Source of the DNA: Phormidesmis sp.
GTDB lineage: Bacteria; Cyanobacteriota; Cyanobacteriia; Leptolyngbyales; Leptolyngbyaceae
Reading direction: 5' to 3'
Assembly: GCA_965248535.1 (NCBI GenBank)
Contig: CBDFJR010000005.1
Span: 2,336,001-2,400,000, forward strand
Length of the DNA: 64,000 nucleotides
Positions 1 to 64,000 of the stretch are shown here, piece after piece (the stretch's first letter is position 1; the number at the start of each line of letters is the position of its first letter). The notes beneath the pieces were generated by a model. It did no database searches and was not told where the DNA came from. It worked only from the letters and a program-made list of their open reading frames with translations. The position numbers and the translations under genes were made by a program.

Positions 1-1346
1 AGGGCAAAGTTTGCCCGGTTGTTAATCACCGTTTGCAGCGGCAGCGATGAGGCGGTGTAGTTAAATTTGGCGGCAATCTCCTTTCGAGGCTGCGTGAGCA
101 GATCATTGACTGAAGATTGGGTGAGTGGTCTTTTGGTTAAAACGGCGTTCCAAGTACCAATAGATTCACTGGTGTAGGGATAGGCTCCTGGCGTGATGCC
201 GTTGACATCTGCAAAAGTCGGAATTAGCTGCTTAAAGGCAGTCGCATCACCAACATCCAACGAAGCTGGATTGAGCCGAGTCAGCCAGAAGAATCCACCG
301 AGTAGGAGCAGCAGTAAAAATCCGAGTAGCCAAAGCAATCGTCGTCGTCGTTTTCTCAGCAGCGGCTTTTCTTGACTGCGCTGGGATGAATTTGTAGCCG
401 CCTCAAACTCAGGCAGTCGTAGTAAAGTTTGGCGAGCAATCTCAGCGCTCGCAAACGGTGTTTCTAGCCCCATCAGTCGGCAGAGAAATTCTTTTAACTG
501 AGGGTCGGCGGGCGACCAGTTTTGTCCATCGCGGGGATCAAGGGAATTTTCAGACACCGGATCGATCGCTCGTCCTGCCCACGCATAGAAGCCGACATAG
601 CCCAGAGCTATTAAATCTTGAGCAGGATCGGGAGCCGGAAACGTGATCAGAGGGGGCGCAAAAGGATGCTCCCACATGGCGAGATCACAAACATAGATAT
701 AAAAGCCTTCTGCAACCTGGATGCTTTCTAGGTTTAGATTGCCGTGAACGAGATTTGATCGGGCTGATCGCCGAAACGTTTGGCTATGGAGAAACTGCAA
801 GGTTTGGAGCACTTGGCTGAGTAGCGATCGTACTTGGGTTGCAGACATTGCCCCGTTTTGGTTTAAGGTCTGTGCTAACGTCGGCGCGATCGCAAGTTTC
901 CCCAGACTGACGAGATAGCAGCGATCGCTTTGCTGATCGGCAATGGTTTCCCACGGCGCAATCAAGCGAAAATCTTGCCCTTGGGTTTCGTCCCAACTTG
1001 CCGCTCCCACCTGCATAAAGATGGCTTTGCGCTGCTGAATTTCTTGGGCATTAAACGCCCGATTTGGCAACAAATATTCTTTAATCACCACTGGTTTGCC
1101 GTCGCTGACCCGGCTGCCTTTATAGAGTCGCCCCATGCCTTGCGATCGCACAAACCCCACAACTCGATAAGTGCCGCGATCGCCCCGAATTTCTGCCTGC
1201 TCTGGCAGCGTCGCCGGAAATCCACATTCCAAACAAAACTTTGCATCGGGAAACTGTTGAGCGGTTTTTTGCGGCTGATCACATCGCAGAGGAGCATTCT
1301 GCATACAGCGATCGTAGGTTGAAGCAAACGGGTCAACGGCAGTCAT
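1..1346 (-). CDS. Ser/Thr kinase-like (probable pseudokinase) membrane protein: Cys-rich N-terminus, TM helix, extracytoplasmic domain (possibly PstS/PBP-like); 3' end runs off the window
   Basis: Absent from the ORF track. Manual translation from ATG at 1346 is open to position 1: MTAVDPFASTYDRCMQNAPLRCDQP..KFCLECGFP..GTYRVVGFVRSQGMGRLYKG..PVVIKEY..VHGNLNLESI..VCDLAMWE..RRLLWLLGFLLLLLLGGFFWL.. The PBP-like call is recalled from similar cyanobacterial proteins and is weaker. Confidence 0.8.
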   Translation of the reverse strand, partial: MTAVDPFASTYDRCMQNAPLRCDQPQKTAQQFPDAKFCLECGFPATLPEQAEIRGDRGTYRVVGFVRSQGMGRLYKGSRVSDGKPVVIKEYLLPNRAFNAQEIQQRKAIFMQVGAASWDETQGQDFRLIAPWETIADQQSDRCYLVSLGKLAIAPTLAQTLNQNGAMSATQVRSLLSQVLQTLQFLHSQTFRRSARSNLVHGNLNLESIQVAEGFYIYVCDLAMWEHPFAPPLITFPAPDPAQDLIALGYVGFYAWAGRAIDPVSENSLDPRDGQNWSPADPQLKEFLCRLMGLETPFASAEIARQTLLRLPEFEAATNSSQRSQEKPLLRKRRRRLLWLLGFLLLLLLGGFFWLTRLNPASLDVGDATAFKQLIPTFADVNGITPGAYPYTSESIGTWNAVLTKRPLTQSSVNDLLTQPRKEIAAKFNYTASSLPLQTVINNRANFA

Positions 1347-1397
1347 AACGATTCGCTACTATTAGAGAGGACAAAAGAATTCAGCACATCGCCAGGA

Positions 1398-2087
1398 TTA
1401 AAGTTGGATCAATCCTCGCTTCATCGCTTCTACGATCGCTTGCGTCCGGTTTGTGACTTCTAACTTCTGGAAAATGGTTGTGAGATAGGCTTTGACCGTT
1501 GCGATCGAGACATACATTTGCTGGGCAATTTTCTCGTTTGACTCGCCCCGCAGCAGCCAAAGCAGCACTTCTACTTCCCGATGCGAAAGCAACCCATCCG
1601 CTTCTGAGTGATGAGACAGGTGGACTTGCACCGCTTGAAACTGTCTAAAAAAACTGGTCGCAGCTTCGGGAGGGAGATAAACGTCGCCTCGTAGGACGGT
1701 GGCGATCGCGTCCCAAAGCTGTTGAGCGACCTGAGACTTAAACAGATAGCCTGCTGCCCCCGCTTGCATAGCTTGATAGATCCAGTCGTCTTCTTGGTGC
1801 GCTGAGATGACAAGCGTTTTCACGGCTATCTCGCGCTCCCGAAGCTGCCGCAGCACGGATAATCCATCTCCTTTGACAAACTCCATGTCTAGCAGGATCA
1901 GATCTGGCTGTCGCTGCATCGTTAGGGTGAGGGCGGTTTCGATGCTGCTGGCTTCTCCGATCACTGTGAAGCCTTCGCCTTGATCTTGATGAAACTCTAG
2001 CAGCGATCGCAGCCCCGATCGAAAGCGTTGATTATCATCGACGAGCAAAATCGAGAGCGGTTTAGTTGAGCTAGGTCGAGTTAGCAT
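1398..2087 (-). CDS. NarL/LuxR-family response regulator (REC + HTH_LuxR)
   Basis: ILLVDD, DLILLDM and AAGYLFK receiver motifs; LSHREVEVL..SNEKIAQQMYVSIATVKAYL LuxR HTH. Confidence 0.95.
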   Translation of the reverse strand: MLTRPSSTKPLSILLVDDNQRFRSGLRSLLEFHQDQGEGFTVIGEASSIETALTLTMQRQPDLILLDMEFVKGDGLSVLRQLREREIAVKTLVISAHQEDDWIYQAMQAGAAGYLFKSQVAQQLWDAIATVLRGDVYLPPEAATSFFRQFQAVQVHLSHHSEADGLLSHREVEVLLWLLRGESNEKIAQQMYVSIATVKAYLTTIFQKLEVTNRTQAIVEAMKRGLIQL

Positions 2088-3256
2088 GAGTCACCCTCTG
2101 CTAGGCGGCTCCGGGAAGAGCGCGGTAGAATCAGCGAAAATTCTGCGCCTTGGGTGGGCAAATTCTTTGCCCACAGATTGCCGCGATGATCTCGCACGAC
2201 TTTTTGAGCGATCGCCAACCCTAACCCGGTTCCCTGCGGACGACGGGAATAAAAGGGTGTGAACAAATGACGTAAGTCTTCAGGTGAGAGTCCTGAGCCT
2301 TGGTCGGCGATCGTAATCAGAACTTCGCTATGAAACACTTGCCAGTTGAAGGTAATGGTTCCTGCGATCGGGCTAAAGTGAATCGCATTGTTGAGCAAGT
2401 TATCAAAAACCTGTTTGATCTGTAAGCGATCGAGAGAAAGCAGAATCGAGGTTTGAGGATAAATCACCCGCAGTTGTTTCTCGTGAATCCAGGCTTGTAA
2501 GCCTTGAATACTTTCGACAACGATGTGGCGTAGCTCTTGGGGCGTGACTCGTAGCGCTTCACTGCTGCTGCAATAGATTAGTTCTGTGAGATTTCTATCC
2601 AGATCTTGAGTGGTTTCACGAATGATCGAGGCCTGTTCGTATAACTGTCCTTTGACTAGTCTACAGCATAGATTCTCTGCGTATAGGTTGAGTAAACCCA
2701 AAGGTTGGCGAACTTGATGACCGACGCGTTGAACAATTTGCTCTAAGGTCTTAATTTGCTGTTGTTGTCGTGAATTAATTAAATGCTGTTCTAAATACTC
2801 GTTGAGTATTGTTGCGGTTTGACGAATCAGTTGCTTTGTGGTTGAAGATAGAGTTGCTTCAGCAACTACTAAAAGATACCAGCATTGTTGCTGTTGATAA
2901 CTATAAGGACAAACATATAAGACTGTCTCTAAGAAATTGTCGAGTAGGATTTGACTGACTGTAAACGCTAGAGGAAACTCTGTGAGCCACGTTTCTGATT
3001 GTATAAGCTGGATGAGGTCTGGAGCTAAGGGTTGCAAATCTCTTGAAGCTTGAATCCTTTGGCGATGGGGTGCAGAACTAGGATCAGCGTAAGTCATCTG
3101 AACAAAGGCGATCGAGGATTGAGCGATTAGTTGGTTCACTTGCAGTTGGCAGAAACGATCGAGACCGGAACCCTCGATCGGGGCAACAGTTGCGAGCGGT
3201 TGCGGAACTAACCGTTGGGTGTGCTGAAGTTTTGAAGCAGCGAGTTGAACCTCCAT
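2081..3256 (-). CDS. Soluble sensor histidine kinase (HisKA + HATPase)
   Basis: H-box VGHQVRQPLG, N-box QVFDNLLNNAIHF, DQGSG, FTPFYS and GTGLGLAI; no TM seen. Start placed at ATG 3256 after a GGAGGG RBS (ORF track starts at 3328). Overlaps the response regulator start. Confidence 0.92.
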   Translation of the reverse strand: MEVQLAASKLQHTQRLVPQPLATVAPIEGSGLDRFCQLQVNQLIAQSSIAFVQMTYADPSSAPHRQRIQASRDLQPLAPDLIQLIQSETWLTEFPLAFTVSQILLDNFLETVLYVCPYSYQQQQCWYLLVVAEATLSSTTKQLIRQTATILNEYLEQHLINSRQQQQIKTLEQIVQRVGHQVRQPLGLLNLYAENLCCRLVKGQLYEQASIIRETTQDLDRNLTELIYCSSSEALRVTPQELRHIVVESIQGLQAWIHEKQLRVIYPQTSILLSLDRLQIKQVFDNLLNNAIHFSPIAGTITFNWQVFHSEVLITIADQGSGLSPEDLRHLFTPFYSRRPQGTGLGLAIAQKVVRDHRGNLWAKNLPTQGAEFSLILPRSSRSRLAEGDSC

Positions 3257-3469
3257 CAATCCCTCCGAATTTGAGAAGTCTGACCAATTGCGCGATCGCT
3301 GGAGATAGTTTGAGCAGTCTCTCAACAACCGTTGCTAAATCAGAAATGGGTAGCGATCGCTTGATTAGCACTTGGTTAGCAATAGATGCCAGCATCTTTA
3401 ACTGATGCAGTTTTTTGGCTTAGAGATCGCCGCCGAACTTCACCTACGATCGGTCTTGCATCAACTGAT

Positions 3470-3679
3470 GCATTTTCGATATCGGCAGATTTATTTGCAG
3501 GATTTAGAGGTGCATTTTCAATATCGGCGTATCTATTTGTAGAATTTGCATGAACGTTTTCTATAGTGGGGTATCCGTTTGTAGAATTTGCATGGGCATT
3601 TTCTATATCAGCAGATTTATTTGCAGGATTTAGAGGTGCATTTTCGATATCGGCATATCCGTTTGCTGATCTTTTACGT
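3470..3679. repeat. Five degenerate 42-bp tandem units (21-bp sub-periodicity)
   Basis: Units start at 3470, 3512, 3554, 3596 and 3638, e.g. gcattttcgatatcggcagatttatttgcaggatttagaggt; units 1 and 4 differ at 2 positions. Confidence 0.9.
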
Positions 3680-3814
3680 ATGTAAGGACAACTCTATAGA
3701 AACTATACAAAAACTTTAAATTCAAACCGAATAAATCAATAGAACTACGAATCTCAGCGAGAGCAATCTGAAATTAGCTTAGAGCAAACTCAGATTGTTG
3801 GAACAAAATCACTC

Positions 3815-4234
3815 ATGGGATTAAAAACTCGCGGTTCTGCTCAACTTGACAAAGCACAGCGGCGGATTGCGCTAATCAAGTCGATCGAAGAAACCTTGGA
3901 TCTGGGCTATGGTTTGACGGTTTCAAACTATACGACGCTGATCGAAAAGGCTCGTGCTGCCCTAGAAGCTTACAACACCTTGCTGCCGCAGTTGGGTGAA
4001 GCGAGGCAAAAACTGGAGCAGTTGGAAAAAGAACTGGGGGAAACCTCAGCGCGGATGTTGAGCGGAGTGGCGATGAAGTATGGAAAATCGAGCATCGAAT
4101 ACACCAAGGCGGGTGGCTCAAATCGAAAGAAGTCAAAAAGCTCAAGTCCAGTCTCGATCGCGGCAGTCCCAGCGCTGACGGTTGAAACGAACGGCGCGAA
4201 GAATGGCAATGGTAAAGCGATCGCAGTGAATTAA
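3815..4234 (+). CDS. Cyanobacterial hypothetical coiled-coil protein
   Basis: 139-aa ORF, heptad-rich centre, LDLGYGLT and KYGKSSIEYTKAGG motifs recalled from a widespread cyanobacterial hypothetical family. Confidence 0.8.
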   Translation: MGLKTRGSAQLDKAQRRIALIKSIEETLDLGYGLTVSNYTTLIEKARAALEAYNTLLPQLGEARQKLEQLEKELGETSARMLSGVAMKYGKSSIEYTKAGGSNRKKSKSSSPVSIAAVPALTVETNGAKNGNGKAIAVN

Positions 4235-4389
4235 TCGGGTCACGACTTGCAACTGGTTGAGAGACATGAGGTTATCTTGTGTCTCTTTTAGTTTGATTTT
4301 GGGGCGCTAAAATAAAAACTTGAGAGACATCCGGAAACGAGAGCAGATCCGTAGTTTCTCTTAGAAGCGGCATTAAAGGAGAGCGTCTG

Positions 4390-4728
4390 ATGTCAGAGAT
4401 TAGAATCACGATCGAAGGAAAGGGCGCGATCGCTGCGGCGGAAGCGCTGGTGACGTTGCCGGGGGTTTCGGGGAGTTGGGCAACCTCAGATGAGGTGAAA
4501 CGAGATGGAGCGCTAGAAGTGATTGCGACGATCGTGGGATTGGTCAGCGGGGGATTGGGCGCAGCAGAGCAGATTCGCAAGTGGTATGAGGAATATCACG
4601 GATCGGAAACGAACAAGATTGAAAATGTAGTGATCATTACCCCGAAGGAACGGATCGCGATCGAGGATGCAACGCCCGAACAAATTGTCAAGCTGCTGAA
4701 AGGGATTACAAAAGATTCACCCAAATGA
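4390..4728 (+). CDS. Small protein with central hydrophobic Gly-rich helix (EACC1/protease-co-occurring type, tentative)
   Basis: AAGGAG RBS; KRDGALEVIATIVGLVSGGLGAA segment; stop overlaps the next ATG (ATGA at 4725-4728). Confidence 0.75.
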   Translation: MSEIRITIEGKGAIAAAEALVTLPGVSGSWATSDEVKRDGALEVIATIVGLVSGGLGAAEQIRKWYEEYHGSETNKIENVVIITPKERIAIEDATPEQIVKLLKGITKDSPK

Positions 4729-7700
4729 AAACGCTTCAAATCAGCCTCACCCTAATCGATGAGCAATACGCGAGATTAACCGCCCAGCACGAGCAATCGC
4801 GGCTCATCTCTGAAAGACCGATCGCGTTAGAAAGCATTCAAACCTTGATTAAGAAGTCGAAAACCGACTTTTACAATGCTGATCCGAACCCGATCGAGGT
4901 CGGAAAACAGCTTTATTTTTGGCTGGATGGTGAGGCGCGGTGGCTCAGTCAAGCGCTGGATCAGACGCGGGAGGGGTTGGTTTTGGCGATCGAAACCGTC
5001 GAACGATTGGCGCATTTGCCTTGGGAAACGTTGCACGATCGTGCTGGGTTTCTGGTGATGCGATCGAATCCGATCGTGATTGTGCGGCAGGTCGAGGGCG
5101 TGGTGAACCAGCGGGAACTGCCCGAACGATCGCTTCAGGTGATGTTTATGGCGACCGATCCTGAAGCGCCAGGAGAAACAAAGCTGGAGTTTGAGCGGGA
5201 AGAGTCAGATATTTTGGATGCAACGCGGCGGTTGCCGATGGTGCTGCGGGTCGAGGAGAGTGGCTCGATCGAGGGATTGAAAGACATTTGGCAGCGCTAT
5301 CACGGGACGCTAGATGTATTGCATTTGTCGGGTCATGCAACTATTCGGGAGGTGAAAGGGGAGAATGGCCAGATCACCTATCAGCCATACTTTGTGACGG
5401 AGACGCTAACGGGTGATCGAGACGAAGCTACAGCAGACGCGATCGCGCAAGTGTTGCGATTTCGGGAGCCGCGACTGGTGTTTTTGTCGGGCTGTCGGAC
5501 GGGAGAAGCAGGCGGACACGGGGCGGCTCCTTCGTTTGCAGAGCAGTTGGTGAACCAAGGGGTGCCTGCGGTGTTGGGGTGGGGTCGATCGGTGGGCGAT
5601 CGTGTGGCAATTGTCGCGGCGGCGGCGCTCTATGAGAAATTGGCGACGGGATACACACTGGTTCAGGCGTTGGCGTTGACCTATCGAGCGGTGTCACAGA
5701 ATCAGGGGCTTTCGATGCGGGAGCGCAGTCAGTGGCAGTTGTTACGGCTGTATGCAGTGCGATCGCCAGAAGCTTGGGGGGCGTTTGTGCTGACATCGGG
5801 GGATCACGTCGTTGCGCCACGTCTGGAGTTTGATGATCTGTTTCTGGGAGCAGAAGGGGGGCCACGGGTCGCAAGTGCAGCAGAATTTGTCGGGCGGCGG
5901 CGGAATTTGCAGCGGTGTTTGAGGGCGCTGAAGCAGCAGCAGGGGATAGTGCTGCATGGGTTGGGTGGGGTAGGCAAGAGCACGATCGCGAAACGATTGC
6001 TGGAACGGTTGGTCGGATATACGCCGCTGGTGATTTATCGCGATTTGACCGAGGTGAGGCTGTTGGATGCGCTGCTGCGGCAGTGTGAGTCGGAGATAGG
6101 CGTTGAGATTCTCAATGGCAAATTGGGGCTGGCGCAGAAGTTGAGTAAGTTTTTTAAGCAGGGATTGAATGAGCCGAACCAGCGATTTGCGATCGTCTTA
6201 GATGATTTTGAGGCGAATTTAGAGGATCGCGGCGATGGATTGCGGGTGATGACTTCGGAAGTGGTTCCGGTGTTGCAGGGTTTGTTGGAGGGGATGACGT
6301 TATCGAAGTTGCCGCATCGGGCGATCGTGACGAGTCGATATGATTTTGGCATGGGGATGCGCGATAACCTGCATCGTGAGCCGCTGGCGGGGTTGCGCGA
6401 TGGAGATTTGAAGAAGAAGTGCGATCGCTTAGAGGCGTTTCAACCTGGGGAGATTGCGCCGGAGCTACGGAAAAAAGCGATCGCGCTCTCAGATGGAAAT
6501 CCGCGCTTGTTGGAGTGGTTGAATTTGGTGCTGCGCGATCGCGAGACGGATCAGATCAAGATTTTGGCGGCGATGGAGGGGAAGCGATCGGAGTTTCGGA
6601 CGCAGATTTTGGCGGAGGAGTTGCTGAGGCAGCAGCCAGAAGCATTGGTCGAGATGTTGGGGCGGGGGATGGTGTTTGAGATTCCGGTGCCGCGTGAGGT
6701 GTTTGGGTCGGTGTGTGAGGCTGAGGCGCAATGGATAGAGAGAGCGATCGCGCTGGGGTTGCTGGAGGTGGTGCCAGATGGAGCGGTGCGGGTTCCTCGG
6801 ATTTTGATGGTGCAGGGGTTGGCAGGGGAAGCGCTGGCGGGGGATGCGGCGCGGCAGTTGTATCGGGTTTGGTGGGAAGCGGCGAGGGGAACGGAGGAAC
6901 AGGTTTTAGAGGTGCATCGATTGGGGTTGATTGGGGGAGAAGGCACGATCGCGGCGGAGATTGCCGATCAAGTTGCAAGTCGATGGAAGAATCAAAGCCG
7001 ATTTCGTGAAGCGGTTCAGCTTTGTCGATCGACGCTAGAAGTAGCCGAAGACTTTCGCGTGCGTCATCAACTTGCACGAGTCGAAGAGCCATTGGGAGAA
7101 ACAAGTTCTGCGCTTCAAAATTACCAAAAAGCTCTAGAAGACTGTCCAGACGTAGACGATGAAGATGTTTTGCGTGAGAAAGCCACAATTATTCACAATA
7201 TGGCAATCATCTACGCCAATCAAGGACAAGTCGAGAGCGCGATCGACCTCTATCAACAATCGCTGCAACTCTTTGAGCAAATCGCAGCAATGTATGGCAA
7301 TCATCTAGGGAAAATCGCAGCAACCTTGCAATGTGAAGGGAAAAGCAGCAACCTTGCAATGGCAATCATCTACGCCAATCAAGGACAAGTCGAGAGCGCG
7401 ATCGACCTCTATCAACAATCGCTGCAAATCAAAGAGCAAATCGGCGATGTGCAGGGAAAAGCAGCAACCTTGCACCAAATGGCAGGCATCTACGCCAATC
7501 AAGGACAAGTCGAGAGCGCGATCGACCTCTATCAACAATCGCTGCAACTCAAAGAGCAAATCGGCAATGTGCAGGGAAAAGCAGCAACCTTGCACCAAAT
7601 GGCAGGCATCTACGCCAATCAAGGACAAGTCGAGAGCGCGATCGACCTCTATCAACAATCCCTGCAACTCAAAGAGCAAATCGGCGATGTGCAGGGAAAA

Positions 7701-8715
7701 GCAGCAACCTTGCACTGTATGGCAATCATCTACGCCAATCAAGGACAAGTCGAGAGCGCGATCGACCTCTATCAACAATCGCTGCAACTCCAAGAGCAAA
7801 TCGGCAATGTGCAGGGAAAAGCAGCAACCTTGCAATGGCAACATCTACGCCAATCAAGGACAAGTCGAGAGCGCGATCGACCTCTATCAACAATCGCTGC
7901 AACTCAAAGAGCAAATCGGCAATGTGCAGGGAAAAGCAGCAACCTTGCACCAAATGGCAGGCATCTACGCCAATCAAGGACAAGTCGAGAGCGCGATCGA
8001 CCTCTATCAACAATCGCTGCAACTCAAAGAGCAAATCGGCAATGTGCAGGGAAAAGCAGCAACCTTGCACTGTATGGCAAACATCTACGCCAATCAAGGA
8101 CAAGTCGAGAGCGCGATCGACCTCTATCAACAATCGCTGCAACTCGAAGAGCAAATCGGCAATGTGAAGGGAAAAGCAGCAACCTTGCACTGTATGGCAA
8201 TCATCTACGCCAATCAAGGACAAGTCGAGAGCGCGATCGACCTCTATCAACAATCGCTGCAACTCAAAGAGCAAATCGGCAATGTGCAGGGAAAAGCAGC
8301 AACCTTGCACTGTATGGCAATCATCTACGCCAATCAAGGACAAGTCGAGAGCGCGATCGACCTCTATCAACAATCGCTGCAACTCAAAGAGCAAATCGGC
8401 AATGTGCAGGGAAAAGCAGCAACCTTGCACCAAATGGCAGGCATCTACGCCAATCAAGGACAAGTCGAGAGCGCGATCGACCTCTATCAACAATCGCTGC
8501 AACTCGAAGAGCAAATCGGCGATGTGCAGGGAAAAGCAGCAACCTTAGCCATGATGTCGCAGTTGCTGATTGCGCGAGGAGAGTTTGAAACGGCGATCAC
8601 CAATCTGCGAGAATCGATCAACATTCTTCAGCGCATTGGTTCACCCGATGCCGCAACGGTTATCAACATTTTGAATCATGCCATTGAGTTACAGAACGAA
8701 GAAGCGCAAGATTAG
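4725..8715 (+). CDS. CHAT (caspase-like) protease + STAND-like P-loop NTPase + TPR array; reading frame shifted at ~7835
   Basis: CHAT dyad DVLHLSGHA / LVFLSGCRTG; Walker A GLGGVGKST; Walker B IVLDDFE; GNPRLL motif; 40-aa TPR-like repeats. One repeat is 5 nt short (115 vs 120 bp); the TPRs continue in the frame that ends at 8715. Confidence 0.88.
7209..8550 (+). repeat. Eleven near-identical ~120-bp TPR-encoding tandem repeats
   Basis: atctacgccaatcaaggacaagtcgagagcgcg starts at 7209, 7368, 7488, 7608, 7728, 7843, 7963, 8083, 8203, 8323 and 8443. Confidence 0.95.
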
Positions 8716-8725
8716 AATTTTAGAG

Positions 8726-8895
8726 TAGACCTCCTGCACGAATCCGGGAACGCCCCTAAATCCCCCATGAATGAGGGACTTTGAACTTAGAAACTTGACT
8801 CAAAGTCCCCCAGAATGGGGGATTTAGGGGGCACAACCCGCCTGAAACGCAGCGCAATCGCAGCGCAATTAGCACCGCCCTCATTCGTGAAGATC
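8726..8895. repeat. Cyanobacterial small dispersed palindromic repeat / MITE-like element
   Basis: Nested inverted repeats cccctaaatccccca..tgggggatttagggg and gggactttga..tcaaagtccc; left end tagacctcctgca recurs at 62281; related fragments at ~24630 and ~62460. Confidence 0.7.
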
Positions 8896-9146
8896 GCGAT
8901 CGATGAACTCCCCAATCCGCGATGTCATTGATACTAAGGGTCGTGAATTTATTAAGATGTAACTTCTCGCTTAGAGCAGATGGAACCAAACCACGATCGC
9001 GCCCAAAAAAACTCAGCATTCCAAAAAACAAAAAACTCTTGTACAATACACCGCAGTGATGGAGTTGTGCCCCGAAGCCTGATTTAGCAGATCAGACTCC
9101 GAGGACTTCCATCCCTAGTTAGCGACTATTAACTTAGGAGGCGTTC

Positions 9147-9266
9147 ATGATTGTACACCGTCAGCTTTGCTATGGGATCTTGAAAGGCTGGAATCAAGAT
9201 CCTGCATACAGTTTTTACCCAAACGGAATGTTTGAGAGATCCGTGTTTTTGTCCTCTTTAACTTAA
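9147..9266 (+). CDS. Putative 39-aa leader peptide (MIVHRQLCYGILKGWNQDPAYSFYPNGMFERSVFLSSLT)
   Basis: TAGGAGG RBS 5 nt upstream of the ATG; stop codon lies in the loop of the downstream RBS-sequestering hairpin. Confidence 0.55.
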   Translation: MIVHRQLCYGILKGWNQDPAYSFYPNGMFERSVFLSSLT

Positions 9267-9282
9267 CCGAGAGGACAAAAAC
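9245..9282 (+). promoter_or_regulatory. 13-bp perfect hairpin sequestering the RBS of the 9284 gene
   Basis: gtttttgtcctct (9245-9257) pairs with agaggacaaaaac (9270-9282); ATG at 9284. Confidence 0.75.
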
Positions 9283-9283
9283 T

Positions 9284-9655
9284 ATGGCAGTTAGGACGAT
9301 CGTTCCTAGCTTGATTTCGTTTACCGTTGAGTTGCGATGCTCAATCGAAAAGCGTTATCGAGTCAGTGTGACGTTAGATTTACAAGAGCGTTATCTCTTT
9401 GTGCCGTCTGGCATTCTCGTGAATGTTAGCGATCACATTGAAGAGTTCGTCTCAGAACTGAGTGAGATTGCGTCTAATCAACTGGCATTTCTCAAGTGGG
9501 ATGGCACCAGTGACTTGACCACAGAGTATCAGATTGTGCGAGTGTTGCCCGGTTATCAGGTTGAATGTTCTTTAATGAAATTCAACATTGTTCTGGGTGA
9601 GGGTTCCTTAATTCAAGTGGAGGAGTTGCACAACAAAACTACGATTCAACTCTAG
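9284..9655 (+). CDS. Hypothetical protein (123 aa)
   Basis: ORF with GAGAGG RBS; no recognised family. Confidence 0.6.
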   Translation: MAVRTIVPSLISFTVELRCSIEKRYRVSVTLDLQERYLFVPSGILVNVSDHIEEFVSELSEIASNQLAFLKWDGTSDLTTEYQIVRVLPGYQVECSLMKFNIVLGEGSLIQVEELHNKTTIQL

Positions 9656-9752
9656 AAAGTTGAGGTTAGGGAGTCATCAATATCCCGTTTGGAAAATGCT
9701 CCCTAACTATAGTCAAACATGGCAAGGCTTTGGCGGTCTCAATCCACAATCC

Positions 9753-10949
9753 TTACCATTGTCCTGAATGGTCTTCATGTTGCAGATGCGTGAGTTGGCG
9801 GCGCTTCCAAGCATAGTGTAAAACATTAATCCCTAGCTCTTGAGCCGTGCGAATCGTCGTCCGTGACAAGCTCAGTGCTGCATCTAATCCCCAAGCTGAA
9901 GCTAAGTTCCCGATCGACAATACCAATCCGCCGCCACTCAAGATCTGAATATTGTGATCATTCACCTGCGGTAAAGCAGCAAACAAGAAAGGTCGCGTTC
10001 GCAGCGGATGATCACGCCGATCTTGATCAAGCGATTTAAGCGAGATCTTCAGCTTTTGGGCTAAAGCTTGAGTCGCCTCAATCAAAGGAGTCGCATCAGG
10101 AGCCGCATCGACCAATAAAGTTCCGCCACTTTTGAGATAGTTCTCTACCGCAGCAAACTCGCGGGCATTGAGCGAAAAGCCTTGTTGACCCGTCAAATAC
10201 AGCAGATCATAATTTTGGAGATCGCCTGTCCACTCGATCGAGTCGATCGTGTCCGCTCCCTGTAGCACCGGGTAAAGCACCTCAACCGCTTGCAGAAAGT
10301 AAGAGAGATTAAAAAAGTTTTGGCTACAATCCGGGTCATCATTGTTGATCTGAGCGAGAGCACATAAGCCTTGAGGACGTGCCTGCGCCCGTCGCCGATA
10401 GCGTAAGTCTAAATCGCCATATCCAGGAAAAAAAACATCATTGGGTTGACTTAAAGCCTTTTTGTCAATTTGCAGCAGAATCCGACACACCTCGACTTCA
10501 GACCCATCAGGCGGACTGCTTCTTTCATCGATCCGAAAGGTTTCTTGCACAAACTCACTGGGCTTTTGCTCTTGCAGTTCATCAGGATCGCGATACTTGA
10601 CCAACAAATAGACAGTGACAGGTTCAGAACCTTTTAGCTCCGTGGCAATCCGAAAATCGATCGACTGAGGCACAACGATCAGATTTCCAGCAACATCAAT
10701 GGCAATCCCCGGCTGAATCTGAAGCCAGAGTTTGTCACGGTAGACCGCAGCCATTTCGGCAGGCGCATCAATCAACCGCACTCCCAACCCGCAGACAATC
10801 CCCGGCTGGTTAAGCGATTGATAATGGACATTTTGGCGCTGACGATGATAAGCATGGGCGCGTCGCCAGCGATCGGCGCTAATTAAAAGTCCGTCAGAAA
10901 CGTGGAGACGTTCAAAAGATTGGATTAGGGGCGGAAACGATCGGGGCAT
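9753..10949 (-). CDS. CIS-associated protein: tail-fibre/baseplate-attachment-like N-terminus + DUF4159-like C-terminus
   Basis: ERLHVSDGLLISADRW..QPGIVCGLGV..IQPGIAIDVAGN N-terminus; YDLLYLTG..YLKSGGTLLVD..HPL..AWG..ELGINVLHYA C-terminus; last gene of the baseplate operon. Confidence 0.7.
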   Translation of the reverse strand: MPRSFPPLIQSFERLHVSDGLLISADRWRRAHAYHRQRQNVHYQSLNQPGIVCGLGVRLIDAPAEMAAVYRDKLWLQIQPGIAIDVAGNLIVVPQSIDFRIATELKGSEPVTVYLLVKYRDPDELQEQKPSEFVQETFRIDERSSPPDGSEVEVCRILLQIDKKALSQPNDVFFPGYGDLDLRYRRRAQARPQGLCALAQINNDDPDCSQNFFNLSYFLQAVEVLYPVLQGADTIDSIEWTGDLQNYDLLYLTGQQGFSLNAREFAAVENYLKSGGTLLVDAAPDATPLIEATQALAQKLKISLKSLDQDRRDHPLRTRPFLFAALPQVNDHNIQILSGGGLVLSIGNLASAWGLDAALSLSRTTIRTAQELGINVLHYAWKRRQLTHLQHEDHSGQW

Positions 10950-10978
10950 CTCTTTAACACCTTGAAGAATGATCAGAA

Positions 10979-12070
10979 CTAAGACGGTGGCTCAATGATT
11001 AACTCATAAGTGCAGAAAGCAGGTTTTTCATGATCGATAATTCGTCGCACTAAAGGCTCGTCGATTAGGCTCCCCGCAGTCAGCCGCAGCCGCACCGCAA
11101 ACTGGTAGGGCTGCCCACCTCCAATCACTGCATCGACTCCTAAAGAAGACCCTCCCAACTCAAACCCTCGACCAAACGGCTCGGTAATCGCGATCGCTCG
11201 ATCGGCTTCTGAGGGCATCTGATCGTCTAACGGCAGCCCGGTATATAAATGCAGATAAAGCCGCAACCCTTTGCGAGTGCCGCGCCAGCGATATAGCTCG
11301 ATCGCTCGCTTAATCAGTTGTCGCTGTTGATGCAAATCCCAGCTTGGGTCGCTTGACCACGCCACCCAGTGCGATAAAAAAGGCAGTAATGCTTCGGGAG
11401 CAGTTAGGGGGTCGAGATTGGCCCACATACTCGTAAAGCTATTGACGACAGGTTCAAACGCTTGCTCAAACACTTTGATGAAGCGACTGATAAAATCAAC
11501 TTCTCGATAGAGCAGCGGCAAAAAAGTGACGTAAGTACTGTGAGGACGCACATACAGATCTACATCCGACTGCTGCATGAGTTTAGGCATCCCACCGCCC
11601 TCATGGTCAGAGTGAGCATATACTGACAAGCAACTGCGAAAATTGAGCTTCAAGCGGTCTCGATCGACAATATCCGCGTCAGGATCTTCAAAAAAGGTTT
11701 CAGGAACCAAAAATAATAGCTCACCATACCAAACTCCCTTTGAGGGAACCTCGATCGTAGAACTATCTACAGCTTGCCACTCTAAGTTAGTTGCCACGGG
11801 CAGTCCTAGCTCACCAAGACTCATCCGACACCAATGCAGAGGAAAGTTTCCCTCAATTTGAAACGTGAGCCGCAGCGCATGAGACTCCCAGTTCTGGATC
11901 TGCACCGACATCCGACTCGGATCTCCAGGATGAAGCACCAAACTTGCATTGCCAGAGGTCACTACCGTCTGTTCAGCAAGACCCAGCAGCCCCGACTGTG
12001 GAGCCGCTTCAGGAATTTGCATCGGGGTCAACTGTAAGCTGATGCTGTGCTGAGTCAGAGTGGGGAGCAT
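10979..12070 (-). CDS. Phage tail protein I-like baseplate wedge subunit (CIS)
   Basis: FLPLLYRE..LDPLTAPEALLPFLSHWVAW..IKRAIELYRWRGTRKGL..EKPAFC. Confidence 0.85.
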   Translation of the reverse strand: MLPTLTQHSISLQLTPMQIPEAAPQSGLLGLAEQTVVTSGNASLVLHPGDPSRMSVQIQNWESHALRLTFQIEGNFPLHWCRMSLGELGLPVATNLEWQAVDSSTIEVPSKGVWYGELLFLVPETFFEDPDADIVDRDRLKLNFRSCLSVYAHSDHEGGGMPKLMQQSDVDLYVRPHSTYVTFLPLLYREVDFISRFIKVFEQAFEPVVNSFTSMWANLDPLTAPEALLPFLSHWVAWSSDPSWDLHQQRQLIKRAIELYRWRGTRKGLRLYLHLYTGLPLDDQMPSEADRAIAITEPFGRGFELGGSSLGVDAVIGGGQPYQFAVRLRLTAGSLIDEPLVRRIIDHEKPAFCTYELIIEPPS

Positions 12071-12124
12071 AAGCCAATGAGCTAGTTTATGGAACTGGAA
12101 ACACTAGAGAGAAACGGTCTGAAG

Positions 12125-14338
12125 TCACGATCGAATCACATTGATCACATGGCTCGATCGCAGCCGTTCATCCGCCCACGAACAAATCAAGCCCAACTCA
12201 CCCGGATCGATAAAGGGTTCTGGTGAGGGCTGACGTTGCCAACGTTCACCCTGTCGCCGAATTGGAAACAGCAAGACTGCACCCAAATAGCGCACTCCTG
12301 GCGTTTGTTGCAGCAGTGCCATCAGGTCTGAAGGATAAACCGGACGACCCAACTCCCATCCTTTGCCTTCTGCTCCTCCGGTGATCGGATTGAGATAGCG
12401 ATAAAGATTGCTCCGCAGCCGATGGACGATCTCTTGTCGTGCCGCAGGATTGCTGTAAATTGATTCGAGGGCGACTTCGGCTTGAACCGAGACTCCGACA
12501 TACTCTGGGACTTCTAGCTGCACCTGCACCCCAAGCAGCCGTCGTTCATCTAAATCATGCAGAATCTGCTCTTGCAGCGCCGCAGTCAGGGCAAAGCGGT
12601 CTGGCGGAATCCCTGACTGCACGGTGTCGGCGGTTGCTTGGGGCACAATCAACAAGCCAACGCTTCCCGCACTGCGGTTGGCACCTGCTGGCAGACAGCG
12701 CACCCGCGAGATTGCGCCTCTGCCTGCTTGGTGGGTCAACACTTCAAAATCTTCGGCGGTGACAGCTCGATCGCGCGATCGTAGCGTTAGAGGCGCTCGC
12801 AGCACCGCTTGATCGAGCGATTCGGCATCCGCGCCATACAGTGCAGGGGCATGATTAGTGACGCTGGCAACATAGGGAATGGCAGACTTGAGAAACCTCA
12901 GCGTCCCATCTTGCACATTTCCTTTTTTTCCGCCACCCGTGCGATACGCCATCAGCGTAATCACCGCTCCGCGTGCGGGAACTGCACCATACTGATGTTC
13001 TAATCGGCGACGCGACGATTCTCTTCCCGTCACAGCCGCATCAATCTCGCTAGAACTGGGGAGTTGCGTTTGCCAATCGCTCAACGATCGCGCCTCTGTC
13101 TCAAGCGGTTGCTTCAGCGATTCCGGTTCTCGAATCAGCGGCCCAAACTGAATTGTTCCCGTGAGTGAATTAATCGTGTAGTGGCGATCGTCGGGAGCCG
13201 ACTCCGCAAAATCTTTCACTTCTTGCCACGTTTGCGGCAATCCTCCGGCTGGAGTGACCACAATATACTCGTTCGATCGTCGCTCTAAAATCGGGGGAGC
13301 CTGAACCTGAAAACTCTGCCCCGGTTTGCCATTGCTGATGCCCAACTGCTCCTGCTGAATCAAAACGCTCTGGCTTGCCCGCACCGTGCCGCCCATCGAT
13401 CGCACCGCAATGCCCGTCACTCGTGGAGAACTGGTGTAACCGGGTTGAGTCGCGGTCGGCTCGATCAAAGCACACCGCAGCCAGCGCCCCCGATAAGCGG
13501 TAAAGCTCACGATCGGAAACTGCTCTGGCAAATGCAACACAATGTCTGCCCCTTGTTCGGGGCTTCCCCCTTGTTGAGCCACTTCATGAAAACTAAAGCC
13601 GCCCGTTGCGTCGTCAGATTCATGCAGCAACACCGATTGCCAGTTTTGCCCGTTCCAAGCTTCCCAACGACGCGGCGGATGAGCAGGATCGATGCCCGTT
13701 GGCGTTCCTCTCGCTCCTTTCAAGGTCAGGGCTAAAACATTGCCATCAAGATCTTCATCTGCCCCCAAAACGAGGTAAAAGCAATTACCAGCCTGGGGTT
13801 GTTCCGAAAACAATGATTGCTCATTGCCCGACCAAATACTCTCGGTTTGCTCTGCCCACTGACTGCGATCGTGGAGAGCTTGCGGTGAATGATCTGCCGT
13901 TGAAGCCGTCAGAAAATGTCTGAGGATGGCTTTCCCGATTGTTAAATTCTCATTGCTGCTAAACACGATCGCTTCCTGCGTTTCGGTGCGTTCGGTGGCG
14001 ACTTCTGTTCCTTGAACAATTTGATAGGGTTCTGGCAGAGTGGTGGTGAGATAAAACGTAAGCTGAGTTTGGGCAGGAGCAGGTGGCTGAAGGCGAACCC
14101 CTAAAAGTTCTAAAAACGCCACATAATTCTTACGCGGCACTTGATTAAACCGCATCAGCATTTGATCGGTTAACCAAGCAAACAATTCAACCAGCGTAAT
14201 GCCTGGATCACTGAGGTTGTGATCTGTCCATTCTGGACAATAGCGGGGAATCCGCAGCAGGCACTCTTCGACTAATTCATCAAAAGTACGATCGTCGAGA
14301 TTAGAACTCGGTAGTTTGGGTAAAAAATCAAATTCCAC
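12125..14338 (-). CDS. Baseplate J/gp6-like wedge protein (CIS)
   Basis: LDDRTFDELVEE..RIPRYCPEWTDHNLSDPGITLVELFAW; YRTGGGKKGNV; GADAES..RAVTAEDFE; GTG start. Confidence 0.92.
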   Translation of the reverse strand: MEFDFLPKLPSSNLDDRTFDELVEECLLRIPRYCPEWTDHNLSDPGITLVELFAWLTDQMLMRFNQVPRKNYVAFLELLGVRLQPPAPAQTQLTFYLTTTLPEPYQIVQGTEVATERTETQEAIVFSSNENLTIGKAILRHFLTASTADHSPQALHDRSQWAEQTESIWSGNEQSLFSEQPQAGNCFYLVLGADEDLDGNVLALTLKGARGTPTGIDPAHPPRRWEAWNGQNWQSVLLHESDDATGGFSFHEVAQQGGSPEQGADIVLHLPEQFPIVSFTAYRGRWLRCALIEPTATQPGYTSSPRVTGIAVRSMGGTVRASQSVLIQQEQLGISNGKPGQSFQVQAPPILERRSNEYIVVTPAGGLPQTWQEVKDFAESAPDDRHYTINSLTGTIQFGPLIREPESLKQPLETEARSLSDWQTQLPSSSEIDAAVTGRESSRRRLEHQYGAVPARGAVITLMAYRTGGGKKGNVQDGTLRFLKSAIPYVASVTNHAPALYGADAESLDQAVLRAPLTLRSRDRAVTAEDFEVLTHQAGRGAISRVRCLPAGANRSAGSVGLLIVPQATADTVQSGIPPDRFALTAALQEQILHDLDERRLLGVQVQLEVPEYVGVSVQAEVALESIYSNPAARQEIVHRLRSNLYRYLNPITGGAEGKGWELGRPVYPSDLMALLQQTPGVRYLGAVLLFPIRRQGERWQRQPSPEPFIDPGELGLICSWADERLRSSHVINVIRS

Positions 14339-14340
14339 GG

Positions 14341-14757
14341 CTACTCCGCCATTGAGATTAAGTAGAACGGATAAACAAAGCTGTAGGCATCAGGATAGTT
14401 TTTTAGCCGATAGTCGATAATGATGTCTACTCTGCCGCGCACGGGGTCTGGATCAGTTCGGACTTCATCAATTAGAATGCGCGGTTCCCAAGTCCGCAGC
14501 GCCTCTAAGACATAGAGGCGAATCCGCAGCAGGGTATCACTATTGAGGGGAGCAAACACAAGCTCAGACAGGCGGCAGCCAAAGTTTGGGCGATAGACCC
14601 GCTCTCCCAGCCCGGTTCGCAGAATAATCCAAATCGCTTCTTTCACTTTTTGGGCAGCCACACTGACCTGCATACCCCCCTGAACATTGAGATGGAGGGG
14701 AAACGCAAAGCCTGCGCCTAAATGCTCTCGCTGCTGACTGTTCCGCAGATCTGCCAT
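14341..14757 (-). CDS. GPW/gp25-family baseplate protein (CIS)
   Basis: HLGAGFAFP..IILRTGLGERVYRPNFGCRL..WEPRI; ATG at 14757 after an AGAGGA RBS. Confidence 0.92.
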   Translation of the reverse strand: MADLRNSQQREHLGAGFAFPLHLNVQGGMQVSVAAQKVKEAIWIILRTGLGERVYRPNFGCRLSELVFAPLNSDTLLRIRLYVLEALRTWEPRILIDEVRTDPDPVRGRVDIIIDYRLKNYPDAYSFVYPFYLISMAE

Positions 14758-14954
14758 AGGTTCCTCTGCTGAGTATGGCACTTAGAATACTGGGCTTGTC
14801 GTTAGGCTTCACTAGCTGAAAGTCGAAATCTAGTCCGCGATCGCTCACTTTACGATCGCCCCGCTTGACATTGCGTGAGCGATCGCGGACTGTGGGACAG
14901 TCGGGCAAGATCTTTGCAGTCGAGCGAACTCTTTATACTGTAAAATAGGCTCTC

Positions 14955-16364
14955 ATGATTGGTCGAGTGCTGGATGGACGTTATCGAGTCGTTGCTGAAC
15001 TTGGCGGTGGAGGGTTCAGCCGGACTTATATTGGAGAAGATACCCGCCGACCGGGGAATCCCAAATGTGTAATTAAACATCTCTTCCTCGATCGCTTCGA
15101 TCCCCAGCAGGTCGTCATAGCAAAGCGTTTGTTTAAAGGCGAGGCAGAAACGTTAGAAAAACTGGGGCGACATGACCAGATTCCGCAACTGTTTGCCTAC
15201 CTAGAAGAAGAGTTTTGTCTAGTCCAGGAATTTATCGAAGGGGTTCCTCTCAACGTTGAGTTAGTGCCAGAACAACACTGGAGCGAAGCAAAAGTCGTAG
15301 AATTGCTCAACGATGTTTTAGGCATTTTGGAGTATGTGCATCAACAAGGCGTGATTCACCGAGATATCAAACCCGAAAATCTGATTCGGCGGCAGTCTGA
15401 TGGCAAGTTTGTGCTCATTGACTTTGGAGCCGTGAAGCTGATTCCGCAATCGCTGGGGACTCAAGCCCAGATCAATCCGACGATCATGATTGGTACGCTA
15501 GGCTACTATCCAACTGAGCAAGGGCAAGGCAGACCTCGACCGAGCAGCGATCTCTATGCTCTGGGCATGATTGCGATTCAAGCGCTGACGGGAATTCATC
15601 CAAGAGCGATCGAAGAAGAGCCGACAACGGGCGAAATTCAGTGGCAACATCTAATTCCAGTGACTCCAAAGTTGGCAGACGTGCTGACCAAATTGGTTCG
15701 CTACCACTTCAAAGACCGTTATCTGACAGCAACCGACGCGATCGCGGCAGTGCGATCGCTTCAGACTCAACCGCAAGGAAGGCCCAGATCGACGATCGTT
15801 TGGGGGAGCGCGATCGCGGCGGGGGGAGTTGCGATCGCGGCGTTGATCTTTCTCAAATTTTCTCAACCAACTCCGCAAACGACTCCAGCCAACGGTGCAG
15901 TGCAGTCTTCTTCTACGCCCTCACGTCCAATACCAACCAATCCGCAAACTCCTTCGGCACTTCCAAGCCAAGTGCGATATAACTACGAGAAATTGCAGAT
16001 TGAATTAAGACGGCAAAACCTCGAAGAGGCTAACCAAACGACCTTCAATCTTATGTTAGGAATTGCAGGGCAAAAATCAAGCAATTCTGGTGCGTTCGAT
16101 CCCACTGAATGGAACCGCTTTCCTTGTGATCAGCTTGTCAAAATCGACCAATTGTGGAGTAGCGCAAGCAATGGGGAGCAGGGATTTAGTGTGCAATCTG
16201 ATGTTTATCAGAAGTTTGGAAAAAACATTAGACAGTTCTACAGGGCTGTGGGTTGGGCGGATGAGCGAGGCACCATTAAGAAAAAGATCGATTTCAACAA
16301 TCTACGGAAGGGTTCTCTACCGGTTTCAAGCGCATTCCAGGGGTATGCAGCTTGTAAACTATAG
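14955..16364 (+). CDS. Hanks-type Ser/Thr kinase with TM helix and C-terminal GUN4-like domain
   Basis: LGGGGFSRTY, VIK, IHRDIKPEN, DFG, GTLGY, SDLYALG; TM WGSAIAAGGVAIAALIFL; FPCDQLVKIDQLWSSASNGEQGFSVQ GUN4 motif. Confidence 0.93.
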   Translation: MIGRVLDGRYRVVAELGGGGFSRTYIGEDTRRPGNPKCVIKHLFLDRFDPQQVVIAKRLFKGEAETLEKLGRHDQIPQLFAYLEEEFCLVQEFIEGVPLNVELVPEQHWSEAKVVELLNDVLGILEYVHQQGVIHRDIKPENLIRRQSDGKFVLIDFGAVKLIPQSLGTQAQINPTIMIGTLGYYPTEQGQGRPRPSSDLYALGMIAIQALTGIHPRAIEEEPTTGEIQWQHLIPVTPKLADVLTKLVRYHFKDRYLTATDAIAAVRSLQTQPQGRPRSTIVWGSAIAAGGVAIAALIFLKFSQPTPQTTPANGAVQSSSTPSRPIPTNPQTPSALPSQVRYNYEKLQIELRRQNLEEANQTTFNLMLGIAGQKSSNSGAFDPTEWNRFPCDQLVKIDQLWSSASNGEQGFSVQSDVYQKFGKNIRQFYRAVGWADERGTIKKKIDFNNLRKGSLPVSSAFQGYAACKL

Positions 16365-16522
16365 CCTTGCTAACTCTGTAGAGCTGTTGGCATTGTGATT
16401 CATTGGCTAAAGTGCATCAGTCGTTCAAAGTTTCACCTAATACACCTTGTCAGAGACTAAGCATTTAAAACTATGACTACTTAAACCTTTATAAGCCACA
16501 CATGGTACTGGTAAAGAAAGCA

Positions 16523-17035
16523 ATGCAATTCAAAAGTCATTTCTTTTCAATTGTCTTGGGAATGCTAGGTTCATTTTTCTGGGGCATTTCACCCACGATC
16601 GCGGCTGAAGCAAGCACAACCCAGGATGATTACACTCGATTGCAAACCGCGCTCAATCAGCGAGACTTTAAAACGGCTGATGCCCTGACTTACAAGCTCA
16701 TGCTGAGAATTGCAGGACAAAAATCTAGCAATTCTCGTGCGTTTAATCTCACTGAATGGAACAGCTTTCCTTGTGGTCATCTGATCAAAATTGACCAGCT
16801 ATGGAGCAGTGCAACCAATGGAGAGCAAGGATTTAGTGTGCAATCTCAGCTTTATCAAGGAGCAACAGCCCATAAAGCCGAGCAAGTCTACAGAACGGTA
16901 GGGTGGATGGATGGACGCGGAAAGTTCAAAAAGCCGAATTATCAATCTCCACTGTCGGGTTCTTTACCCTTCCAACTCGCTTGGCAAGACGGGAACGAAC
17001 ATCGGTTCGAGAAGTTTACGGCTTGTAACTTGTAA
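16523..17035 (+). CDS. Secreted stand-alone GUN4-like domain protein
   Basis: Signal-peptide-like MQFKSHFFSIVLGMLGSFFWGISPTIAA; FPCGHLIKIDQLWSSATNGEQGFSVQ; alternative start at 16502. Confidence 0.85.
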   Translation: MQFKSHFFSIVLGMLGSFFWGISPTIAAEASTTQDDYTRLQTALNQRDFKTADALTYKLMLRIAGQKSSNSRAFNLTEWNSFPCGHLIKIDQLWSSATNGEQGFSVQSQLYQGATAHKAEQVYRTVGWMDGRGKFKKPNYQSPLSGSLPFQLAWQDGNEHRFEKFTACNL

Positions 17036-17063
17036 ACCTTTGAGCAATCAAATTGGAGGAACA

Positions 17064-18029
17064 ATGCAATTAAAGCACCGTTTTTTATTCTTTATATTAG
17101 GAACGCTTGGTTCAGTATGTTTGAGCATTTGTGGCGCGATCGCGGCTGAGGCCCAGACGGTCAGAGCGTCCGCAACGATTGCCCAAGGCGCGACTCCACC
17201 TCCGCTTCCACCGGATACCCCTTCAACAGATTTGAATGCTGTAAGAGCGATCCATCAGCAGATCAACGATGGCTATTCTCAACGAGCTGAAGCCGCCGCC
17301 GCCGCCGCAAATCAGCGTCAACAGGCCCGTCAGCAACAGTTCGACGATACCGTCGAAAAACATGATGCCCAAGCGGAAGAGGATGCAAAACAAGCGGTAG
17401 TCCCTACGCGCACACCGTTCCAACCGGAAACGGAAAATCTGGCTCAAGCCGCGACACCGCCTCCCCTTCCACCTGACTCGCCGATGAGAGTTGAGACACC
17501 GCCTCCCCTTCCACCTGATTCTCCGGTGAGCGACTCACCTCAACCAAAGGCAGAATATTCTATCGTCCAGGCTCCCGTTGTATCGTCAAGCCAGCCAAAA
17601 TCTAGCGAAAAAGCAAATGCGAAAAAGCTGAATCTGGGTAAACTATCGTTTGCGTGTGCCGCCAAGGATGGAACACCTACCACGATCGCGAAGCTAAACG
17701 ATCGTGAGTTAGGCGTAATTGTTTGGACTTCTACATTTTTCGCGCCGACAGGGTTTAATCCGCAAATGCGCTGTGATTCTGTATCTAAACGGTTTGAAGC
17801 ATACAGCAAAGCGCACAAACTGATCTATCTCGCGATCGGCAAACTCAACAACCAACGTGTCCTTTGTGCAACGAGTCAGGAAAATGGTAGCTGCGGGGAT
17901 GGCACTGTAAATAATGCAGGATTGCTGTTGACGCTCAAGCCTGACAGTAATGCTCAAGAAGAGTTAGATCAACTGTCTAAGGTATTAATAAGTGAGGCAA
18001 ACACCCCGTCTGACCCCCTAAAAGAGTAA
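17064..18029 (+). CDS. Secreted COP23-domain protein with Pro-rich repeats
   Basis: GGAGG RBS before ATG 17064; signal peptide; three TPPPLPPD(T/S)P repeats; FAC..PTT..IVW..F..GFNPQMRCDSVSKRF..GKLNNQRVLC..LLLTL COP23-like C-terminus. Confidence 0.8.
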   Translation: MQLKHRFLFFILGTLGSVCLSICGAIAAEAQTVRASATIAQGATPPPLPPDTPSTDLNAVRAIHQQINDGYSQRAEAAAAAANQRQQARQQQFDDTVEKHDAQAEEDAKQAVVPTRTPFQPETENLAQAATPPPLPPDSPMRVETPPPLPPDSPVSDSPQPKAEYSIVQAPVVSSSQPKSSEKANAKKLNLGKLSFACAAKDGTPTTIAKLNDRELGVIVWTSTFFAPTGFNPQMRCDSVSKRFEAYSKAHKLIYLAIGKLNNQRVLCATSQENGSCGDGTVNNAGLLLTLKPDSNAQEELDQLSKVLISEANTPSDPLKE

Positions 18030-18057
18030 CAATACATCCTCATTTAAGGTGACTATC

Positions 18058-18234
18058 ATGCAAGAAATTGAAAGGTTTTTCACCAATTTGTTCAGTGGAA
18101 TCTTTAATCGCTTCAAGTACGATGCGATAGAGGTTGCTGAGAGAAAAGCGCGAGAAGCCATTGATTCAAAGGTGAATCAGCAGCATCAATCTAAACCAGA
18201 AGAGCAAGAGGAGCGTGAAAAGGAGCAATGGTAA
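18058..18234 (+). CDS. Small hypothetical protein
   Basis: AAGGTG before ATG; amphipathic N-terminus (ERFFTNLFSGIFNRF) and charged tail; overlaps the 3' end of the convergent DUF1822 gene. Confidence 0.5.
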   Translation: MQEIERFFTNLFSGIFNRFKYDAIEVAERKAREAIDSKVNQQHQSKPEEQEEREKEQW

Positions 18235-18926
18235 CCTTCAAGTATTGGTGAGAACCCAAGCTCGATCGCAATAGACCTATTGTTGTTCAATGAGCGGGCA
18301 GCTTGTTTCTGATTAAAAGTCTTCTGAAGCCATTGTGTGAACCTGATGGTCGTCTTGGTTAGAGCAACTAAAGACTGGTTTATGGCTGGATCGCTAATCG
18401 GTAACGCGATCTCAGCAGGGTGTAAGAAATGACAATAGAATAGCAAATGGTTCGGTTCAGTATCTAAGACCGCGAGTGGTAGCTCATAGTAACCATCTTG
18501 GAGGTTGCAATGCTTGAGATCGCGAATTAGCTCCTCATAGCGGCAAAAGCCCCGCACCGTCACCAATTCCTGCTCTTCTGACACCTCATGTAGTACATAA
18601 AAGTGCGCTGTCAGCTTAGGTTGCTCGACTACAGCTTGAGGAATTCGCACGGTTTCATCTAAAATATGCTCGACGGCAATTAGACAAAGTGTGAACCCAC
18701 ACGCCTCAATATAACAAGCAGAGTCAGTGAGTTTAGTCGATCGCTCAACAGCTTTTTCTGGTAATCGGTCTCTCAACCACTGCTCAAAACCCAGTAATGC
18801 CAGCGCGTTTAAATAGCTTTCCCACTGTTGCGCTTCGGGCGATGAGCAATTACTCATTGCTTTTGCCTGTTCAATTTGTTCAGGCTCTAGCCAAATCATT
18901 TCTGACAACAACAGTCTAGAATTCAT
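18186..18926 (-). CDS. DUF1822-family protein, apparently C-terminally truncated
   Basis: QWESYLNALALLGFEQWL..AHFYVLHEV..VRGF; similarity to the 33281 paralogue stops after RFTQWLQKTF; start overlaps the sigma-like gene stop (ATGA). Confidence 0.75.
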   Translation of the reverse strand: MNSRLLLSEMIWLEPEQIEQAKAMSNCSSPEAQQWESYLNALALLGFEQWLRDRLPEKAVERSTKLTDSACYIEACGFTLCLIAVEHILDETVRIPQAVVEQPKLTAHFYVLHEVSEEQELVTVRGFCRYEELIRDLKHCNLQDGYYELPLAVLDTEPNHLLFYCHFLHPAEIALPISDPAINQSLVALTKTTIRFTQWLQKTFNQKQAARSLNNNRSIAIELGFSPILEGYHCSFSRSSCSSGLD

Positions 18927-20359
18927 TTCGGTTCCCCCTGCATATCATTGAGATAAATACGAAGCTGGTGGGCGTAAACGCTTTTGAATGAACGACTTTG
19001 ACCCGCTCTCATTTCTTCCGCTGCCGCTTGAAAGATTTCTTCATCAGCAGCAGTCTCAATCTGCTCTGCTAAAGTTCTCACATAGTTGGGTTCGAGTGGC
19101 GTTTGGGCGAACCCTTTTTGCTGCGCCTGATCCAACACACGATCAAACACCCGTTGCACGGTCAGCGTCCGTACTTTGTTGAGCAAGTCTCCAGGATTTA
19201 AAACTCGTCTCGCTTGATCCCAACTGCTCATGCCCAACATCGGCGCAATCTCTTTGAGAGACAAGCCTTGATCATAGTAGAGACGCAAGCCTGGAATGAA
19301 TTGGGGAGCTAGGGGCGCGTACTTTTTGCTGCGTTTTAAAGCAGCAATGCGATCGTGCAGTTCTTGGGCAATTCCATCATTCAGCGCCAGATCAAGCTGT
19401 TGATGAAAAAACATCAGCATCTCTTGCTGCTCAAGATGGGTCTCATCTGGGGCGCTGCTTGGTAAATCTGACCGGATAGTGTTATGCCCTGTATCAGCGT
19501 CGCGAACTTCTAGCGGGACGCGATGCGACCAAATATCATACTGCCTAAGCTGAGTAGCCACGAGCTTTAGGGCTGACATTAACTCAGCCGCCACAGAAAT
19601 CTCCACGTTCTTTGCCCGCAAGTCAACTATCATTTCTTGCAGTTGCTCGATTGAAGGGTCTAGGCAGCGCTTACTCTTGGCGATTTGCTGTCGGCGATCG
19701 CGGCGATAAACTTCATGGAACACACTAACTAGATGACGATCGCGCTCAGATAGCCGCTCTAATTGGTGAGGTCTAGCGCGGTTTAGCAGCGCCCAATCGC
19801 TGAGATGCTGAAAGCCAAATTCCGCTAGAAACTGTTTAAGCTCCGTATTCTGTTTCGTTTGCAGATGCGTCCAATTGTCTAAACTCAATCTGGGTTGAGC
19901 CTCAGACCTAAACGTCCGCAACACTTCAACCGAAAAAAACTGATAGGTTGATACTTGAGGCTGCTTGTCGCCCATCAGGACAAATTGGACTTTGCGATCG
20001 TGATCAAGAATGACTTGCGTTTTTCCGTCATCATTTAACACAAAGGGCAGCAAATCTCGGTAAGTGAAAGATTTATCGCTACCGAAGAGATGATCGATCG
20101 TGTGGCAAGCCTTGAGAATAGAGGTAGACACATAACACCTGAGGCAAAGCCCAGCCTGCGCTTGAGTGCTGTCAGTCACTGTAGAGCTTTTGGCATGAAA
20201 GTAGGACAGTAACGCAGATCGAACGGCTCCATCTTGAACACTCGGAATATGGTTCTGAGCAAATTCTTGTGCTGAGGGAATCAAACAGTTTTTATACCCT
20301 AAAGTCTCGCTAGCAGGACTAATACACCAAATATTCCAGTACCGTGATGAAAGCAGCAT
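18923..20359 (-). CDS. Cyanobacterial sigma-70-like protein (long type)
   Basis: Region-4-like HTH LRLYYDQGLSLKEIAPMLGMSSWDQARR; LCLRCYVS and SDWALL motifs paralleling the 34435 sigma; coupled to DUF1822. Confidence 0.7.
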   Translation of the reverse strand: MLLSSRYWNIWCISPASETLGYKNCLIPSAQEFAQNHIPSVQDGAVRSALLSYFHAKSSTVTDSTQAQAGLCLRCYVSTSILKACHTIDHLFGSDKSFTYRDLLPFVLNDDGKTQVILDHDRKVQFVLMGDKQPQVSTYQFFSVEVLRTFRSEAQPRLSLDNWTHLQTKQNTELKQFLAEFGFQHLSDWALLNRARPHQLERLSERDRHLVSVFHEVYRRDRRQQIAKSKRCLDPSIEQLQEMIVDLRAKNVEISVAAELMSALKLVATQLRQYDIWSHRVPLEVRDADTGHNTIRSDLPSSAPDETHLEQQEMLMFFHQQLDLALNDGIAQELHDRIAALKRSKKYAPLAPQFIPGLRLYYDQGLSLKEIAPMLGMSSWDQARRVLNPGDLLNKVRTLTVQRVFDRVLDQAQQKGFAQTPLEPNYVRTLAEQIETAADEEIFQAAAEEMRAGQSRSFKSVYAHQLRIYLNDMQGEPK

Positions 20360-21349
20360 AGAGTTTGCGCTCCTGAAAGTTACTAGAGTTCTCCGTGTCA
20401 GTGCTGATCAATCTGCCCGTTGTTGTGTGTTGCCCATAAGATGAATGAGTTGATAGATGAAATTTAAGATAAATCGAAGGAAACGGTCATCGCTCTAGTG
20501 CTGAATGCGCCAAACAACTGATTGTTTTCAGTTCACTTCAAACAATCACTCTTGAAAATACGCTTTAGTATCGAGGTTGTGTTGCCCTAACCAGAGAGTT
20601 TAGATGGTTGCTTTTCTCTGTTTCTAAATTTCTACAGTAGGGTAATTCTTTCAGCATTACATTCACCTACACGGAAAGTAACTTTCCAATATTGGAAATC
20701 GAGATCGAGGACGACTCTAAGCGCTAGAAGTCTGACTGAGTAATCTTTTTAGAAAGGCGATCGAACAGAATCTTCATAATAACCACTGATGTATTGATTA
20801 AAAACCTATCCTTGGAGAGAGGCATAATGCGGTAGCTTACCAGAATTTCACGCCGCACAATGAACTCAATTCCCCGCAGCTTTTACAGCGTCTCCACGAT
20901 TAAGTTGAGTTACCGTAGAAGACTCAGGATCAGGGCTTCGGCGAACATTAATATTATTGTTGTTGATAAAGCTGCACATGGTGTTGTTCTCAGCCTCAAC
21001 TTAGTAAGTAGCTAGGTGAAATTAAATATAGATAAATAAATTGCCGTAAACCTACCGAAATGATGCCTGCCCCGCTCTGGCTTACGCCTTCCCATCCAGA
21101 GCCGACCGAAACGATATCCGCCAAAGCTTAACTGACCGATCGCGCCGACCACAAACAACAGGACTACGGTAAGGTGCGATCGCCAGCGCTACTAGCACTG
21201 TAGAGACAGGCACTAACCCAATAAAACAACACAAAACAAGATGCCCGAACTCAGCCAAAGCAGCCAGACTGCAACCGCGTTGGACGCAAGCTTAGTCCAA
21301 CTTTTTCGGCATTGTTCCGATTGATTACTTGCTTGCGCCATAAGCCGGA

Positions 21350-21445
21350 AACTGAATGCTTTGCTGTGACAATCGCTGACATCAATTGCTCAATGTTCCA
21401 GCCGCGATACCGAATGCCATTAATAAACAAAGCTGGGGCAGTCGT
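21350..21445 (-). pseudogene. C-terminal remnant of a DsbA/thioredoxin-fold gene
   Basis: TTAPALFINGIRYRGWNIEQLMSAI resembles the cis-Pro P.LFING..Y C-terminus of DsbA-like proteins; no CxxC-containing N-terminus present. Confidence 0.5.
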
Positions 21446-21535
21446 TATGGGGTTATGCAAAAAAGAACAAGAACCTCGATCGCCAAAAGGAGAGCGGTAA
21501 TGAAGTTCAGCAGAACCATCACGGAGTACTGACTT

Positions 21536-22354
21536 TTACTTCACAGTGGCAGTGGCAGCCGCTTCGATCAGTTTGACAACTTCATTGGGATGAGAAATAA
21601 AGGGCACATGACTCGCTTTAATTTCGGCTGTTTTGGCACCGATGCGTTTAGCCATAAAGCGCTCCAGATCAGGGTTAATAGCTCGGTCTTCTTGAGCCAC
21701 GAGATACCAGGAGGGAATTGTCTTCCAGGCAACATTACTCACTGCTTGGTCAAAAGCCACACTCGCGATCGGCTTTTGCGTCGCTGCCATCACACGCGCC
21801 TCGGCGGTTGAAACATCTTTAGCAAAGACCTCGTGAAACTTTTCACGATTGATGTAGAGGAAGCCTGCCGTATCAGGCACCAATGCCGTGTTGAGTGGAG
21901 GGGCAGCGTATTTAGCACCTAACTCACTAATTTTTTCGCCTGCCTCCGGTACATAGGCAGCAAGATAAACCAGTGCCTTAACCTGTGGGTTGCCCGCCGC
22001 CGCACCTGTAATCACGCTGCCACCATAGGAGTGTCCGACGACAACTACTGCACCCTTTTGGGCATCAATCACCCGCTTGGTTGTGGCAACGTCGTCTGGA
22101 AGGGAGGTGAGCGCGTTCTGCACTGCCGTCACAGTGTAACCATCACGTTCTAAAAGCGGAATGACGTGTTGCCATGAGGTGGCATCCGCAAAGGCACCAT
22201 GCGCCAGCACGATCGAGGGTTTGGCGATCGCCGTTTGAGCTAACGGCTGTGCCGCGACTGCCTCGGAATGGCGCATTGATAGACCGACTACAGCACTAAT
22301 AGCGAGTGCCAAAATGAGCACAAATCCTTGAATTTTCTTTTTCGTTAAAAGCAT
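21536..22354 (-). CDS. Secreted alpha/beta hydrolase
   Basis: HGAFAD, GHSYGG nucleophile elbow, DRAI, ASHVP; N-terminal signal peptide; start probably ATG 22354. Confidence 0.9.
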   Translation of the reverse strand: MLLTKKKIQGFVLILALAISAVVGLSMRHSEAVAAQPLAQTAIAKPSIVLAHGAFADATSWQHVIPLLERDGYTVTAVQNALTSLPDDVATTKRVIDAQKGAVVVVGHSYGGSVITGAAAGNPQVKALVYLAAYVPEAGEKISELGAKYAAPPLNTALVPDTAGFLYINREKFHEVFAKDVSTAEARVMAATQKPIASVAFDQAVSNVAWKTIPSWYLVAQEDRAINPDLERFMAKRIGAKTAEIKASHVPFISHPNEVVKLIEAAATATVK

Positions 22355-22483
22355 TGTTTTGATAGCTTGTGTAGGGTTTGTTGAGTTGCTTGTCAGACGA
22401 GCGATCGCGCCCACTTGACTAGAACTATCTTCACATCAGGTCAGCCGCGATCGAGACGACAACTGAACCGTCTTTGATTTACG

Positions 22484-23233
22484 TCAACGAAGACCACCTG
22501 TGACGTGTAGTGTTTCGCCAGTAATCCAGGCTGAATCAGAGGACGCGAAGAAAACGGCCACAGTTGCAATGTCCTGTGGCTGCCCAATCCGACCCAGTGG
22601 GGTTTGCGCTTCAGCCTGCTGGCGACCTTCGCTCTCGATGATTCCCGCCGTGTGAGTCCTCTCCGTTTCTACCATGCCAGGATTGATGGCGTTGACGCGG
22701 ATGTGGCGTGAACCTAACTCTTGGGCAAGTGACTTCGTGACGGCATCAACTGCCACTTTGGTCGCGCTATAGACCGCGCCGTTCGGGGGCGTGAGGGTGC
22801 TGACGATCGAACTGATATTGATCACGCTACCGCCTGCGGGCCCGAAGTGCTTTGCCGCTTCCTGCGAGGTGAGGAGCAACCCCAGCACATTCAAATTAAA
22901 CTGCTTGTGGAAGTGTTCTTCTGTAATGTCTTCCAGTGGGGCAAATTCATAAATACCAGCATTATTGACCAGAATATCCAATGTGCCAAACGTCTGCTGT
23001 GTCTGGGCAAACAGCCGTTCGATCTCTGTCTTTTTGGCAACATCTGCCTGGATGGAGATCGCCTTGCCGCCCGCTTTAGCAATTTCATCAACGACGCGAT
23101 CGGCTCCTTCTTTGCTAGATGCGTAGTTGACAACAACGGCTACACCTTCGGCTGCCAGATATTTGGCGATCGAAGCTCCAATGCCTTTGGATACGACCGT
23201 AACGACTGCAATTTTTCCTTCAAGTTTTTTCAT
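22484..23233 (-). CDS. SDR family oxidoreductase
   Basis: LVNNAG, YSATK catalytic motif, NAINPG; Gly motif degenerate (TVVSKGIG). Confidence 0.9.
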   Translation of the reverse strand: MKKLEGKIAVVTVVSKGIGASIAKYLAAEGVAVVVNYASSKEGADRVVDEIAKAGGKAISIQADVAKKTEIERLFAQTQQTFGTLDILVNNAGIYEFAPLEDITEEHFHKQFNLNVLGLLLTSQEAAKHFGPAGGSVINISSIVSTLTPPNGAVYSATKVAVDAVTKSLAQELGSRHIRVNAINPGMVETERTHTAGIIESEGRQQAEAQTPLGRIGQPQDIATVAVFFASSDSAWITGETLHVTGGLR

Positions 23234-23306
23234 GATGATGAGTTTTGTAGTGATTGAGTTTGAAAAAGTTATCTAAAGCAGATTGCAAAAACATGAGAAG
23301 ATACCC

Positions 23307-23342
23307 CTGCTGATCTGTGCCATTCATGGCACAGATCAGCAG
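23307..23342. terminator. Perfect 17-bp inverted repeat between the peroxidase-like and SDR genes
   Basis: ctgctgatctgtgccat-tc-atggcacagatcagcag; role (terminator or transcript stabiliser) is uncertain. Confidence 0.55.
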
Positions 23343-23349
23343 ATTAGTG

Positions 23350-24171
23350 TCACCCCTTGAGGAACGACAGTAGGTCTGAATTGAGATGTTCTTTGTGCGT
23401 GTCGGTTAGCCCGTGGGGTGCACCTGGATAAACCTTCAGGATGGCATTCTTCACAAGTTTTGATGAGATGAGAGCCGAAGTACCGATCGGCACGATTTGG
23501 TCATCGTCGCCGTGAATGATCAACGTCGGCACGTCAATTTTTTTGAGATCCTCGGTGAAGTCCGTCTCGGAGAACGCTTTGATGCAGTCGATCGCGCCTT
23601 TGAGACCAACCTGCATACTCCAAAGCCAGAACTGCTCCCGCAGACCTTGCGAGACTTTAGCACCCGATCGGTTAGCACCGTAGAACGGTTCGCTAACATC
23701 CTTATAGAACTGAGAACGATCGTGAGCGACACTGGCGCGAAAGCCATCAAAAACCTCGATCGGGATTCCGTCAGGATTAGCGTTGGTCTTCAACATCAGC
23801 GGTGGCACTGCGTCTACCAGCACGGCTTTGGCGACGCGCTTTGTGCCGTGGCGACCCATGTAGCGGGTGATTTCGCCGCCGCCCGTCGAGTGTCCAATCA
23901 AAACCACGTCTTTTAAATCCAGCATCTCAATCAGTGCTGCCAGGTCATCGGCGTAGGTGTCCATCTCGTTGCCGTTCCAAGACTGGCTTGATCGTCCATG
24001 CCCGCGACGATCGTGGGCGATGCAGCGGTAACCCTTAGATGCCAGGAAAAACAGTTGCCCATCCCAGGCATCAGCATTGAGCGGCCAACCGTGACTGAAA
24101 ACGATAGGTTGTCCTGTGCCCCAGTCTTTGTAGTAAATCTGCGTACCATCCTTGGTAGTGATTGTACTCAT
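23350..24171 (-). CDS. cpo: Non-heme chloroperoxidase / arylesterase (alpha/beta hydrolase)
   Basis: [48 protein letters not shown]. Confidence 0.9.
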
Positions 24172-25234
24172 GTGGCTCCTAATGTATGTAAGGTCGAAAG
24201 TTTTTAAGTCTGTATCCAGTTCAAATAGTCAAAACGACCGCATCCACGGCAATCGATTATTGCTGTATGGCTGATCTCGATCGGCTTATGGTGATCGTCT
24301 GATTAGTGGCGAAGAGGGGTCTCTTGACGTTCAATTAATTGTACTCATTCTCCAACATTTGCCTCATTTAGAACACTTAAGTTCATTGAGTTAAGCGGCG
24401 AGTTGGTCTTTCTCTGTCTAAAGACAGGTCTTTGAAGGAGGCGCAGTTAAAAGCGAACCCGGTTCTTGAAATTTGCTGCCCTCTCTATACTTCCTACAAC
24501 CTGTTGCGATGGAATATGTCACAGAGCGATTTATTCAGCAGGTTTGTACAAAATTTGAGACTTCTCAGATCGATATCTTGTGGAGTCATCCCCTGATTCG
24601 AGTCTACGCAAAAGACTATAGTCGAGAGATCTAAATTTCCCAAAATGGGGGACTTTGAGTGGGTTTTACTATTGGGGGTGATACCTTCAGCACATTCGAT
24701 CTCTATGTTCATATGTGACGTTGCCTTGCCACCTGTGATAAAGTTGCACAGGCATCCGATGGCTTAAAAATTGTCAACGATGATTACAGCATGAACAGGA
24801 TCATCAATAAAAAATGACTTCCGTGTATTTTTTCCTGTATTTCTCGCTTCCTTTGTCAAATTTTTCATAAGATTCTGAGATATTCTCAAGACTAATTCCT
24901 GGCATCTTGACTTCCTCAATCGGCATCTTCCAGTCTTTTGAAGTTAGAAAATTTTGGACTGGCGGTTTGATTGACCCTATATTAGGAACCAACGAAACCA
25001 CAGGAGCGACAGTGCCTAGTTTGTGATCAGTCACCTAAATGTATTCCCAATTTTGAGTCATTCACAAATTTTATTTGCCTTGGTTCCAAGGCAATGACTC
25101 TCAATTAGGCTAGAATCTCTAAAGCTTCTAGTTGACTAGTTAGATCGTTAGAAAATTCTATTCTTAGGTGGTTCTTTTTTGATGTATGCTGACTGGGCTG
25201 TCATCTATTTTGTAATTTAGTGGGTTTTCACTCT

Positions 25235-25822
25235 ATGTCACGAAACTCTAATGACTTATCTCCGACAGAAAAAATCAAGGTTGCTTTAGATTGCTTACAT
25301 CGTGAATTGCTGGGTGATTCTAACGCGAGCAAGACGGTCGCTCAGAAATATGACCTTTCGACTCGCAGCGTGACTATTCTAAAGAATCAAGCTTTAGAAA
25401 TACTGAAAACAGGCTTCAGTCCTTCTACAGTTGCTGACGCAGTGGTTGCAGCTTCCGTTAATGATCACGCCCTAGATCAGGCTTTGAACTCGCTTTTAAG
25501 CTCTTCTGGGTCTAAAGAATTGCAAACAGGGGAGCTAGACTCAGAACAAGAAGATGCAACTGGGATCACGATTGAGCAGGTGTTTGCTGCGATCGTAGAG
25601 TACAACAAGTCTAAAAAAGAGCCGCCGATTTACATCTCACAGGGCATTGTTCAAAAGATTAGTGGTCAGCCTACCGCAGATATTAAGGGGTGGTTTGAGG
25701 AGCATGAGCAAGAAATCAACAAGCACAACGCGAGATATGAACTGACTCCCGTTACAAACAGAAGAATTAAGCGTGGCTTTAATTACAAGGCAGAATTAGG
25801 TTTAGAGGAAGAGGAGAACTAA
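25235..25822 (+). CDS. Hypothetical DNA-binding protein: N-terminal HTH + C-terminal domain resembling cyanobacterial protelomerase-family tails
   Basis: SPTEKIKVALDCL..KTVAQKYDLSTRSVTILKNQ (HTH-like); AIVEYN..YISQGIVQKISG..IKGWFEEHEQEINKHNARYELTPVTNR. Confidence 0.55.
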   Translation: MSRNSNDLSPTEKIKVALDCLHRELLGDSNASKTVAQKYDLSTRSVTILKNQALEILKTGFSPSTVADAVVAASVNDHALDQALNSLLSSSGSKELQTGELDSEQEDATGITIEQVFAAIVEYNKSKKEPPIYISQGIVQKISGQPTADIKGWFEEHEQEINKHNARYELTPVTNRRIKRGFNYKAELGLEEEEN

Positions 25823-25914
25823 TTGTCTTGCTTCTCCTGTTCATCAGCTTTGCTCTCATGAGTTATTCATGACGAGTGGATGAAATGCACACTGAGGTCA
25901 GCATACTGAGTGCG

Positions 25915-25945
25915 AAACCGGGTAGCAAGTTGCTGCCCGGTTTTT
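25915..25945 (+). terminator. Rho-independent terminator
   Basis: aaaccgggtagca-agt-tgctgcccggttt stem, ending in a T-run. Confidence 0.7.
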
Positions 25946-26309
25946 CGCGACAGTCTGAAGGTGGCGCACACTCAAACGCCACGGGTCATTCGTTGCGGGT
26001 CATTCATTTTATGAAGCTCTGAAGAACTCACGATGCTCAACGTCTCCTGGGTTCTAACGACATTGATAAGAATTTTTTCTTAGAGGATGCTTGAAAAGCG
26101 TTTTCTGACATTACAGGTCTTCGATTCTCCTATATTCCCTTAAAAAGAGAGGGGCTTTGATGTCTTGTTCCCTTTTTCTGAGGGTTCTATCTTGATTCTT
26201 CTCAAAGCATTATAAAGATATCTAGATAGTGAAAATTTGATGGTTCTAAGGCGGCAGCTTTTCAAAATACCTATAGGTTTTCCTATTCACTGAGTTTGTT
26301 GGGGGAATT

Positions 26310-29300
26310 ATGTTGAAAGTGTTTGCCGATCGAGGGGGTACGTTTACCGATTTAGTGGTTGTTACCGATGATCAGTCGATCGTAGATCGGCTCTCTCAAA
26401 CCTCTAAACGGTTTCAGATTGTTGCACTCGCTGATCAACAGTGGATTATTCTCTATAAACTGCTTTCAGAACAACCCCAACAGTATCAAGATGCCGTGAT
26501 TCAGGGGATTCGAGATATCTTAGGGTTGTCTTGCCATCAACTCATCCCAGCCGGAACGGTCGAAGTGGTGAAGATGGGCACAACCGTTGCAACCAACGCA
26601 TTGCTAGAACGTCAAGGTGAGCGCACGCTGCTGCTGATCACCAAGGGATTTCGGGATGCGCTGCAAATTGGCTATCAAAACCGTCCGAATATCTTTGCCC
26701 GTCAGATTGTGTTACCTGAACGGTTGTATGAACGGGTCATTGAAGTCGATGAGCGCTACACAGCCCAAGGTGAAGACTTTGTTCCCATCACCGCTCACGA
26801 GGAAACACGATTAACTGTAGCGTTACAGCGTGCTCATAACGATGGAATTCGGGCTTGCGCGATCGTGTTCCTCCACGGCTATCGCTACCCTCAGCATGAA
26901 CAACAAGTTGCCACGATCGCTCGCAGCATTGGCTTTGTTCAAGTCTCGGTTTCTCACGACGTTAGCCCCTTGATGAAGCTGATTAGTCGAGGTGACACCA
27001 CCGTTGTAGATGCCTATCTCTCACCAATTTTGCGCCGATATGTTGATCAGGTAGGAGCCGAGTTAAATCCTGCTCTGGAACTGTCCACCAAGCTGGAATT
27101 TATGAAATCGGATGGCGGTCTCACAGATGCTCAATGGTTTCAGGGCAAAGACAGCATTCTTTCTGGGCCGGCTGGAGGCATTGTAGGAGCCGTCAAAACT
27201 AGCACAGCCGCCGGATTTGACAAAATTATTGGCTTTGATATGGGCGGCACTTCAACCGATGTATCTCACTTTAACGGCGAGTATGAGCGCACGTTTGAAA
27301 CCGAAATTGCGGGTGTCCGGCTTCGGGCCCCCATGATGTCGATTCATACCGTTGCGGCGGGTGGAGGGTCGATCGTGACCTTTGATGGTTCTCGCTGTCG
27401 TGTGGGCCCACAGTCTGCCGGAGCACATCCAGGGCCCGCTTGCTACCGCAAAGGGGGTTCGCTAACGGTGACTGACTGCAACGTGCGCTTGGGCAAGATT
27501 CAGCCAGAATTTTTCCCTCATGTGTTTGGATCTGAAGGTAACTTGCCCCTCGATCGCGATATTGTGCAGCAAAAATTCGCGACCTTGAGCGCCGAAATCC
27601 ATGAGAAAACTGGAGACTGCCGCACTGATGAACAAGTTGCAGCCGGGTTCCTGGCTATTGCGATCGACAAAATGGCCAACGCGATTAAAAAAATCTCAGT
27701 GCAACGGGGCTATGATGTGACTCAATACACGCTTTGTTGCTTTGGCGGCGCAGGCGGACAACACGCCTGCCTGATTGCCGAAGCTTTGGGAATGTCGCAG
27801 ATCTTTATTCATCCGTTTGCAGGGGTGTTGTCAGCTTATGGCATTGGTTTGGCAGATTTACGCACCTTGAAAGAAAGGACAGTCGAAACTCACCTCACCG
27901 CAGAGATAATGCCCACGCTAGAGCAGATGCTAGAGACCCTCACGGCTGACGGTCGAGCAGAAATTGCGGCTCAAGGGGTTAGGGACGATCGTATCCAAGT
28001 TCTGCTCAAAACCCGTCTGCGCTATGCAGGGACTGACTCAACTTTGCCCATCGATTTTAGTGATGCAGAGACCATGCGACTTCAGTTTGAGCAGGTCTAT
28101 CGGCAACGATATGGCTTCGTGATGCCTAACAAAGCTTTGATTGTGGAAGCTGTTTCGGTAGAAGCGATCGGGCACGCAATGCCCCTGACAGACCCACTGC
28201 TTCCCCTCAGCAGAACAACACCGCTGACCCCGATCGCTACCGTGAAAATCTACACCAAGAGCAGTTGGCACGATACGCCAGTTTATCAACGTCAGGATCT
28301 AAGACCCGGCGATCGCATCACCGGAGCCGCTCTGATTCTTGAGCCAACCGGAACAAACGTGCTCGAACCCGGATGGTGTGCGGAATTAACACAACAAAAT
28401 CACCTGGTTGTGCGGCAGACAAACCCCGTCAAGCAGGAAGATGCAGACGCAGTTGTGGTTTCGTCCTCAAGTCCCGATCCCGTTCTCTTAGAGATCTTCA
28501 ACAATCTGGTGCGCGCGATCGCTGAGGAAATGGGCGTAACGCTGCAAAACACCAGTTACTCGGTCAATATTAAAGAACGGCTAGATTTCTCTTGCGCGAT
28601 TTTTGACCACCAGGGACAGCTTGTGGCGAATGCGCCCCATATTCCGGTTCATTTAGGATCGATGAGCGAAAGCGTCAGCAGTTTAATTCGAGCTAGGGGG
28701 AACATGCTCAAACCCGGAGATGCCTATGCGTCGAACAATCCCTATAACGGCGGCACGCATTTGCCAGATATCACGGTGATCACTCCAGTATTTGTTTCAG
28801 ATGCTGTTGTTCCGATGTTTTATGTGGCTTCACGGGGGCATCACGCCGATATTGGCGGCATTACGCCCGGTTCAATGCCTCCGCACAGCACCACAATCGA
28901 CCAGGAAGGCATTTTGCTCGACAACGCGCCGATCGTAGATCAAGGACATTTCCAAGAAGCCAGATTGTTAGAATGGTTGAGCGCAGGTGATTATCCCGTT
29001 CGCAATCCTGTCCAAAACTTGGCCGACCTGCGGGCGCAGATTGCTGCCAATGAACGAGGCGTAAAAGAACTCCACCACATGGTTGAGCAGTATGGATTGG
29101 CAACTGTGCAAGTCTATATGCACCATGTTCAAGAGAATGCCGAAGCATCGGTGCGGCGGGCCATTGAGGTGCTAAAAGACGGCAGCTTTAGCTATGCAAT
29201 GGATGATGGCAGCGAGATTTGCGTCAAAATTACGATCGATCATCATACTCGCTCGGCTTGTGTTGATTTCACGGGCACTTCACCCCAACAATCCACAAAT

Positions 29301-30068
29301 TTGAATGCCCCGTTAGCGATCTGTAAAGCGGTTGTGCTGTATGTGTTTCGGACACTGGTTGAAGATGATATCCCCCTCAATGCTGGGTGCCTTAAGCCCT
29401 TAGACATCATTGTTCCAGAGGGCTGCTTACTCAATCCCCGCTATCCGGCTGCGGTGGTGGCAGGCAATGTCGAAACCTCACAAGCGATCGCCAATGCGTT
29501 GTATGGTGCCCTCGGTATCATGGCAGCATCGCAAGGCACCATGAACAATTTCACCTTTGGCAACGAGCACTATCAGTATTATGAGACAATTTGTGGTGGT
29601 TCTGGGGCAGGTGCCACGTTTGACGGAACGGACGCAGTTCAAACCCATATGACAAACTCGCGGTTGACTGACCCGGAAGTCTTAGAGTGGCGGTTTCCGG
29701 TGTTGGTGGAAGCGTTTATGATCCGGGCTAACAGTGGCGGCGCTGGAAAGCATCGAGGGGGCAATGGAACCATTCGCCGGATTCAATTTCGCGAAGCCAT
29801 GACCGCAGCCATTTTGTCGGGTCATCGGGTGGTGGCACCCTTTGGGTTAGCGGGTGGCGAATCTGGAGCGATCGGGCACAACTCAGTCCTGCGTCGGGAT
29901 GGAACAACTGAATTTCTCGCCAGCAAAGCAGAAGTTCAAATGAATTCCGGCGATGTTTTCATCATCGAAACGCCAGGGGGCGGTGGATATGGCTCGATCG
30001 CCAGCTTAGTTAACCTCGATACTCGGCAAGCGCCGTTTGTTCACCCACCGGAAAACGGCTGCGATTAA
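26310..30068 (+). CDS. oplA: 5-oxoprolinase (fused hydantoinase A/B)
   Basis: DRGGTFTD, MGTTVATNALLER, LSGPAGG, DMGGTSTD, HTVAAGGGS, NIKERLDFSCA, HIPVHLGSM, GGTHLPD, TPGGGGYG. Confidence 0.95.
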   Translation: MLKVFADRGGTFTDLVVVTDDQSIVDRLSQTSKRFQIVALADQQWIILYKLLSEQPQQYQDAVIQGIRDILGLSCHQLIPAGTVEVVKMGTTVATNALLERQGERTLLLITKGFRDALQIGYQNRPNIFARQIVLPERLYERVIEVDERYTAQGEDFVPITAHEETRLTVALQRAHNDGIRACAIVFLHGYRYPQHEQQVATIARSIGFVQVSVSHDVSPLMKLISRGDTTVVDAYLSPILRRYVDQVGAELNPALELSTKLEFMKSDGGLTDAQWFQGKDSILSGPAGGIVGAVKTSTAAGFDKIIGFDMGGTSTDVSHFNGEYERTFETEIAGVRLRAPMMSIHTVAAGGGSIVTFDGSRCRVGPQSAGAHPGPACYRKGGSLTVTDCNVRLGKIQPEFFPHVFGSEGNLPLDRDIVQQKFATLSAEIHEKTGDCRTDEQVAAGFLAIAIDKMANAIKKISVQRGYDVTQYTLCCFGGAGGQHACLIAEALGMSQIFIHPFAGVLSAYGIGLADLRTLKERTVETHLTAEIMPTLEQMLETLTADGRAEIAAQGVRDDRIQVLLKTRLRYAGTDSTLPIDFSDAETMRLQFEQVYRQRYGFVMPNKALIVEAVSVEAIGHAMPLTDPLLPLSRTTPLTPIATVKIYTKSSWHDTPVYQRQDLRPGDRITGAALILEPTGTNVLEPGWCAELTQQNHLVVRQTNPVKQEDADAVVVSSSSPDPVLLEIFNNLVRAIAEEMGVTLQNTSYSVNIKERLDFSCAIFDHQGQLVANAPHIPVHLGSMSESVSSLIRARGNMLKPGDAYASNNPYNGGTHLPDITVITPVFVSDAVVPMFYVASRGHHADIGGITPGSMPPHSTTIDQEGILLDNAPIVDQGHFQEARLLEWLSAGDYPVRNPVQNLADLRAQIAANERGVKELHHMVEQYGLATVQVYMHHVQENAEASVRRAIEVLKDGSFSYAMDDGSEICVKITIDHHTRSACVDFTGTSPQQSTNLNAPLAICKAVVLYVFRTLVEDDIPLNAGCLKPLDIIVPEGCLLNPRYPAAVVAGNVETSQAIANALYGALGIMAASQGTMNNFTFGNEHYQYYETICGGSGAGATFDGTDAVQTHMTNSRLTDPEVLEWRFPVLVEAFMIRANSGGAGKHRGGNGTIRRIQFREAMTAAILSGHRVVAPFGLAGGESGAIGHNSVLRRDGTTEFLASKAEVQMNSGDVFIIETPGGGGYGSIASLVNLDTRQAPFVHPPENGCD

Positions 30069-30136
30069 ATGTCTGACCCTGTGTTACCAGCAGGTTGAGC
30101 AGCAATCGCGATCGGGTGGGGTCTGACCAGAGGGGT

Positions 30137-30901
30137 TTATTTTGGAGCGCAGCAGGGGGTGAGAGTAGGGGGAGCGGTAAGGTTTTGTTGCTGAAGGAGT
30201 TGATTCCAGGCGGCGATCGTAGGGTTAGTTTTAGAGATACGAAGTTGAGTCCCTAGTTCCGACAGGGCATCGTACCAAATTCCAGATTTTGCATAACTCG
30301 TCGCACGGTCTAACGGCGTTTTGGCGATCGCGAGTTCTTGGCGTAATTTGGGAGAAGCCGTGATGCGTTGAAGGGTGCCCCGACGAACCACAGGAGTATC
30401 GATCGCTTCATCGCAAAAGATTGCCAGTTCCCAGCGATAGGTTCCTTGAGTTAGAGGTGGGGCGGTCGTGGGCATCGAAAGGCTGATGATCTGGGAAGTC
30501 GAGGTTGTTTTAGGAATGCGGAGCGTTGTTTTATAAATCAGCTTGCCCTTGGCATCTTGGAGTCGCCATTGGGCAGGAGCTTCGGTGTTAATTTGGGCGG
30601 GAAGGCTAAACCAAACCGTTGGACGATCGCGAACCGTTAAGCCCCACAGCGTGTCTGGACGAATCGCCGGAACCAAGGCTGTAAGGCTCTGGTAGCGTTC
30701 TTCACAGGCACCTCGATGCCCACCGCCCTGCCCACGATCGCTCGGTTCACCCGGATCAGGAGGAGTCGGTGGATCAAAGCGAATTTGCTGCGGAATTTGA
30801 GGGGTTGCTTCGCTAAGGGGAATGTCTCCCCCTAAACTAGCGATCAAGAGCGTGATTGCTGCGATGAATGCTGGAGGGAATACTGTTGTTAAACTAGACA
30901 T
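30137..30901 (-). CDS. DUF928 family secreted protein
   Basis: Signal-like N-terminus; GGGHRGAC, LTALVP, GLT..RPTVWF, YRWELAIFC, YAKSGIWYDAL. Confidence 0.88.
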   Translation of the reverse strand: MSSLTTVFPPAFIAAITLLIASLGGDIPLSEATPQIPQQIRFDPPTPPDPGEPSDRGQGGGHRGACEERYQSLTALVPAIRPDTLWGLTVRDRPTVWFSLPAQINTEAPAQWRLQDAKGKLIYKTTLRIPKTTSTSQIISLSMPTTAPPLTQGTYRWELAIFCDEAIDTPVVRRGTLQRITASPKLRQELAIAKTPLDRATSYAKSGIWYDALSELGTQLRISKTNPTIAAWNQLLQQQNLTAPPTLTPCCAPK

Positions 30902-30944
30902 CTCAGGAGTTTCTCTAATAGGTCAACGATAGTCTTAACAGGAT

Positions 30945-33278
30945 TTAATTGTCTTTTATAATCGTGAAGCGATAAGCAACGATACAAGCCGTTAATCCCA
31001 TAACTCCCAGCGTAGGCACCAGCGGAATCCAGCCGCCGCTAATCAATAGACAGTAGGATACACCCATAACCACACCACTGCTGAACAACAGCGCGATCGT
31101 AAAGCCTCTGGCATGGCGAAACCTCCAAGCAATCAGTCCTCCGACTAGGGAGCCGCTGCCGATCCACAGCACTTCAACCCAAGACGGCCACACCCACAGC
31201 AAGGGGCGGCGATCGAGCACAGCACTCAGCATCTGACTGACCATCTGAGCATGAATCAACACACCCGGCACTCGCTGCGGAAAGCTTTTCCCGTAGGGGG
31301 TTGCAAAAGAATCGCCGCTACTGGGCGCAGTCATGCCAATCAAGACCACTCGATCTCGGATGGCTTCAAGATTCATTTGTCCACTGAGTATCTGACGCAC
31401 GGTGACTTGTTGAGCAATCGTTTGCGGCGGCAGCGATCGATAGTTCAGCAAGACCTGACTTCCCCGTGCATCCAGTTGTTGGTATCCACTCACGCGATCG
31501 CTCAGTCCTAAGAACGTGGTGCTGGCTAATTTGAGATATCGCTCAGGCGTAAATGTGGGCAAAATTGGGCTAGGTTCTGCTGCAAGATAACGAAAGGCAA
31601 GCTGAACACTCAGAGCATAGGGTGTCGTGCAGGTCGCGATTGTCTTAGGGCTAACAAACAACAAGTGACGACGAATCACACTATCTTCGTCTTGCACAAA
31701 ATCACTAAAGCCAATCTTGCTAGCGCGAATGTTAGGCGGTGGCGCAACGCCCGTTAAGTCGCGAGACATCGGATCAGGACGCTTGCAAACGGCAATCAGT
31801 TGATCGCGCTGAGTTAATTGCTCTAATCGTTGTTGAAGCGAGGAATTTTGGGTGGGAAAATCGCGGTAAAGATCCAATCCGATCACACGGGGATGATAGC
31901 GCGACAGAATTTCTAGCAATCGATCGAGTGTTGCATCAGATAATGATCCGGCGTTCTGTTTTTCGATATCTTCTTCATCAATTCGCACAATCAGCAATCG
32001 TGAGTCGGGCGGCTCTGGCGGGCGAAATTGCATCAAGCGATCGAAGGTTTGCAGCTCTAGCGGTTGCATCAAGCCCAGCCCGCGAAGCAGCACGATCGCG
32101 AGGGTGACCACGAGGCTAGACTGCGCGATCGTGAGAGTCTGCGATCGCGTCAGACGAGGAAATCGTGACGGACGAGGGGCAACCCAATCTGACCAGCGCG
32201 ATGGCACCTCAGCCGGATTTTGACAAATGACTGGGAGCCAGGTTGCACACGGAAAATCGCCTTCTAACGATTGCAGTTTTTCGCGCGCTTCTCGAACGGC
32301 AACATAGAGTGATTTATCTTGAGCAAAGCCCGATAAAAAGTGTTTGAGAAAGTCTTGGGCGACCCGATCGGGCACAAGTTCTCGCATCACGATCGTTTGA
32401 GTTAGCTGCAAATCTGCTAGATCGTGGGCAAGTCCTAACCCGTCACAAGAGTTAAAGATTGCCAGTTTCAATCCATGGGCGATCGCGTTGCGCAATCCAT
32501 ATTTCAACTGTTCAACTGTGATGGTGTCAGTCTGATTAATTTGGATGCAGCCTTTTTTGCGACTATCGCTATGACCTGCAAAAAATAGAATGTTCCATTC
32601 CGATTGCCAAAGCTGATCTTGAACCGCTTGTAGAGTTGGTTCAATAAGCCATTTAATTTCAGCGTTGGGTAATTGCTGAAGGAGTTGTCGATCGCGATCG
32701 ATTTCTATTCCGTTAGCGTTACCTAGAATGCTGAGAATCTTTACTGTTTCATGATGGGGTTTGGGTTGAATTTGTATGATCTCTGTCGATCGAGCAAACG
32801 TAGACAGACTGATGGCAATTTCAGCGATCGCATAGTCAGTCAAAAAGTCCCATAGGTTCCACGGTAGCTGTAGAACTTGTAGATTATCTGCCACAATGAT
32901 TAATCGAATCGCGTCTTGAGGAGAAAGTCGAGTTCTCAGCGATCGCTCGATCGATTGGAACGAAGCAACACTCAGCCATTGATTCAGATGACGCTGAAGG
33001 GTTTGACAAAGGGCGTTGAATTCTGCTAGCGAAACGCGGGTGTTATCATCCTCCTCAATATCAAAGTCTGGCAACCGCCGCAGCCCCAAATGAGCATAGA
33101 TCGCCGAGTAGTGCGATCGCCAGCGTTGATGATCTGCCACAAACTCAGGAATTGCAGGCAGACTGCCGCTAAACTGCATCGGGGTGGGATGATCGGGTTC
33201 CCAAAGCTGCGCGAACACGCTAGGGAACCCAGTTTTCCAGTGTCCTTGTCCAAAATTGAGCACAATCACAAATTCCAT
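30945..33278 (-). CDS. CHAT protease domain + TM + CHASE2 sensor + C-terminal TM helices
   Basis: LFFAGHS / AIFNSCDG dyad; [58 protein letters not shown]2 motifs. Confidence 0.9.
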   Translation of the reverse strand: MEFVIVLNFGQGHWKTGFPSVFAQLWEPDHPTPMQFSGSLPAIPEFVADHQRWRSHYSAIYAHLGLRRLPDFDIEEDDNTRVSLAEFNALCQTLQRHLNQWLSVASFQSIERSLRTRLSPQDAIRLIIVADNLQVLQLPWNLWDFLTDYAIAEIAISLSTFARSTEIIQIQPKPHHETVKILSILGNANGIEIDRDRQLLQQLPNAEIKWLIEPTLQAVQDQLWQSEWNILFFAGHSDSRKKGCIQINQTDTITVEQLKYGLRNAIAHGLKLAIFNSCDGLGLAHDLADLQLTQTIVMRELVPDRVAQDFLKHFLSGFAQDKSLYVAVREAREKLQSLEGDFPCATWLPVICQNPAEVPSRWSDWVAPRPSRFPRLTRSQTLTIAQSSLVVTLAIVLLRGLGLMQPLELQTFDRLMQFRPPEPPDSRLLIVRIDEEDIEKQNAGSLSDATLDRLLEILSRYHPRVIGLDLYRDFPTQNSSLQQRLEQLTQRDQLIAVCKRPDPMSRDLTGVAPPPNIRASKIGFSDFVQDEDSVIRRHLLFVSPKTIATCTTPYALSVQLAFRYLAAEPSPILPTFTPERYLKLASTTFLGLSDRVSGYQQLDARGSQVLLNYRSLPPQTIAQQVTVRQILSGQMNLEAIRDRVVLIGMTAPSSGDSFATPYGKSFPQRVPGVLIHAQMVSQMLSAVLDRRPLLWVWPSWVEVLWIGSGSLVGGLIAWRFRHARGFTIALLFSSGVVMGVSYCLLISGGWIPLVPTLGVMGLTACIVAYRFTIIKDN

Positions 33279-33280
33279 GA

Positions 33281-34432
33281 CTACACCACAAAAGGTAGGA
33301 TGAGGGTGTCAGCGGCGATTGCAAGCTCTATGGTAAAGCGAGTCGCGATCGGGCATTTAAACCGTTTTAGTTGAATGAGATTGTCTTGATCGGTCGCTTC
33401 AACTGTTTGGATCATTTCACCCGCAGCCGATCCCGATCGCAGCGTTAGTTGCAGTCCGCTCGGCAGCGTAGACTGTGGATCAGCCGATCGAAGCTGAAGG
33501 CGAATAGTGAGGCGATCGGGGGAATCTGGATCGAGTTGTACGATTAACAGCAGCGATCGTTGATTGAGATCGACTACTTTGACGCGCTGAACAGAGGTTG
33601 GTGCAGTTTCAGCCCCTTGTCTAAAACTATAGGCAAGCGCATTGTTGTAATCAAACAAACTCTCTAGGCTCTGCCAACCCGCGTCAAAACTCTGCTGTAG
33701 CCAACGGCTAAGATTGACCAAAGGAGCCTTCTCTCGGCGTTGAAGATTGACTAAGCGATCGCGCCACTCAGCTTGCTCGACCAATGCGCCCCATTGGGCA
33801 AACGGCAGCACCAAGCGAGGCTCAATCACTAATGGATTCGCCAACTGCTGCAAGAGCGTTTCTGCTTGGGTGGTGGTGATTGGATTGAGCGGCGCAACGG
33901 TTGAGCGAGTCACTTCATTTAGTCCTGCCTGCTGCGCGACCCAAAACACGCTGATATCTCGAATCAGATAGGCAGCATCTAGTGAGTAAGTGCGATCGTC
34001 GGCATTATAGGTTCCCAGGGTTTTAATCTGGGCGTGAGTGGTATATCCCCAGATCCGCAGCGTTGACTCATCAGGATCGATTTGAACTGCAAAATAATAG
34101 TCCCCAATCCAACTCGACAAATCCATCCATTCTTGAGAGACTCGCAGTTCAGACGTGTCGATCGAGCAAGTGGGAATCAGAATTAATCGGCAGTCATCCC
34201 AGACGATCGAGGTTCCCTTGACCAGTTGCCAAGCCGACGTGAGTTGCGAACCTGATAACCCGCTTTGAGCCTGAGGCACATACTCAGCTTGAATCCAGGG
34301 CAACACGGTCTGCAAACAGACTGGATTGAGATAAACACTCCAAGCCTGCCCCTCAAGTTGCCTCCACGCCGCCTCTTGCACAGAGGCAGAAATCTCTAAA
34401 TTCAGATCAGTCAGACACTCTAAAAAAGTCAT
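33281..34432 (-). CDS. DUF1822-family protein
   Basis: AWSVYLN..LPW, RLILIP, ELRVSQEWMDLSSWIGDYYFAVQI, IWGYTTH, VNLSRWLQ..GWQ. Confidence 0.88.
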   Translation of the reverse strand: MTFLECLTDLNLEISASVQEAAWRQLEGQAWSVYLNPVCLQTVLPWIQAEYVPQAQSGLSGSQLTSAWQLVKGTSIVWDDCRLILIPTCSIDTSELRVSQEWMDLSSWIGDYYFAVQIDPDESTLRIWGYTTHAQIKTLGTYNADDRTYSLDAAYLIRDISVFWVAQQAGLNEVTRSTVAPLNPITTTQAETLLQQLANPLVIEPRLVLPFAQWGALVEQAEWRDRLVNLQRREKAPLVNLSRWLQQSFDAGWQSLESLFDYNNALAYSFRQGAETAPTSVQRVKVVDLNQRSLLLIVQLDPDSPDRLTIRLQLRSADPQSTLPSGLQLTLRSGSAAGEMIQTVEATDQDNLIQLKRFKCPIATRFTIELAIAADTLILPFVV

Positions 34433-34434
34433 CG

Positions 34435-35649
34435 TTATTGCTCCGAAGCGTGATTTGCCGAGGCGCGATCGTCAGAGTCATGACTAGCGTAATAGTGACG
34501 AAGCCACTCGTCTAACTCAGCCCCCATTCCTTTGATCACGTTGGAACTGACCGAAATATGTAAGGTCTCCTGACTCCAATGCACTAATTTGAGCAATAAT
34601 TGTTCTCGTGTTTTAGACAATCTGCGAGAAATCGTATATTGCTGCATCTCAAGCTCGTGGGCAATTTGCTGCTGGGTAAGCTGCTGCTGATAATAAAGGG
34701 CTAATAGTTTCTGAGTCACGGCATCTAGCGAAGCCACACTCTCTGCTAGCACCTGAGACATCTCGCGGCGCTGAGTCTGACGCTGCTGAGTGTCTTCTTC
34801 AGCAATCAGCTTCTCTAACAGCGAGGTGTGGTCATGGACTAAATCATCCTGCCACTGTCCCGATTCACGATCGCCCTTGGGTGCATTGAGTGAGGCCACA
34901 GTGGGATAAGCGCTGCTTCGCACCCGACTGGCACAATAGAGCAGCCAGCGCTCTAGCTCAACCGCAGTCGTCACCGACCCGTCGGGCAACCGTGACTGAT
35001 GATAGCGATCGACGATGACGTGCCAAGTTTTGGGGTCAGGGGCAGTCGATCGCCGCAAACCCAGCGTTTTTGCAGGTTTATAGCTGGCTTCAAAACAGTG
35101 CCACGCCAGCACAAGCTGATCAATTCTCACGCTGTTTAGCCCTTCTTGCTGCAAGACTTCGATCAAGCGCTTGCGGCTGAGTTTGAGCAACAGCCCCCAC
35201 TCGCTGCACAGGTCGATTTCGCGCCGTTGTCGTAGCCAGTCGCGCACCACGTTGCCAAAAGCGCTACTGGCATAGGTTTTCAGCGTTGCCCGACCGCTGA
35301 CTTCACAGGCTGCGAGAATTTTGGGAACCGCCGCGATCGCGATTTGAAAAAAGTCTGAGATCTGACTGCCTCGTTGAGAATGAATGATTTTTTGCACACT
35401 CCAATAGCACGCTTCTTGCAAATAGGCAGAGAGATGCCCAACTGCCAGAGATCGTTGCCCCTCTGCTTCTGATTGAGCGCATTGGTGCCAATATCGCTCC
35501 CAAAAATCGGCGGCTACCTCTGGGCGACTTTGCATCTGAGTCTTGATACTGCGCTGAAGTTTTGCATCCACACTCCAGCGAGTCGCCACGTTCGATTCAA
35601 ACTGAAGAAACGTTGAAAACAGGTCGGGGATGCTCTGACGAGGACGCAT
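34435..35649 (-). CDS. Cyanobacterial sigma-70 family RNA polymerase sigma factor-like protein
   Basis: FSTFLQF, HLSAYLQEACYW, SEWGLL, SLNAP; region 4 LLALYYQQQLTQQQIAHELEMQQYTISRRL. Confidence 0.85.
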   Translation of the reverse strand: MRPRQSIPDLFSTFLQFESNVATRWSVDAKLQRSIKTQMQSRPEVAADFWERYWHQCAQSEAEGQRSLAVGHLSAYLQEACYWSVQKIIHSQRGSQISDFFQIAIAAVPKILAACEVSGRATLKTYASSAFGNVVRDWLRQRREIDLCSEWGLLLKLSRKRLIEVLQQEGLNSVRIDQLVLAWHCFEASYKPAKTLGLRRSTAPDPKTWHVIVDRYHQSRLPDGSVTTAVELERWLLYCASRVRSSAYPTVASLNAPKGDRESGQWQDDLVHDHTSLLEKLIAEEDTQQRQTQRREMSQVLAESVASLDAVTQKLLALYYQQQLTQQQIAHELEMQQYTISRRLSKTREQLLLKLVHWSQETLHISVSSNVIKGMGAELDEWLRHYYASHDSDDRASANHASEQ

Positions 35650-35659
35650 GACAAAAACC

Positions 35660-36982
35660 TCACCACGGATTTCCTACTAGCGTAAAGGCTGCCCAGTGAT
35701 AAGGGTGAGATATGTTTGTACTGGATGCAGTCGCTTGGCTCGGCAAATCTTTGAGATGCAGTTGATTATGCAGCATTTCAAGCTGGGCGAGCCTGAGGGC
35801 TTCTGCCTTAATCGTCGCGGTTTTGAGATGCCGATAAAACGCCTGCATGAGCAATGGAGTGCTGAGATCACTGACTGACCAGAGAGACGCGATCGCGGCT
35901 TTACTCCCGGCTTGCACCGCTAGACCTGCAAACCCTAGCTCGGCGTTGCGATCGCCCAAGGCCGTTCGACAAGCGCTCAACACTAAAAGCTGCACGGGCG
36001 GCTGCTGCAATCCTAATTCTTGAAACTGATCGAGGCGAAGCTGTTGATTCCAGAACTGAATGTAAGAGCGATCGACGGTTCCAGCAGCAAACTCGGCGTG
36101 AGTCGCAAAATGCACAATGCTATAGGGAAAGCTGGCTCTCTGCTCCCGCAGATTTTTGAGCGTAAAGGCTTGATTGAGCAATTGTCTACCGCTCCAGGGC
36201 GGTTGGGTGATGGCCGCGAGTTCGAGGGGCACACCGGGCAGATCGGTCTGATGGTCAAACGTTGAGGCTCCCATTGCCAACACTTGAGTTTGAGAGGTGT
36301 TGCGGGCCGTGCGATCGAGCAAATTAAATGCGGGAATGATTGCCAGTTGGTAGGTCTCAATTAAGAACCGCTTTCCGTCGTGCAGTGCGGCGAGCGGAAG
36401 ACTTCGCAGCCCGCTTCCTAAGCAAAAAATCAATAGATCGGCGTTCCCTAAGTCTGCGGCAATAGAGCCAACCAGCCATTGATAGAGTTGTTGCCCTGGC
36501 TCAAGATATTCATCGGGCTGTGAGTCGGGACGCAGAATGCCCATGCGAAATGTCTGAATCGTCTCCCGCAATCGCACCGGATTGGCGGCGGGCACTTCTC
36601 GTCGAATCAGTTTTCCAGACTCTAAAACGAGAATCAGATCTAAGCGATCGGGCTGGGGAATGGCGTAGATCAGCGCAGCATGATGCTTTGTCTCTTGATT
36701 GATCTGGGCCAGCGATCGGGCAATCTGATCTGCTGGAACAATCTCGCTCGTGATTTTTCCCTGAAAGTAGTCTTCAAACTGCCGTTTCCAGCGTTGCTCA
36801 ACCTGCTCGATCGTGGTTGCAATCTCCGTGGTTGCAATCTCAGATGATGGCAAAACAGAGGGCGACACAACAGGCAGATCGTAGGAGTCTGACCCCGATT
36901 GAGCCGTTCCACTCTGAGCCAACATTGCTGCAAAAAGGCAAATCGACAGTGCTAGCAATACCCAAAATTGGAGTTTTCGCAT
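35660..36982 (-). CDS. Secreted CHAT-domain protease
   Basis: Signal peptide; LPLAALHDG, VHFATHA, LLVLSACRTALG, ASLWSVSD, HPYHWAAF. Confidence 0.92.
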   Translation of the reverse strand: MRKLQFWVLLALSICLFAAMLAQSGTAQSGSDSYDLPVVSPSVLPSSEIATTEIATTIEQVEQRWKRQFEDYFQGKITSEIVPADQIARSLAQINQETKHHAALIYAIPQPDRLDLILVLESGKLIRREVPAANPVRLRETIQTFRMGILRPDSQPDEYLEPGQQLYQWLVGSIAADLGNADLLIFCLGSGLRSLPLAALHDGKRFLIETYQLAIIPAFNLLDRTARNTSQTQVLAMGASTFDHQTDLPGVPLELAAITQPPWSGRQLLNQAFTLKNLREQRASFPYSIVHFATHAEFAAGTVDRSYIQFWNQQLRLDQFQELGLQQPPVQLLVLSACRTALGDRNAELGFAGLAVQAGSKAAIASLWSVSDLSTPLLMQAFYRHLKTATIKAEALRLAQLEMLHNQLHLKDLPSQATASSTNISHPYHWAAFTLVGNPW

Positions 36983-37239
36983 TGCATTTAGACGGCAAGT
37001 CTAAGAATAGAGCTACGTCATATTCTATCTGAAGGGTTTTCACCGTGGTGAATTCAAACACAATTATTCAGCGATCGCTCTGAAGGAACAAAAATATAGG
37101 ACAGCAAAAACGTCCTAACGCCAATCGCAATCACCTCTCAGACTGAATTTGCTTGATAATCCTAGAAGTATTTGAACAGCATTCCAGATGCGATCGCGAT
37201 TCTAAAATTCAAAACTAAGAACAGTCAACCTGTTAAGGA

Positions 37240-38622
37240 TCAAATGGGTAACGTAATAAAAAATTCTGTTCCCGTTCCGAGTTCAGATACACAATCAATC
37301 ATTCCACCATGTTTTTCTACAATAATTTGGCGACTGATCGGCAATCCTAATCCTGTTCCTTTTCCGACAGGTTTTGTTGTAAAGGACGGTTCAAAAATAT
37401 GGGACTGAATCTCAGGAGGCATTCCCGCTCCGCTATCTTTAATCTGAATCGTAATCTGATCTTTTGAAGCGCTCACTGTAGTAGTGATGAGAATGTTGGT
37501 AGATGCACCAATTTCTTGATAAGAAAGACCGTGAATTGTATCTTCGATCGCGTCAATAGCGTTGGCAATTATGTTCATAAACACCTGATTAAGTTGCCCC
37601 GGATAGCACCTAATCGGCGGCAAATCTCCAAACCGTTTGATGACTTGAATCTCTGGATGACGATCGCAGGCTTTTGTGCGATGTTTGAGCAGCATTAGTG
37701 TGCTCTCAATGCCTTCATGAATTTGAAACTCAGTTTTGGCTGAAATATCCGATCGAGCAAAAGTGCGTAACGACAAACTAATATCTCTCAGACGATTGAT
37801 CCCTTCTTGCATCGACACAAGCAGATTCGGCACATCTTCTATTAAATAGTCTAAATCAATTTCTTGAGTTAAATCGATGAGTTCTGGATCGGGATTTTGT
37901 AGCTTTGCTTGATATAAATTCAATAAATTAAGTAAGTCTCTTGTATAGTCTGTAACGTGCAAAAGATTACCGCTAATAAAATTAATTGGGTTGTTAATTT
38001 CATGACCAATGCCAGAGATTAACTCACCTAATGTAGACATCTTCTCACTTTGAATGAGTTGTAATTGAGTTTGACCTAGCTTTTGCATTGAGTCGGTTAG
38101 AGCAGCGGTGCGTTCGTCAACACGGCGTTCTAGCTCTTGGGCTAACTGTTGTAGTTGAGCCTCTGTCTCTGCCTGTTGAACTATTTTTTGCTGTAGTGAC
38201 TCATTTTTTTGTTCAAGGGCCTGAGCCAGCTTAGAAAGTTTTAAATGCAGCTTAATTCGAGCAATTACTTCTTCTTGTTGAAAAGGTTTAGTGATGTAAT
38301 CAACGGCCCCAAGTTCTAACCCTTTAACCTTATCAACGGCATCAGATAAAGCCGTCATAAAAATAACCGGAATCGCTTGTGTAGAAGCCCTAGCTTGAAG
38401 ATGCTGACAGGTTTCAAACCCATTCATGCCGGGCATCATCACATCTAACAAAATCAGGTCGGGGTGAGCATAGTCTGCTTGTTCGATCGCTGATTCACCA
38501 TCGGCAGCAACGAGCGTCATCCAGCCCTGTCCTCGAATCGCTTCAGCCAGCACTTTCAGGTTAGTCGGGTTGTCATCAACGAGCAGAATGCGGCTTGTGG
38601 TCAACTGAGCATCAGACATCAT
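37240..38622 (-). CDS. Hybrid response regulator-histidine kinase (REC-HisKA-HATPase)
   Basis: [60 protein letters not shown]. Confidence 0.95.
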
Positions 38623-41360
38623 GAGAGTGAGCCTATAGTTGAAAATGACTTCAGAAATTTGCGAATTTTACCTGTCTGATACTCTGCGGTGAGTTTGCTA
38701 AGTTCAGTCGTGAACCCTTTGAACTGATGATTTCTCGCGGTCATGTCTCTTAGAATGCCCTCGATCGTTTGCACATCTCCCATCATGGCCAGATGATAAA
38801 GCTGATCGATAACCGCTTGGTCAGGAAGAATCATTTCGTCAGCGGTAACTGCAACGTCAATGCGTTGAGAATCATAAATCCACTCAAGTTTTAACAGAGT
38901 TTGCAACGTGTCTAACAACGTCTCAGCCTGCAAAGGTTTTGCCAAAAAGATGTCTGCACCTGTCTGCAAGCTACGCTGGTGATCAGCCTCAAAAGCGCTG
39001 GCGCTCACCACCACGATCGACAGGGAATTTGTTTGCGGATTGTCTCGAAGATGATGGATTAGTTCAAAACCGTCCATCACAGGCATCGAGAGATCTAGAA
39101 TCACCGCATCGGGCTGATTTGTTAGGGCAGCAGTGAGTCCTTGTTGACCATCATCAGCTTCAAAAACGTGAAATCCCAGGCTCTGTAGTAGGGTAGCCAG
39201 ACCCGATCGGTGATTGAGATCGTCATCGACAATGAGAATCCGAGGCACAACGTGCTGAATGCCGATAATTTTTTGGCGATCGGGCACCGTTGTCAAGTCG
39301 TCCCAATCGTGCGAGATCGGCATGTTTAGATCAATCGAGAAGACACTTCCTTCTCCCAGTCGGCTCTGAACGGTGATTTGACTAGCCATCTGAGCAACGA
39401 TCTTGTGGCTAATTGCCAGCCCTAATCCCGTTCCCTCCGCTTTGCGTCTCGCGTCTCCCGCTTGCTCAAACGGCAAAAAGATTTTTCCCACCTGTTCAGG
39501 TGAAATGCCGACTCCGGTGTCTTCAACTTGAAATTGCAGTTTACACGTCGATGAGTCAACTTGTTCAACCAGCAGCACCCGAAAGGTAACGCTGCCCTGA
39601 TCCGTGAACTTGATGGCGTTTCCTAATAAGTTGATCAACACCTGCCGCAATCGCTTTTCATCCGTCAGAATGCCAGAGGGCAAGCGATCGCTGAATGCCG
39701 CTTCAAACCCAATCCCTTTCTGTTCAGCGCGAATTCGACAAATCTCAGTCACTCCCTTCAAAAAGACTGGCAAATGAACTGGAATCGGCTGCAACTCTAA
39801 CTTACGCGCCTCAATTTTTGACAGATCTAAAACGTCATTAATCAACATCAGCAAGTGAGAACCGCACTGATGAATGATGCCGATTCCTTCTAAATCTTTG
39901 GGAGCCAGCGTTGGCGATCGCTCTAAAACTTGGGCATAGCCGAGAATGCCGTTGAGCGGAGTGCGAAGTTCATGACTCATGTTCGCTAAAAATTCGCTCT
40001 TTGCCTGATTAGCTGAATCCGCTAATTGCTTGGCTTTTACCAATTCATGAGTCCGTTCTTCGACCTTGACTTCTAGATTTTTAGAGTAGTCGAGTAGCTG
40101 ACTGTTGGCTGCTTCTAATCGGCGATTTGCGTCTTCTAAATGTTGCTGTTTGTGAGCCAGCGTTGTGGCGATGATACTGCCCAAAAACGACACCATAACT
40201 GGAGTCATTGGCACCAGCGCATGGTTCAAAAACAATCCATAGACTCCACTACTCATGCTCACTCCGGCTCCCACCGTTGCCCAGAGAATCTTGCCCCCCG
40301 GAATGCGGCTTTTGCGACCACCCGCTAGCCACCAACTGCCGACCGATCCAATTAACGATCCCAGCACAATCCAACCAGTTTGCTCACCGCCTGAGAAAGC
40401 CCTCAAATTTTGCTGTCCTACCTTAGCTGATTGCACCAGATGATAGGCAATATTGGCGTGAACTACCACACCCGGAGTCGGCTTTTGAGCCGAAACCCAG
40501 GAAGAACTGTAGGGAGTGCTGAAAAAATCATTGGTGCTGGCAGCGATCGAGCCAATCAACACCATGCGATCGTGCATCACCTCCGCCGGAACTCGACCCG
40601 CCAAAACGTCGCGCATTGCCACCGTCCGAAATGCTTTTTCTGAGCCGTGCCAGTTGAGAAGAACTTGATAACCGCCTAAATCAGCCTCAGAATATCCAGC
40701 TTCTTGGGGCTTTAATGGCATGTACACTGATTTTCCTAGTCGAAACGTTTGCTGATGGGGATCAACACTTTCTAGCGTTATGCCGTCGGCTTCGAGATAT
40801 TTGAGGGCAACGCTAGCTGCAAGTCCGGCTTTGAGGGTGCCTTGCTCTTTGGTGTCTTCCGCCGTCAGCAGGGCACGACGAATATGGCGATCGCCGTCCA
40901 ATACTAAATCCGCTATTGCGACCTGATCGAGCTTTTTTAGCTCAGGGGGCGGACTGACGCGATCGCCCGTAATTTTCTCAACTCCAATCAAATTTGGAGT
41001 TGTTTTAAACACGCTCACAAGCTTTTCATGACCCGTTCCTTCGGGTAAGTCTCGATAGAGGTCAAGCCCGATCGCTCTCGGCTTCTGCGCCCGAATTTTT
41101 TCTATCAACTCAGCCAGCGCCCAATCAGGAATCGGCCACTTCTGCACGGATTGAATATCTTGCTCATCAATCGTCACCACCACGATAGAGTCGGCAAAGG
41201 TCTCTGAAGAGCGCAACCGAAACAACTCATCTCGTGCTTTCCACTCTAATAAATTAAAGAGTCCTAACGACTGACCTGCCATCACCGTCAACGCCACACT
41301 GGGAGCCACAATCAAGATGCTGCGGTTGCGATAAAAAAAGGTTTTGAGTGTTCGCCACAT
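38619..41360 (-). CDS. CHASE2-domain hybrid sensor kinase (CHASE2-TM-HisKA-HATPase-REC)
   Basis: [68 protein letters not shown]; alternative start at 41399. Confidence 0.95.
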
Positions 41361-41407
41361 AGAATTGATATCAGCAGATAGGGGCAGGTTAGCGGGCATT
41401 TAAACAG

Positions 41408-41445
41408 GATCGGGTGCGTTGTGAATTGTCTTAACGCACCCGATC
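41408..41445. terminator. 13-bp perfect stem-loop downstream of DUF928
   Basis: gatcgggtgcgtt / aacgcacccgatc. Confidence 0.55.
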
Positions 41446-41497
41446 GCCATCATCCTTTTAGCCTCTGGGGTGTCTCAATCGACTGAGAAAGCTAGGG

Positions 41498-42556
41498 CTA
41501 ATGAGCCGAGATCACCAAGGGTGCTTGAGCGATCTCCTTTAAGCCCACTGACGATAGAAGCTCAGACCAATCTTTAGCGAGGGCGGCACTGTTTGACTGA
41601 GTGGCTCTTAGGGTCGCTAAGGTGGCTACGCAGTCATACCACACGCCGTTGGCACCTAGAGCAGTCGCTTGTTTGAGCACATCGGGCTGTTTGAGCGCAG
41701 AGGCTAGCGCAGCACCCGGCTGAATCCGGCGAACCCAACCATTGACATAGGGCGTGCTGGGGCTGAGTTTTCCATCAACTTTCAGCGCTAAGAACCACTG
41801 ATAGTTTTTTCCTATCTCTAAAGCTAGAGCCTCGGCAGGAAGTTTGACCGCCATGATTCCTGTCTGACCTGACACAGGCACCGTCATTTGAGTGTGGGTG
41901 TTTCCGGCTTCATCTTTGAGACTGAAGACTGCTTCCTTGGCGATCGAGGCGGGGAGATAAACCAAAATCGTCGGATGGGCAGACACTGTAGTGCCATAGA
42001 AGGTTTGGGGCAAAACCGCAATCATTGCCAGGGGAGTGTCTGATTTTGAACCCGCGATCGCGGCTGCATTGAGCGGATAGTTCCCCACTCGCGATGCCCC
42101 CCCTGATCCTTGGCTCGGCGCACCATTGCCCGCTGCTGGAGTGAACACTTGCCCCCGTGATGCCCCCCCTGATCCTTGACTCGGAGCGCCATTGCCCGCT
42201 GCTGGAGTGAACACTTGCCCTCGCGATGCGCCCCCCATTGAGCCGTGGGGCGATCGCTGTCCCGAAGTCGGAGTAAACAGGCTACCCCGTGAGGCTCCAC
42301 CCGTCGATTGAACGGGCACAGCATTTTTAGCAGCAGGTGAAAAGAGCACCATTCCCCGTGATGCCCCCCCTGTCGATTGACTCGGAGCACCGCCCCCCGA
42401 TGGTGGTGTAAAGGTAACCGCTTGGGCATTTCCGACTGAAATGAATGCACTAGTGGCAATCAGGGCAATGCCTAAAGAAAACTGGTTGGTCATCTTCTGG
42501 AGATTGGCAGCGCCGATTGCACTTAACCGATTTGTTAACCCTGGATATTTCATCAT
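41498..42556 (-). CDS. DUF928 family secreted protein with five GGASR(G)-ending repeats
   Basis: Signal-like segment ending AQA; five ~22-aa repeats; GTTVSAHPTILVYLP, YQWFLAL, GWVRR, NGVWYD. Confidence 0.9.
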   Translation of the reverse strand: MMKYPGLTNRLSAIGAANLQKMTNQFSLGIALIATSAFISVGNAQAVTFTPPSGGGAPSQSTGGASRGMVLFSPAAKNAVPVQSTGGASRGSLFTPTSGQRSPHGSMGGASRGQVFTPAAGNGAPSQGSGGASRGQVFTPAAGNGAPSQGSGGASRVGNYPLNAAAIAGSKSDTPLAMIAVLPQTFYGTTVSAHPTILVYLPASIAKEAVFSLKDEAGNTHTQMTVPVSGQTGIMAVKLPAEALALEIGKNYQWFLALKVDGKLSPSTPYVNGWVRRIQPGAALASALKQPDVLKQATALGANGVWYDCVATLATLRATQSNSAALAKDWSELLSSVGLKEIAQAPLVISAH

Positions 42557-42704
42557 GATTTTGCTGAGGAGAAAAGGTCAGGGTCAAATGGTTTCCCAAG
42601 TTTGACCCTCAATTCATCCTAGAGAGGTGAGTCTAGAATTCTCTGAGAAGGTTTGCGTATCTTTTGACTCTGGGAGCCGTAGTATCACTGAAATTTAAGT
42701 AGCT

Positions 42705-45249
42705 CTACTGCCAGTTGCCTACGAGCACAAACCCTGACCAGAAGAATGGCTCCCGGAAGTCTGATTTGCGAATTAATTCGATTTGAGCTTGGCGAAGCGC
42801 CTCTGCTTTGCTGACCCCTGGTTGGCGAAGCTGCTGGTAGAAGTGAGCCATCAACCGAGCCGCCGCTTGATCTTTAACGGGCCAAAGAGTGGCTAGGGTT
42901 GATCGCGCCCCTGATTTAATCGCCAGCCCGGCAAGACCGAGAACCGCCCGATCGTCCCCACTGGCGGTGTCACAGGCGCTCAAGACCAAGAGTTCGATCG
43001 CTTGGCTGCCTTCTCGACTTCGCAGGAGTTCTGAAAGCTCTTTGACGTTGACTCGCCCATCCCAAGTGAGCAGAAAGGTATTCTCAAGCTGGGAGCTAAA
43101 CTGTCCGTGGGTCGCCAGGTGCACGATATTGGCATGGCTGTTTCTGACGCGATCGGACAGGGCTTTGTTCGTAAATTCCTGGTTGAGCAGCTTGGAGGAA
43201 GACACGATTTGAGCAATGTCTTGCACTTCTGACTCGACCGCAGGCAGAGACGCAAAGCCCGATCGAGACTGACTAATGCCGCCTACGATCGCGCTAATGT
43301 TGGCAGAATTCAGCGATCGTGCTCCCATTAACTGCAAGCCCGGTGAGAGCGTGACCGCATAGTTTTCAATCAGATAGTGCTGTCCATCATGCAGGGCCGC
43401 CATCGGAATATTTCGCAAATGCCCATCCAGCACAAATACCAGGGTTTTGGTGTGTTTAAATGCCTGATCTTGTTCTGCGGGACGAATCAGCCAATCATAA
43501 ACCTGCTGAGACAACTGCTGACGCTGTTTAGCATCTGCAACGGGATTGAGGGATACAAAGAGATCATCCAGGGTTTTCTCGACTTCAGCTTGGGGTTTGG
43601 GCGTGACATAGTAGCGCAACGGCTCCCCGGCAGTAGACAGAATGACCGCGAGACGATCGGGCAAAATAATCGGATAAACAACGGTTGCTGTAGGATCAAC
43701 CTGATCAATTTGCTTCACCTTGTCCAAACACGCTTCTCGGAAAAAGTTATCGAGTTCTGCAACTTGTAGGGCTTCGATCAAGCCACGAGCTTGAGTCAGC
43801 GCCGCTTGACTCGGTTGAGCATCAAGTAATAAACTCACCAACTCTCGATAGACTGGCTCAACGCTTTCGCGAAAGGAGAACTGCACATCGGCACTCACTG
43901 CCATCAGATCGCCTCGAATAGCTTGGAGAGCAGCCACTGCCTCAGTGTAGTGCGCGATCGCGTCCGATCGATTACCCTGATCCCGATCGAGCCGACCTAA
44001 CTGCCATGCCGATTGAGCAATCAGGTTGTCAGCCCGAAGTTGACGGGCGATCGTGAGAGATTGTTGGGTAACAATACGGGCTTCTGCTATTTGGTGAGTT
44101 CGAGTATATAATCTGTCCCCATTGTTGAAGAGCATAGGCTTCGGCTTGAGTATCCTGAATGCGCTGAGATGACTGCACCGTGCTGGAAAGCAGTTGAGAC
44201 AAAGCTTTCAGAGGCAAAACCTGAGAGGGATCGTCCAGTCTATTTAGCGTGGAGACAAAGTGAATCGCTCCATAAAGAGACGCATGACTGTCCGAGAGAT
44301 CGGCAAATTGTTGATAGATCTGAGTTGCAAGCGGGGCAGCCAGTTCGATTTTTTCGTGGTCAATCAAGAGCTTCAGACGATCGAGACGGGCTTGCAGTTG
44401 CTCTAGTGGATTAGTAGTCGTAGAGTGTTCTGCCTGCTCAAAATAATTCAAGGCAGCATCTGGGTCACCGAGATCGGCTGTAGTTTTGCCCAGAGCGAGG
44501 AGAATAGAGTTGAGGTCAGATGTGGCATTGAGCTTGCGAGCGATCGCCAATCCCTGCTCTAAAACTTTTTGGCTGTTGCTAGCATCCCCCATCGTTTGCA
44601 AAGCTGCACCAAGGGTTCGTAACCCGCTGACCTTAATGTCAGAATCGGGTTGGCTGGCAAGCTTTTGATTGAGCGCTTCTAATTGCTGTCGAGAACGACG
44701 ATAAAACCCCAGCGTTTGCATCGCCTGAGCCTGGTTGATTTGACTGCCTATACTTCCTGTTGAATCGCCTGCTTGGTCGTAAAGTTTTTGGGCTTGTTGC
44801 CAGGTGCTGAGGGCAGATTCAGCATGGCCCGTGTGGAGGAACAATCCAGCCTGAGTGTTGAGTATCTGTGCCCAGACAATCGCATCAGCACTAGGCTTGA
44901 CAGCTTTAAGAATCTGCAAGCTCTGCTCGATCGAGCGTTTAGCATCTTCCCACTGCGTCAATTCTTGCTGGGCCAATGAGCAATAGCTCAGGCTTAGGGC
45001 TTGATTTAAGCGATCGCCTTGCGTCTGATAGTGCTGTGCGGCAGCTTGCCACGCCATTACCGCCTCTACATAGCGCCCTGAGCGATAGAACGTGCGCCCC
45101 TGATCTAGCGAAGACGGAGCTACGATCGTAGAGGGAGACGCAACAGGGGGCATGGTTGCCACTACAGGGTGAGTAGCAATCGCGACCCACAAACTGAGAA
45201 CACTCAAACTGACCGACAGCCAACGGGGTTGATGCGATCGAGCAATCAT
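42705..45249 (-). CDS. Secreted TPR-CHAT protease, frameshifted at ~44112
   Basis: Signal peptide + TPRs (44029-45249) join TPR-CHAT (42705-44135) if one A is removed (WGQ-LYTRT); VHLATHG / LVLSACDT dyad. Confidence 0.88.
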
Positions 45250-45265
45250 GAAAGATACCTAAATT

Positions 45266-48183
45266 TCAACGGTTAGCAACCGCACACGTTTCGGGGGCGC
45301 TGCCAGGGTTAGTGTTCCCATTTGTGGTTTGAGCTACCAGTTCTATAGTGCCGTTGGGGTTGCGAGTCCAATTGGTAGCTTCGATCAGAGGTTTTTTGGG
45401 GAGAAGGGCATCCTGGGCGATCGCGGGCGGTGTGTTCTGAAACGCTGATAAATCTCGCAGGTCAGACCAAGCCCGATCGCTGCTCACCTGCTCAGTGGGA
45501 TTGGTGGGCAAACCACCGCGTCCGGTCACCACAAAGCTATTGCTGTGGTTGCTCGTACAGCCTTGGGCAATTTGGTTGCTGGAGTCAGTCAAATTCGCAG
45601 GCAGTGTTCCTAAACCAGAATTAGGGTCAATGCCAATATTATTGATTTGCACGTTGCCATTGACACTAAATTCGGAACTAGCCGTAATGTCGTTGGTCAG
45701 GTCAGTTCGAGGAGTGAGCGTGTTGCGAAACGCTAGACCAATGATTCCTTGAGTGGTGATATCAATGTTGCCGCCCCGACCTTTGACCGCGTTGGCAATA
45801 ATGTCGCTGTTTTCTAACCCAGCAATAATTGGGGCAGCGATCGTGATGTTGCCGCCATTGCCATCTCCGCCTGCGGTTGCCACAAGTTGACTGCCCTGCC
45901 GCAGAAGCAGTAAGTCTTGGACTTGCAGATTAATGTTCCCGCCCTGTCCAGCAGCAGTTGACGCTTCGATGCTGCCATTCTCCAGCACCACGGTTTTTGC
46001 CTGAATGTTTAACTGTCCCGCGTTGCCTGTACCCTCGTGCTTGACGTTGATAGTTCCCTGATCGCGGATGGTGAGCCGATTGGTTGAGATGCTGACTGTG
46101 CCCGTATCGCCAGTCGGAAAATCTGGCAGCCCATAGAACTGGCGAGTGGTCTGGCTCAAAATCGTAGCATTGGAGACGATCGAGGAGTTTTGAAACTTCT
46201 TTCCCTCCACCAAAATGTCCTCTGCTTGGATCGTTAAGGTTCCCGCATTGCCTGTTGCCCCCGTGAAAGCATTAATCACTGCCCCATCTCGCACCTGCAA
46301 TTGACGGGTTTTAATCATCACATTGCCCCCATTGCCGCTGCCTAAGGTGGATGTACCCACATCACTGGCCCCCTTAGTGATGGGATTGCTGCCACTCACT
46401 TCAATCTGATCGGCAATGGTCAGCGTTACATTCCCCGCATTTCCCAAGTTGTTAGTCTGGGCGCGATCGCCAAAAGCGCCAACCACAGGCAATGAACTAG
46501 TCCCCAATCCACCACCAGCTTGAATGGACAGCTTGGACGCGGTGACCGACACAGAGCCAGTATTGCCTGCTCCAGCCGTAGCACTGCCGACGTAACTTAC
46601 TTGAGTTGGCTGGTTTGGGCTGAATCCCGCGATCACGATCGCATCCCGTGCAACAACTGTAATACTACCTGCGTTGCCAATACCAGTATCAGGAATGCCT
46701 GCAATCCGAGTCACAAAGGTGATAATTGCTCCACTATCTACCAGGCTTAACTGGTCGGTTGAGACATTCACTGCGCCACCATTGCCAATTCCTAGGGTGT
46801 AGGTCTGAATTCCGCTAGTGGTGAAGCTTAAGGGGCTAAACCCGATCGCCGTAATGTCTGAGGCATTGACTGCAATGTTGCCGCCCTGCCCGGTGGCTCC
46901 AGGCAACACATAGGTGGCAATTTGCCCACTCTCTGTCAGGGTAATTTGTCGTGCTGCCACGTCAACGTCACCGCCTGCACCAGACCCATAGACCGTGCTC
47001 GAAATATGGCTACTGCTGCTGCCACCTGCAAACAGCGGCGAATTCACCAGCACAGTGCCATCAGCCAGAATCGTGTCTGCCCTGACTTGCACTTTCCCGG
47101 CGGCTCCCGATCCCAGGCTAAAGGTTTCTATCCCAGCTCCATCTTGCAGAGAAAGGTTTCCTGTTTGAATGTTCACCGCGCCGCCGTTGCCCATTGCGCC
47201 AGGAGCCACTTGGTTTACAATCCAAGCGCTGGGTGCTTGGGCGTTAGCGGTGACTCCACCTAGAATGAGCGATCGTTGGGCATTGACGGTAATCGCGCCG
47301 CCCTGACCTGCACCCGCAGTAGCCGCAGCAATCTGAGATTGATTCAGGGTAATATCGCGCCCGACGACTTGAATTCCCCCAGCCAAGTTGCCCACCGGGT
47401 CAGGATTCCACAGCGAGGAGCGATTGATCAAATTCACATCCCCCAACACTTGGACTTGAGAGTATCCCAGTTGCCAGCCTGCGGGAGTAGGAGTGAGGCT
47501 GACCAACCCACTCTCGACTGCGCCCACTTCAATCCGCCCGGCTGGCGCTGTGATCACTCCACCTGTAAACCTAACGTTGCCACCCACAAGCGCGATCGTT
47601 TTCCTGGGCTGCTGATGATACCTAGATTGCTGGTGGGCACAATGCCATCATTGCCGTTTCCCTGCACCTGAATGTCCCCTGTTCTAGCGTAAAATTGCAG
47701 CCCAGTAGGAACGCTGATCGTCAACAACGGTGTAGCTGTTGGATTGACCGCACTAAACTCGACTCCATCAGCAAATTTGACACTGTTGGCAGTGGTGCCG
47801 ATGAATGAACCCCCCATATTCAACGCGGCATTGGGCCCAAATAAAATGCCACTGGGGTTGAGTAGAAATAAATTGGCCGTGCCGTTAGTCTGAATTACGC
47901 CATTAATGTTGGAAACCATGCCACCTGTGACGCGGCTGAAGATATTTTGCACATCTGCCGCGTTATTAAAACTGGCAGCGCCACCCGTGGGAACAGAAAA
48001 TTGACTAAAGCTATGGAATAGGTTGTTGCCGACGCGATCGCCATCATCAATCGTAAACCGATTCCCGCTTTGGGTCACACGAGTCGAAAGGGTGCCATCA
48101 GGGGTAACTTGAGCGATCGCACGTCCTGCCAATCCACTTAACCCGACTCCAATTATGATCAACCCTGCGATCGCTTTCATCAC
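45266..48183 (-). CDS. Filamentous haemagglutinin-like TpsA protein, frameshifted at ~47600
   Basis: [35 protein letters not shown] domain; Gly/Asn-rich repeats; [11 protein letters not shown]-terminus. 1-nt deletion (ggaaaacgatc) relative to the paralogue (ggaaagacgatc). Confidence 0.9.
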
Positions 48184-48257
48184 ACTATTCCTGCCAGAAC
48201 TATCGCTAGAGTACCCAAAGGAGCGATCACAGTGACTCAGCGATGAATTTGATGAAT

Positions 48258-51179
48258 TTAGCGATCGGCTTTGCTAGATTCCAACAAATCGCTCCCTGCA
48301 CACGTTGCAATCTGGGCAACCGGAATGGGTTGAGCTGCGACGAGTTGGATTTCGCCATCATAGTTGCGCTGCCAATTGGTAGCCTCGACTAATCTGGGAG
48401 TCGGTTCGAGGGTGGCAATGTGATGAGAGTCTGAGAGCGGACGGAGATCTTGCCAGGTACGATCGCTGCTCACCTGCTCAGTGGGATTGGTGGGCAAACC
48501 ACCGCGTCCGGTCACCACAAAGCTGCTGCTGTGGTTGCTCGTACAGCCTTGGGCAATTTGGTTGCTGGAGTCAGTCAAATTCGCAGGCAGTGTTCCTAAA
48601 CCAGAATTAGGGTCAATGCCAATATTGTTGATTTGCACGTTGCCATTGACACTAAATTCAGAACTAGCCGTAATGTCGTTGGTCAGGTCAGTTCGAGGAG
48701 TTAGAGTGTTGCGAAACGCCAGACCAATGATCCCTTGAGTGGTGATATCAATGTTGCCGCCGCGACCTTTGACGGCGTTGGCAATGATGTCGCTGTTTTC
48801 TAACCCAGCAATAATTGGGGCAGCGATCGTGATGTTGCCGCCATTGCCAGTACCACCAGCCGTCGCCGTAATCTCGCTGCCTTGCCGCAGCAAGAGAATG
48901 TTCCGCACTCGTAGGGTAATATTGCCACCCTGCCCAGAAGCAGTTGAGGCTTTGATGCTGCCAGTCTCCAACAACACAGCGGCTGCCTGAATGGTTAACT
49001 GTCCAGCATTACCAATACCTTGGTGATTGACACTAACAGTCCCCTGATCGCGAATCGTGAGCCGATTGGTCGAGATGTTGAGCGTTGCGGTATCGCCCGT
49101 CGGGGATGCGGGCAAGCCATAAAACTGTCGCGTCGTCTGGTTCAAGATTGGTGCACTAGCAGCGATCGAGGAGCGCTGACTGTTCCTGCCCTCCACGAGA
49201 ATGTCTTCCGCCTGGATTGTCAACACTCCCGCATTGCCTGTCGATTCAGTTACAGCGCTAATCGTGCCACCGTCCCTTACGAGCAGTTGCTTTGTTTTAA
49301 TTGTCACGTTGCCCCCATTGCCATTGCTAAAAGCAGTTGAACCGAGAGGGCTGGGCGTTTGGGTAAAGGGATTGATGCCACTCACCTCAATTCGCTCGGC
49401 AGCATTCAGGGTGACATTTCCCGCATTGCCTAAGTTATTAGCCTGGGTGCGATCGCCAAACAGGCCTACAACAGACTGAGTGGTGGTGCCCAAGCCACCA
49501 CCAGCTTGCAAGGAAAGCCGCGGCGTGGTGACTGACACATTGCCACTGTTGCCTGATCCCACCGTCAGACTGCCCAAAAAGCTGATCAGGTCTGGTTTGT
49601 TTGGACTGGTACCCGTGATGGTAATCGCCTCCCGTGCTGTTACCGTGATGTCGCCAGCGTTCCCAATGCCTGTACTAGGAATGCCAGCAAGGCGAGCGGT
49701 GCCAGTAAGCACCTCGCCACCGCTGACAAGATTGAGTCGATCGGTGGAAAGGTTCATTGCGCCACTATTGCCAATGCCTAGCGTATAGGTTTGAATCCCA
49801 CTCGGCACCAAAGTCAAGGGGTTGAAGCCGCTGATCAAAATAGCGGACGCATTGACGGTGAGATTGCCGCCCTGTCCTGTGGCTCTTGGCTGGACAAAGG
49901 TATTAATTTGCCCACTGTCTGTCAAGCTAATTTGCCGTGCCGCCACGTCAATATTTCCTCCGGCTCCAGATTGATAAACCGTGCTGGAAATGCGGCTGGC
50001 GCTGCTGCCAGTGATAAGCAAGGGCGACTTGACCAGCACTGCGCCTGTAGCTGTAATGGTATCGGCGGAGACTTGGATGTTGCCAGCGGCACCCGCTCCA
50101 AGGCTCAATGTCTCGATCGCCGCCCCATCTTGCAGCGATACGTTGCCCGCCTGGATTGTAACCGTTCCCCCCTTCCCGGTCGCTCCGAGATTGACCAGAT
50201 TGACAATCCAGGCACTTGGTGCGAGAGCATTAGGCGCAATGCCGCCGAGGGTCAGCGATCGCTGGGCGTTCACCGTTACATTGCCCCCAACACTATTGCG
50301 TAGCGTTGCCGCCGCAATCTGGGATTGGTTTAAGGTGACATTGCGCCCAACTACTTGAATGCCCCCAAACGGATTGCTGGCAGGATAGGGATTCCACAAC
50401 GACGATCGCGCATTGAAACTTACATCTTGTAACGCCTGTGCTTGTGCATAACCCAATTGCCACCCTGCTGGCGTAGCGGTCAAACTGACGGTGCCGCTGT
50501 TCACTGCGCCCACTTCAATCCGTCCGGCTGGCGCTGTGATCACTCCACCTGTAAAATTCACATCGCCGCCCACCAGCCCGATCGTCTTTCCTGGGCTCCC
50601 GACGATCCCTGGATTCGCTGTGGGAAACATCGCATTATTGCCCTTGCCCTGTACTTGAATTCCCCCCTTGCTGCCGTTGAACTGTAGTCCGATCGGTACG
50701 CTAATTGTCAACAGCGGTGTAGCTGTTGGATTGACCGCACTAAACTCGACTCCATCAGCAAATTTGACACTGTTGGCAGTGGTGCCGATGAATGAACCCC
50801 CCATATTCAACGCGGCATTGGGCCCAAATAAAATGCCACTGGGGTTGAGTAGAAATAAATTGGCCGTGCCGTTAGTCTGAATTACGCCATTAATGTTGGA
50901 AACCATGCCACCTGTGACGCGGCTGAAGATATTTTGCACATCTGCCGCGTTATTAAAACTGGCAGCGCCACCCGTGGGAACAGAAAATTGACTAAAGCTA
51001 TGGAATAGGTTATTGCCGACGCGATCGCCGTCATCAATCGTAAACCGATTCCCGCTTTGAGTCACACGAGTCGAAAGGGTGCCATCTGGCACGACTTGCT
51101 GCCCTTGAGCTACCCCCGACCCGATCAGCAATCCTAGCCCACTAGCGGTCAACCCCCGGATCAATAACTCAACGCCCAT
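48258..51179 (-). CDS. Filamentous haemagglutinin-like TpsA protein (intact)
   Basis: Signal peptide, TPS domain (NLFHSF, NPSGI), beta-helix repeats, [18 protein letters not shown]-terminus. Confidence 0.93.
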
Positions 51180-51500
51180 AGTCCGGCATCACAAATCAGA
51201 GCAGACCTAACGTTCCCTGAACGGCTCAAGGAATCGCTATTGGATCAGCATGGGACATTTTGACGATCGCCGCTTTATTTAGAACAGCAAGCCAAAAATC
51301 GAATTGGACTAAATGTGCTCGCAAAGTTAGCAAAACGGATTGTGTGACCATACTAGCGGCTAAGTCGGCTGTATTCTCCTTCATCTCGCTCGCCATAAAC
51401 TTAGAAGCCTCGTTGACAAAGAGGTTGAACCTCCCACTGCTGTTCAGCGCGGACTTGTTCCATCCCCCCATTGATTCCCCCGTTGATAGCCCCCAATCCT

Positions 51501-53327
51501 ATGAACACTCGCCCCGCTCCCTCTTTGCCGAGGATGGCTCGACAATTATTGAGCACCTCACCCTTGTTTTTACTGAGTTTGCCTGCCATTTTACCGTTTC
51601 CCGCTTGGGCAGGTCTTGCCGACTCGACCTTAGCTCAAACGCCGCAGATCGGGAGACCTCAAATTCTCCCTCAAGTTTTGCCTCGCCCTTTCCAACCCGA
51701 ACCGACGCAACCCCTAACGCCGCGACCTCCAGCAGACGAGCTATTGCCTCAGCCTGCGATTTCTCAGCCTGCGATTTCTCAACCTGCGATTTCTCAACCT
51801 GCGATCGCAGCGCCGGGCCAAACCTCTGACACGATCTCGGTGCAGCGCTTTGAAGTCTTAGGCAGCACTGTTTTTAGCGCGCAAGACTTTGCTGAAATTA
51901 CCAAACGGTTTCTCGATCGCAATTTGACCTTTGCTGAATTGTTGCAGGTGAGGTCTGCGATCGTCGATCTCTATGTGCGTCGGGGCTATGTGACCTCTGC
52001 GGCAGTGCTGCCCCCTCAAAGGCTCACCGATGGCACAGTCAAAATCCAGGTAATTGAAGGATCGCTCGAAAGCATTAACGTTGCGGGCACACGTCGCCTT
52101 AACCCCAACTACATTCGCAGTCGTCTCAATCTCGCCGCCTCAAAACCTTTGAATGTCGAGCGGCTGCTCGAAGGACTTCAGCTTCTGCAACTCGACCCTT
52201 TGGTCAAGACGATTTCTGCCGATTTACAAACCGGAACTCAACCCGGCACCAGCGTGCTGCAAGTGATGGTCACAGAAGCAAACACGTTGAGCATTACGCC
52301 GTCGATCGATAACAGTCGATCGCCCAGTGTTGGCTCGCTTCGGCGACAGATCGAAGTTGCTCAAGCCAATCTACTGGGCATCGGCGACGGGCTGCGAGTC
52401 AGCTATACCAACACCGATGGCAGCAACGGCATAGATACCAGCTACACGGTGCCGATTAATCCCCACAATGGCACGGTGCGTCTTGCCTACAGCAACACTC
52501 ATAGCACGGTGATTGAGAAGCCGTTTGATGTGCTCGATATTCAGGCAAAATCTCGCTACTACGAATTCACCTACCGCCAGCCGATCGTGCAACACCCCGC
52601 GAGTGAACTAGCCGTAGGGTTGACTTTTTCACGCCAAGAAAGCCAAACCGAACTCGGCATTGACCACATTGGCCCCTTTCCTCTTTCTCCCGGAGCCGAT
52701 GATCAAGGGCGCACCCGGATTTCTGCTCTGCGCTTTTTTCAAGAATGGGTCAACCGCACCGATCGCCAAGTGATTGCCGCCCGATCGCAGTTCAGCACTG
52801 GTTTAGGACTTTTTGACGCAACGAGCAACGCCAATGCGCCAGACAGTCATTTTTTCACTTGGCGCGGGCAAGCCCAATGGACTCGACTTTTAGCCCGCGA
52901 CACCTTGTTCTTAATTCGCGGTGAGGTGCAATTAGCCGATCGCTCCTTGGTGCCGTTAGAACAGTTTGGCATCGGCGGACAAGAGACTGTGCGAGGCTAT
53001 CGCCAAGATGCCTTGTTGACTGACAGCGGACTGTTGTTTTCGACCGAGTTTCGGCTGCCAATTTTAAGAACGGCAAGAACGGCTCACGGAACTGGAGTAT
53101 TGCAGCTTACGCCCTTTATTGACATTGGCTCAGGCTGGAATCGAGGTGGCAACAATCCTGACTCCAAAACACTCGTCGGTGCCGGACTCGGACTGCTGTG
53201 GAGACAGGGCGATAACTTTTCGGCACGCCTCGATTTTGGGTTTCCGCTGATCTCGATCGAGGGCAATAAAAGCACGCTTCAAGAAAACGGTATCTACTTC
53301 TCGATTAAATACAGCCCATCCTTTTAA
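51501..53327 (+). CDS. ShlB/FhaC/HecB (TpsB) outer-membrane transporter
   Basis: POTRA motifs (YVRRGYVTS, VKIQVIEG), GGQETVRGY, C-terminal aromatic residue; four QPAI(S/A) 15-bp repeats at ~51750-51808; divergent from the TpsA genes. Confidence 0.93.
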   Translation: MNTRPAPSLPRMARQLLSTSPLFLLSLPAILPFPAWAGLADSTLAQTPQIGRPQILPQVLPRPFQPEPTQPLTPRPPADELLPQPAISQPAISQPAISQPAIAAPGQTSDTISVQRFEVLGSTVFSAQDFAEITKRFLDRNLTFAELLQVRSAIVDLYVRRGYVTSAAVLPPQRLTDGTVKIQVIEGSLESINVAGTRRLNPNYIRSRLNLAASKPLNVERLLEGLQLLQLDPLVKTISADLQTGTQPGTSVLQVMVTEANTLSITPSIDNSRSPSVGSLRRQIEVAQANLLGIGDGLRVSYTNTDGSNGIDTSYTVPINPHNGTVRLAYSNTHSTVIEKPFDVLDIQAKSRYYEFTYRQPIVQHPASELAVGLTFSRQESQTELGIDHIGPFPLSPGADDQGRTRISALRFFQEWVNRTDRQVIAARSQFSTGLGLFDATSNANAPDSHFFTWRGQAQWTRLLARDTLFLIRGEVQLADRSLVPLEQFGIGGQETVRGYRQDALLTDSGLLFSTEFRLPILRTARTAHGTGVLQLTPFIDIGSGWNRGGNNPDSKTLVGAGLGLLWRQGDNFSARLDFGFPLISIEGNKSTLQENGIYFSIKYSPSF

Positions 53328-53342
53328 ATTAATTTGTTTCTG

Positions 53343-53660
53343 AAAACCTAGTCCTTGAGTTGGAGGCAGAGGTTGATCATTTCCCCACATCATATAGCTG
53401 TATCTGTACTAAACACCAAAGTCTGCAAGTCTGACATGGTTTGTAGTTTGGCATCTGACAGAGACTGAATCGCATTAGCGAGTTGCCTTAATCAATTTAA
53501 TAACGACTTAGGAGAATTCTATGACTCGTGCTCACACTCCTAGCATTCCCCCGGTGATTGAAGCTGATGAAGCTGAATATCGCGATAGCGGTGTTCCTAG
53601 CACGATCGCTATTTTTGGACATCCGCTACATCCACTGTTGGTGACCTTTCCGATCGCTGA
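53343..53660 (+). pseudogene. Remnant duplicate: 3' end of DUF2993 gene + 5' ~46 codons of DUF2231 gene
   Basis: 53343-53393 resembles 54423-54474; 53521-53657 encodes the same peptide as the start of the 54589 gene and diverges after FPIA. Confidence 0.85.
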
Positions 53661-53742
53661 TCTTCTCTACCGTCCTATAGAGTTTCTGGGTTTGGTTTGT
53701 GCTTTACATTAACGCCACAGACGATCAATAAGGACGTTAAGA

Positions 53743-54474
53743 ATGTCAGATTTGGGCGAACAAGCGCTAAACAAAGTTGCAGAACTAGGCATCTCTAGCC
53801 AGCTAGATGAGGTCAAAAACCTAGAGGTCGAAATTGAAACTGACCCGCTTAAACTCATCACAGGGGCCGTAGATTCTGTCTCTATCAAGGCTGAAGGACT
53901 CGTGATGCAGCACGACCTGCGGATTGAAGAGATGGAGATGCACACCGGGCACGTAGCCCTCAACCCGATGAGTGTGGCTTTTGGCAAAATTGAGTTAACT
54001 CGACCGACCCACGCTGCGACTCACGTGGTTCTCACTGAGGCAGATATTAACCGCGCCTTCAACTCAGACTTTATCAGGAGCAAGCTGCAAGATCTGAAGG
54101 TGCACGTCAATGGTGAACTAGCGATCGTAGACACCCACGCGATCGAGTTTGGTCTGCCGGGCGATGGCAAGATTTTTTTGAGCACTGAGGTGATGCTGCA
54201 AGCCACTCAAGAGAAGAAGCGGGTAGCGTTCACGACGGTTCCCAAAGTTGGGCAAGGGGGGCAGCAAGTGCTTTTAGAAGACGTGCAGTATGTCGAAGGT
54301 CAAGATCTTTCACCTGAACTGACCGAAGCCTTGCTCACTCAAGCACAAGACCTTTTGAATCTCAGGAACTTTGAGCTAGAGGGCATGGCTTTAAAGCTCA
54401 AAAAGCTAGACGTGCAAACTGGAAAACTAGTCCTTGAGTCAGAGGCAGAGGTTGACCATTTCCCCTCATCATAA
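53743..54474 (+). CDS. DUF2993 / LmeA-like protein
   Basis: LEVEIETDPLKLITGAVDSVSIKAEG..VVLTEADINRAFNS. Confidence 0.75.
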   Translation: MSDLGEQALNKVAELGISSQLDEVKNLEVEIETDPLKLITGAVDSVSIKAEGLVMQHDLRIEEMEMHTGHVALNPMSVAFGKIELTRPTHAATHVVLTEADINRAFNSDFIRSKLQDLKVHVNGELAIVDTHAIEFGLPGDGKIFLSTEVMLQATQEKKRVAFTTVPKVGQGGQQVLLEDVQYVEGQDLSPELTEALLTQAQDLLNLRNFELEGMALKLKKLDVQTGKLVLESEAEVDHFPSS

Positions 54475-54588
54475 AGTCGTTTCTGCCCAGAGAGTTAAGC
54501 CTGCTGTGGCTATGATTCGCCTTTCCCTGTCTGGTGAGAGTCTCGCAGGCTGCCCAACTCGATTTAATAACCAATTAGGAGAACTCTA

Positions 54589-55179
54589 ATGACTCGTGCT
54601 CACACTCCCAGCATTCCCCCCGTGATCGAAGCTGACGAAGCTGAATATCGCGATAGTGGCGTTCCTAGCACGATCGCTATTTTTGGGCATCCTTTACATC
54701 CGCTGTTAGTGACCTTCCCGATCGCGTTCCTAACAGGTGCATTGGGCACCGACGTGGGCTACTGGCTTACGGGAGATTCTTTTTGGGCCAGAGCCTCTTT
54801 TTGGCTGATTGGAGTGGGCATCGCGTCGGGTTTGGTGGCAGCGGCGGCTGGCATGAGCGACTTTGTGAGAATCGATCGCGTCCGTGAACACAGCGCAGGC
54901 TGGGCGCACATGGTCGGCAACGTTGCTGCACTGGCGCTTTCGGCGGCAAACTTCTGGCTGAGATGGAATCGTCAAACCGATGCAATTTTGCCAATAGGAC
55001 TCATCCTCTCTCTTATTGTGGCGACTCTGTTAGCCATTACCGGATGGTATGGTGCAGAACTTATCTATCGTCACAAGGTTGCAGTCATTGGCTATGGCCC
55101 TAACAATAGACCGCAGCTGATATCGAGAGCATTGAAGATTTATTGCTCTCAGCGTTGGTGGTCGAATTTTATTTCATAG
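54589..55179 (+). CDS. DUF2231 family membrane protein
   Basis: GHPLHPLLVTFPIA, WAHMVGN, ITGWYGAELIYRH. Confidence 0.85.
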   Translation: MTRAHTPSIPPVIEADEAEYRDSGVPSTIAIFGHPLHPLLVTFPIAFLTGALGTDVGYWLTGDSFWARASFWLIGVGIASGLVAAAAGMSDFVRIDRVREHSAGWAHMVGNVAALALSAANFWLRWNRQTDAILPIGLILSLIVATLLAITGWYGAELIYRHKVAVIGYGPNNRPQLISRALKIYCSQRWWSNFIS

Positions 55180-55298
55180 ACCATTAGTAATTAGAACTTC
55201 ACTCTTTTGGACTATGGGCCAGTTCCGTCATTTGAAAGAGGCGTAATGGCCTCTTTTTTTTTATTGTTGTGAATAGCAATTTATTCTAAAGAACTACT

Positions 55299-55655
55299 AT
55301 GAACCTTGATTCAAAACCGGGTGATAACAGTGGCGAGATCAATCAGCCGATGACGGCTGAAGAGGTTGACCCCAAACAAAAGCAGGAGCAACAGGCTGAG
55401 TTAGATAAAGAATATTTAGCCAGCAACCCTGGCGATCGCATTGACGAGTCAAAATCTCTTGAAGAAAAAGCGCAGCAAGTGGCTGTTGACACAACCGACA
55501 TCACGGGAGACCACATCACTGTTCCGACTTATTTTGTGGTTGACTTGCCCGATGGTGAAAAGAAACCGTTGCACCACGTTAAAGATGCTGAAGAAATCTC
55601 AGACGTGATTCGTCAAGCCAGAATTAATGAAGATGGCGAACAAGTTTGGCGATAG
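55299..55655 (+). CDS. Acidic hypothetical protein
   Basis: 118-aa ORF followed by a terminator. Confidence 0.7.
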   Translation: MNLDSKPGDNSGEINQPMTAEEVDPKQKQEQQAELDKEYLASNPGDRIDESKSLEEKAQQVAVDTTDITGDHITVPTYFVVDLPDGEKKPLHHVKDAEEISDVIRQARINEDGEQVWR

Positions 55656-55681
55656 ATCTAGCTTTGACATCGTTGCGATAA

Positions 55682-55710
55682 GCCCCAAACCCTCAAGGTT
55701 GGGGTTTTTT
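55682..55710 (+). terminator. Rho-independent terminator
   Basis: gccccaaacc-ctcaa-ggttggggt followed by a T-run. Confidence 0.7.
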
Positions 55711-55929
55711 ATTAGTTTAGAAGCACGGGGCTGCCGAGCCTACAGCCTGTGTAAAGCGCCAACGCGATTTGGGGCACAATTCTTTGATCAATCTAAAAAT
55801 ATTAGCGATCGTATCCCTTGATAGAGACACATCGATAGCAGTTCAAGCACGATCACTATATTCTTAAAGAGAGACTGCTTTGAGAAGAAATGTAAAGCAT
55901 TTCTAATCTTCAACCCGCTATATAAAAAT

Positions 55930-56601
55930 ATGTTTCAGGTGTTTCCCTTTAAAACTGATTTTTTTGATCCAGACATTCCTCTACTCAAGCGTAAACAATC
56001 AGCCTTTGCGATCGAAGATTTGCCGGGGCTGTGGCGGCTGCACTGGCAGATAGGGCAGGTCACCATCTTCTCGACCTTTTATACACCGATTGATCAAGCT
56101 TGTCTTCTGTGGGGTGTCATTTCATTCGTTATTTTTATGACGGCTCAGTTTGCCCCGATCGATTGGGCAACACAAGCGTTTTTTTGGTCGGGTCTGACTC
56201 TGCTGGGCACAGGCGCAATGGTCAAGCTCTCAGACAGATGGACGGCGATCGAGCCGCTCAACCATGTCATTTTTGCCTGGATAGTTCTCATGTTGGCGGG
56301 TTTAGTGCTGACTGATTTGAGTGTCTTTTTGGGTTGGGGTTCGATGTTGATGCACCTACCCCTGCTGTGGCTTGCGCTCAACGCGTTTGGCTATCTCTAC
56401 ACGGGCCTCAAGATGCGATCGCGGGCATTTTTGCTGATCTGCGTGGTGCATCTGCTGGCGATCATGACCCTTGATTATGTGGGCGTTTGGCAGTTTCTCG
56501 AAACGGGAGTCGTCATTGGTCTAAGCTCTGTGCTCTTGGCCGAGCTTCAGTGGGATTCGAGCGGAGTTTGTGCGACTCATCGATTTGAAGAAAGTCCCTA
56601 G
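55930..56601 (+). CDS. Hypothetical polytopic membrane protein
   Basis: About six hydrophobic segments. Confidence 0.8.
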   Translation: MFQVFPFKTDFFDPDIPLLKRKQSAFAIEDLPGLWRLHWQIGQVTIFSTFYTPIDQACLLWGVISFVIFMTAQFAPIDWATQAFFWSGLTLLGTGAMVKLSDRWTAIEPLNHVIFAWIVLMLAGLVLTDLSVFLGWGSMLMHLPLLWLALNAFGYLYTGLKMRSRAFLLICVVHLLAIMTLDYVGVWQFLETGVVIGLSSVLLAELQWDSSGVCATHRFEESP

Positions 56602-56682
56602 GTTGAGATCTTTTGGTCTCGAATCTAATCGCTGATCCTGTCTTTTTGAATCTTTCTTAGGTTAGATGCTTGATCTCAGAAC

Positions 56683-56698
56683 TGTAGCTTATACTACA
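56683..56698 (+). promoter_or_regulatory. NtcA box (tGTA-N8-TACa) overlapping a TATACT -10-like hexamer
   Basis: tGTAgcttatacTACa at 56683-56698, upstream of the PirA-like ORF. Confidence 0.65.
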
Positions 56699-56719
56699 GA
56701 AACTTAGGTTAATCATCCA

Positions 56720-57112
56720 GTGCGGGTGACTCAAATGCGATTTTCTTATTGGGGCAAACGCGATGAATGGATGTCTCCCACGATCGAGGTAACCGAACGT
56801 GAGATTCAAAGTGGATCTTATAGAATGCCTGAGAGATGTCACACTTTAGCTGAGGTTCAGGTTTTCCAGGCTCCCCAGCACTTAGAAGGTCAGAATAGAC
56901 TTTGTTCTCAGCGAGACGATTTTAAGATTGAGCCAAAGCAGCTTCGCAAAAGACTGCCCGTTTACTCAACCGTCTCGCAGCAACTCAAACGCATCCACAG
57001 CGCTAATATATATCGCAGTCTAGAGCGTCGGATGCAGGCGGCCAAAGACCGAGAAGATGATCAGCTTCTTCAGGTTTTAGAGTCTGAGTTGAGAGAAACC
57101 GTTTTGCGATAG
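56720..57112 (+). CDS. Protein with C-terminal PirA (Ssr0692)-like domain; start uncertain
   Basis: RIHSANIYRSLERRMQAAKDREDDQLLQVLESE resembles the PirA core as I recall it; NtcA box upstream. Confidence 0.55.
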   Translation: MRVTQMRFSYWGKRDEWMSPTIEVTEREIQSGSYRMPERCHTLAEVQVFQAPQHLEGQNRLCSQRDDFKIEPKQLRKRLPVYSTVSQQLKRIHSANIYRSLERRMQAAKDREDDQLLQVLESELRETVLR

Positions 57113-57195
57113 CGCGATCGTTTTGTAGGTGAAGGTTATGGGTGGCACTGAGTGAGAGCTTAGTCCACCCTTTATTTTGCCGCTTTTTTTGAGAC

Positions 57196-58515
57196 TTAGC
57201 CGCCGCTTCGACCCGTCACTGACAGCCCCTCGACGATCAGCGAAGGCGTGTGACAGGAGCCGTTCCAATCTCCATCGCCGCCGAGTTCGACGAGGTTTTT
57301 GAGAGCGTTGTAAACACTGCCTGCCACCATCGTGTCTTTGACCCTGCCGACAATTTCACCCTTTTGAACTCGATAGCCCAAATCAACGTTGATCGAAAAT
57401 TCGCCAGAGATGCCTGCCCCGCCGCCCAGCATTTGATCTAAAACTAGGCCGTCTTCTAAGGTCGAGATCATATCTGAAAATGATTTTTTACCCGGCTCGA
57501 TCAGCAGATTGAATAAGCCAGGGTTAGGATAACTGCCCAAACCGGGGCGAAATCCGTTGCCCGTCGTGCCACTGCCCAGCAGGTTTCCGGTGGTGCGATC
57601 GGCATAAAACAATTGCAAAATGCCGCGATCGATGAACGTGATCGGTCGAGTCGGCGTGCCCTCATCGTCAAAGGGGCAGCTAAAGGGGCCGGCTTCTGGC
57701 TGTTGGCTAATCGTGATCGCTTCAGACATCACAGGTTGATTTAAGCGATCACTCCAGGGCGATGCCCCCTCGATCACCTGTTTGCCGTTGAGGGCTGACT
57801 GCACCGTTCCCCACAGCATATCCGCAGCTTTGGACGTGAAGAGAATCGGAACTCGCCCGATCGGGGCACCCACATTTTCTTTAGCCCACTCTAAGCGCTG
57901 CATGATCAAGTGAGCAACGATCGCTGGATCTAAGCGATCGCGCAAGGTCTGCCCATCGCTGACATTGAGAAAGTCGTCTCCTCGCACCCACTCCACTTCT
58001 AGATAGCCGCTGAGAGTGGTGTCTGTGTAGCCGCAGTCTAGCCCGTTAGACGTGATCAAGCGGGTTGTTTCTGATTCACACTCCCAGCCGCCCGCACAGA
58101 GCACTTCGGGATAGCGATCGCGCACTAGCTCAATCGCCTGTCTGCCCCATTCCACCAGCGTTTCGACCGAGACGGCCGTTCCCACGTTGGGATAGATCAG
58201 CTGAGAAGCCGGAGCTAGCTCGATCGCTTCGGGTTCATTGAGTTGGCTGAGAGCAATGGCGCGATCGACCAAGGTTTGCGCCTCAACGGGGCCGTAGGCC
58301 ACCGCCAACCCTGGGCAGCCGTTTTTCCACAGCCGCAGCGCCGTGCCTTCTGAGTCGGCGCTTTCGAGTTGCTTGAGCCGATTGGCCTCAAAATAAACCG
58401 GGCGAGAGAGCGATCGTGATTGAAAGACTTCTGCTGCTTGCGCCCCCGATCGGGCAGCGAGTTCCAGCAATTGTTCTGATAGCATATCCTGCAAGTCGAG
58501 AGAACCTGTTCCCAC
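57196..58515 (-). CDS. TldD/PmbA family protein
   Basis: FEANRLKQLE, PFDDEGTP, TTGNGFR, SGEFSINVDLGY..GEIVGRVKDTMVAG. Confidence 0.92.
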   Translation of the reverse strand: MGTGSLDLQDMLSEQLLELAARSGAQAAEVFQSRSLSRPVYFEANRLKQLESADSEGTALRLWKNGCPGLAVAYGPVEAQTLVDRAIALSQLNEPEAIELAPASQLIYPNVGTAVSVETLVEWGRQAIELVRDRYPEVLCAGGWECESETTRLITSNGLDCGYTDTTLSGYLEVEWVRGDDFLNVSDGQTLRDRLDPAIVAHLIMQRLEWAKENVGAPIGRVPILFTSKAADMLWGTVQSALNGKQVIEGASPWSDRLNQPVMSEAITISQQPEAGPFSCPFDDEGTPTRPITFIDRGILQLFYADRTTGNLLGSGTTGNGFRPGLGSYPNPGLFNLLIEPGKKSFSDMISTLEDGLVLDQMLGGGAGISGEFSINVDLGYRVQKGEIVGRVKDTMVAGSVYNALKNLVELGGDGDWNGSCHTPSLIVEGLSVTGRSGG

Positions 58516-58522
58516 TGTTAGC

Positions 58523-59383
58523 CTACGCTAATTTGACCTCCTGCAATAGCCAGAATCCGGCAAAGGCTTCGACTTGGGGGTCGGTTTGAATCGCCAAAAA
58601 GTGCACTTGATTAGCGTGCTGTTTTGCGGCTTCAAATTGTCTTGCTTCTGGCTGAGTTTTAGCGTCAAGGCTGGTGAGAATCCAGCGATCGCTGACTCCG
58701 GTTTCGAGCAGCAGCCGCGTTGGGGAATCAGGGTCGAATTTGATTGCTGCCATTTCTAACCCCGACATCCAGGCGGCCATGGGCACAGCGCGAGGCGAAT
58801 AGATAATCAACCCCGGAATTGGCGTGTCAGGAGCCAGCCCTGCCATCTTGAGCGGGAACGATTCACCAAAGTCGATCGCCCACTCGCTCATGTCATCAAA
58901 GGCGCTGGTTTCTAGGGTGGCAAAGATCCATTTCTGCCCAATCAGGGCATCGGGCAACGGCTCGGCCGGAGTCGTTGGAAACGTCACCGAAGGACTTTTA
59001 GACGGCTGAAACCCTGGATGAGCGGGGTAAACCGTCTCCATGCGATCGCGCACCCACTGACTGAGGGCAAACGTCCGCCGACTCAGTTGCGCGGGCACGT
59101 TTAGCCCATCGCAGGCCGTCACGATCATGTTATTCATCGCTTGGCGAAAAAAGCGAATCTTATCAGGCGGATGAGGAGCACGGGCAATGGCTTCTGAGAT
59201 CGCGCTTTTTAACCAACCGGAATTGACCTGCGTGCTCGAACAATATTCGGCATAGCGAAACAGCGAGTCTGGCTCAACATCAATCCGAGTCGGACTTTCG
59301 CAGATCAAAACTTCCCAGACTTTTTTATTGTTTTCATCCACGATCGGGCGTGAATAGTAATCAAGTTCCCAAATAGTTGTCAT
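58523..59383 (-). CDS. Tab2/Atab2 family RNA-binding protein
   Basis: WELDYYSRP..KKVWEVLIC, IRFFRQAM, LSRRT, AAWMSGLE, HFLAIQ..FAGFWLL. Confidence 0.92.
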   Translation of the reverse strand: MTTIWELDYYSRPIVDENNKKVWEVLICESPTRIDVEPDSLFRYAEYCSSTQVNSGWLKSAISEAIARAPHPPDKIRFFRQAMNNMIVTACDGLNVPAQLSRRTFALSQWVRDRMETVYPAHPGFQPSKSPSVTFPTTPAEPLPDALIGQKWIFATLETSAFDDMSEWAIDFGESFPLKMAGLAPDTPIPGLIIYSPRAVPMAAWMSGLEMAAIKFDPDSPTRLLLETGVSDRWILTSLDAKTQPEARQFEAAKQHANQVHFLAIQTDPQVEAFAGFWLLQEVKLA

Positions 59384-59412
59384 GTTAGAGCATCAAAGGG
59401 CATCAGCGAATA

Positions 59413-60324
59413 TCAGTCTCCCAGCAGGTTTTTTCTAGCTCGTTCTTGACGCGAGTCTGCTTCATCCATTACCTGAGCCATATTCTCAGTCATTTCACCA
59501 GGGTGATTTTCTAGAATCTTGGTTGAGAGAGAAATTCTGCCTCTGCCCTCATCGAGTTCGACAATCATGGCTTTGATCACTTGCCCGACTTGCAGCAGCG
59601 CAGGCAGCGACGCGATGTAGTTTTTGCTGATCTGATTGATGTGCAGCAAACCCGTCGTGCTCTCAAATTCCACAAAGGCACCAAAAGGCTTGAGGCTGAC
59701 CACTTTGCCCTCGACCAGTTGCCCCACTTCTAGCCGACTAAAGCTAGCGCTCTTGGCGGCGAGACGATTGGACAGGACTAGTTTATTGCGATCGCGATCC
59801 ATTTCTAAAAACGTCGCGGTCAGAGTTTGACCTTTGAGGGCTTCGAGATCTTCGCGCTCGACGAGGTGCGATCGGGGAATAAACCCCCGCAAGCCCTGCA
59901 CATCGACGGTTACGCCGCCTTTGTTTGTGCCTGTCACCCGCACTTGCAGACTTTGCTTACTGTCTTGCACGTCGGCCAGCCGATCCCAGATTTTTTTGAT
60001 CTCTAGTTGACGCAGCGAGAGGGTGACTTGTCCGTTTTCATCTTGTTCACGAATAATCAGAAAATCTCGCTCTTCTTCCTGATCGGGCAGCACCGCCGAG
60101 ATATCGCTGATCTGGCGCACGCTGGCTTCTTCGATCGCTAAAAAGGCCGGAGACTTGCCCCCAATGTCGATCAGCGCCCCTCCGCTCTCATAGCTAAACA
60201 CCTTTCCCCGAACGATTTGCCCCTTGGCAAACTGGTAGTCGTGTTGCTCTAGTGCTTTTGCAAAGTCATCCATTGAGAAGGATGCTTCTGATCGAGACTG
60301 GGTTGATTTTTGATTCATGATCAC
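59413..60324 (-). CDS. S1 RNA-binding domain protein (ribosomal protein S1 homologue B type)
   Basis: Three S1 domains (GALIDIGGKS, GLRGFIPRSH, KPFGAFV..GLLHINQIS). Confidence 0.9.
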   Translation of the reverse strand: MIMNQKSTQSRSEASFSMDDFAKALEQHDYQFAKGQIVRGKVFSYESGGALIDIGGKSPAFLAIEEASVRQISDISAVLPDQEEERDFLIIREQDENGQVTLSLRQLEIKKIWDRLADVQDSKQSLQVRVTGTNKGGVTVDVQGLRGFIPRSHLVEREDLEALKGQTLTATFLEMDRDRNKLVLSNRLAAKSASFSRLEVGQLVEGKVVSLKPFGAFVEFESTTGLLHINQISKNYIASLPALLQVGQVIKAMIVELDEGRGRISLSTKILENHPGEMTENMAQVMDEADSRQERARKNLLGD

Positions 60325-60374
60325 TGAGTGACACCCTCACGGTTGCGGGGGTTATTTTAAAGACTATTTCTAGT

Positions 60375-61124
60375 TTAGCCTGGGAGCGAGGTACCGAGAG
60401 GTTTAAAAAGTGCTTTCACCTGGTTCCAAGCGTCGGCGGCCGCATCGGGACTGTAGTCTGATCGGCGATCGCAAAAGAAACCGTGCCCTGCGGGATAGCG
60501 AAAAATCCGGTGAGCAATATGCTGTTGCTGGAGTTCGGCTTCGATCTGATCAATTTGCTCGATCGGAATTAACGGATCTTGAGTGCCAAAAAAACCGTAG
60601 AGAGTGCCCTTGATCTCTCCAGTGCGGCTAATGGTCGGGGTGCCGCCACCGGGAGTCATCGTGGCAATTCCGGCCCCATAGAATGACGCAGTGGCTTTAA
60701 TCTCTGGCAGCGTTGCCGCCAAATAAGCGACGTGACCGCCAAAACAGAAGCCGATCGCGCCGATCGCCTCCTTTTTCACTGACGAAAGGGATTTTAGGTA
60801 GGCGATCGTGGCCCGCAGATCACTCAATAATTCGTCAGCTTTGGTTTGTTCTTTGTGGAGTCGTCCGAGTTTTGTTTCGGCTTCACTGTAACCGACTTCA
60901 AAATTGGGAGCCGATCGCTGAAAAATTGCGGGCGCGATCGCCACATAGCCTTCTCGTGCCAGCCGCTCGGTCACATCACGAATGTGAGCATTTACGCCAA
61001 AGATCTCTTGAATCACCACGATCGCGGGGTGGGGTTCGCCCCCGATCGGCTCTGCTAAATAAGCCTTGATAGGCAATTCTCCGTTTAAAACGGTTACGTT
61101 TGTCGTTCTAATGTCGATCGCCAT
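60375..61124 (-). CDS. Dienelactone hydrolase family protein
   Basis: QEIFGVNAHIRDV, GFCFGG, SFYG, AGHGF. Confidence 0.93.
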   Translation of the reverse strand: MAIDIRTTNVTVLNGELPIKAYLAEPIGGEPHPAIVVIQEIFGVNAHIRDVTERLAREGYVAIAPAIFQRSAPNFEVGYSEAETKLGRLHKEQTKADELLSDLRATIAYLKSLSSVKKEAIGAIGFCFGGHVAYLAATLPEIKATASFYGAGIATMTPGGGTPTISRTGEIKGTLYGFFGTQDPLIPIEQIDQIEAELQQQHIAHRIFRYPAGHGFFCDRRSDYSPDAAADAWNQVKALFKPLGTSLPG

Positions 61125-61293
61125 GCTTAAAATGGTACGAGTATTGACAGTTCTACGCTAAAAGTCCTGATGGCGCTTTTGATTTCACTCTATAAGGTGG
61201 AGTTTCCAGTTACTGTCTTTTTTTGTAAACGGATTCCGGTGGTAGGATTACTTAATTTGAATCTAGTATGTGAGCAAGTCTTGAGGCGCTGGC

Positions 61294-62280
61294 ATGGTGC
61301 AATTTCATATTCAGCCAGATAGCGATATCCCGGCATCGACGCAACTTTATAATCAGATTTTGTTTGCGATCGCGTCGCGGCAGTTTTCGCCGGGGCACCG
61401 TTTGCCCAGCACTCGCCAATTAGCGATGCAAACCGGGCTGCACCGCAACACCATCAGCAAGGTCTATCGACAGCTAGAAGAAGCCGGAGTCGTCGATGCT
61501 CAAGCCGGGTCAGGCATCTATGTGCGCGATCAAGCCCACGATGCAACCACCAGCGTTAAGTCGCCTTTGCTTGACCAAAACCCCCAGGCTCACAAAATTA
61601 TTCAGACCAGCTTAGATGATCTGCTCAAGCAAGGGTCTTCGCTCGGTCAGGCACGAGAGTTATTTTTAGCCGAAATCGATTGGCGGCTGCGCTGTAGCGC
61701 TCAAGTGCTGATTACGGCTCCGCAGCACGACATTGCCAACGGGGAGATTTTGCTGCGCGAGTTAGAGCGAGCGCTCAACATTCCCATGCAGTTGGTGCCT
61801 TTAGAAGAACTTAGCCGGGTGCTCGATCAGACGCGATCAAGCACCGTCGTCACCAGTCGCTATTTCATCGCTCAGGCCGAAGCGATCGCGACTCCCCGAT
61901 CGGCGCGGGTGATTCCGGTAGACATTTACGATTTTGAAAAAGAAATCAAAATGGTGCGATCGCTCCCTAAAGGCACCTGTCTAGGCATTGTCAGCCTAAG
62001 CTCAGGAACGGTTGGGGTGGCTGAGGTGATCATTCACAGCTTGCGGGGCGATGACCTGCTGGTGATGACCGCCCAGTTAAGCGATAAATACAAAATGAAT
62101 GCGATGGTGCGAAGTGCTCAAACCATCTTTAGTTTCGACGACGCAAGCACTGCGGTGGTCAAAGCAACGATCTCGGCGGCGAGAGAAGACATCATTCGTC
62201 CGCCTCAGTTGATCTGCTGTGAAAACTTTATCGTCAGCAAGTCAGTCAGTCTGCTCAAGCGCGAGTTAGGTCTAGATTAA
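61294..62280 (+). CDS. plmA: GntR-family transcriptional regulator, PlmA subfamily
   Basis: MVQFHIQPDSDIPASTQLYNQ..LPSTRQLAMQTGLHRNTISKVY; FLAEIDWRLRC, VVTSRYF, SLRGDD, DIIRPP. Confidence 0.9.
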   Translation: MVQFHIQPDSDIPASTQLYNQILFAIASRQFSPGHRLPSTRQLAMQTGLHRNTISKVYRQLEEAGVVDAQAGSGIYVRDQAHDATTSVKSPLLDQNPQAHKIIQTSLDDLLKQGSSLGQARELFLAEIDWRLRCSAQVLITAPQHDIANGEILLRELERALNIPMQLVPLEELSRVLDQTRSSTVVTSRYFIAQAEAIATPRSARVIPVDIYDFEKEIKMVRSLPKGTCLGIVSLSSGTVGVAEVIIHSLRGDDLLVMTAQLSDKYKMNAMVRSAQTIFSFDDASTAVVKATISAAREDIIRPPQLICCENFIVSKSVSLLKRELGLD

Positions 62281-62571
62281 TAGACCTCCTGCATGACTAG
62301 GATCTAGAGATAAGCTGCTCTGCGATCGCGCTACGTTGAGTTCTGCTTCAGCCCCCTTCTATTCTCTCTTTGCTTCGACGATCCCTGGGAAGAGGATGTC
62401 CAAAAACAATAGGATTCACTGGGTTTCCCAACTATTTCTTTTTCAATAAATCAGCCCTGCCCCAGAATTGGAGATTTAGGGGACTAAAGCCGACCGCAAC
62501 ACGGTGACAAAGCTTTATACACCGTGGCTCCTAAGGGGGAGGGCGAGACGTTGTACTTTGATCACACGTTC

Positions 62572-63138
62572 CTAAGTAGGAGTGACCGTAGGCTCGCTGT
62601 CAGACACAGCCGGGTTGAGCGCTAACCCGACGCGGGAGATGCCCGTAAACAGAATGCTTGCTCCGACTAGAGTGCCCAGCAGCCAAGGCGCATCGAAGGG
62701 GAACTGGAACCAGATCATCGCGCCTAGCAATAGCGTAATGATGCCATTGCCCAACACCCAAGTCCAATTCTGCTGTGGGCGTAGTCGGAAGGCCAAAATT
62801 AGCTCAAACACGCCTTCACTCAGCAAGAAGCTGCCCAGCAAAATCGTCAGCGTTAAAACGCCCGATAGCGGTGCCACAAACAGCATGATCCCCGTGCCGA
62901 TATAGAGAATGCTTAACACCAGCTTCCAGGCAAAGCCACCTTCTTGACGGGTTTGAAAGGCATAGCCAAACTTGGCAAATCCGGCAGAGAGAATGATTAG
63001 AGCGATCCACGTCTCAGTGACGATCGTCGAAACCCCCGGCAAAAAGATGCCAGCTAACCCTAAAACGATTAAGAGAATTCCAATCCAGAGCGACGAGTTT
63101 CTGGCTGGTTTGATTTCAGGTGGGACATTGGTAGTCAT
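62572..63138 (-). CDS. HdeD family membrane protein
   Basis: About six TM segments; WIGILLIVLG, WVLGNGIITLLLG, PWLLGTLVG..LFTG. Confidence 0.85.
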   Translation of the reverse strand: MTTNVPPEIKPARNSSLWIGILLIVLGLAGIFLPGVSTIVTETWIALIILSAGFAKFGYAFQTRQEGGFAWKLVLSILYIGTGIMLFVAPLSGVLTLTILLGSFLLSEGVFELILAFRLRPQQNWTWVLGNGIITLLLGAMIWFQFPFDAPWLLGTLVGASILFTGISRVGLALNPAVSDSEPTVTPT

Positions 63139-63259
63139 ATAAGAGTTTTCCTATACCTGGTTGAATTGCACACTCAGAATAGAAAACTTCTCGGTCTTTA
63201 GGTAGCGTCTTAAGACAGAACTGCGATCGCGACGCATCAGACTTTAGCTAGAGACCGCC

Positions 63260-64000
<741 letters not shown>

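Follow-up and report, generated by a model that had tools for sequence, protein, structure and literature searches.

Pairs of a small EACC1 gene and a caspase-superfamily gene were described as 'System 4', a membrane-associated conflict system, by Kaur, Burroughs, Iyer and Aravind in 2020 (PMC7159879). In their description, EACC1 is the 5' gene, its product carries a single conserved hydrophobic segment in which small residues form a patch, and a gene of the caspase superfamily follows on the 3' side; the system is given as common in actinobacteria, with scattered occurrence in proteobacteria. For the EACC1 of Ktedonobacter racemifer, Evans et al. 2025 (10.1101/2025.11.14.688446) report that a sensor-activated protease, caspase-Avs12, cuts the small protein ahead of the hydrophobic segment, at about Asp49, into fragments of 5.7 and 7.1 kDa, that the C-terminal fragment is toxic and makes liposomes leak, and that a mutant of the catalytic Cys abolishes the effect. 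Avs12 is further treated in PMC13581612.

Here, we analysed a locus within a 64,000-nt stretch of DNA (the window) from the filamentous cyanobacterium Phormidesmis sp. We read the locus, with a probability of about 75%, as a two-gene module of the EACC1-caspase kind that serves abortive infection or cell suicide and is made up of a pore effector and the sensor-protease that would arm it. We computed the family of the small gene and its linkage to proteases, the conserved motifs, the predicted fold and the predicted docking of a loop of the small protein in the protease active site. The features of the locus are as follows.

4259..4287, plus strand: terminator-like hairpin of 13 pairs, 3' of an upstream 139-aa ORF (sequence)
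4378..4381, plus strand: GGAG, Shine-Dalgarno-like site 8 nt 5' of the small-gene ATG (sequence reading)
4390..4728, plus strand: small gene, 112 aa, putative divergent EACC1-like pro-toxin with a predicted ferredoxin-like pro-form
4486..4515, plus strand: codons of the beta2-beta3 loop, residues 33-42, the predicted cleavage region (AF2, complex model, conservation)
4498-4509, plus strand: KRDG codons, residues 37-40 (translation)
4510..4566, plus strand: codons of the conserved hydrophobic, small-residue-rich segment ALEVIATIVGLVSGGLGAA, residues 41-59
4725..4728, plus strand: ATGA, small-gene stop overlapping the large-gene start (ORF list and sequence reading)
4725..7845, plus strand: CHAT-STAND-TPR gene, in-frame part, about 1040 codons
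4899..5792, plus strand: CHAT caspase-fold protease domain, residues 59-356 (Pfam PF12770)
5334-5336 and 5493-5495, plus strand: catalytic codons of His204 and Cys257
5883..6260, plus strand: STAND-type P-loop NTPase core, AAA_16, residues 387-512
5958-5984 and 6192-6212, plus strand: Walker A and Walker B
7212..8546, plus strand: tandem array of near-identical 120-nt (40-aa) TPR units
7731..7845, plus strand: short TPR unit, 115 nt rather than 120
7846..8715, plus strand: seven more TPR units and a C-terminal cap, in the +1 frame only, stop at 8713-8715

The small ORF starts with ATG, and the CHAT-STAND-TPR gene (4725-8715, plus strand) lies directly 3' of it; the ORF list gives frame 0 of the large gene as 4725..8588, 1287 aa, likewise with an ATG start. 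The hairpin is likely the 5' edge of the module's transcription unit, and the 139-aa ORF upstream of it (3815-4234) is conserved solely in the closest locus, L001. An earlier note on this DNA had described a small protein in which a KRDG segment precedes a hydrophobic one, coupled through ATGA to an NLR-like protein with an intact CHAT dyad, Walker A and B motifs and a TPR array. The ORF list, the sequence at 4725-4728 and the translation bear out this layout; the dyad and both Walker motifs are intact, and the TPR array is there, though it loses frame, as that note had hinted.

The large protein follows the tripartite plan of Avs proteins, with an N-terminal effector, a STAND NTPase with Walker A and B, and a C-terminal repeat sensor. 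Its CHAT domain scores 86.6 bits against PF12770 (cut-off 24, E 2.7e-24), H204 and C257 are invariant across 41 CHAT domains, and Pfam found no other effector domain in the protein. Walker A (GLGGVGKST, residue 412) and Walker B (IVLDDFE, residue 490) lie in the AAA_16 region and are followed by TPR repeats from about residue 760; the homologues match NB-ARC and nSTAND1 too, and the relatives of this sensor-protease number at least 1177. In the PADLOC 2023 and NCBIfam libraries, used without models for Avs12-21, the large protein gave only a P-loop-sized match to Avs4 (E 0.029 in PADLOC 2023; E 0.0088 and 13 bits against a cut-off of 1500 in NCBIfam), and no model in either library matched the small protein.

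The pairing of the small gene with a CHAT gene is far beyond chance. Of the 80 loci examined, 69 (52 + 12 + 5 in three sets) have a CHAT gene, with or without AAA_16, NB-ARC or nSTAND1, 3' of the small gene and in the same orientation. The layout of a 5' small gene and a 3' caspase-superfamily gene, as in EACC1-caspase systems, is found in the window and in these related loci; three of the 11 loci where it is absent stop at a contig edge. The earlier note had named small-gene homologues unlinked to proteases as one observation that would count against its proposal; most of the loci examined do show the link.

The small protein belongs to a sizeable family. It has 29 close homologues, all cyanobacterial where an organism is named; a search of 1.84 billion representatives yields 142 relatives at E<=1e-3, and species genomes contain 287 cyanobacterial loci. 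By itself it gives no Pfam match even at E<=10, PF19953 (EACC1; gathering score 23.6 bits) included, except for a sub-threshold PDDEXK_10, and PF19953 scored over its cut-off in none of 401 cyanobacterial genomes, the source genome among them. EACC1 homology is detectable, by transitive and profile methods. Fourteen of 112 distant relatives match PF19953 at E<=0.01, collinearly and over nearly the whole model (positions ~13-106), and one of them, P0127, is the sole relative above the cut-off (24.9 vs 23.6 bits); no other Pfam family recurs in more than two of the 112. Comparing the cyanobacterial alignment with that of the 112 relatives, hhalign gave a probability of 100% (E 3.7e-40, 110 columns), a partly circular result, as the relatives had themselves been retrieved with the small protein. 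The language-model search of the ESM Atlas placed PF19953 on 27 of 30 named neighbours (best score 0.94), which we treat as a lead only. The one near-threshold cyanobacterial EACC1, next to a Peptidase_C14 gene (L081), shows no similarity to the small protein, either in BLASTP (E 8.7) or in hhalign against alignment A2 (probability 2.9%). Taken by sequence, the small protein is supported as a divergent, unannotated EACC1-type protein, as the earlier note had suspected.

Conservation in this family centres on the loop and the segment behind it. Among the 112 relatives, 106 have an R or K in alignment column 38, and 75 carry D or E at position 39; in the cyanobacterial alignment I48 is invariant, and A46, T47, G50 and G54 are conserved at 90% or more. 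The segment ALEVIATIVGLVSGGLGAA has a GRAVY of 1.77, and the alignments and the AF2 model give the protein an EACC1-like layout: small, with one conserved hydrophobic segment bearing a small-residue patch between alpha+beta flanks. AF2 predicts (pLDDT 83.6, pTM 0.77) a ferredoxin-like pro-form arranged as beta-alpha-beta / beta-alpha-beta-beta-alpha (E4-10, H13-21, E26-32, loop 33-42, E43-51, H55-70, E77-83, E88-90, H96-107), with KRDG in the beta2-beta3 loop. Foldseek returned nothing for this model at E<=1e-3, and its best VIA Z of 7.0 is a generic, uninformative ferredoxin-like match. Modelled together with the CHAT domain, the small protein gave ipSAE values of 0.72, 0.81 and 0.78 (median 0.78), as against 0.00 for the best of three controls; in the tool's calibration, 116 of the 157 solved complexes and 2 of the 215 mismatched pairs attained this mark, counts that apply only roughly here, with own alignments. 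At least 81% of the contacts are common to the runs, with a partner pLDDT of 83 or more. The interface includes CHAT residues 203-206 and 255-258 and small-protein residues 33, 35-41 and 43-45, and the model brings residues 35-41 up to the catalytic pair H204/C257. This placement agrees with the proposal that CHAT cleaves near KRDG; what had been called a hydrophobic helix is, in the predicted pro-form, a buried beta-strand and the start of a helix.

The mechanism that we propose takes cleavage, toxicity, pore formation and a phage trigger from the Ktedonobacter precedent. The 112-aa protein would be a latent pore-forming effector whose pro-form, a soluble ferredoxin-like sandwich, buries the glycine-rich hydrophobic segment, which forms strand beta3 and the first part of helix alpha2. 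The NLR/Avs-like protein encoded 3' of it would act as the sensor: its C-terminal TPR array may bind the trigger, upon which the STAND NTPase would oligomerise and activate the N-terminal CHAT protease. The predicted cleavage site of this protease is the conserved [RK][DE]G motif in the beta2-beta3 loop, here K37-R38-D39-G40, where the cut could fall after R38 or after D39. It would remove the N-terminal half of about 4 kDa and free a C-terminal fragment of about 7.9 kDa, which may then form oligomers in the membrane, killing the cell. The proposal of the earlier note, that TPR sensing activates CHAT and that CHAT cleaves the small protein near KRDG, is supported in each part open to an in silico test, yet it was already known from EACC1-caspase work: the same mechanism has been shown experimentally for the Ktedonobacter EACC1-caspase-Avs12 pair, as reported in 10.1101/2025.11.14.688446.

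The likeness to the Ktedonobacter pair, drawn from the published description, starts with the gene order: in both, a small EACC1-type gene precedes one whose product joins an N-terminal caspase-fold protease to a STAND NTPase and ends in a sensor. The predicted cut lies alike too, in the linker ahead of the hydrophobic segment and beside an acidic residue (Asp49 there, R38-D39 here). Fragment sizes are similar (5.7/7.1 kDa vs about 4.0/7.9 kDa predicted here), and both protease-substrate models are confident (ipTM 0.77 there, ipSAE 0.78 here). Unlike the Ktedonobacter pair, the small protein here lies under the Pfam EACC1 threshold, the protease belongs to the CHAT type, near-identical 40-aa TPR units unmatched by the Avs models searched make up the sensor, and this copy is frameshifted. 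With System 4 as described in PMC7159879 the locus shares the gene order, the combination of a constant small component with a variable caspase-fused one, the hydrophobic segment with its small-residue patch and an association with multicellular bacteria. It differs in representing a large cyanobacterial branch that the derived Pfam model misses.

In bacterial gasdermin systems, an adjacent caspase-like or CHAT protease strips the inhibitory part off a latent pore-former, which leads to cell death. The logic proposed here, a latent pore gated by a neighbouring protease, is alike, although the inhibitory part is N-terminal in the present small protein, unlike in gasdermins. No gasdermin model of Pfam or PADLOC matched the small protein, and its predicted fold, a ferredoxin-like sandwich of ~110 aa, is unrelated.

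The state of this particular copy turns on the TPR array. TRF reports repeats at 7328-8546 (10.2 copies, 95% matches); the first array unit (7212-7370, 159 nt) keeps the frame, and 120-nt units start at 7371, 7491, 7611, 7731, 7846 and onward. The unit at 7731-7845 lacks 5 nt within its last ~20 nt, which shifts the frame by +1 and throws the seven later units and the C-terminus out of frame, frame 0 running on as ~247 aa of junk to the stop at 8588. The sensor of this copy is therefore probably inactive, unless the 5-nt deficit is an assembly error.

On balance we slightly favour a decaying pseudogene pair, with a real frameshift, a dead sensor-protease, a small gene that survives merely by doing no harm in the absence of its protease, and a module idle in this strain. 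Apart from the short unit itself, this draws on the 4-nt-shorter TTGCAATGGCAA variant, whose recurrence in a second unit, that at 7212-7370, argues against random sequencing error, and on the disruption common among relatives: CHAT ORFs are split or short in L005, L006, L055, L064 and L077, a transposase sits right behind the short 334-aa CHAT ORF of L078, and tandem-repeat periods are not multiples of three in L006, L010, L018, L028 and L041. Decay sits less well with the small gene, CHAT dyad and Walker motifs, all undamaged, and the nearest homologues are just 79-80% identical, with no near-identical intact allele for comparison. That a pair has decayed describes this copy only and is compatible with the mechanism at the level of the family.

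Somewhat less probable, though still a serious contender, is that assembly or consensus calling introduced the frameshift into the near-identical repeats as an artefact, the organism itself carrying an intact, functional gene. Ten units at 95% identity are hard for assemblers, the genome comes in five contigs, which we take as consistent with long-read assembly, and no further damage is found elsewhere in the gene. The deficit, however, is of 5 nt and lies outside any homopolymer, and four of the five missing bases are missing likewise from another unit. Short-read contigs leave 7860-7987 uncovered and show no indel either way.

The module may also work by the same mechanism for another purpose, namely developmental or stress-induced cell death in filaments, for instance of sacrificial cells, instead of phage defence; we consider this unlikely. 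By record titles the family occurs in cyanobacterial records only, and nearly all the named genera carrying it are filamentous. EACC1 systems go with a multicellular habit in 650 of 671 organisms in Table 1 of PMC7159879, and EACC1-DnaK fusions suggest stress sensing according to Evans et al. (10.1101/2025.11.14.688446). Against this, the distribution is patchy (of 41 related genomes, 6 gave strong matches), the variable repeat arrays, frequent disruption and selfish-gene insertions (PIN in L001, DUF29 in Pseudanabaena loci) are typical of defence genes, and the characterised homologous system answers to a phage protein, as reported in 10.1101/2025.11.14.688446. Finally, Kaur et al. 2020 had at first proposed that EACC1 is not the effector but sits at the membrane as a sensor or anchor and switches on the caspase, whose action would in turn free other effectors. 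We consider this very improbable here: the conserved hydrophobic segment with its glycine patch was interpreted as a transmembrane sensor in PMC7159879, but AF2 predicts a soluble alpha/beta sandwich with the segment buried, the complex model seats the loop in the protease active site like a substrate, the large protein has no other effector domain, and the Ktedonobacter EACC1 is experimentally a cleaved toxic effector (10.1101/2025.11.14.688446).

Within the proposed suicide module, the array raises a further idea. TPR repeat number differs between relatives, unit positions 36 (Q/C) and 39 (G/I/N) are hypervariable, and nine of the ten sites that vary between units change the amino acid, a count from a single array of eight full units, a sample too small to demonstrate diversifying selection. 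Fungal NLRs reportedly carry highly similar internal TPR, ANK or WD repeats (Dyrka et al. 2014); the protein described here, likewise a STAND NTPase followed by near-identical tandem repeats with mostly amino-acid-changing differences and variable repeat number, differs in being bacterial and in having a protease effector. It is a speculative, rather improbable reading that the 40-aa units form a fast-evolving specificity cassette and a phase-variable receptor over a suicide pore. Unit shuffling and gene conversion may then re-assort positions 36 and 39 and so alter recognition, off-length units such as the 115-nt one may toggle the receptor off and on in populations, and the periods that are not multiples of three in several relatives may be the switch caught off.

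The mechanism is not new, and the locus belongs to a recently characterised anti-phage family. What is gained is a name and a testable mechanism for a large cyanobacterial family of 'hypothetical proteins', along with two concrete predictions: cleavage in the [RK][DE]G loop ahead of the hydrophobic segment, and an exosite on the protease. Since the small protein escapes Pfam EACC1, PADLOC and NCBIfam, surveys of defence systems in filamentous cyanobacteria probably under-count protease-gated pore modules. Furthermore, these arrays provide a bacterial example on which to study how NLR-type sensors diversify and, if their units do act as a switchable specificity cassette, the module would represent a phase-variable bacterial immune receptor in command of a suicide pore.

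The small protein P0001 and the CHAT-STAND-TPR protein encoded downstream of it, P0002, form a gene pair with overlapping ORFs, and the two-gene arrangement described in the earlier note was confirmed, together with its motifs and domains:

4259-4287: terminator-like hairpin of 13 pairs, between an upstream 139-aa ORF and the gene pair
4390-4728, plus strand: P0001 ORF, 112 aa
4725-4728, plus strand: ATGA overlap of the P0001 stop and the P0002 start
4725-8588, plus strand: P0002 ORF, 1287 aa, overlapping the P0001 ORF
P0002 residues 59-356: CHAT domain (86.6 bits, cut-off 24), with His204 and Cys257
P0002 residues 387-512: AAA_16/STAND P-loop region
P0002 residues 412 and 490: Walker A (GLGGVGKST) and Walker B (IVLDDFE), respectively
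P0002 from about residue 760: TPR repeats

A GGAG site lies 8 nt 5' of the P0001 ATG; a promoter scan found no promoter site 5' of 4390, with a site total below that of shuffled controls. The upstream 139-aa ORF (3815-4234), considered as a third component, is conserved in no related locus but the closest (L001) and is therefore not part of the module, and a minus-strand ORF overlapping the small gene (4272-4580) was rejected as spurious, with no family match.

The association of the two genes is widespread among relatives. In all 80 loci kept from the search of species genomes, we looked for a CHAT gene near the homologue of P0001 and observed one downstream in 69: a CHAT-NTPase gene starts within 400 nt on the same strand in 52 loci, a CHAT gene is split or lies slightly further downstream, often past an insertion of a PIN or DUF29 gene, in 12, and another five were found in the remaining Pseudanabaena-type and motif-variant loci. 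A single locus (L067) has the CHAT gene directly upstream instead, three end at a contig edge (L050, L068 and L079) and no CHAT gene was found in seven (L007, L012, L017, L023, L024, L038 and L076). Thus, homologues of the small gene are linked to proteases, the opposite of what the earlier note had named as a refutation. The EACC1-like and CHAT genes are separated in some relatives by a small gene of selfish appearance, namely a PIN-domain gene in L001 (3264-3674) and a DUF29 gene at about 7284-7781 in the Pseudanabaena-type loci L007, L008, L009, L012, L014 and L029.

The gene for P0001 is single-copy in its own genome, and searching 1.84 billion representatives without a filter returned 142 relatives at E<=1e-3, with 287 encoding loci in contigs taken from one genome per species. 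A set of 29 homologues ranged from 83 to 114 aa, and all of those carrying an organism name were cyanobacterial. Nine of 41 related genomes gave matches at E<=0.001 (six strong, three weak), one of the weak ones being in fact a gamma-glutamyltranspeptidase. Apparent fused forms, i.e. matches within frames of 545-548 aa in genomes G422 and G080, were dropped; the one in G422 is a gamma-glutamyltranspeptidase and hence spurious. The family alignment has eight invariant residues (G10, A16, L20, G28, I48, A59, K64 and W65) and a nearly invariant core, IATIVGxxxG...AEQIRKW. We also observed a 1068-aa protein of tandem repeats of about 90 aa (P0101), 14 stretches of which match P0001 residues 4-35; it could represent either an artefact of translated repeats or an N-terminal EACC1-like piece that has been repeated.

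P0001 itself matched no family in Pfam, NCBIfam or PADLOC, the last of which the earlier note had named as a check, and a PDDEXK_10 match (Pfam E 0.0066; 16.8 bits, cut-off 21.2) was rejected as chance because it is common to only 2 of 112 relatives. When each of these relatives was scanned against Pfam, however, 14 matched EACC1 (PF19953) at E<=0.01, collinearly and over nearly the whole 107-position model, one relative (P0127) exceeded the cut-off (24.9 versus 23.6 bits), and any other family was matched by at most two. Furthermore, PF19953 was carried by 27 of 30 named neighbours in a protein-language-model search (best score 0.94), and hhalign aligned the cyanobacterial family with the EACC1-matching relatives over 110 columns (probability 100%, E 3.7e-40), a result that is partly circular because those relatives had been retrieved with P0001. 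A search with P0127 for more canonical EACC1 sequences returned only three proteins. On the other side, the PF19953 model exceeds its cut-off in none of 401 cyanobacterial genomes, the window's own included. The sole near-threshold match in those genomes (23.0 bits) is a protein at locus L081 (1447-3288, genome G284), encoded directly 5' of a Peptidase_C14 caspase gene; this is the same kind of gene pair as in the window, without sequence relation, as neither BLASTP nor hhalign detected similarity between the L081 protein and P0001. Taken together, the comparisons support a kinship with the EACC1-type small proteins mentioned in the earlier note, and the P0001 family is probably a divergent cyanobacterial branch of EACC1 beyond the reach of the current model.

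The AF2 model of P0001, built on a 112-sequence alignment, has a pLDDT of 83.6 and a pTM of 0.77, and predicts a ferredoxin-like sandwich for the pro-form (beta1 4-10, alpha1 13-21, beta2 26-32, loop 33-42, beta3 43-51, alpha2 55-70, beta4 77-83, beta5 88-90, alpha3 96-107). In the sequence, ...SDEVKRDG-ALEVIATIVGLVSGGLGAA-EQIRKWYEEY..., the KRDG motif (residues 37-40) is followed by the hydrophobic segment (41-59) described in the earlier note. The segment is thus present, but the predicted layout makes it a buried beta3 and the start of alpha2 in the pro-form rather than a helix throughout, with KRDG in the exposed beta2-beta3 loop. Foldseek returned no match to the model at E<=1e-3, and the family profile, searched against PDB sequences, found nothing under E 0.66. 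The best VIA wide Z score, 7.0 (rmsd 3.4 Å over 83 aligned residues), was obtained with ribosomal and ferredoxin-like proteins and does not rise above the background stated for the tool; the fold neighbours are generic only.

The exposed loop is also where the protease is predicted to bind. Complex prediction of P0001 with the CHAT domain (residues 1-370, 41-row alignment) gave scores of 0.72, 0.81 and 0.78 (median 0.78), the best of three controls scoring 0.00, and the runs had at least 81% of contacts in common, with a partner pLDDT of at least 83. In the tool's calibration, 116 of 157 solved complexes attained this mark, as did 2 of 215 mismatched pairs, counts that hold only roughly here because our own alignments were used. 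The predicted interface comprises CHAT residues 203-206 and 255-258, flanking His204 and Cys257, and P0001 residues that include 33, 35-41 and 43-45, with a predicted exosite at CHAT residues 43-55 against strands beta1, beta4 and beta5. The model supports a substrate-like pose of the loop at the CHAT active site, with cleavage itself a prediction. Since R/K at position 38 (106 of 112 relatives) and D/E at position 39 (75 of 112) are conserved, the scissile bond could follow either of these two residues; a cut after D39 would yield fragments of 4.0 and 7.9 kDa. As far as computation allows, the proposal that the sensor protease cuts near KRDG is therefore supported by the predicted docking of the loop at His204/Cys257.

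At E<=1e-20, P0002 has at least 1177 relatives; those nearest to it are 79-80% identical, and lengths run from 782 to 1515 aa. PADLOC and NCBIfam assigned it to no named Avs family, the libraries being without Avs12-21 models. Of 77 related loci, 35 have high-scoring tandem repeats 3' of the small gene, mostly with a period of 120 nt or its multiple, several periods not being multiples of three. In the window, the eight full 120-nt TPR units (7371-8445) differ at 10 nucleotide sites, nine of them in amino-acid-changing codons, mainly at unit positions 36 (Q/C) and 39 (G/I/N). Fungal NLRs carry highly similar, diversifying repeats, which the window's units resemble in their near-identity, although a single array cannot prove selection.

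The array also contains a frameshift. TRF reported 10.2 copies of a 120-nt unit at 7328-8546 with 95% matches, and anchoring on the conserved unit start placed the units at 7212, 7371, 7491, 7611, 7731, 7846 and onward to 8446. The first is an in-frame patchwork of partial units (159 nt) and all others have 120 nt except that at 7731, which has 115, five bases being absent near its end (...TTGCAATGGCAACATC versus ...TTGCACTGTATGGCAATCATC in other units). Beyond it, frame 0 yields junk rich in arginine and serine, about 247 residues long and running to 8588, whereas the +1 frame encodes seven more TPR units and a C-terminal cap up to a stop at 8715 and is the true continuation, so that an intact P0002 would have about 1330 residues. 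Near-identical arrays such as this are difficult to assemble. The region is present in two public runs of one study, but only as short Logan contigs, which list no indels, are fragmented within the repeats and do not cover 7860-7987, and thus decide nothing on this point. A 4-nt-shorter variant of the unit end recurs in the first unit, which argues against a random consensus error, and we lean towards the frameshift being real in this copy. Just past the stop at 8715, the same two runs show many different loose contig ends (8724-8726 and 8753-8767), suggesting that the module's 3' edge coincides with a variable junction or with a short dispersed repeat.

Several other gene groups were observed in the window, the first right beside the defence pair and the last a second caspase-type cluster, unrelated to the pair at 4390-8715:

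9753-10949, minus strand: DUF4159
10979-12070, minus strand: Tail_P2_I
12125-14338, minus strand: Baseplate_J
14341-14781, minus strand: gp25
14955-16364, plus strand: Ser/Thr kinase-GUN4 fusion
16502-17035, plus strand: stand-alone GUN4-like gene
16911-18029, plus strand: COP23-domain gene
18186-18926: another DUF1822 gene, counted with the cluster at 30137-36982
30137-36982, minus strand: DUF928, CHAT-CHASE2, DUF1822, a 404-aa ORF without family, stand-alone CHAT protein

In the ORFs scanned, no genes for a sheath, a tube or a capsid were seen near the short phage-baseplate-like run (9753-14781). It may be a minimal baseplate module or else a remnant. The three plus-strand genes at 14955-18029 adjoin one another.

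Known EACC1 systems share this layout. 'System 4' of Kaur et al. 2020 (PMC7159879) is described as two genes, with EACC1 5' and a caspase-superfamily peptidase at the start of the 3' product, EACC1 having one conserved hydrophobic segment with a small-residue patch, and as associated with multicellular bacteria. In Ktedonobacter, Evans et al. 2025 (bioRxiv 10.1101/2025.11.14.688446) report an EACC1 encoded 5' of a caspase-Avs12 protein (Avs12 is also treated in PMC13581612) and cut at about Asp49 into 5.7 and 7.1 kDa; toxicity is confined to the C-terminal fragment, only the cleaved protein causes liposome leakage, and in cells toxicity depends on the catalytic cysteine together with a phage tail-connector protein. 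As far as computation goes, the mechanism of the earlier note, in which the CHAT sensor protease would cleave the small protein and expose a membrane-inserting helix, is supported, matching one since demonstrated experimentally for the EACC1 family. What is new here is the likely placement of a large unannotated cyanobacterial branch in EACC1, the unstable, near-identical arrays of P0002-type sensors, and a predicted ferredoxin-like pro-form with a conserved [RK][DE]G loop that the complex model places in the CHAT active site.

Follow-up and report, generated by a model that had tools for sequence, protein, structure and literature searches.

Gene systems that combine a caspase-CHASE2 protein with an ECF sigma factor and DUF1822 have been described by Kaur, Iyer, Burroughs and Aravind (2021, eLife, PMC8195603). 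The work is computational and, in the passages on these systems, proposes a stimulus-induced activation of the peptidase that feeds the sigma factor. An experimental analogue comes from Anabaena PCC 7120. HetF, as presented in the relevant passages of PMC9457339, has a cytoplasmic CHAT domain, a transmembrane (TM) segment and a periplasmic TPR part and cleaves PatU3 after Arg117; PatU3 is the one established substrate of cyanobacterial caspase-like proteases in the literature cited here. PatU3 inhibits HetZ, an insertion-bearing ECF sigma factor, through i1, i3 and sigma-4 (PMC13342950, passages on this interaction). CHASE2 is a widespread bacterial sensor domain, and its ligand is given as still an open question in the part of a 2023 paper that deals with it (PMC10581220).

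Here we analysed the locus 30137-53327 of a window from Phormidesmis sp., the window being the whole stretch of DNA under study (64,000 nt). Other known systems also bear on it. In type III-E CRISPR, Csx29 (a TPR-CHAT protein) cleaves Csx30, which holds the ECF sigma factor RpoE. Csx29 is activated by RNA-guided Cas7-11, whereas the candidate activator in our locus is a membrane receptor. Two-partner secretion systems with a maturation protease, e.g. FhaC/FhaB, share with the locus a TpsB with POTRA and ShlB parts, a TpsA that combines an N-terminal TPS domain with a beta-helix, and an exported protease gene nearby. In contrast to these systems, the protease here is of the caspase fold and the cluster has links to DUF928 and a CHASE2 receptor.

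Gene content and proposed division of the locus

Gene families were located by Pfam (Table 1), and all families that an earlier note on this DNA had named were recovered in place. Its count of eleven genes needs a correction: the families are all there, but the ORFs number 13, with two genes split by frameshifts. Likewise, the tight packing it described holds within the sigma module (gaps of 10, 2, 2 and 43 nt) but is interrupted by a 257-nt gap between this module and the RR-kinase gene. TpsB is divergent from the remaining genes, and the start of the RR-kinase gene overlaps the upstream CHASE2 kinase gene by 4 nt. TPR-CHAT begins with a hydrophobic, signal-like stretch, judged by eye from the translation. 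All three CHAT domains keep a His/Cys dyad, as had been claimed; ATHG...SACD, ATHA...SACR and AGHS...NSCD are visible in the translations, and from the CHAT/caspase fold we take these to be the catalytic motifs.

Table 1. Features of the locus, with positions in the window and the matches that identify them
Feature	Coordinates	Strand	Evidence
TpsB outer-membrane transporter	51471..53327	+	ShlB 1.3e-32, POTRA_2 7e-22, Omp85 9e-15; start codon uncertain
TpsA1 exoprotein, 973 aa	48258..51179	-	TPS domain 5e-63, TIGR01901
TpsA2 exoprotein, split	45266..48183	-	ORFs 47554-48183 (TPS 3e-56) and 45266-47587
TPR-CHAT protease, exported (signal by eye)	42705..45249	-	TPR_12 9e-16 on ORF 44029-45249; CHAT 3.5e-64 on ORF 42705-44135
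DUF928a, periplasmic	41498..42556	-	DUF928 3e-54
CHASE2 hybrid histidine kinase	38619..41399	-	CHASE2 1e-58, HisKA 5e-21, HATPase_c 1e-25, Response_reg 3e-25
RR-kinase, response-regulator/kinase fusion	37240..38622	-	Response_reg 9e-31, HATPase_c 5e-24
Intergenic control region	37015..37228	-	sigma-70-like promoter, terminator-like hairpin, ECF-like element; consensus matches only
CHAT2, small exported CHAT protease (signal-like N-terminus by eye)	35660..36982	-	CHAT 2.9e-63
ECF-type sigma, 404 aa	34435..35649	-	Sigma70_r4 1.9e-5 (Pfam); NCBIfam TIGR02937 sigma70-ECF 99.4 bits, cut-off 42.9, E 1.6e-28
DUF1822, candidate anti-sigma or adaptor	33281..34432	-	DUF1822 4.7e-82, 276 bits
Receptor CHAT-TM-CHASE2	30945..33278	-	CHAT 8.7e-13 (110-355), CHASE2 3e-67 (391-715); TM by eye
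DUF928b, periplasmic Ig-like	30137..30901	-	DUF928 1.1e-41

The two frameshifts differ in standing. For TpsA2, the alignment to TpsA1 shows that one nucleotide is missing from an A-run (about 47599-47602), and this deletion splits the gene. In TPR-CHAT, the two ORFs are separated by a shift near 44110-44113. Every contig of the public runs X1 and X2 that covers this site is without one base at 44110 or 44113 (depths of 8.11 plus 6 of 14.1, and of 26.4 plus 26.8 of 53.2). Thus the TPR-CHAT shift is an assembly error or strain-specific, and the gene is probably intact. It is the only one of the two shifts in the assembly that other data contradict.

The locus is best read as two tandem cassettes of one recurrent cyanobacterial design with different outputs; this explanation, taken as a whole, we consider slightly better than an even bet. 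Cassette 1 (37240-53327) holds TpsB, both TpsA genes, TPR-CHAT, DUF928a, the CHASE2 hybrid kinase and the RR-kinase. Cassette 2 (30137-36982) holds CHAT2, sigma, DUF1822, the CHAT-TM-CHASE2 receptor and DUF928b. Each combines a CHASE2 membrane receptor with a DUF928 protein in the periplasm and an exported CHAT protease (export judged by eye). In cassette 1 the hybrid histidine kinase and the RR-kinase would form a phosphorelay as the output. The locus would thereby offer two natural variants of one input machinery whose outputs, a phosphorelay in one and a sigma factor in the other, differ and are easy to read.

The earlier note had instead proposed one integrated 23-kb circuit of all eleven genes, in which TpsA and DUF928 are processed by the exported CHATs to give a single product, both CHASE2 receptors sense it, and phosphorelay and sigma are two outputs. 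The genes are indeed adjacent and co-oriented. We compared this proposal with a survey of 30 DUF1822-anchored loci, 9 of them with a CHAT-CHASE2 receptor. Seven of these nine have DUF928 after the receptor and six have a separate CHAT gene, while the CHASE2 kinase/RR-kinase pair occurs in none. TpsA lies near the sigma module in four of the nine, which likewise does not support an integrated circuit. In favour of one are the recurrence of TpsA near sigma modules, in these four loci and in L015 and L030, the conserved Gly-Arg-Gly motifs in TpsA C-termini and DUF928 N-termini alike, and a third system in this genome, where a TPS-CHAT fusion converges on a DUF1822/CHAT-CHASE2 pair. The closest relatives (L001, L002 and L098), however, have the five-gene sigma module alone. 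Moreover, each CHASE2 receptor comes with a DUF928 and an exported CHAT of its own, and the counterparts share only about 29-33% identity. This fits two parallel cassettes better than one shared product, and the halves are separated by the 257-nt gap with its terminator-like site. We therefore regard the single circuit as unlikely.

The gap between the RR-kinase gene and CHAT2 contains a sigma-70-like promoter (37228-37199), the terminator-like hairpin (37117-37097) and an ECF-like AAACCC-N14-GACGT element (37039-37015). An ACCC-containing element was seen again upstream of sigma operons in related loci, as judged by eye. No promoter motif common to the sigma operon and the TPS or kinase genes was found. 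Judged from these sequence features, cassette 2 is probably an operon of its own. Its five genes are kept together in other cyanobacteria in shuffled order. In G294, DUF928, the receptor and CHAT2 are divergent from sigma and DUF1822, and the CHAT2 orthologue (546 bits) stands beside the receptor gene; in L001, DUF1822 and the receptor are separated by a CHAT gene.

The sigma module and its described relatives

The sigma-like protein carries the sigma-2 and sigma-4 regions of an ECF-type sigma-70 factor. Its N-terminus is long, and an insertion separates the two regions. Residues 75-355 align on positions 4-165 of the 165 of TIGR02937, while Pfam reports region 4 only. A profile search against the PDB matched pieces of sigma-4 (8jzt, 1.7e-5) and sigma-2 (8b3z, 6.6e-3), and the 818 homologues of the protein are named sigma-70 family by their sources. 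In the comparison with the type III-E CRISPR system, the protein scores 29.3 bits on NF041236, where the cut-off is 100, and is not a member of that family.

In keeping with the earlier note, the pairing of sigma with DUF1822 is conserved: the sigma gene stands immediately upstream in 27 of the 30 DUF1822-anchored loci, and a caspase-fold protease gene adjoins the pair in 27/30. These 27 proteases comprise 9 CHAT-TM-CHASE2 receptors, 17 divergent Peptidase_C14 proteins (5/5 scanned against Pfam match Peptidase_C14) and 1 C14-like protein with nSTAND1 and WD40. The gene set is widespread. The earlier note knew of no mechanistic description of it; the sigma/DUF1822/caspase core is, however, already described computationally in the passages cited from Kaur et al. 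(2021).

The receptor resembles the EACC2-caspase systems of PMC8195603, as outlined there, in its caspase-fold domain and variable C-terminus, and its N-terminal region may correspond to the constant one of those systems. Its order is putative constant N-terminal region, CHAT, TM segment, CHASE2 and C-terminal TM segments; homologues align from residue 4, and residues 4-109 are conserved. As in EACC2 systems, CHASE2 is the C-terminal sensor and an ECF sigma and DUF1822 are adjacent, here with 2-nt gaps. The logic proposed for both is also alike, with a peptidase that a stimulus switches on and that acts on the sigma branch. Two points differ. The passages of Kaur et al. present DUF1822 as a TPR protein, whereas our DUF1822 model (pLDDT 86.8) predicts an alpha/beta domain, a helical linker and a beta-sandwich. 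DUF928, the exported CHAT and the TPS genes, recurrent companions in our loci, are not mentioned in those passages.

Kaur et al. group EACC2-caspase genes with apoptosis and immunity systems in the passages concerned, and such loci could be conflict or programmed-cell-death systems, with caspase-like effectors that, once an invader or stress is signalled, damage a competitor or the cell itself, and with sigma as an accompanying response only. A DUF1822/sigma pair stands beside a STAND-WD40 protein in L009, a further CHAT-STAND-TPR gene is found in the same window at 4725-8588, and the families are multi-copy and patchy across genomes. An extracytoplasmic sensor with a dedicated sigma partner is, in contrast, typical of signalling rather than killing, and Pfam found no toxin-like effector domain in the locus. 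HetF, the one relative in logic that has been tested, is a specific regulatory protease in the passages of PMC9457339. A conflict or death function thus appears improbable to us, and we continue with two signalling cassettes.

The binding of DUF1822 to sigma is supported by structure prediction. The complex reached an ipSAE of 0.79 in 3/3 runs, with 0.00 for the best of 3 controls; this score is the model's own confidence. Of 157 solved complexes 116 attain this ipSAE mark, as do 2 of 215 mismatched pairs; these counts hold only roughly here because our own alignments were used. At least 88% of contacts agree between the runs, with partner pLDDT of at least 81. Predicted contacts involve only DUF1822 residues 4-204, the N-terminal half, with sigma residues 88-218 and 319-376. 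In the model, this half covers the sigma-2/insert and sigma-4 regions, and the C-terminal beta-sandwich is free.

In the reading that we favour, DUF1822 would hold sigma inactive at the receptor. A periplasmic event that involves DUF928 would switch the CHASE2 receptor, and the cytoplasmic CHAT of the receptor would then cut DUF1822. The candidate cut would follow either R206, where the domains join, or R271, which precedes the single disordered loop inside the protein; among homologues P205-R206 is invariant and R271 nearly so. Sigma would be set free and transcribe its regulon. Since a cut at either site would leave the sigma-binding half intact, release would need a further step, e.g. degradation. 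The binding of DUF1822 4-204 to sigma and the two candidate cuts are predictions that we offer, together with an amplified Arg-containing DUF928 motif.

The earlier note had also invoked HetF cleaving PatU3, and the cut of this inhibitor of sigma-HetZ is indeed a published precedent (passages of PMC9457339 and PMC13342950). HetF and the receptor are alike as membrane proteins with a cytoplasmic CHAT and a periplasmic domain, HetZ and the locus sigma are both ECF-type, about 400 aa long and have insertions, and PatU3 contacts the HetZ inserts and sigma-4, as DUF1822 is predicted to do in the model. The Arg-specific cut of the sigma inhibitor would have its counterpart at the candidate Arg sites of DUF1822. 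The differences are that the periplasmic part of HetF is TPR rather than CHASE2 and that those passages do not describe hetF as adjacent to hetZ. A HetZ chain was not found in the PDB sequences by single-sequence or profile search with the locus sigma, and when five Nostocaceae genomes were searched with a profile, all hits were either from the locus sigma's own family or short sigma-4 matches. Homology of the locus to HetZ/PatU3 is not demonstrable by these searches, and we treat HetF-PatU3-sigma-HetZ as an experimental analogue. The locus bears on the question of whether cyanobacteria use the protease-gated release of a sigma factor more generally for signalling, beyond the case of heterocyst development.

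DUF1822 also occurs in other arrangements. Its N-half alone adjoins a sigma-like gene without a protease (18186-20359 of the window), and in a form that is split in nature the break falls at profile position 181. A 323-aa form without most of the N-half is found in TPR-CHAT/receptor/DUF928 cassettes without sigma (4/4 Nostocaceae loci). Anti-sigma therefore cannot be its only role. DUF1822 could be a tether or co-activator instead of an inhibitor, with the exported CHAT cutting the receptor's periplasmic CHASE2 in a site-1-like manner and freeing the cytoplasmic half with DUF1822 and sigma. This would agree with the sigma-less cassettes, where the receptor may be the constant partner of DUF1822, with the free beta-sandwich and with the exported CHAT in six of the nine receptor loci; moreover, ECF sigma factors are classically released by regulated intramembrane proteolysis of their anti-sigma factors. 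The coverage of sigma-4 and the sigma-2 region in the model is inhibitor-like, however, PatU3 is an inhibitor in the passages of PMC13342950, and the kept catalytic dyad of the receptor would be unexplained if the receptor were a substrate only. We judge a tether quite unlikely and retain DUF1822 as the candidate inhibitor.

DUF928 and the secreted proteins

All three DUF928 genes of this genome are paired with a CHASE2 receptor gene, including both at this locus. Across 30 genomes, a CHASE2 gene lies within about 6 kb in 17 of 30 DUF928-anchored loci; 2 of the 13 loci without one are on contigs below 3.5 kb, and the other orphans examined stand among housekeeping genes or have no annotated neighbour. 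DUF928 is thus not an obligate partner of CHASE2. Conversely, this genome also carries one CHASE2-PAS-GGDEF gene without DUF928 next to it.

The DUF928b model (pLDDT 84.9) has a beta-sandwich at 79-179 and four helices, and Foldseek matched it to RhoGDI, CBM, Wzt and MG-type sandwiches (E about 1e-4). The N-terminal motif of DUF928 is conserved, contains Arg and has low model confidence. DUF928b has a single copy in the motif alignment. In DUF928a, the DUF928 domain is preceded by five tandem 22-aa units, each with GGASRG/V at its end. Among the 120 best DUF928a homologues, 119 have 3-7 copies, most often spaced 22 aa apart. The event that switches the receptor may be a cut of DUF928 by the exported CHAT at this motif. 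In a further-reaching version, which we think doubtful, the Arg-terminated motif would be a protease-released CHASE2 ligand, either as peptides freed by the exported CHAT after each Arg or through unmasking of the Ig-like domain, and HetF-PatU3-sigma-HetZ would be a specialised branch of the same sigma/inhibitor/caspase design. If true, this would be the first ligand class for CHASE2 and a caspase-driven route of periplasmic peptide signalling.

The TPS genes of cassette 1 form a two-partner secretion system by their Pfam domains, with POTRA and a ShlB barrel in TpsB and the TPS domain in TpsA. A C-terminal motif containing TGRGGLP is present in TpsA1, TpsA2 and the TpsAs of loci L015, L024 and L029. 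Two tracts of TpsA2 are 95-100% identical to TpsA1, with 58-80% identity elsewhere.

Gene content and neighbourhood conservation

The locus consisted of TpsB on the plus strand and eleven genes on the minus strand, the eleven appearing as 13 ORFs. All gene families named in the earlier note were recovered with Pfam and NCBIfam, and the protein it had called sigma-like turned out to be a genuine ECF-type sigma factor (TIGR02937, 99.4 bits against a cut-off of 42.9). Residues 75-355 of the 404-aa protein map across the 165 positions of this model, which implies long insertions as well as an N-terminal extension of 74 residues. The present assembly interrupts two genes, TpsA2 by a 1-nt deletion within an A-run at about 47599-47602 and TPR-CHAT by a shift near 44110-44113. 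In two public runs, with 0.92 and 0.87 of the words sampled, every contig across the latter site was without one base at 44110 or 44113. Thus, the TPR-CHAT break is an assembly error or private to the strain. For the TpsA2 shift, no indel was reported from the contigs of the two runs, coverage of the site not being shown. The flanks are unrelated, with an oxoprolinase gene to the left and LmeA-like and DUF2231 genes to the right.

Gene neighbourhoods were analyzed with DUF1822 as anchor, using 30 loci from named cyanobacterial genomes. The sigma gene lay immediately upstream of DUF1822 in 27/30 loci, and an adjacent caspase-fold protease gene was likewise found in 27/30. These proteases were nine CHAT-TM-CHASE2 receptors, 17 proteins from divergently oriented genes, about 670-870 aa long (Peptidase_C14 match in all five scanned with Pfam), and one C14-like protein with nSTAND1 and WD40. 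Loci without such a neighbour were L011, L028 and L021, the last a 3-kb contig. Among the nine receptor loci, DUF928 followed the receptor in seven, a separate CHAT gene was present in six and TpsA lay less than 10 kb away in four; a CHASE2 kinase or RR-kinase was found in none. In G294, a genome of the same family, the five genes occur together as two divergent units, DUF928/receptor/CHAT2 and sigma/DUF1822, and locus L001 has the CHAT gene placed between DUF1822 and the receptor. Since the set is kept while its order shuffles, functional coupling is indicated for exactly these five genes (CHAT2, sigma, DUF1822, receptor and DUF928), and not for the entire 23 kb. In a receptor variant of locus L003, an adenylate/guanylate cyclase domain separates CHAT from CHASE2.

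Our interpretation is that two cassettes lie in tandem and differ in output, because the halves have input parts in common, have relatives and copies elsewhere and are separated by a gap with terminator-like and promoter-like sites. The common parts are an exported CHAT, DUF928 and a CHASE2 receptor, matching parts being only about 29-33% identical. The order CHASE2-DUF928, then TPS, CHAT or TpsB genes, is recurrent in DUF928-anchored loci of 30 other genomes (for example L097, L061, L086, L052, L056 and L077), and the source genome has further copies, one (CHASE2/DUF928/TPR-CHAT/TpsA) on contig 2 and another, L045, on contig 5. The gap of 257 nt contains the terminator-like hairpin, a promoter resembling the sigma-70 type and, just ahead of CHAT2, an ECF-like AAACCC-N14-GACGT element, all of them consensus matches only. 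No convincing copy of AAACCC-N-GACGT was detected upstream of the other cluster genes, with a loose resemblance before DUF928a only. The earlier note had proposed one protease-gated circuit spanning 23 kb. The sigma branch of this proposal is supported in part; the single circuit is not borne out, as the conserved set comprises five genes and the kinase pair is missing from the receptor loci.

Positions of the locus, its parts and further features (window positions unless a fetched locus is named)
Feature	Position	Strand	Remarks
Whole locus	30137-53327	+/-	
Cassette 1	37240-53327	+/-	TpsB, TpsA1, TpsA2, TPR-CHAT, DUF928a, CHASE2 hybrid kinase, RR-kinase
Cassette 2	30137-36982	-	CHAT2, sigma, DUF1822, receptor, DUF928b
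Terminator-like hairpin	37117-37097		
DUF1822	33281-34432	-	
DUF928b	30137-30901	-	
TpsA1/TpsA2	45266-51179	-	
CHAT + AAA_16 (STAND-like) + TPR protein	4725-8588	+	1287 aa, cytoplasmic
Baseplate_J-like, Tail_P2_I, DUF4159 genes	9753-14781	-	
Ser/Thr kinase-GUN4-like fusion, then small GUN4-like protein, then COP23-domain protein	14955-18029	+	
Second sigma/DUF1822-type pair	18186-20359	-	478-aa + 246-aa proteins
Receptor variant, L003	11273-14167	+	
Paralogous sigma and DUF1822, L044 (G000:C2:1296000-1310000)	5786-8145	-	source genome, contig 2
TpsA-CHAT, L045 (G000:C5:756000-775000)	5843-14953		source genome, contig 5

DUF1822 and its predicted complex with the sigma factor

The earlier note had regarded DUF1822 as a candidate anti-sigma factor and suggested modelling the pair. 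A complex was predicted with an ipSAE of 0.79 in three of three runs, the best of three controls giving 0.00. Among solved complexes, 116 of 157 attain this mark, as do 2 of 215 mismatched pairs; both counts are only approximately valid here, since own alignments were used. The runs share at least 88% of contacts, with a partner pLDDT of at least 81. In the model, sigma contacts are limited to DUF1822 residues 4-204, and the touched sigma surfaces are the sigma-2 and insert region (88-218) and sigma-4 (319-376).

The model of DUF1822 alone (pLDDT 86.8) has an alpha/beta domain at 10-170, joined by a helical linker (187-271) to a beta-sandwich (281-382); the predicted fold is not TPR. Fold searches with the N-domain returned only middling matches of the PD-(D/E)xK nuclease type (Z 6.1-7.4), and those with the C-domain generic Ig-like sandwiches within the range that the tool rates common. 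The natural variants fit a protein of two parts. The N-half occurs alone behind the second sigma-like gene of the window (18186-20359). In the split form the break falls at profile position 181, and a 323-aa form without most of the N-half occurs in sigma-less TPR-CHAT/receptor/DUF928 cassettes in 4/4 Nostocaceae loci fetched. Across 26 DUF1822 sequences, P205-R206 never varies and R271 is nearly invariant, R271 standing just ahead of the sole disordered internal loop of the model. R206 and R271 are candidate sites of a putative Arg-directed cut. In L044, the gene of a paralogous sigma factor (394 aa, 44% identity) precedes a DUF1822 that is divided at the domain boundary into two overlapping ORFs (190 and 197 aa), whether by a frameshift or as a natural split. 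A serine recombinase gene is close by.

The available part of Kaur et al. 2021 (PMC8195603) already describes caspase genes whose sensors vary, CHASE2 being one of them, together with ECF sigma and DUF1822, and proposes activation of the peptidase by a stimulus. The earlier note knew of no mechanistic description of the circuit; the concept is not new, and the locus belongs to a catalogued kind of module. In the accessible text of the respective papers, HetF cuts PatU3 after Arg117 (PMC9457339), PatU3 acts via i1, i3 and sigma-4 to inhibit HetZ, an ECF sigma factor carrying three insertions (PMC13342950), and the ligand of CHASE2 continues to be described as unknown (PMC10581220). The likeness of the locus to HetZ/PatU3 would be a functional one. 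Sequence searches of the PDB (phmmer, profile) gave only generic sigma-4 or HTH pieces for the sigma factor and no match for DUF1822. The published PatU3 cleavage motif, back-translated, was found in 0/121 Nostocaceae genomes; a 6-residue version matched 4/5 genomes, the in-frame matches given by the ORF scan being confined to oxoprolinase-like ORFs, with none that was PatU-like. The conserved 323-aa DUF1822 proteins were rejected as PatU on account of their cassettes, and the 246-aa N-half protein proved not to be universal in Nostocaceae. In the literature consulted, on DUF928 and DUF1822 among others, no experimental study of the module was seen; the locus offers a well-defined target for experiments.

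DUF928 and its repeated motif

Of the genomes sampled from the class, 52/61 had DUF928. In 17/30 DUF928-anchored loci a CHASE2 gene was located no more than about 6 kb away, counted with a profile (17 sequences) that may miss divergent domains. Two of the 13 other loci are on very short contigs; in the remaining eleven, the neighbours scanned were either housekeeping genes, unrelated genes or genes that matched nothing in Pfam. CHASE2 is not a constant partner of DUF928.

The DUF928b model (pLDDT 84.9) shows an Ig-like sandwich and four C-terminal helices, the sandwich being related to RhoGDI, carbohydrate-binding and Wzt-type domains (Foldseek, E about 1e-4). It is preceded by a conserved motif, F-x-P-P-x-P-P-D-x-G-x-P-x-x-R-G-Q-G-G-G-x-R-G, with low model confidence over much of its length. 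DUF928a has this unit five times in series, and 119 of its best 120 homologues have 3-7 copies. The modal spacing is 22 residues, so homologue lengths step by 22. The motif looks like a putative docking or cutting site for an exported protease.

Other sigma-like, CHAT and TPS genes

The 478-aa protein of the second sigma/DUF1822-type pair resembles sigma-4 only faintly (Pfam 0.0028; 4.8e-5 with hhalign against the sigma family), and a Protein Atlas search with it returned unnamed or sigma-70 clusters only. The gene behind it, overlapping by 4 nt, encodes the 246-aa protein, which matches DUF1822 over its N-terminal half alone (profile positions 1-196 of 370). The pair has no protease gene as a neighbour. 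The STAND-like gene at the left of the window is its fourth CHAT gene, of conflict-system type, and the baseplate and tail genes may belong to a phage-tail-like or contractile-injection set.

In L045, a 1516-aa TpsA with a C-terminal CHAT is convergent with a DUF1822/CHAT-CHASE2 pair, and neither of the ORFs beside it (247 and 237 aa) was matched by the profile of DUF928 or of the sigma factor. TpsA1 and TpsA2 of the locus are 99-100% identical over alignment columns of about 151-450, with an exact run of 297 nt, 95-98% identical over about 2401-2700 and 58-80% identical in the remainder. The two homogenised tracts suggest gene conversion affecting the secretion domain and the C-terminal region with TGRGGLP.

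Follow-up and report, generated by a model that had tools for sequence, protein, structure and literature searches.

CHASE2 was reportedly defined as a domain in 2003. The signal sensed by CHASE2 domains is described as unknown in the available text of PMC5192318. In Magnetospirillum gryphiswaldense, the gene for MtxA (MGR_0208), a protein with a signal peptide, precedes one for a CHASE2-adenylate cyclase (PMC4439547). According to the available part of the same report, trypsin strips the N-terminal part of MtxA (25-141) while a stable core remains, and no phenotype is reported for the mutant under standard conditions. The cyanobacterial CHAT protease HetF cleaves PatU3 after R117; cleavage is blocked by the substitutions R117A, R117D, and R117H, as stated in the available part of PMC9457339. 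In the literature searched, DUF928 receives a passing mention in a single paper, and no paper combining CHASE2 with a CHAT domain was found; the DUF928 family comprises at least 4,191 clusters at 50% identity.

The DUF928 gene described here comes from a 64,000-nucleotide stretch of Phormidesmis sp. DNA (the window; Table 1). Its position between the genes of a caspase-like protease and a CHASE2 sensor kinase suggests a protease-operated signalling module.

Table 1. Features of the DUF928 locus and of the second DUF928 module in the window
Feature	Position	Strand	Description	Basis
DUF928 gene	41498..42556	(-)	352 aa as longest ORF	translation, Pfam PF06051
N-terminal signal peptide region (predicted)	42419..42556	(-)	residues 1-46, ending AQA before V	hydrophobic segment 26-44
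Cassette array	42089..42418	(-)	five 21-23-aa cassettes, each GGASR-terminated (R67, R90, R112, R134, R156)	translation
Cassette 1	42356-42418		V47-R67
Cassette 2	42287-42355		G68-R90
Cassette 3	42221-42286		G91-R112
Cassette 4	42155-42220		G113-R134
Cassette 5	42089-42154		G135-R156
Folded DUF928 core (predicted)	41522..42046	(-)	~residues 171-345; seven-strand beta-sandwich, then four helices	AlphaFold2
Stem-loop between TPR-CHAT stop and DUF928 start	42580..42609	(-)	-18 kcal/mol, z -3.3
Stem-loop (13 bp) between DUF928 stop and CHASE2 kinase start	41408..41445	(-)	-27.1 kcal/mol, z -5.25
TPR-CHAT protease gene	42705..45249	(-)	two overlapping ORFs, 44029-45249 and 42705-44135	Pfam TPR, CHAT
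CHASE2 hybrid histidine kinase with receiver	38619..41399	(-)	926 aa	Pfam CHASE2 36-352, HisKA, HATPase_c, Response_reg
Receiver-histidine kinase, last gene of conserved operon	37240..38622	(-)		Pfam
Two TPS-domain exoprotein genes	45266..51179	(-)	48258-51179 intact; 45266-48183 split near 47599-47608	Pfam TPS
ShlB/FhaC-type outer-membrane transporter (TpsB)	51471..53327	(+)	divergent	Pfam ShlB, POTRA_2, Omp85
Second module	30137..36982	(-)		translation, Pfam, hydrophobic segments
Signal-peptide CHAT	35660-36982	(-)	second module
Sigma-70-like gene	34435-35649	(-)	second module
DUF1822 gene	33281-34432	(-)	second module
CHAT-CHASE2 fusion	30945-33278	(-)	second module
Single-motif DUF928	30137-30901	(-)	second module

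The DUF928 protein and its cassette array

The product of the gene matches Pfam PF06051 (E 3e-54, 184 bits against a cut-off of 26) over residues 152-347, spanning profile positions 2-184 of 184; the NCBIfam search gave no model for either DUF928 protein of the window or for the CHAT ORFs. In the homologues the first motif begins at about residue 43, and by comparison M22 (42493) is the probable true start, which would leave a predicted signal peptide of about 25 residues. By sequence, the homologues likewise start with about 25 aa of signal peptide, after which V/I-T-F-T-P-P comes directly. The export signal is judged from the hydrophobic segment and from the homologues. Both family traits, a predicted N-terminal export signal and then F-x-P-P...G-G-x-x-R, are present in the window protein.

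The earlier note had described five tandem cassettes of about 22 residues, ending in GGASR, after the signal peptide, and the translation reproduces the sequences that it quoted; cassette 1 begins right at the predicted signal-peptidase site. The last two, noted as near-identical at 66-bp spacing, prove identical in protein and 92% identical in DNA with a period of 66, and this pair is the only one detected by Tandem Repeats Finder (42090-42236, period 66, 2.2 copies, 91% matches). The cassettes are high in Pro and Gly. The 111-aa region contains five GGASR, as against a maximum of two (reached by 2 shuffles) in 100,000 residue shuffles, so the array is non-random; nowhere else does a six-frame translation of the window show at least three GGxxR at 18-26-aa spacing. 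Contigs of sequencing runs X1 and X2 break within the repeat (~42136-42204).

A survey of repeat number, which the earlier note had proposed, gives 3-8 strict cassettes at ~22-aa spacing in 118 of the 119 homologues listed, whose lengths rise stepwise (306, 328, 350, and 372 aa). On this comparison of sequences the array is conserved and no local oddity. Copy number within one 90%-identity cluster is 7, 7, 6, 7, 6, and 4, always in frame; this range of 4-7 gives the cassettes a dosage-like behaviour. Among 604 cassettes, F(-18) and P(-16) are each conserved in 93%, P(-9) in 97%, and Q(-7) in 88%, while positions -4 to 0 were preset by the search pattern. The residue after Arg is G in internal cassettes and V or L in the last one. 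Cassettes of the same index are more alike across proteins (0.69) than those of different index (0.61), which rules out pure concerted evolution and indicates an old array to which local duplications have been added.

As far as the alignments tell, the cassette is the N-terminal motif of the entire DUF928 family (F-x-P-P..P..G-G-x-x-R), amplified in the window gene. A majority of family members carry one copy, among them the other DUF928 protein of the window, in which the single equivalent reported earlier (FDPP..GGGHRG) was found. Conservation of F, P, P, and R reaches at least 90% both in alignment A1 (126 sequences) and in alignment A3 (90 single-motif sequences). The peptide idea was to fall if the Arg varied across DUF928; it is conserved at 90% or more at R156 in the former and at R63 in the latter. 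In the single-motif members (A3), the Arg is succeeded by a Cys that hardly varies, and the sandwich often contains another; the two together suggest a segment tethered to the domain and not set free.

Across 301 genomes, the array lies almost always in frames of 309-405 aa that also encode the DUF928 domain, and there is no clear stand-alone array: all arrays in complete frames carry the domain, and at least some of the shorter frames reach a contig end. A search for fused or longer DUF928 forms (617-2000 aa), including DUF928-CHASE2 or DUF928-CHAT, found none at E ≤ 0.001, which is weak evidence; the absence of such fusions counts weakly against the explanation preferred below. An ESM Atlas search with the cassette region returned no usable match.

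Predicted structure

AlphaFold2 models the DUF928 core mostly with pLDDT above 90, and the folded domain is also the best-conserved part of the protein. The cassette array has pLDDT 50-70, with the last cassette below 50 (model P0001), and short strands are drawn in the cassettes at pLDDT 60-70. In the single-motif protein (P0002), residues 58-62 (GGGH, immediately before Arg) fall below 50. The N-terminal motif is thus predicted to be flexible.

The top structural match of the core is the C-terminal domain of MtxA (4z29_B, Z 10.6, rmsd 4.0), aligned over 150 of 169 residues (model 177-346); the next matches (Z 8.1 and ~7) cover the sandwich only. Foldseek also relates the core to MtxA (PDB 4Z29, E 4.6e-4). 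Like the DUF928 core, MtxA combines an Ig-like sandwich with TPR-like helices, although identity in the structural alignment is 11% and sequence similarity is undetectable: DUF928 profiles gave no sequence match to 4Z29 (A1 at E ≤ 1, A3 at E ≤ 10). Searches of the PDB by sequence returned chance-level matches only for DUF928 (A1, A3), and kinase and receiver matches only for the CHASE2 region (A2).

Gene neighbourhood

The operon of the window runs from the TPS exoproteins through TPR-CHAT, DUF928 in the middle, and the CHASE2 hybrid histidine kinase to the receiver-kinase. The split of TPR-CHAT is caused by one extra base near 44110-44113; every X1 and X2 contig covering the site has one base fewer and hence no frameshift, and each of five orthologues is encoded by one ORF (843-870 aa). 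An intact orthologue lies, for example, at L007:7293-9830. That the window's own TPR-CHAT reads as frameshifted counts against the explanation preferred below, though public contigs lack the frameshift. Its His and Cys motifs are intact. A predicted Sec-type signal peptide in the N-terminal ORF and in the five full-length orthologues examined agrees with the earlier description of the enzyme as secreted. The CHASE2 kinase gene begins 99 bp downstream of DUF928, and its product has hydrophobic segments at 27-47 and 394-412, with the presumed periplasmic domain at residues 48-375; the cluster of its orthologues (P0365) contains a Nostocaceae record. The receiver-histidine kinase follows also at loci L004, L005, L007, L008, L009, and L043, while L006 stops inside the gene. 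Over its two frames, the split TPS copy shares 72-84% identity with the intact one; none of the X1 and X2 contigs listed spans its split site (47599-47608).

Both hairpins said to bracket the DUF928 gene were recovered by folding (Table 1). A scan for canonical terminators around the gene found 0 sites, and neither hairpin fits one. A hairpin of -19 kcal/mol or stronger lies between DUF928 and the receptor gene at 11 of 13 other loci, as against 2 of 9 upstream spacers.

In multi-cassette loci, the synteny posited earlier holds on both sides: the TPR-CHAT gene is directly upstream in 19 of 20, and the CHASE2 kinase directly downstream in all nine with enough flank. Across the family, a CHASE2 gene adjoins 23 of 28 DUF928 genes (27 loci), and it does so at 15 of 20 loci that were picked from 20 genomes by their Pfam score. 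The outputs of these CHASE2 proteins vary widely (HK-RR, PAS-cyclase, GGDEF, GGDEF-EAL, N-terminal AAA_35, and N-terminal CHAT). The motif and its Arg are equally conserved where the flank read holds no CHAT gene (L009, L010, L014, L016, L017, L023, L026, and L027), and the single motif is kept where the only adjacent CHAT is cytoplasmic and N-terminally fused to CHASE2, so the motif does not have to be there for the sake of CHAT. It is CHASE2, not CHAT, that constantly accompanies the DUF928 family. Five small DUF928-bearing genomes examined for CHAT each gave 4-7 matches. TPS genes recur at many DUF928 loci, and many DUF928-CHASE2 pairs have none nearby.

The second module of the window contains such a fusion. 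Its CHAT domain is N-terminal, lacks a signal peptide, and precedes the first membrane segment (380-407), from which a cytoplasmic location is predicted. The order (TPR-)CHAT, DUF1822, CHAT-CHASE2, DUF928 is found again at L044, L046, L049, L054, and L055, while in L057 and L062 no CHAT gene is recognised upstream of DUF1822, CHAT-CHASE2, and DUF928.

Possible functions of the cassettes

The explanation that we prefer, tentatively and at somewhat less than an even chance, is that DUF928 is a periplasmic CHASE2 partner and that TPR-CHAT cuts its cassettes after Arg. DUF928 would be exported by the Sec route, and its MtxA-like Ig-plus-helical domain would act as the periplasmic partner of the CHASE2 sensor. 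Each cassette would serve for both recognition and cleavage, so that the array might form a multi-site substrate by which periplasmic protease activity produces a graded change at the receptor, via the tail trimmed off the DUF928 domain and the 22-aa peptides shed. The candidate cleavage segment has an Arg conserved in at least 90% of sequences and is flexible by model. Arg specificity is not universal among CHAT proteases (type III-E Craspase reportedly cuts after Leu or Met), and this counts against the preferred explanation.

The earlier note had read the gene as a multi-copy peptide precursor. Its tandem units, conserved Arg, and protease gene alongside all stand; what is weakened is the notion of a precursor proper, as in the 301 genomes the array never clearly occurs without the 200-aa folded domain and most members are single-copy, with a conserved Cys next to the motif. 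In the strict version, TPR-CHAT cuts every Arg-Gly junction, the 22-aa peptides are ligands of the CHASE2 kinase, and the DUF928 domain is a mere carrier. The near-identity of the units and their free variation in number among close relatives speak for this, as does conservation that covers the entire 22-aa unit beyond the residues around the Arg. Cassette 1 begins at the signal-peptidase site, so that all products would be alike in form, and G follows the Arg only until the last cassette. A hairpin follows the DUF928 gene, as it does many peptide-precursor genes. HetF offers the precedent of an Arg-specific CHAT (PMC9457339). Weighed against the best-conserved part being a folded, MtxA-like domain with a CHASE2 link of its own, the strict version is unlikely. 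Somewhat less doubtful, though we lean against it as well, is an uncleaved multivalent docking array, in which the cassettes are bound by the TPR of TPR-CHAT or by CHASE2 and several partners are recruited or clustered, with effects such as proximity activation of the caspase-like protease or cross-linking of the receptor. The linear motif is flexible by model, yet conserved residues are spread over all 22 positions, and TPR domains commonly bind extended peptides. Its retention at loci without a CHAT gene would fit CHASE2 as the binder, and the disulfide-like Cys pair of single-motif members suggests a motif that is displayed, not shed. However, a conserved Arg with a small residue, beside a protease family of known Arg preference, resembles a cleavage site, and copy number that varies freely among close relatives sits poorly with a scaffold of defined stoichiometry.

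A structural spacer, i.e., a Pro/Gly-rich extended or beta-rich stalk that sets the reach of DUF928 across the periplasm, could account for length varying in whole units (3-8 copies), the abundance of Pro and Gly, and the short strands in the model. It is nonetheless improbable: a stalk has no need for F, P, Q, and GGASR at 88-100% conservation, the same motif in single-motif relatives is left unexplained, and model confidence over the array is low. Highly improbable is an export or modification tag unrelated to CHAT or CHASE2, which would target DUF928 to the TPS transporter or be modified post-translationally. The TPS exoprotein and TpsB genes that flank the operon, and the recurrence of TPS genes at many loci, prompt the idea; but DUF928 lacks a TPS domain (Pfam), TPS genes are absent from the vicinity of many DUF928-CHASE2 pairs, and the neighbourhoods of the loci examined hold no conserved modifying enzyme.

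Comparison with known systems

Multi-core precursors, such as cyanobactin PatE-type RiPP precursors, yeast alpha-factor, and animal prohormones, consist of little beyond a leader and cores. The DUF928 arrays resemble them in tandem near-identical units, a conserved processing-like site, a copy number that varies, and a neighbouring protease gene; unlike them, they are joined to a conserved 200-aa folded domain, and most family members are single-copy. In the HetF-PatU3 pair of Anabaena PCC 7120, a TPR-associated CHAT protease cuts between R117 and S118 after one essential Arg (PMC9457339). By sequence, the DUF928 motif is like the PatU3 site in having a small residue directly after a conserved Arg. 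PatU3 is cut at a single site and lacks repeats, whereas DUF928 has an array; moreover, HetF acts on a cytoplasmic regulator, as far as the available part of that report describes, whereas DUF928 and TPR-CHAT carry predicted export signals.

The CHASE2 histidine-kinase operons of Burkholderia and relatives likewise encode a secreted accessory, a periplasmic LysM-FecR protein; it belongs to an unrelated domain family, and the available text of PMC5192318 describes neither a repeat array nor a protease gene. A gene adjoining that of a CHASE2 receptor is common to MtxA (available part of PMC4439547) and the DUF928 of the window. The analysis thereby joins a large cyanobacterial family, a solved structure, and CHASE2 receptors of every output type, and the data point to a protein, and not a small molecule, as the partner of CHASE2. 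For experiments the array provides a ready handle: the cut site and the peptide are predicted, copy number varies naturally, and the neighbouring gene encodes a candidate protease. Should the link to the protease be real, a bacterial caspase relative would have an extracytoplasmic role in multicellular cyanobacteria.

The boldest form of the proposal, in which a caspase-like periplasmic protease of filamentous cyanobacteria cuts a polyprotein into 22-aa GGASR-ending peptides and these or the trimmed DUF928 domain are the CHASE2 ligands, is unlikely. Were it true, it would amount to a protease-generated peptide-hormone pathway resembling Spaetzle-Toll, with the dose set by copy number, and MtxA would be a distant counterpart of such a pathway in proteobacteria.

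The DUF928 cassette array

Translation of the longest ORF of P0001, the five-cassette DUF928 protein, confirms the five tandem GGASR cassettes described in the earlier note, as well as its claim that the last two are near-identical at 66-bp spacing: cassettes 4 and 5 have the same protein sequence and 92% identical DNA, and only these two are reported by Tandem Repeats Finder (42090-42236, period 66, 2.2 copies). The array comes directly after a hydrophobic leader that ends in AQA, with V as the next residue. Because the first motif of homologues lies about 20 residues earlier and their leaders are about 25 aa long, the true start of P0001 is probably M22 (window position 42493), 21 codons inside the longest ORF. 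GGASR occurs five times in the 111-residue array region and at most twice in 100,000 shuffles of those residues; a chance origin is excluded. No second periodic GGxxR array of this kind was found in the six-frame translation of the whole window. The Pfam DUF928 match (PF06051) spans residues 152-347 of P0001, so that the profile starts at the last GGASR. The genome encodes three DUF928 genes, and the other one noticed earlier in the window indeed has a single equivalent motif.

Coordinates of the modules, genes and array discussed
Feature	Position	Strand	Remarks
DUF928 gene P0001, longest ORF, 352 residues	41498-42556	-	translation
Five-cassette array, 21-23 residues each	42089-42418	-	GGASR ends; Arg = R67, R90, R112, R134, R156
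Split TPS (two-partner secretion) paralogue	45266-48183	-	ORFs 47554-48183 (TPS domain) and 45266-47587 (no Pfam match)
Second module	30137-36982	-	signal-peptide CHAT, 404-aa sigma-70-like, DUF1822, CHAT-CHASE2 fusion, single-motif DUF928
Separate CHAT protein, 440 aa, signal peptide	35660-36982	-	second module
Single-motif DUF928 gene	30137-30901	-	one motif, FDPP..GGGHRG

A survey of repeat number, proposed in the earlier note, was drawn from a search of 5.8 billion proteins (566 matches among 8,000 candidates scored). Among the best 120 of the 566, 118 of 119 homologues contain three to eight strict GG[AGST][ST]R motifs spaced by about 22 residues: three copies in 6 proteins, four in 20, five in 59, six in 27, seven in 5 and eight in 1. 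The remaining homologue (P0084) has GGAAR variants. Lengths of these homologues cluster at 306, 328, 350 and 372 aa. The 604 extracted cassettes have the consensus x-L-F-T-P-x-x-G-x-G-A-P-x-Q-A-T-G-G-A-S-R-G, with conservation of 93% at F(-18), 93% at P(-16), 97% at P(-9) and 88% at Q(-7); the last five positions are set by the search pattern. The cassette Arg is followed by Gly in internal cassettes, but by V/L and then G-T in the last one. Same-index cassettes from different proteins show higher similarity (0.69) than cassettes differing in index (0.61), and the highest value is that of adjacent ones (0.76), which points to an old array reshaped through local duplication. Members of a single 90%-identity cluster carry 7, 7, 6, 7, 6 and 4 copies, always in frame. 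When 301 genomes of the class were queried with the array alone, 35 gave a match, mostly once per genome and nearly always in 309-405-aa frames containing the DUF928 domain; no clear case of a stand-alone array was found in these 301 genomes.

The cassette as the motif of the DUF928 family

Sequence conservation indicates that the cassette is the DUF928 family's own motif. At E ≤0.001, an exhaustive search without a profile gave 4,191 clusters; strict GGxxR is absent from 43 of the best 150, single in 63, present twice in 17 and three to seven times in 27. Residues at least 90% conserved are F138, P140, P147 and R156 when 126 family members are aligned, and F42, P47, P48, P53, R63 and C66 in 90 single-motif members. 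The arginine, whose variability across DUF928 would have spoken against the earlier proposal of cleavage, is thus conserved in both sets, an outcome that favours the proposal. In single-motif proteins a nearly invariant Cys lies 3-5 residues past this Arg and a second one is common in the sandwich (ALxC), whereas the multi-cassette subfamily has neither, a pattern compatible with a disulfide lost upon motif amplification.

In the AlphaFold2 model of P0001, built with 126 sequences, the core (~171-345) combines a seven-strand sandwich with four helices C-terminal to it, and its pLDDT is mostly >90. The cassettes reach only 50-70 and the last one <50. The model of the single-motif paralogue is similar, with pLDDT of ~76 for the F-x-P-P part and <50 for residues 58-62 (GGGH, directly before the Arg). 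Given the low pLDDT in both models, the motif appears to be an exposed linear segment. The top structural match of the core is the C-terminal domain of the Magnetospirillum protein MtxA (4z29_B; Z 10.6, rmsd 4.0, 150 residues, both subdomains), and the remaining matches are to sandwiches of generic Ig, FN3 or CBM type (Z 6-8). No sequence-level match was detected between DUF928 and 4Z29.

Gene neighbourhood

The minus-strand row of the window comprises two TPS-domain exoprotein genes, the TPR-CHAT protease gene, DUF928, a CHASE2-HisKA-HATPase-receiver kinase and a receiver-kinase, with a divergent ShlB-type transporter gene. In a first sample of 27 loci (24 found with P0001 and three from the window's genome), a CHASE2 gene adjoins 23 of 28 DUF928 genes, and its outputs are of every kind: hybrid kinase, PAS-cyclase, GGDEF, GGDEF-EAL, N-terminal AAA_35 and N-terminal CHAT. 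In a second sample, made up of 20 top-scoring Pfam matches in 20 genomes and independent of P0001, CHASE2 is adjacent in 15, ambiguous in one and absent from four; three of the 15 are near-identical loci of one genus. Two loci (L059, 5905-7611; L063, 5125-6762) contain a tandem DUF928 gene pair and lack any CHASE2 gene within 6 kb. Receptors of ~900 aa with an N-terminal AAA_35 followed by CHASE2 stand beside single-motif genes in Pleurocapsales-type genomes (L017, L023, L025, L026, L027). Of 201 genomes sampled from the phylum, 68 contain DUF928, at most 16 matches occurring in any one genome, and no match was found in the 82 genomes of one family.

A CHAT gene lies immediately upstream in 19 of 20 distinct multi-cassette loci (the exception being L009), and a CHASE2 kinase gene immediately downstream in all nine with enough flank. 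Sec-type leaders are found on the N-terminal TPR-CHAT ORF of the window and on the five full-length orthologues read. Among single-motif genes of the first sample, 9 of 21 adjoin a separate TPR-CHAT gene. The CHAT-CHASE2 fusion of the second module has its CHAT domain at the N-terminus, no leader and a first membrane segment at 380-407; this domain is therefore probably cytoplasmic and out of reach of periplasmic DUF928. The order (TPR-)CHAT, DUF1822, CHAT-CHASE2, DUF928 recurs in five loci (L044, L046, L049, L054, L055), and two others (L057, L062) have only the last three genes. As the fused CHAT should be cytoplasmic and a separate CHAT gene is frequent in related loci, CHASE2 emerges from these comparisons as the constant partner of DUF928, and an exported CHAT protease as a frequent one, nearly universal with the multi-cassette form. 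The sigma-70-like protein of the second module weakly matches the type III-E CRISPR-associated sigma factor of NCBIfam (E 7e-7, below cut-off). Directly next to this module, at 26310-30068 on the plus strand, is a gene for a fused hydantoinase A/B (oxoprolinase-type) of 1252 aa, with no evident tie to either module.

Both stem-loops proposed earlier around the P0001 gene (42580-42609 and 41408-41445) fold well. A stem-loop of ≤-19 kcal/mol, unrelated in sequence between loci, is found in the DUF928-CHASE2 spacer of 11 of 13 other loci, but a comparable one in only 2 of 9 upstream spacers. The spacer stem-loop is compatible with DUF928 expression above that of the receptor.

Frameshifts and assembly

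The window's TPR-CHAT consists of two overlapping ORFs, while five orthologues are intact (843-870 aa). The frame shifts between QQWGQ and LYTRT, near 44110-44129, by one extra base relative to these orthologues; both catalytic motifs, His and Cys, are present. Every covering contig of two public sequencing runs (X1, X2) has one base fewer at 44110 or 44113, and the frameshift probably reflects misassembly or a rare variant, not the state of the population. The two runs contain 96% and 90% of sampled words and may be the window's own source; they are therefore not independent evidence. The split TPS copy is 72-84% identical to the intact 973-aa exoprotein and changes frame near 47599-47608, a site spanned by none of the X1/X2 contigs listed. 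At P0001, short-read contigs of both runs stop either side of the 66-bp duplicated cassettes (42136-42204), and in X2 the bin containing them (42093-42323) has a word depth of 74.7 against ~29 and 32 in the flanks; the sample's cassette number may thus differ from the assembly.

Possible function and known systems

The cassette Arg is invariant, lies in a segment predicted to be flexible, precedes a small residue and is encoded alongside an exported CHAT protease, which makes it a credible putative cleavage site. HetF, a CHAT protease of the cyanobacterium Anabaena PCC 7120, cleaves PatU3 after R117, and R117A/D/H prevent cleavage (PMC9457339). The folded domain is a credible candidate partner of the CHASE2 receptor, in view of the family-wide link and the MtxA parallel. 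The reading we tentatively prefer is that DUF928 would bind the CHASE2 sensor and TPR-CHAT would cut the cassettes after Arg, the trimming informing the receptor of protease activity. However, DUF928 genes that lack an exported CHAT gene in their vicinity conserve the motif just as well, and the Cys pair of single-motif members suggests a displayed rather than shed segment; both count against it.

An uncleaved array providing multivalent docking to the TPR domain or to CHASE2 is a possibility of rather low probability, and it seems unlikely that released cassette peptides are themselves the ligands. That the array is a mere spacer appears quite improbable, and an export or modification tag more improbable still.

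In the literature searched, DUF928 was found only in PMC5587647, which mentions that CHASE2 and DUF928 are neighbours in one strain of Nostoc; nothing was found under its Pfam or InterPro accessions. The tandem array, its match to the family motif, a general DUF928-CHASE2 pairing and the MtxA link were not found in print, supplementary files lying outside the search. According to PMC4439547, MtxA carries a signal peptide, a CHASE2-adenylate cyclase gene comes after the MtxA gene, and crystals were only obtained once trypsin had cut away residues 25-141. In PMC5192318, the signal perceived by CHASE2 is called unknown, and proteobacterial CHASE2 kinase operons have another periplasmic protein, LysM-FecR, whereas the candidate in the cyanobacterial operon described here is DUF928.
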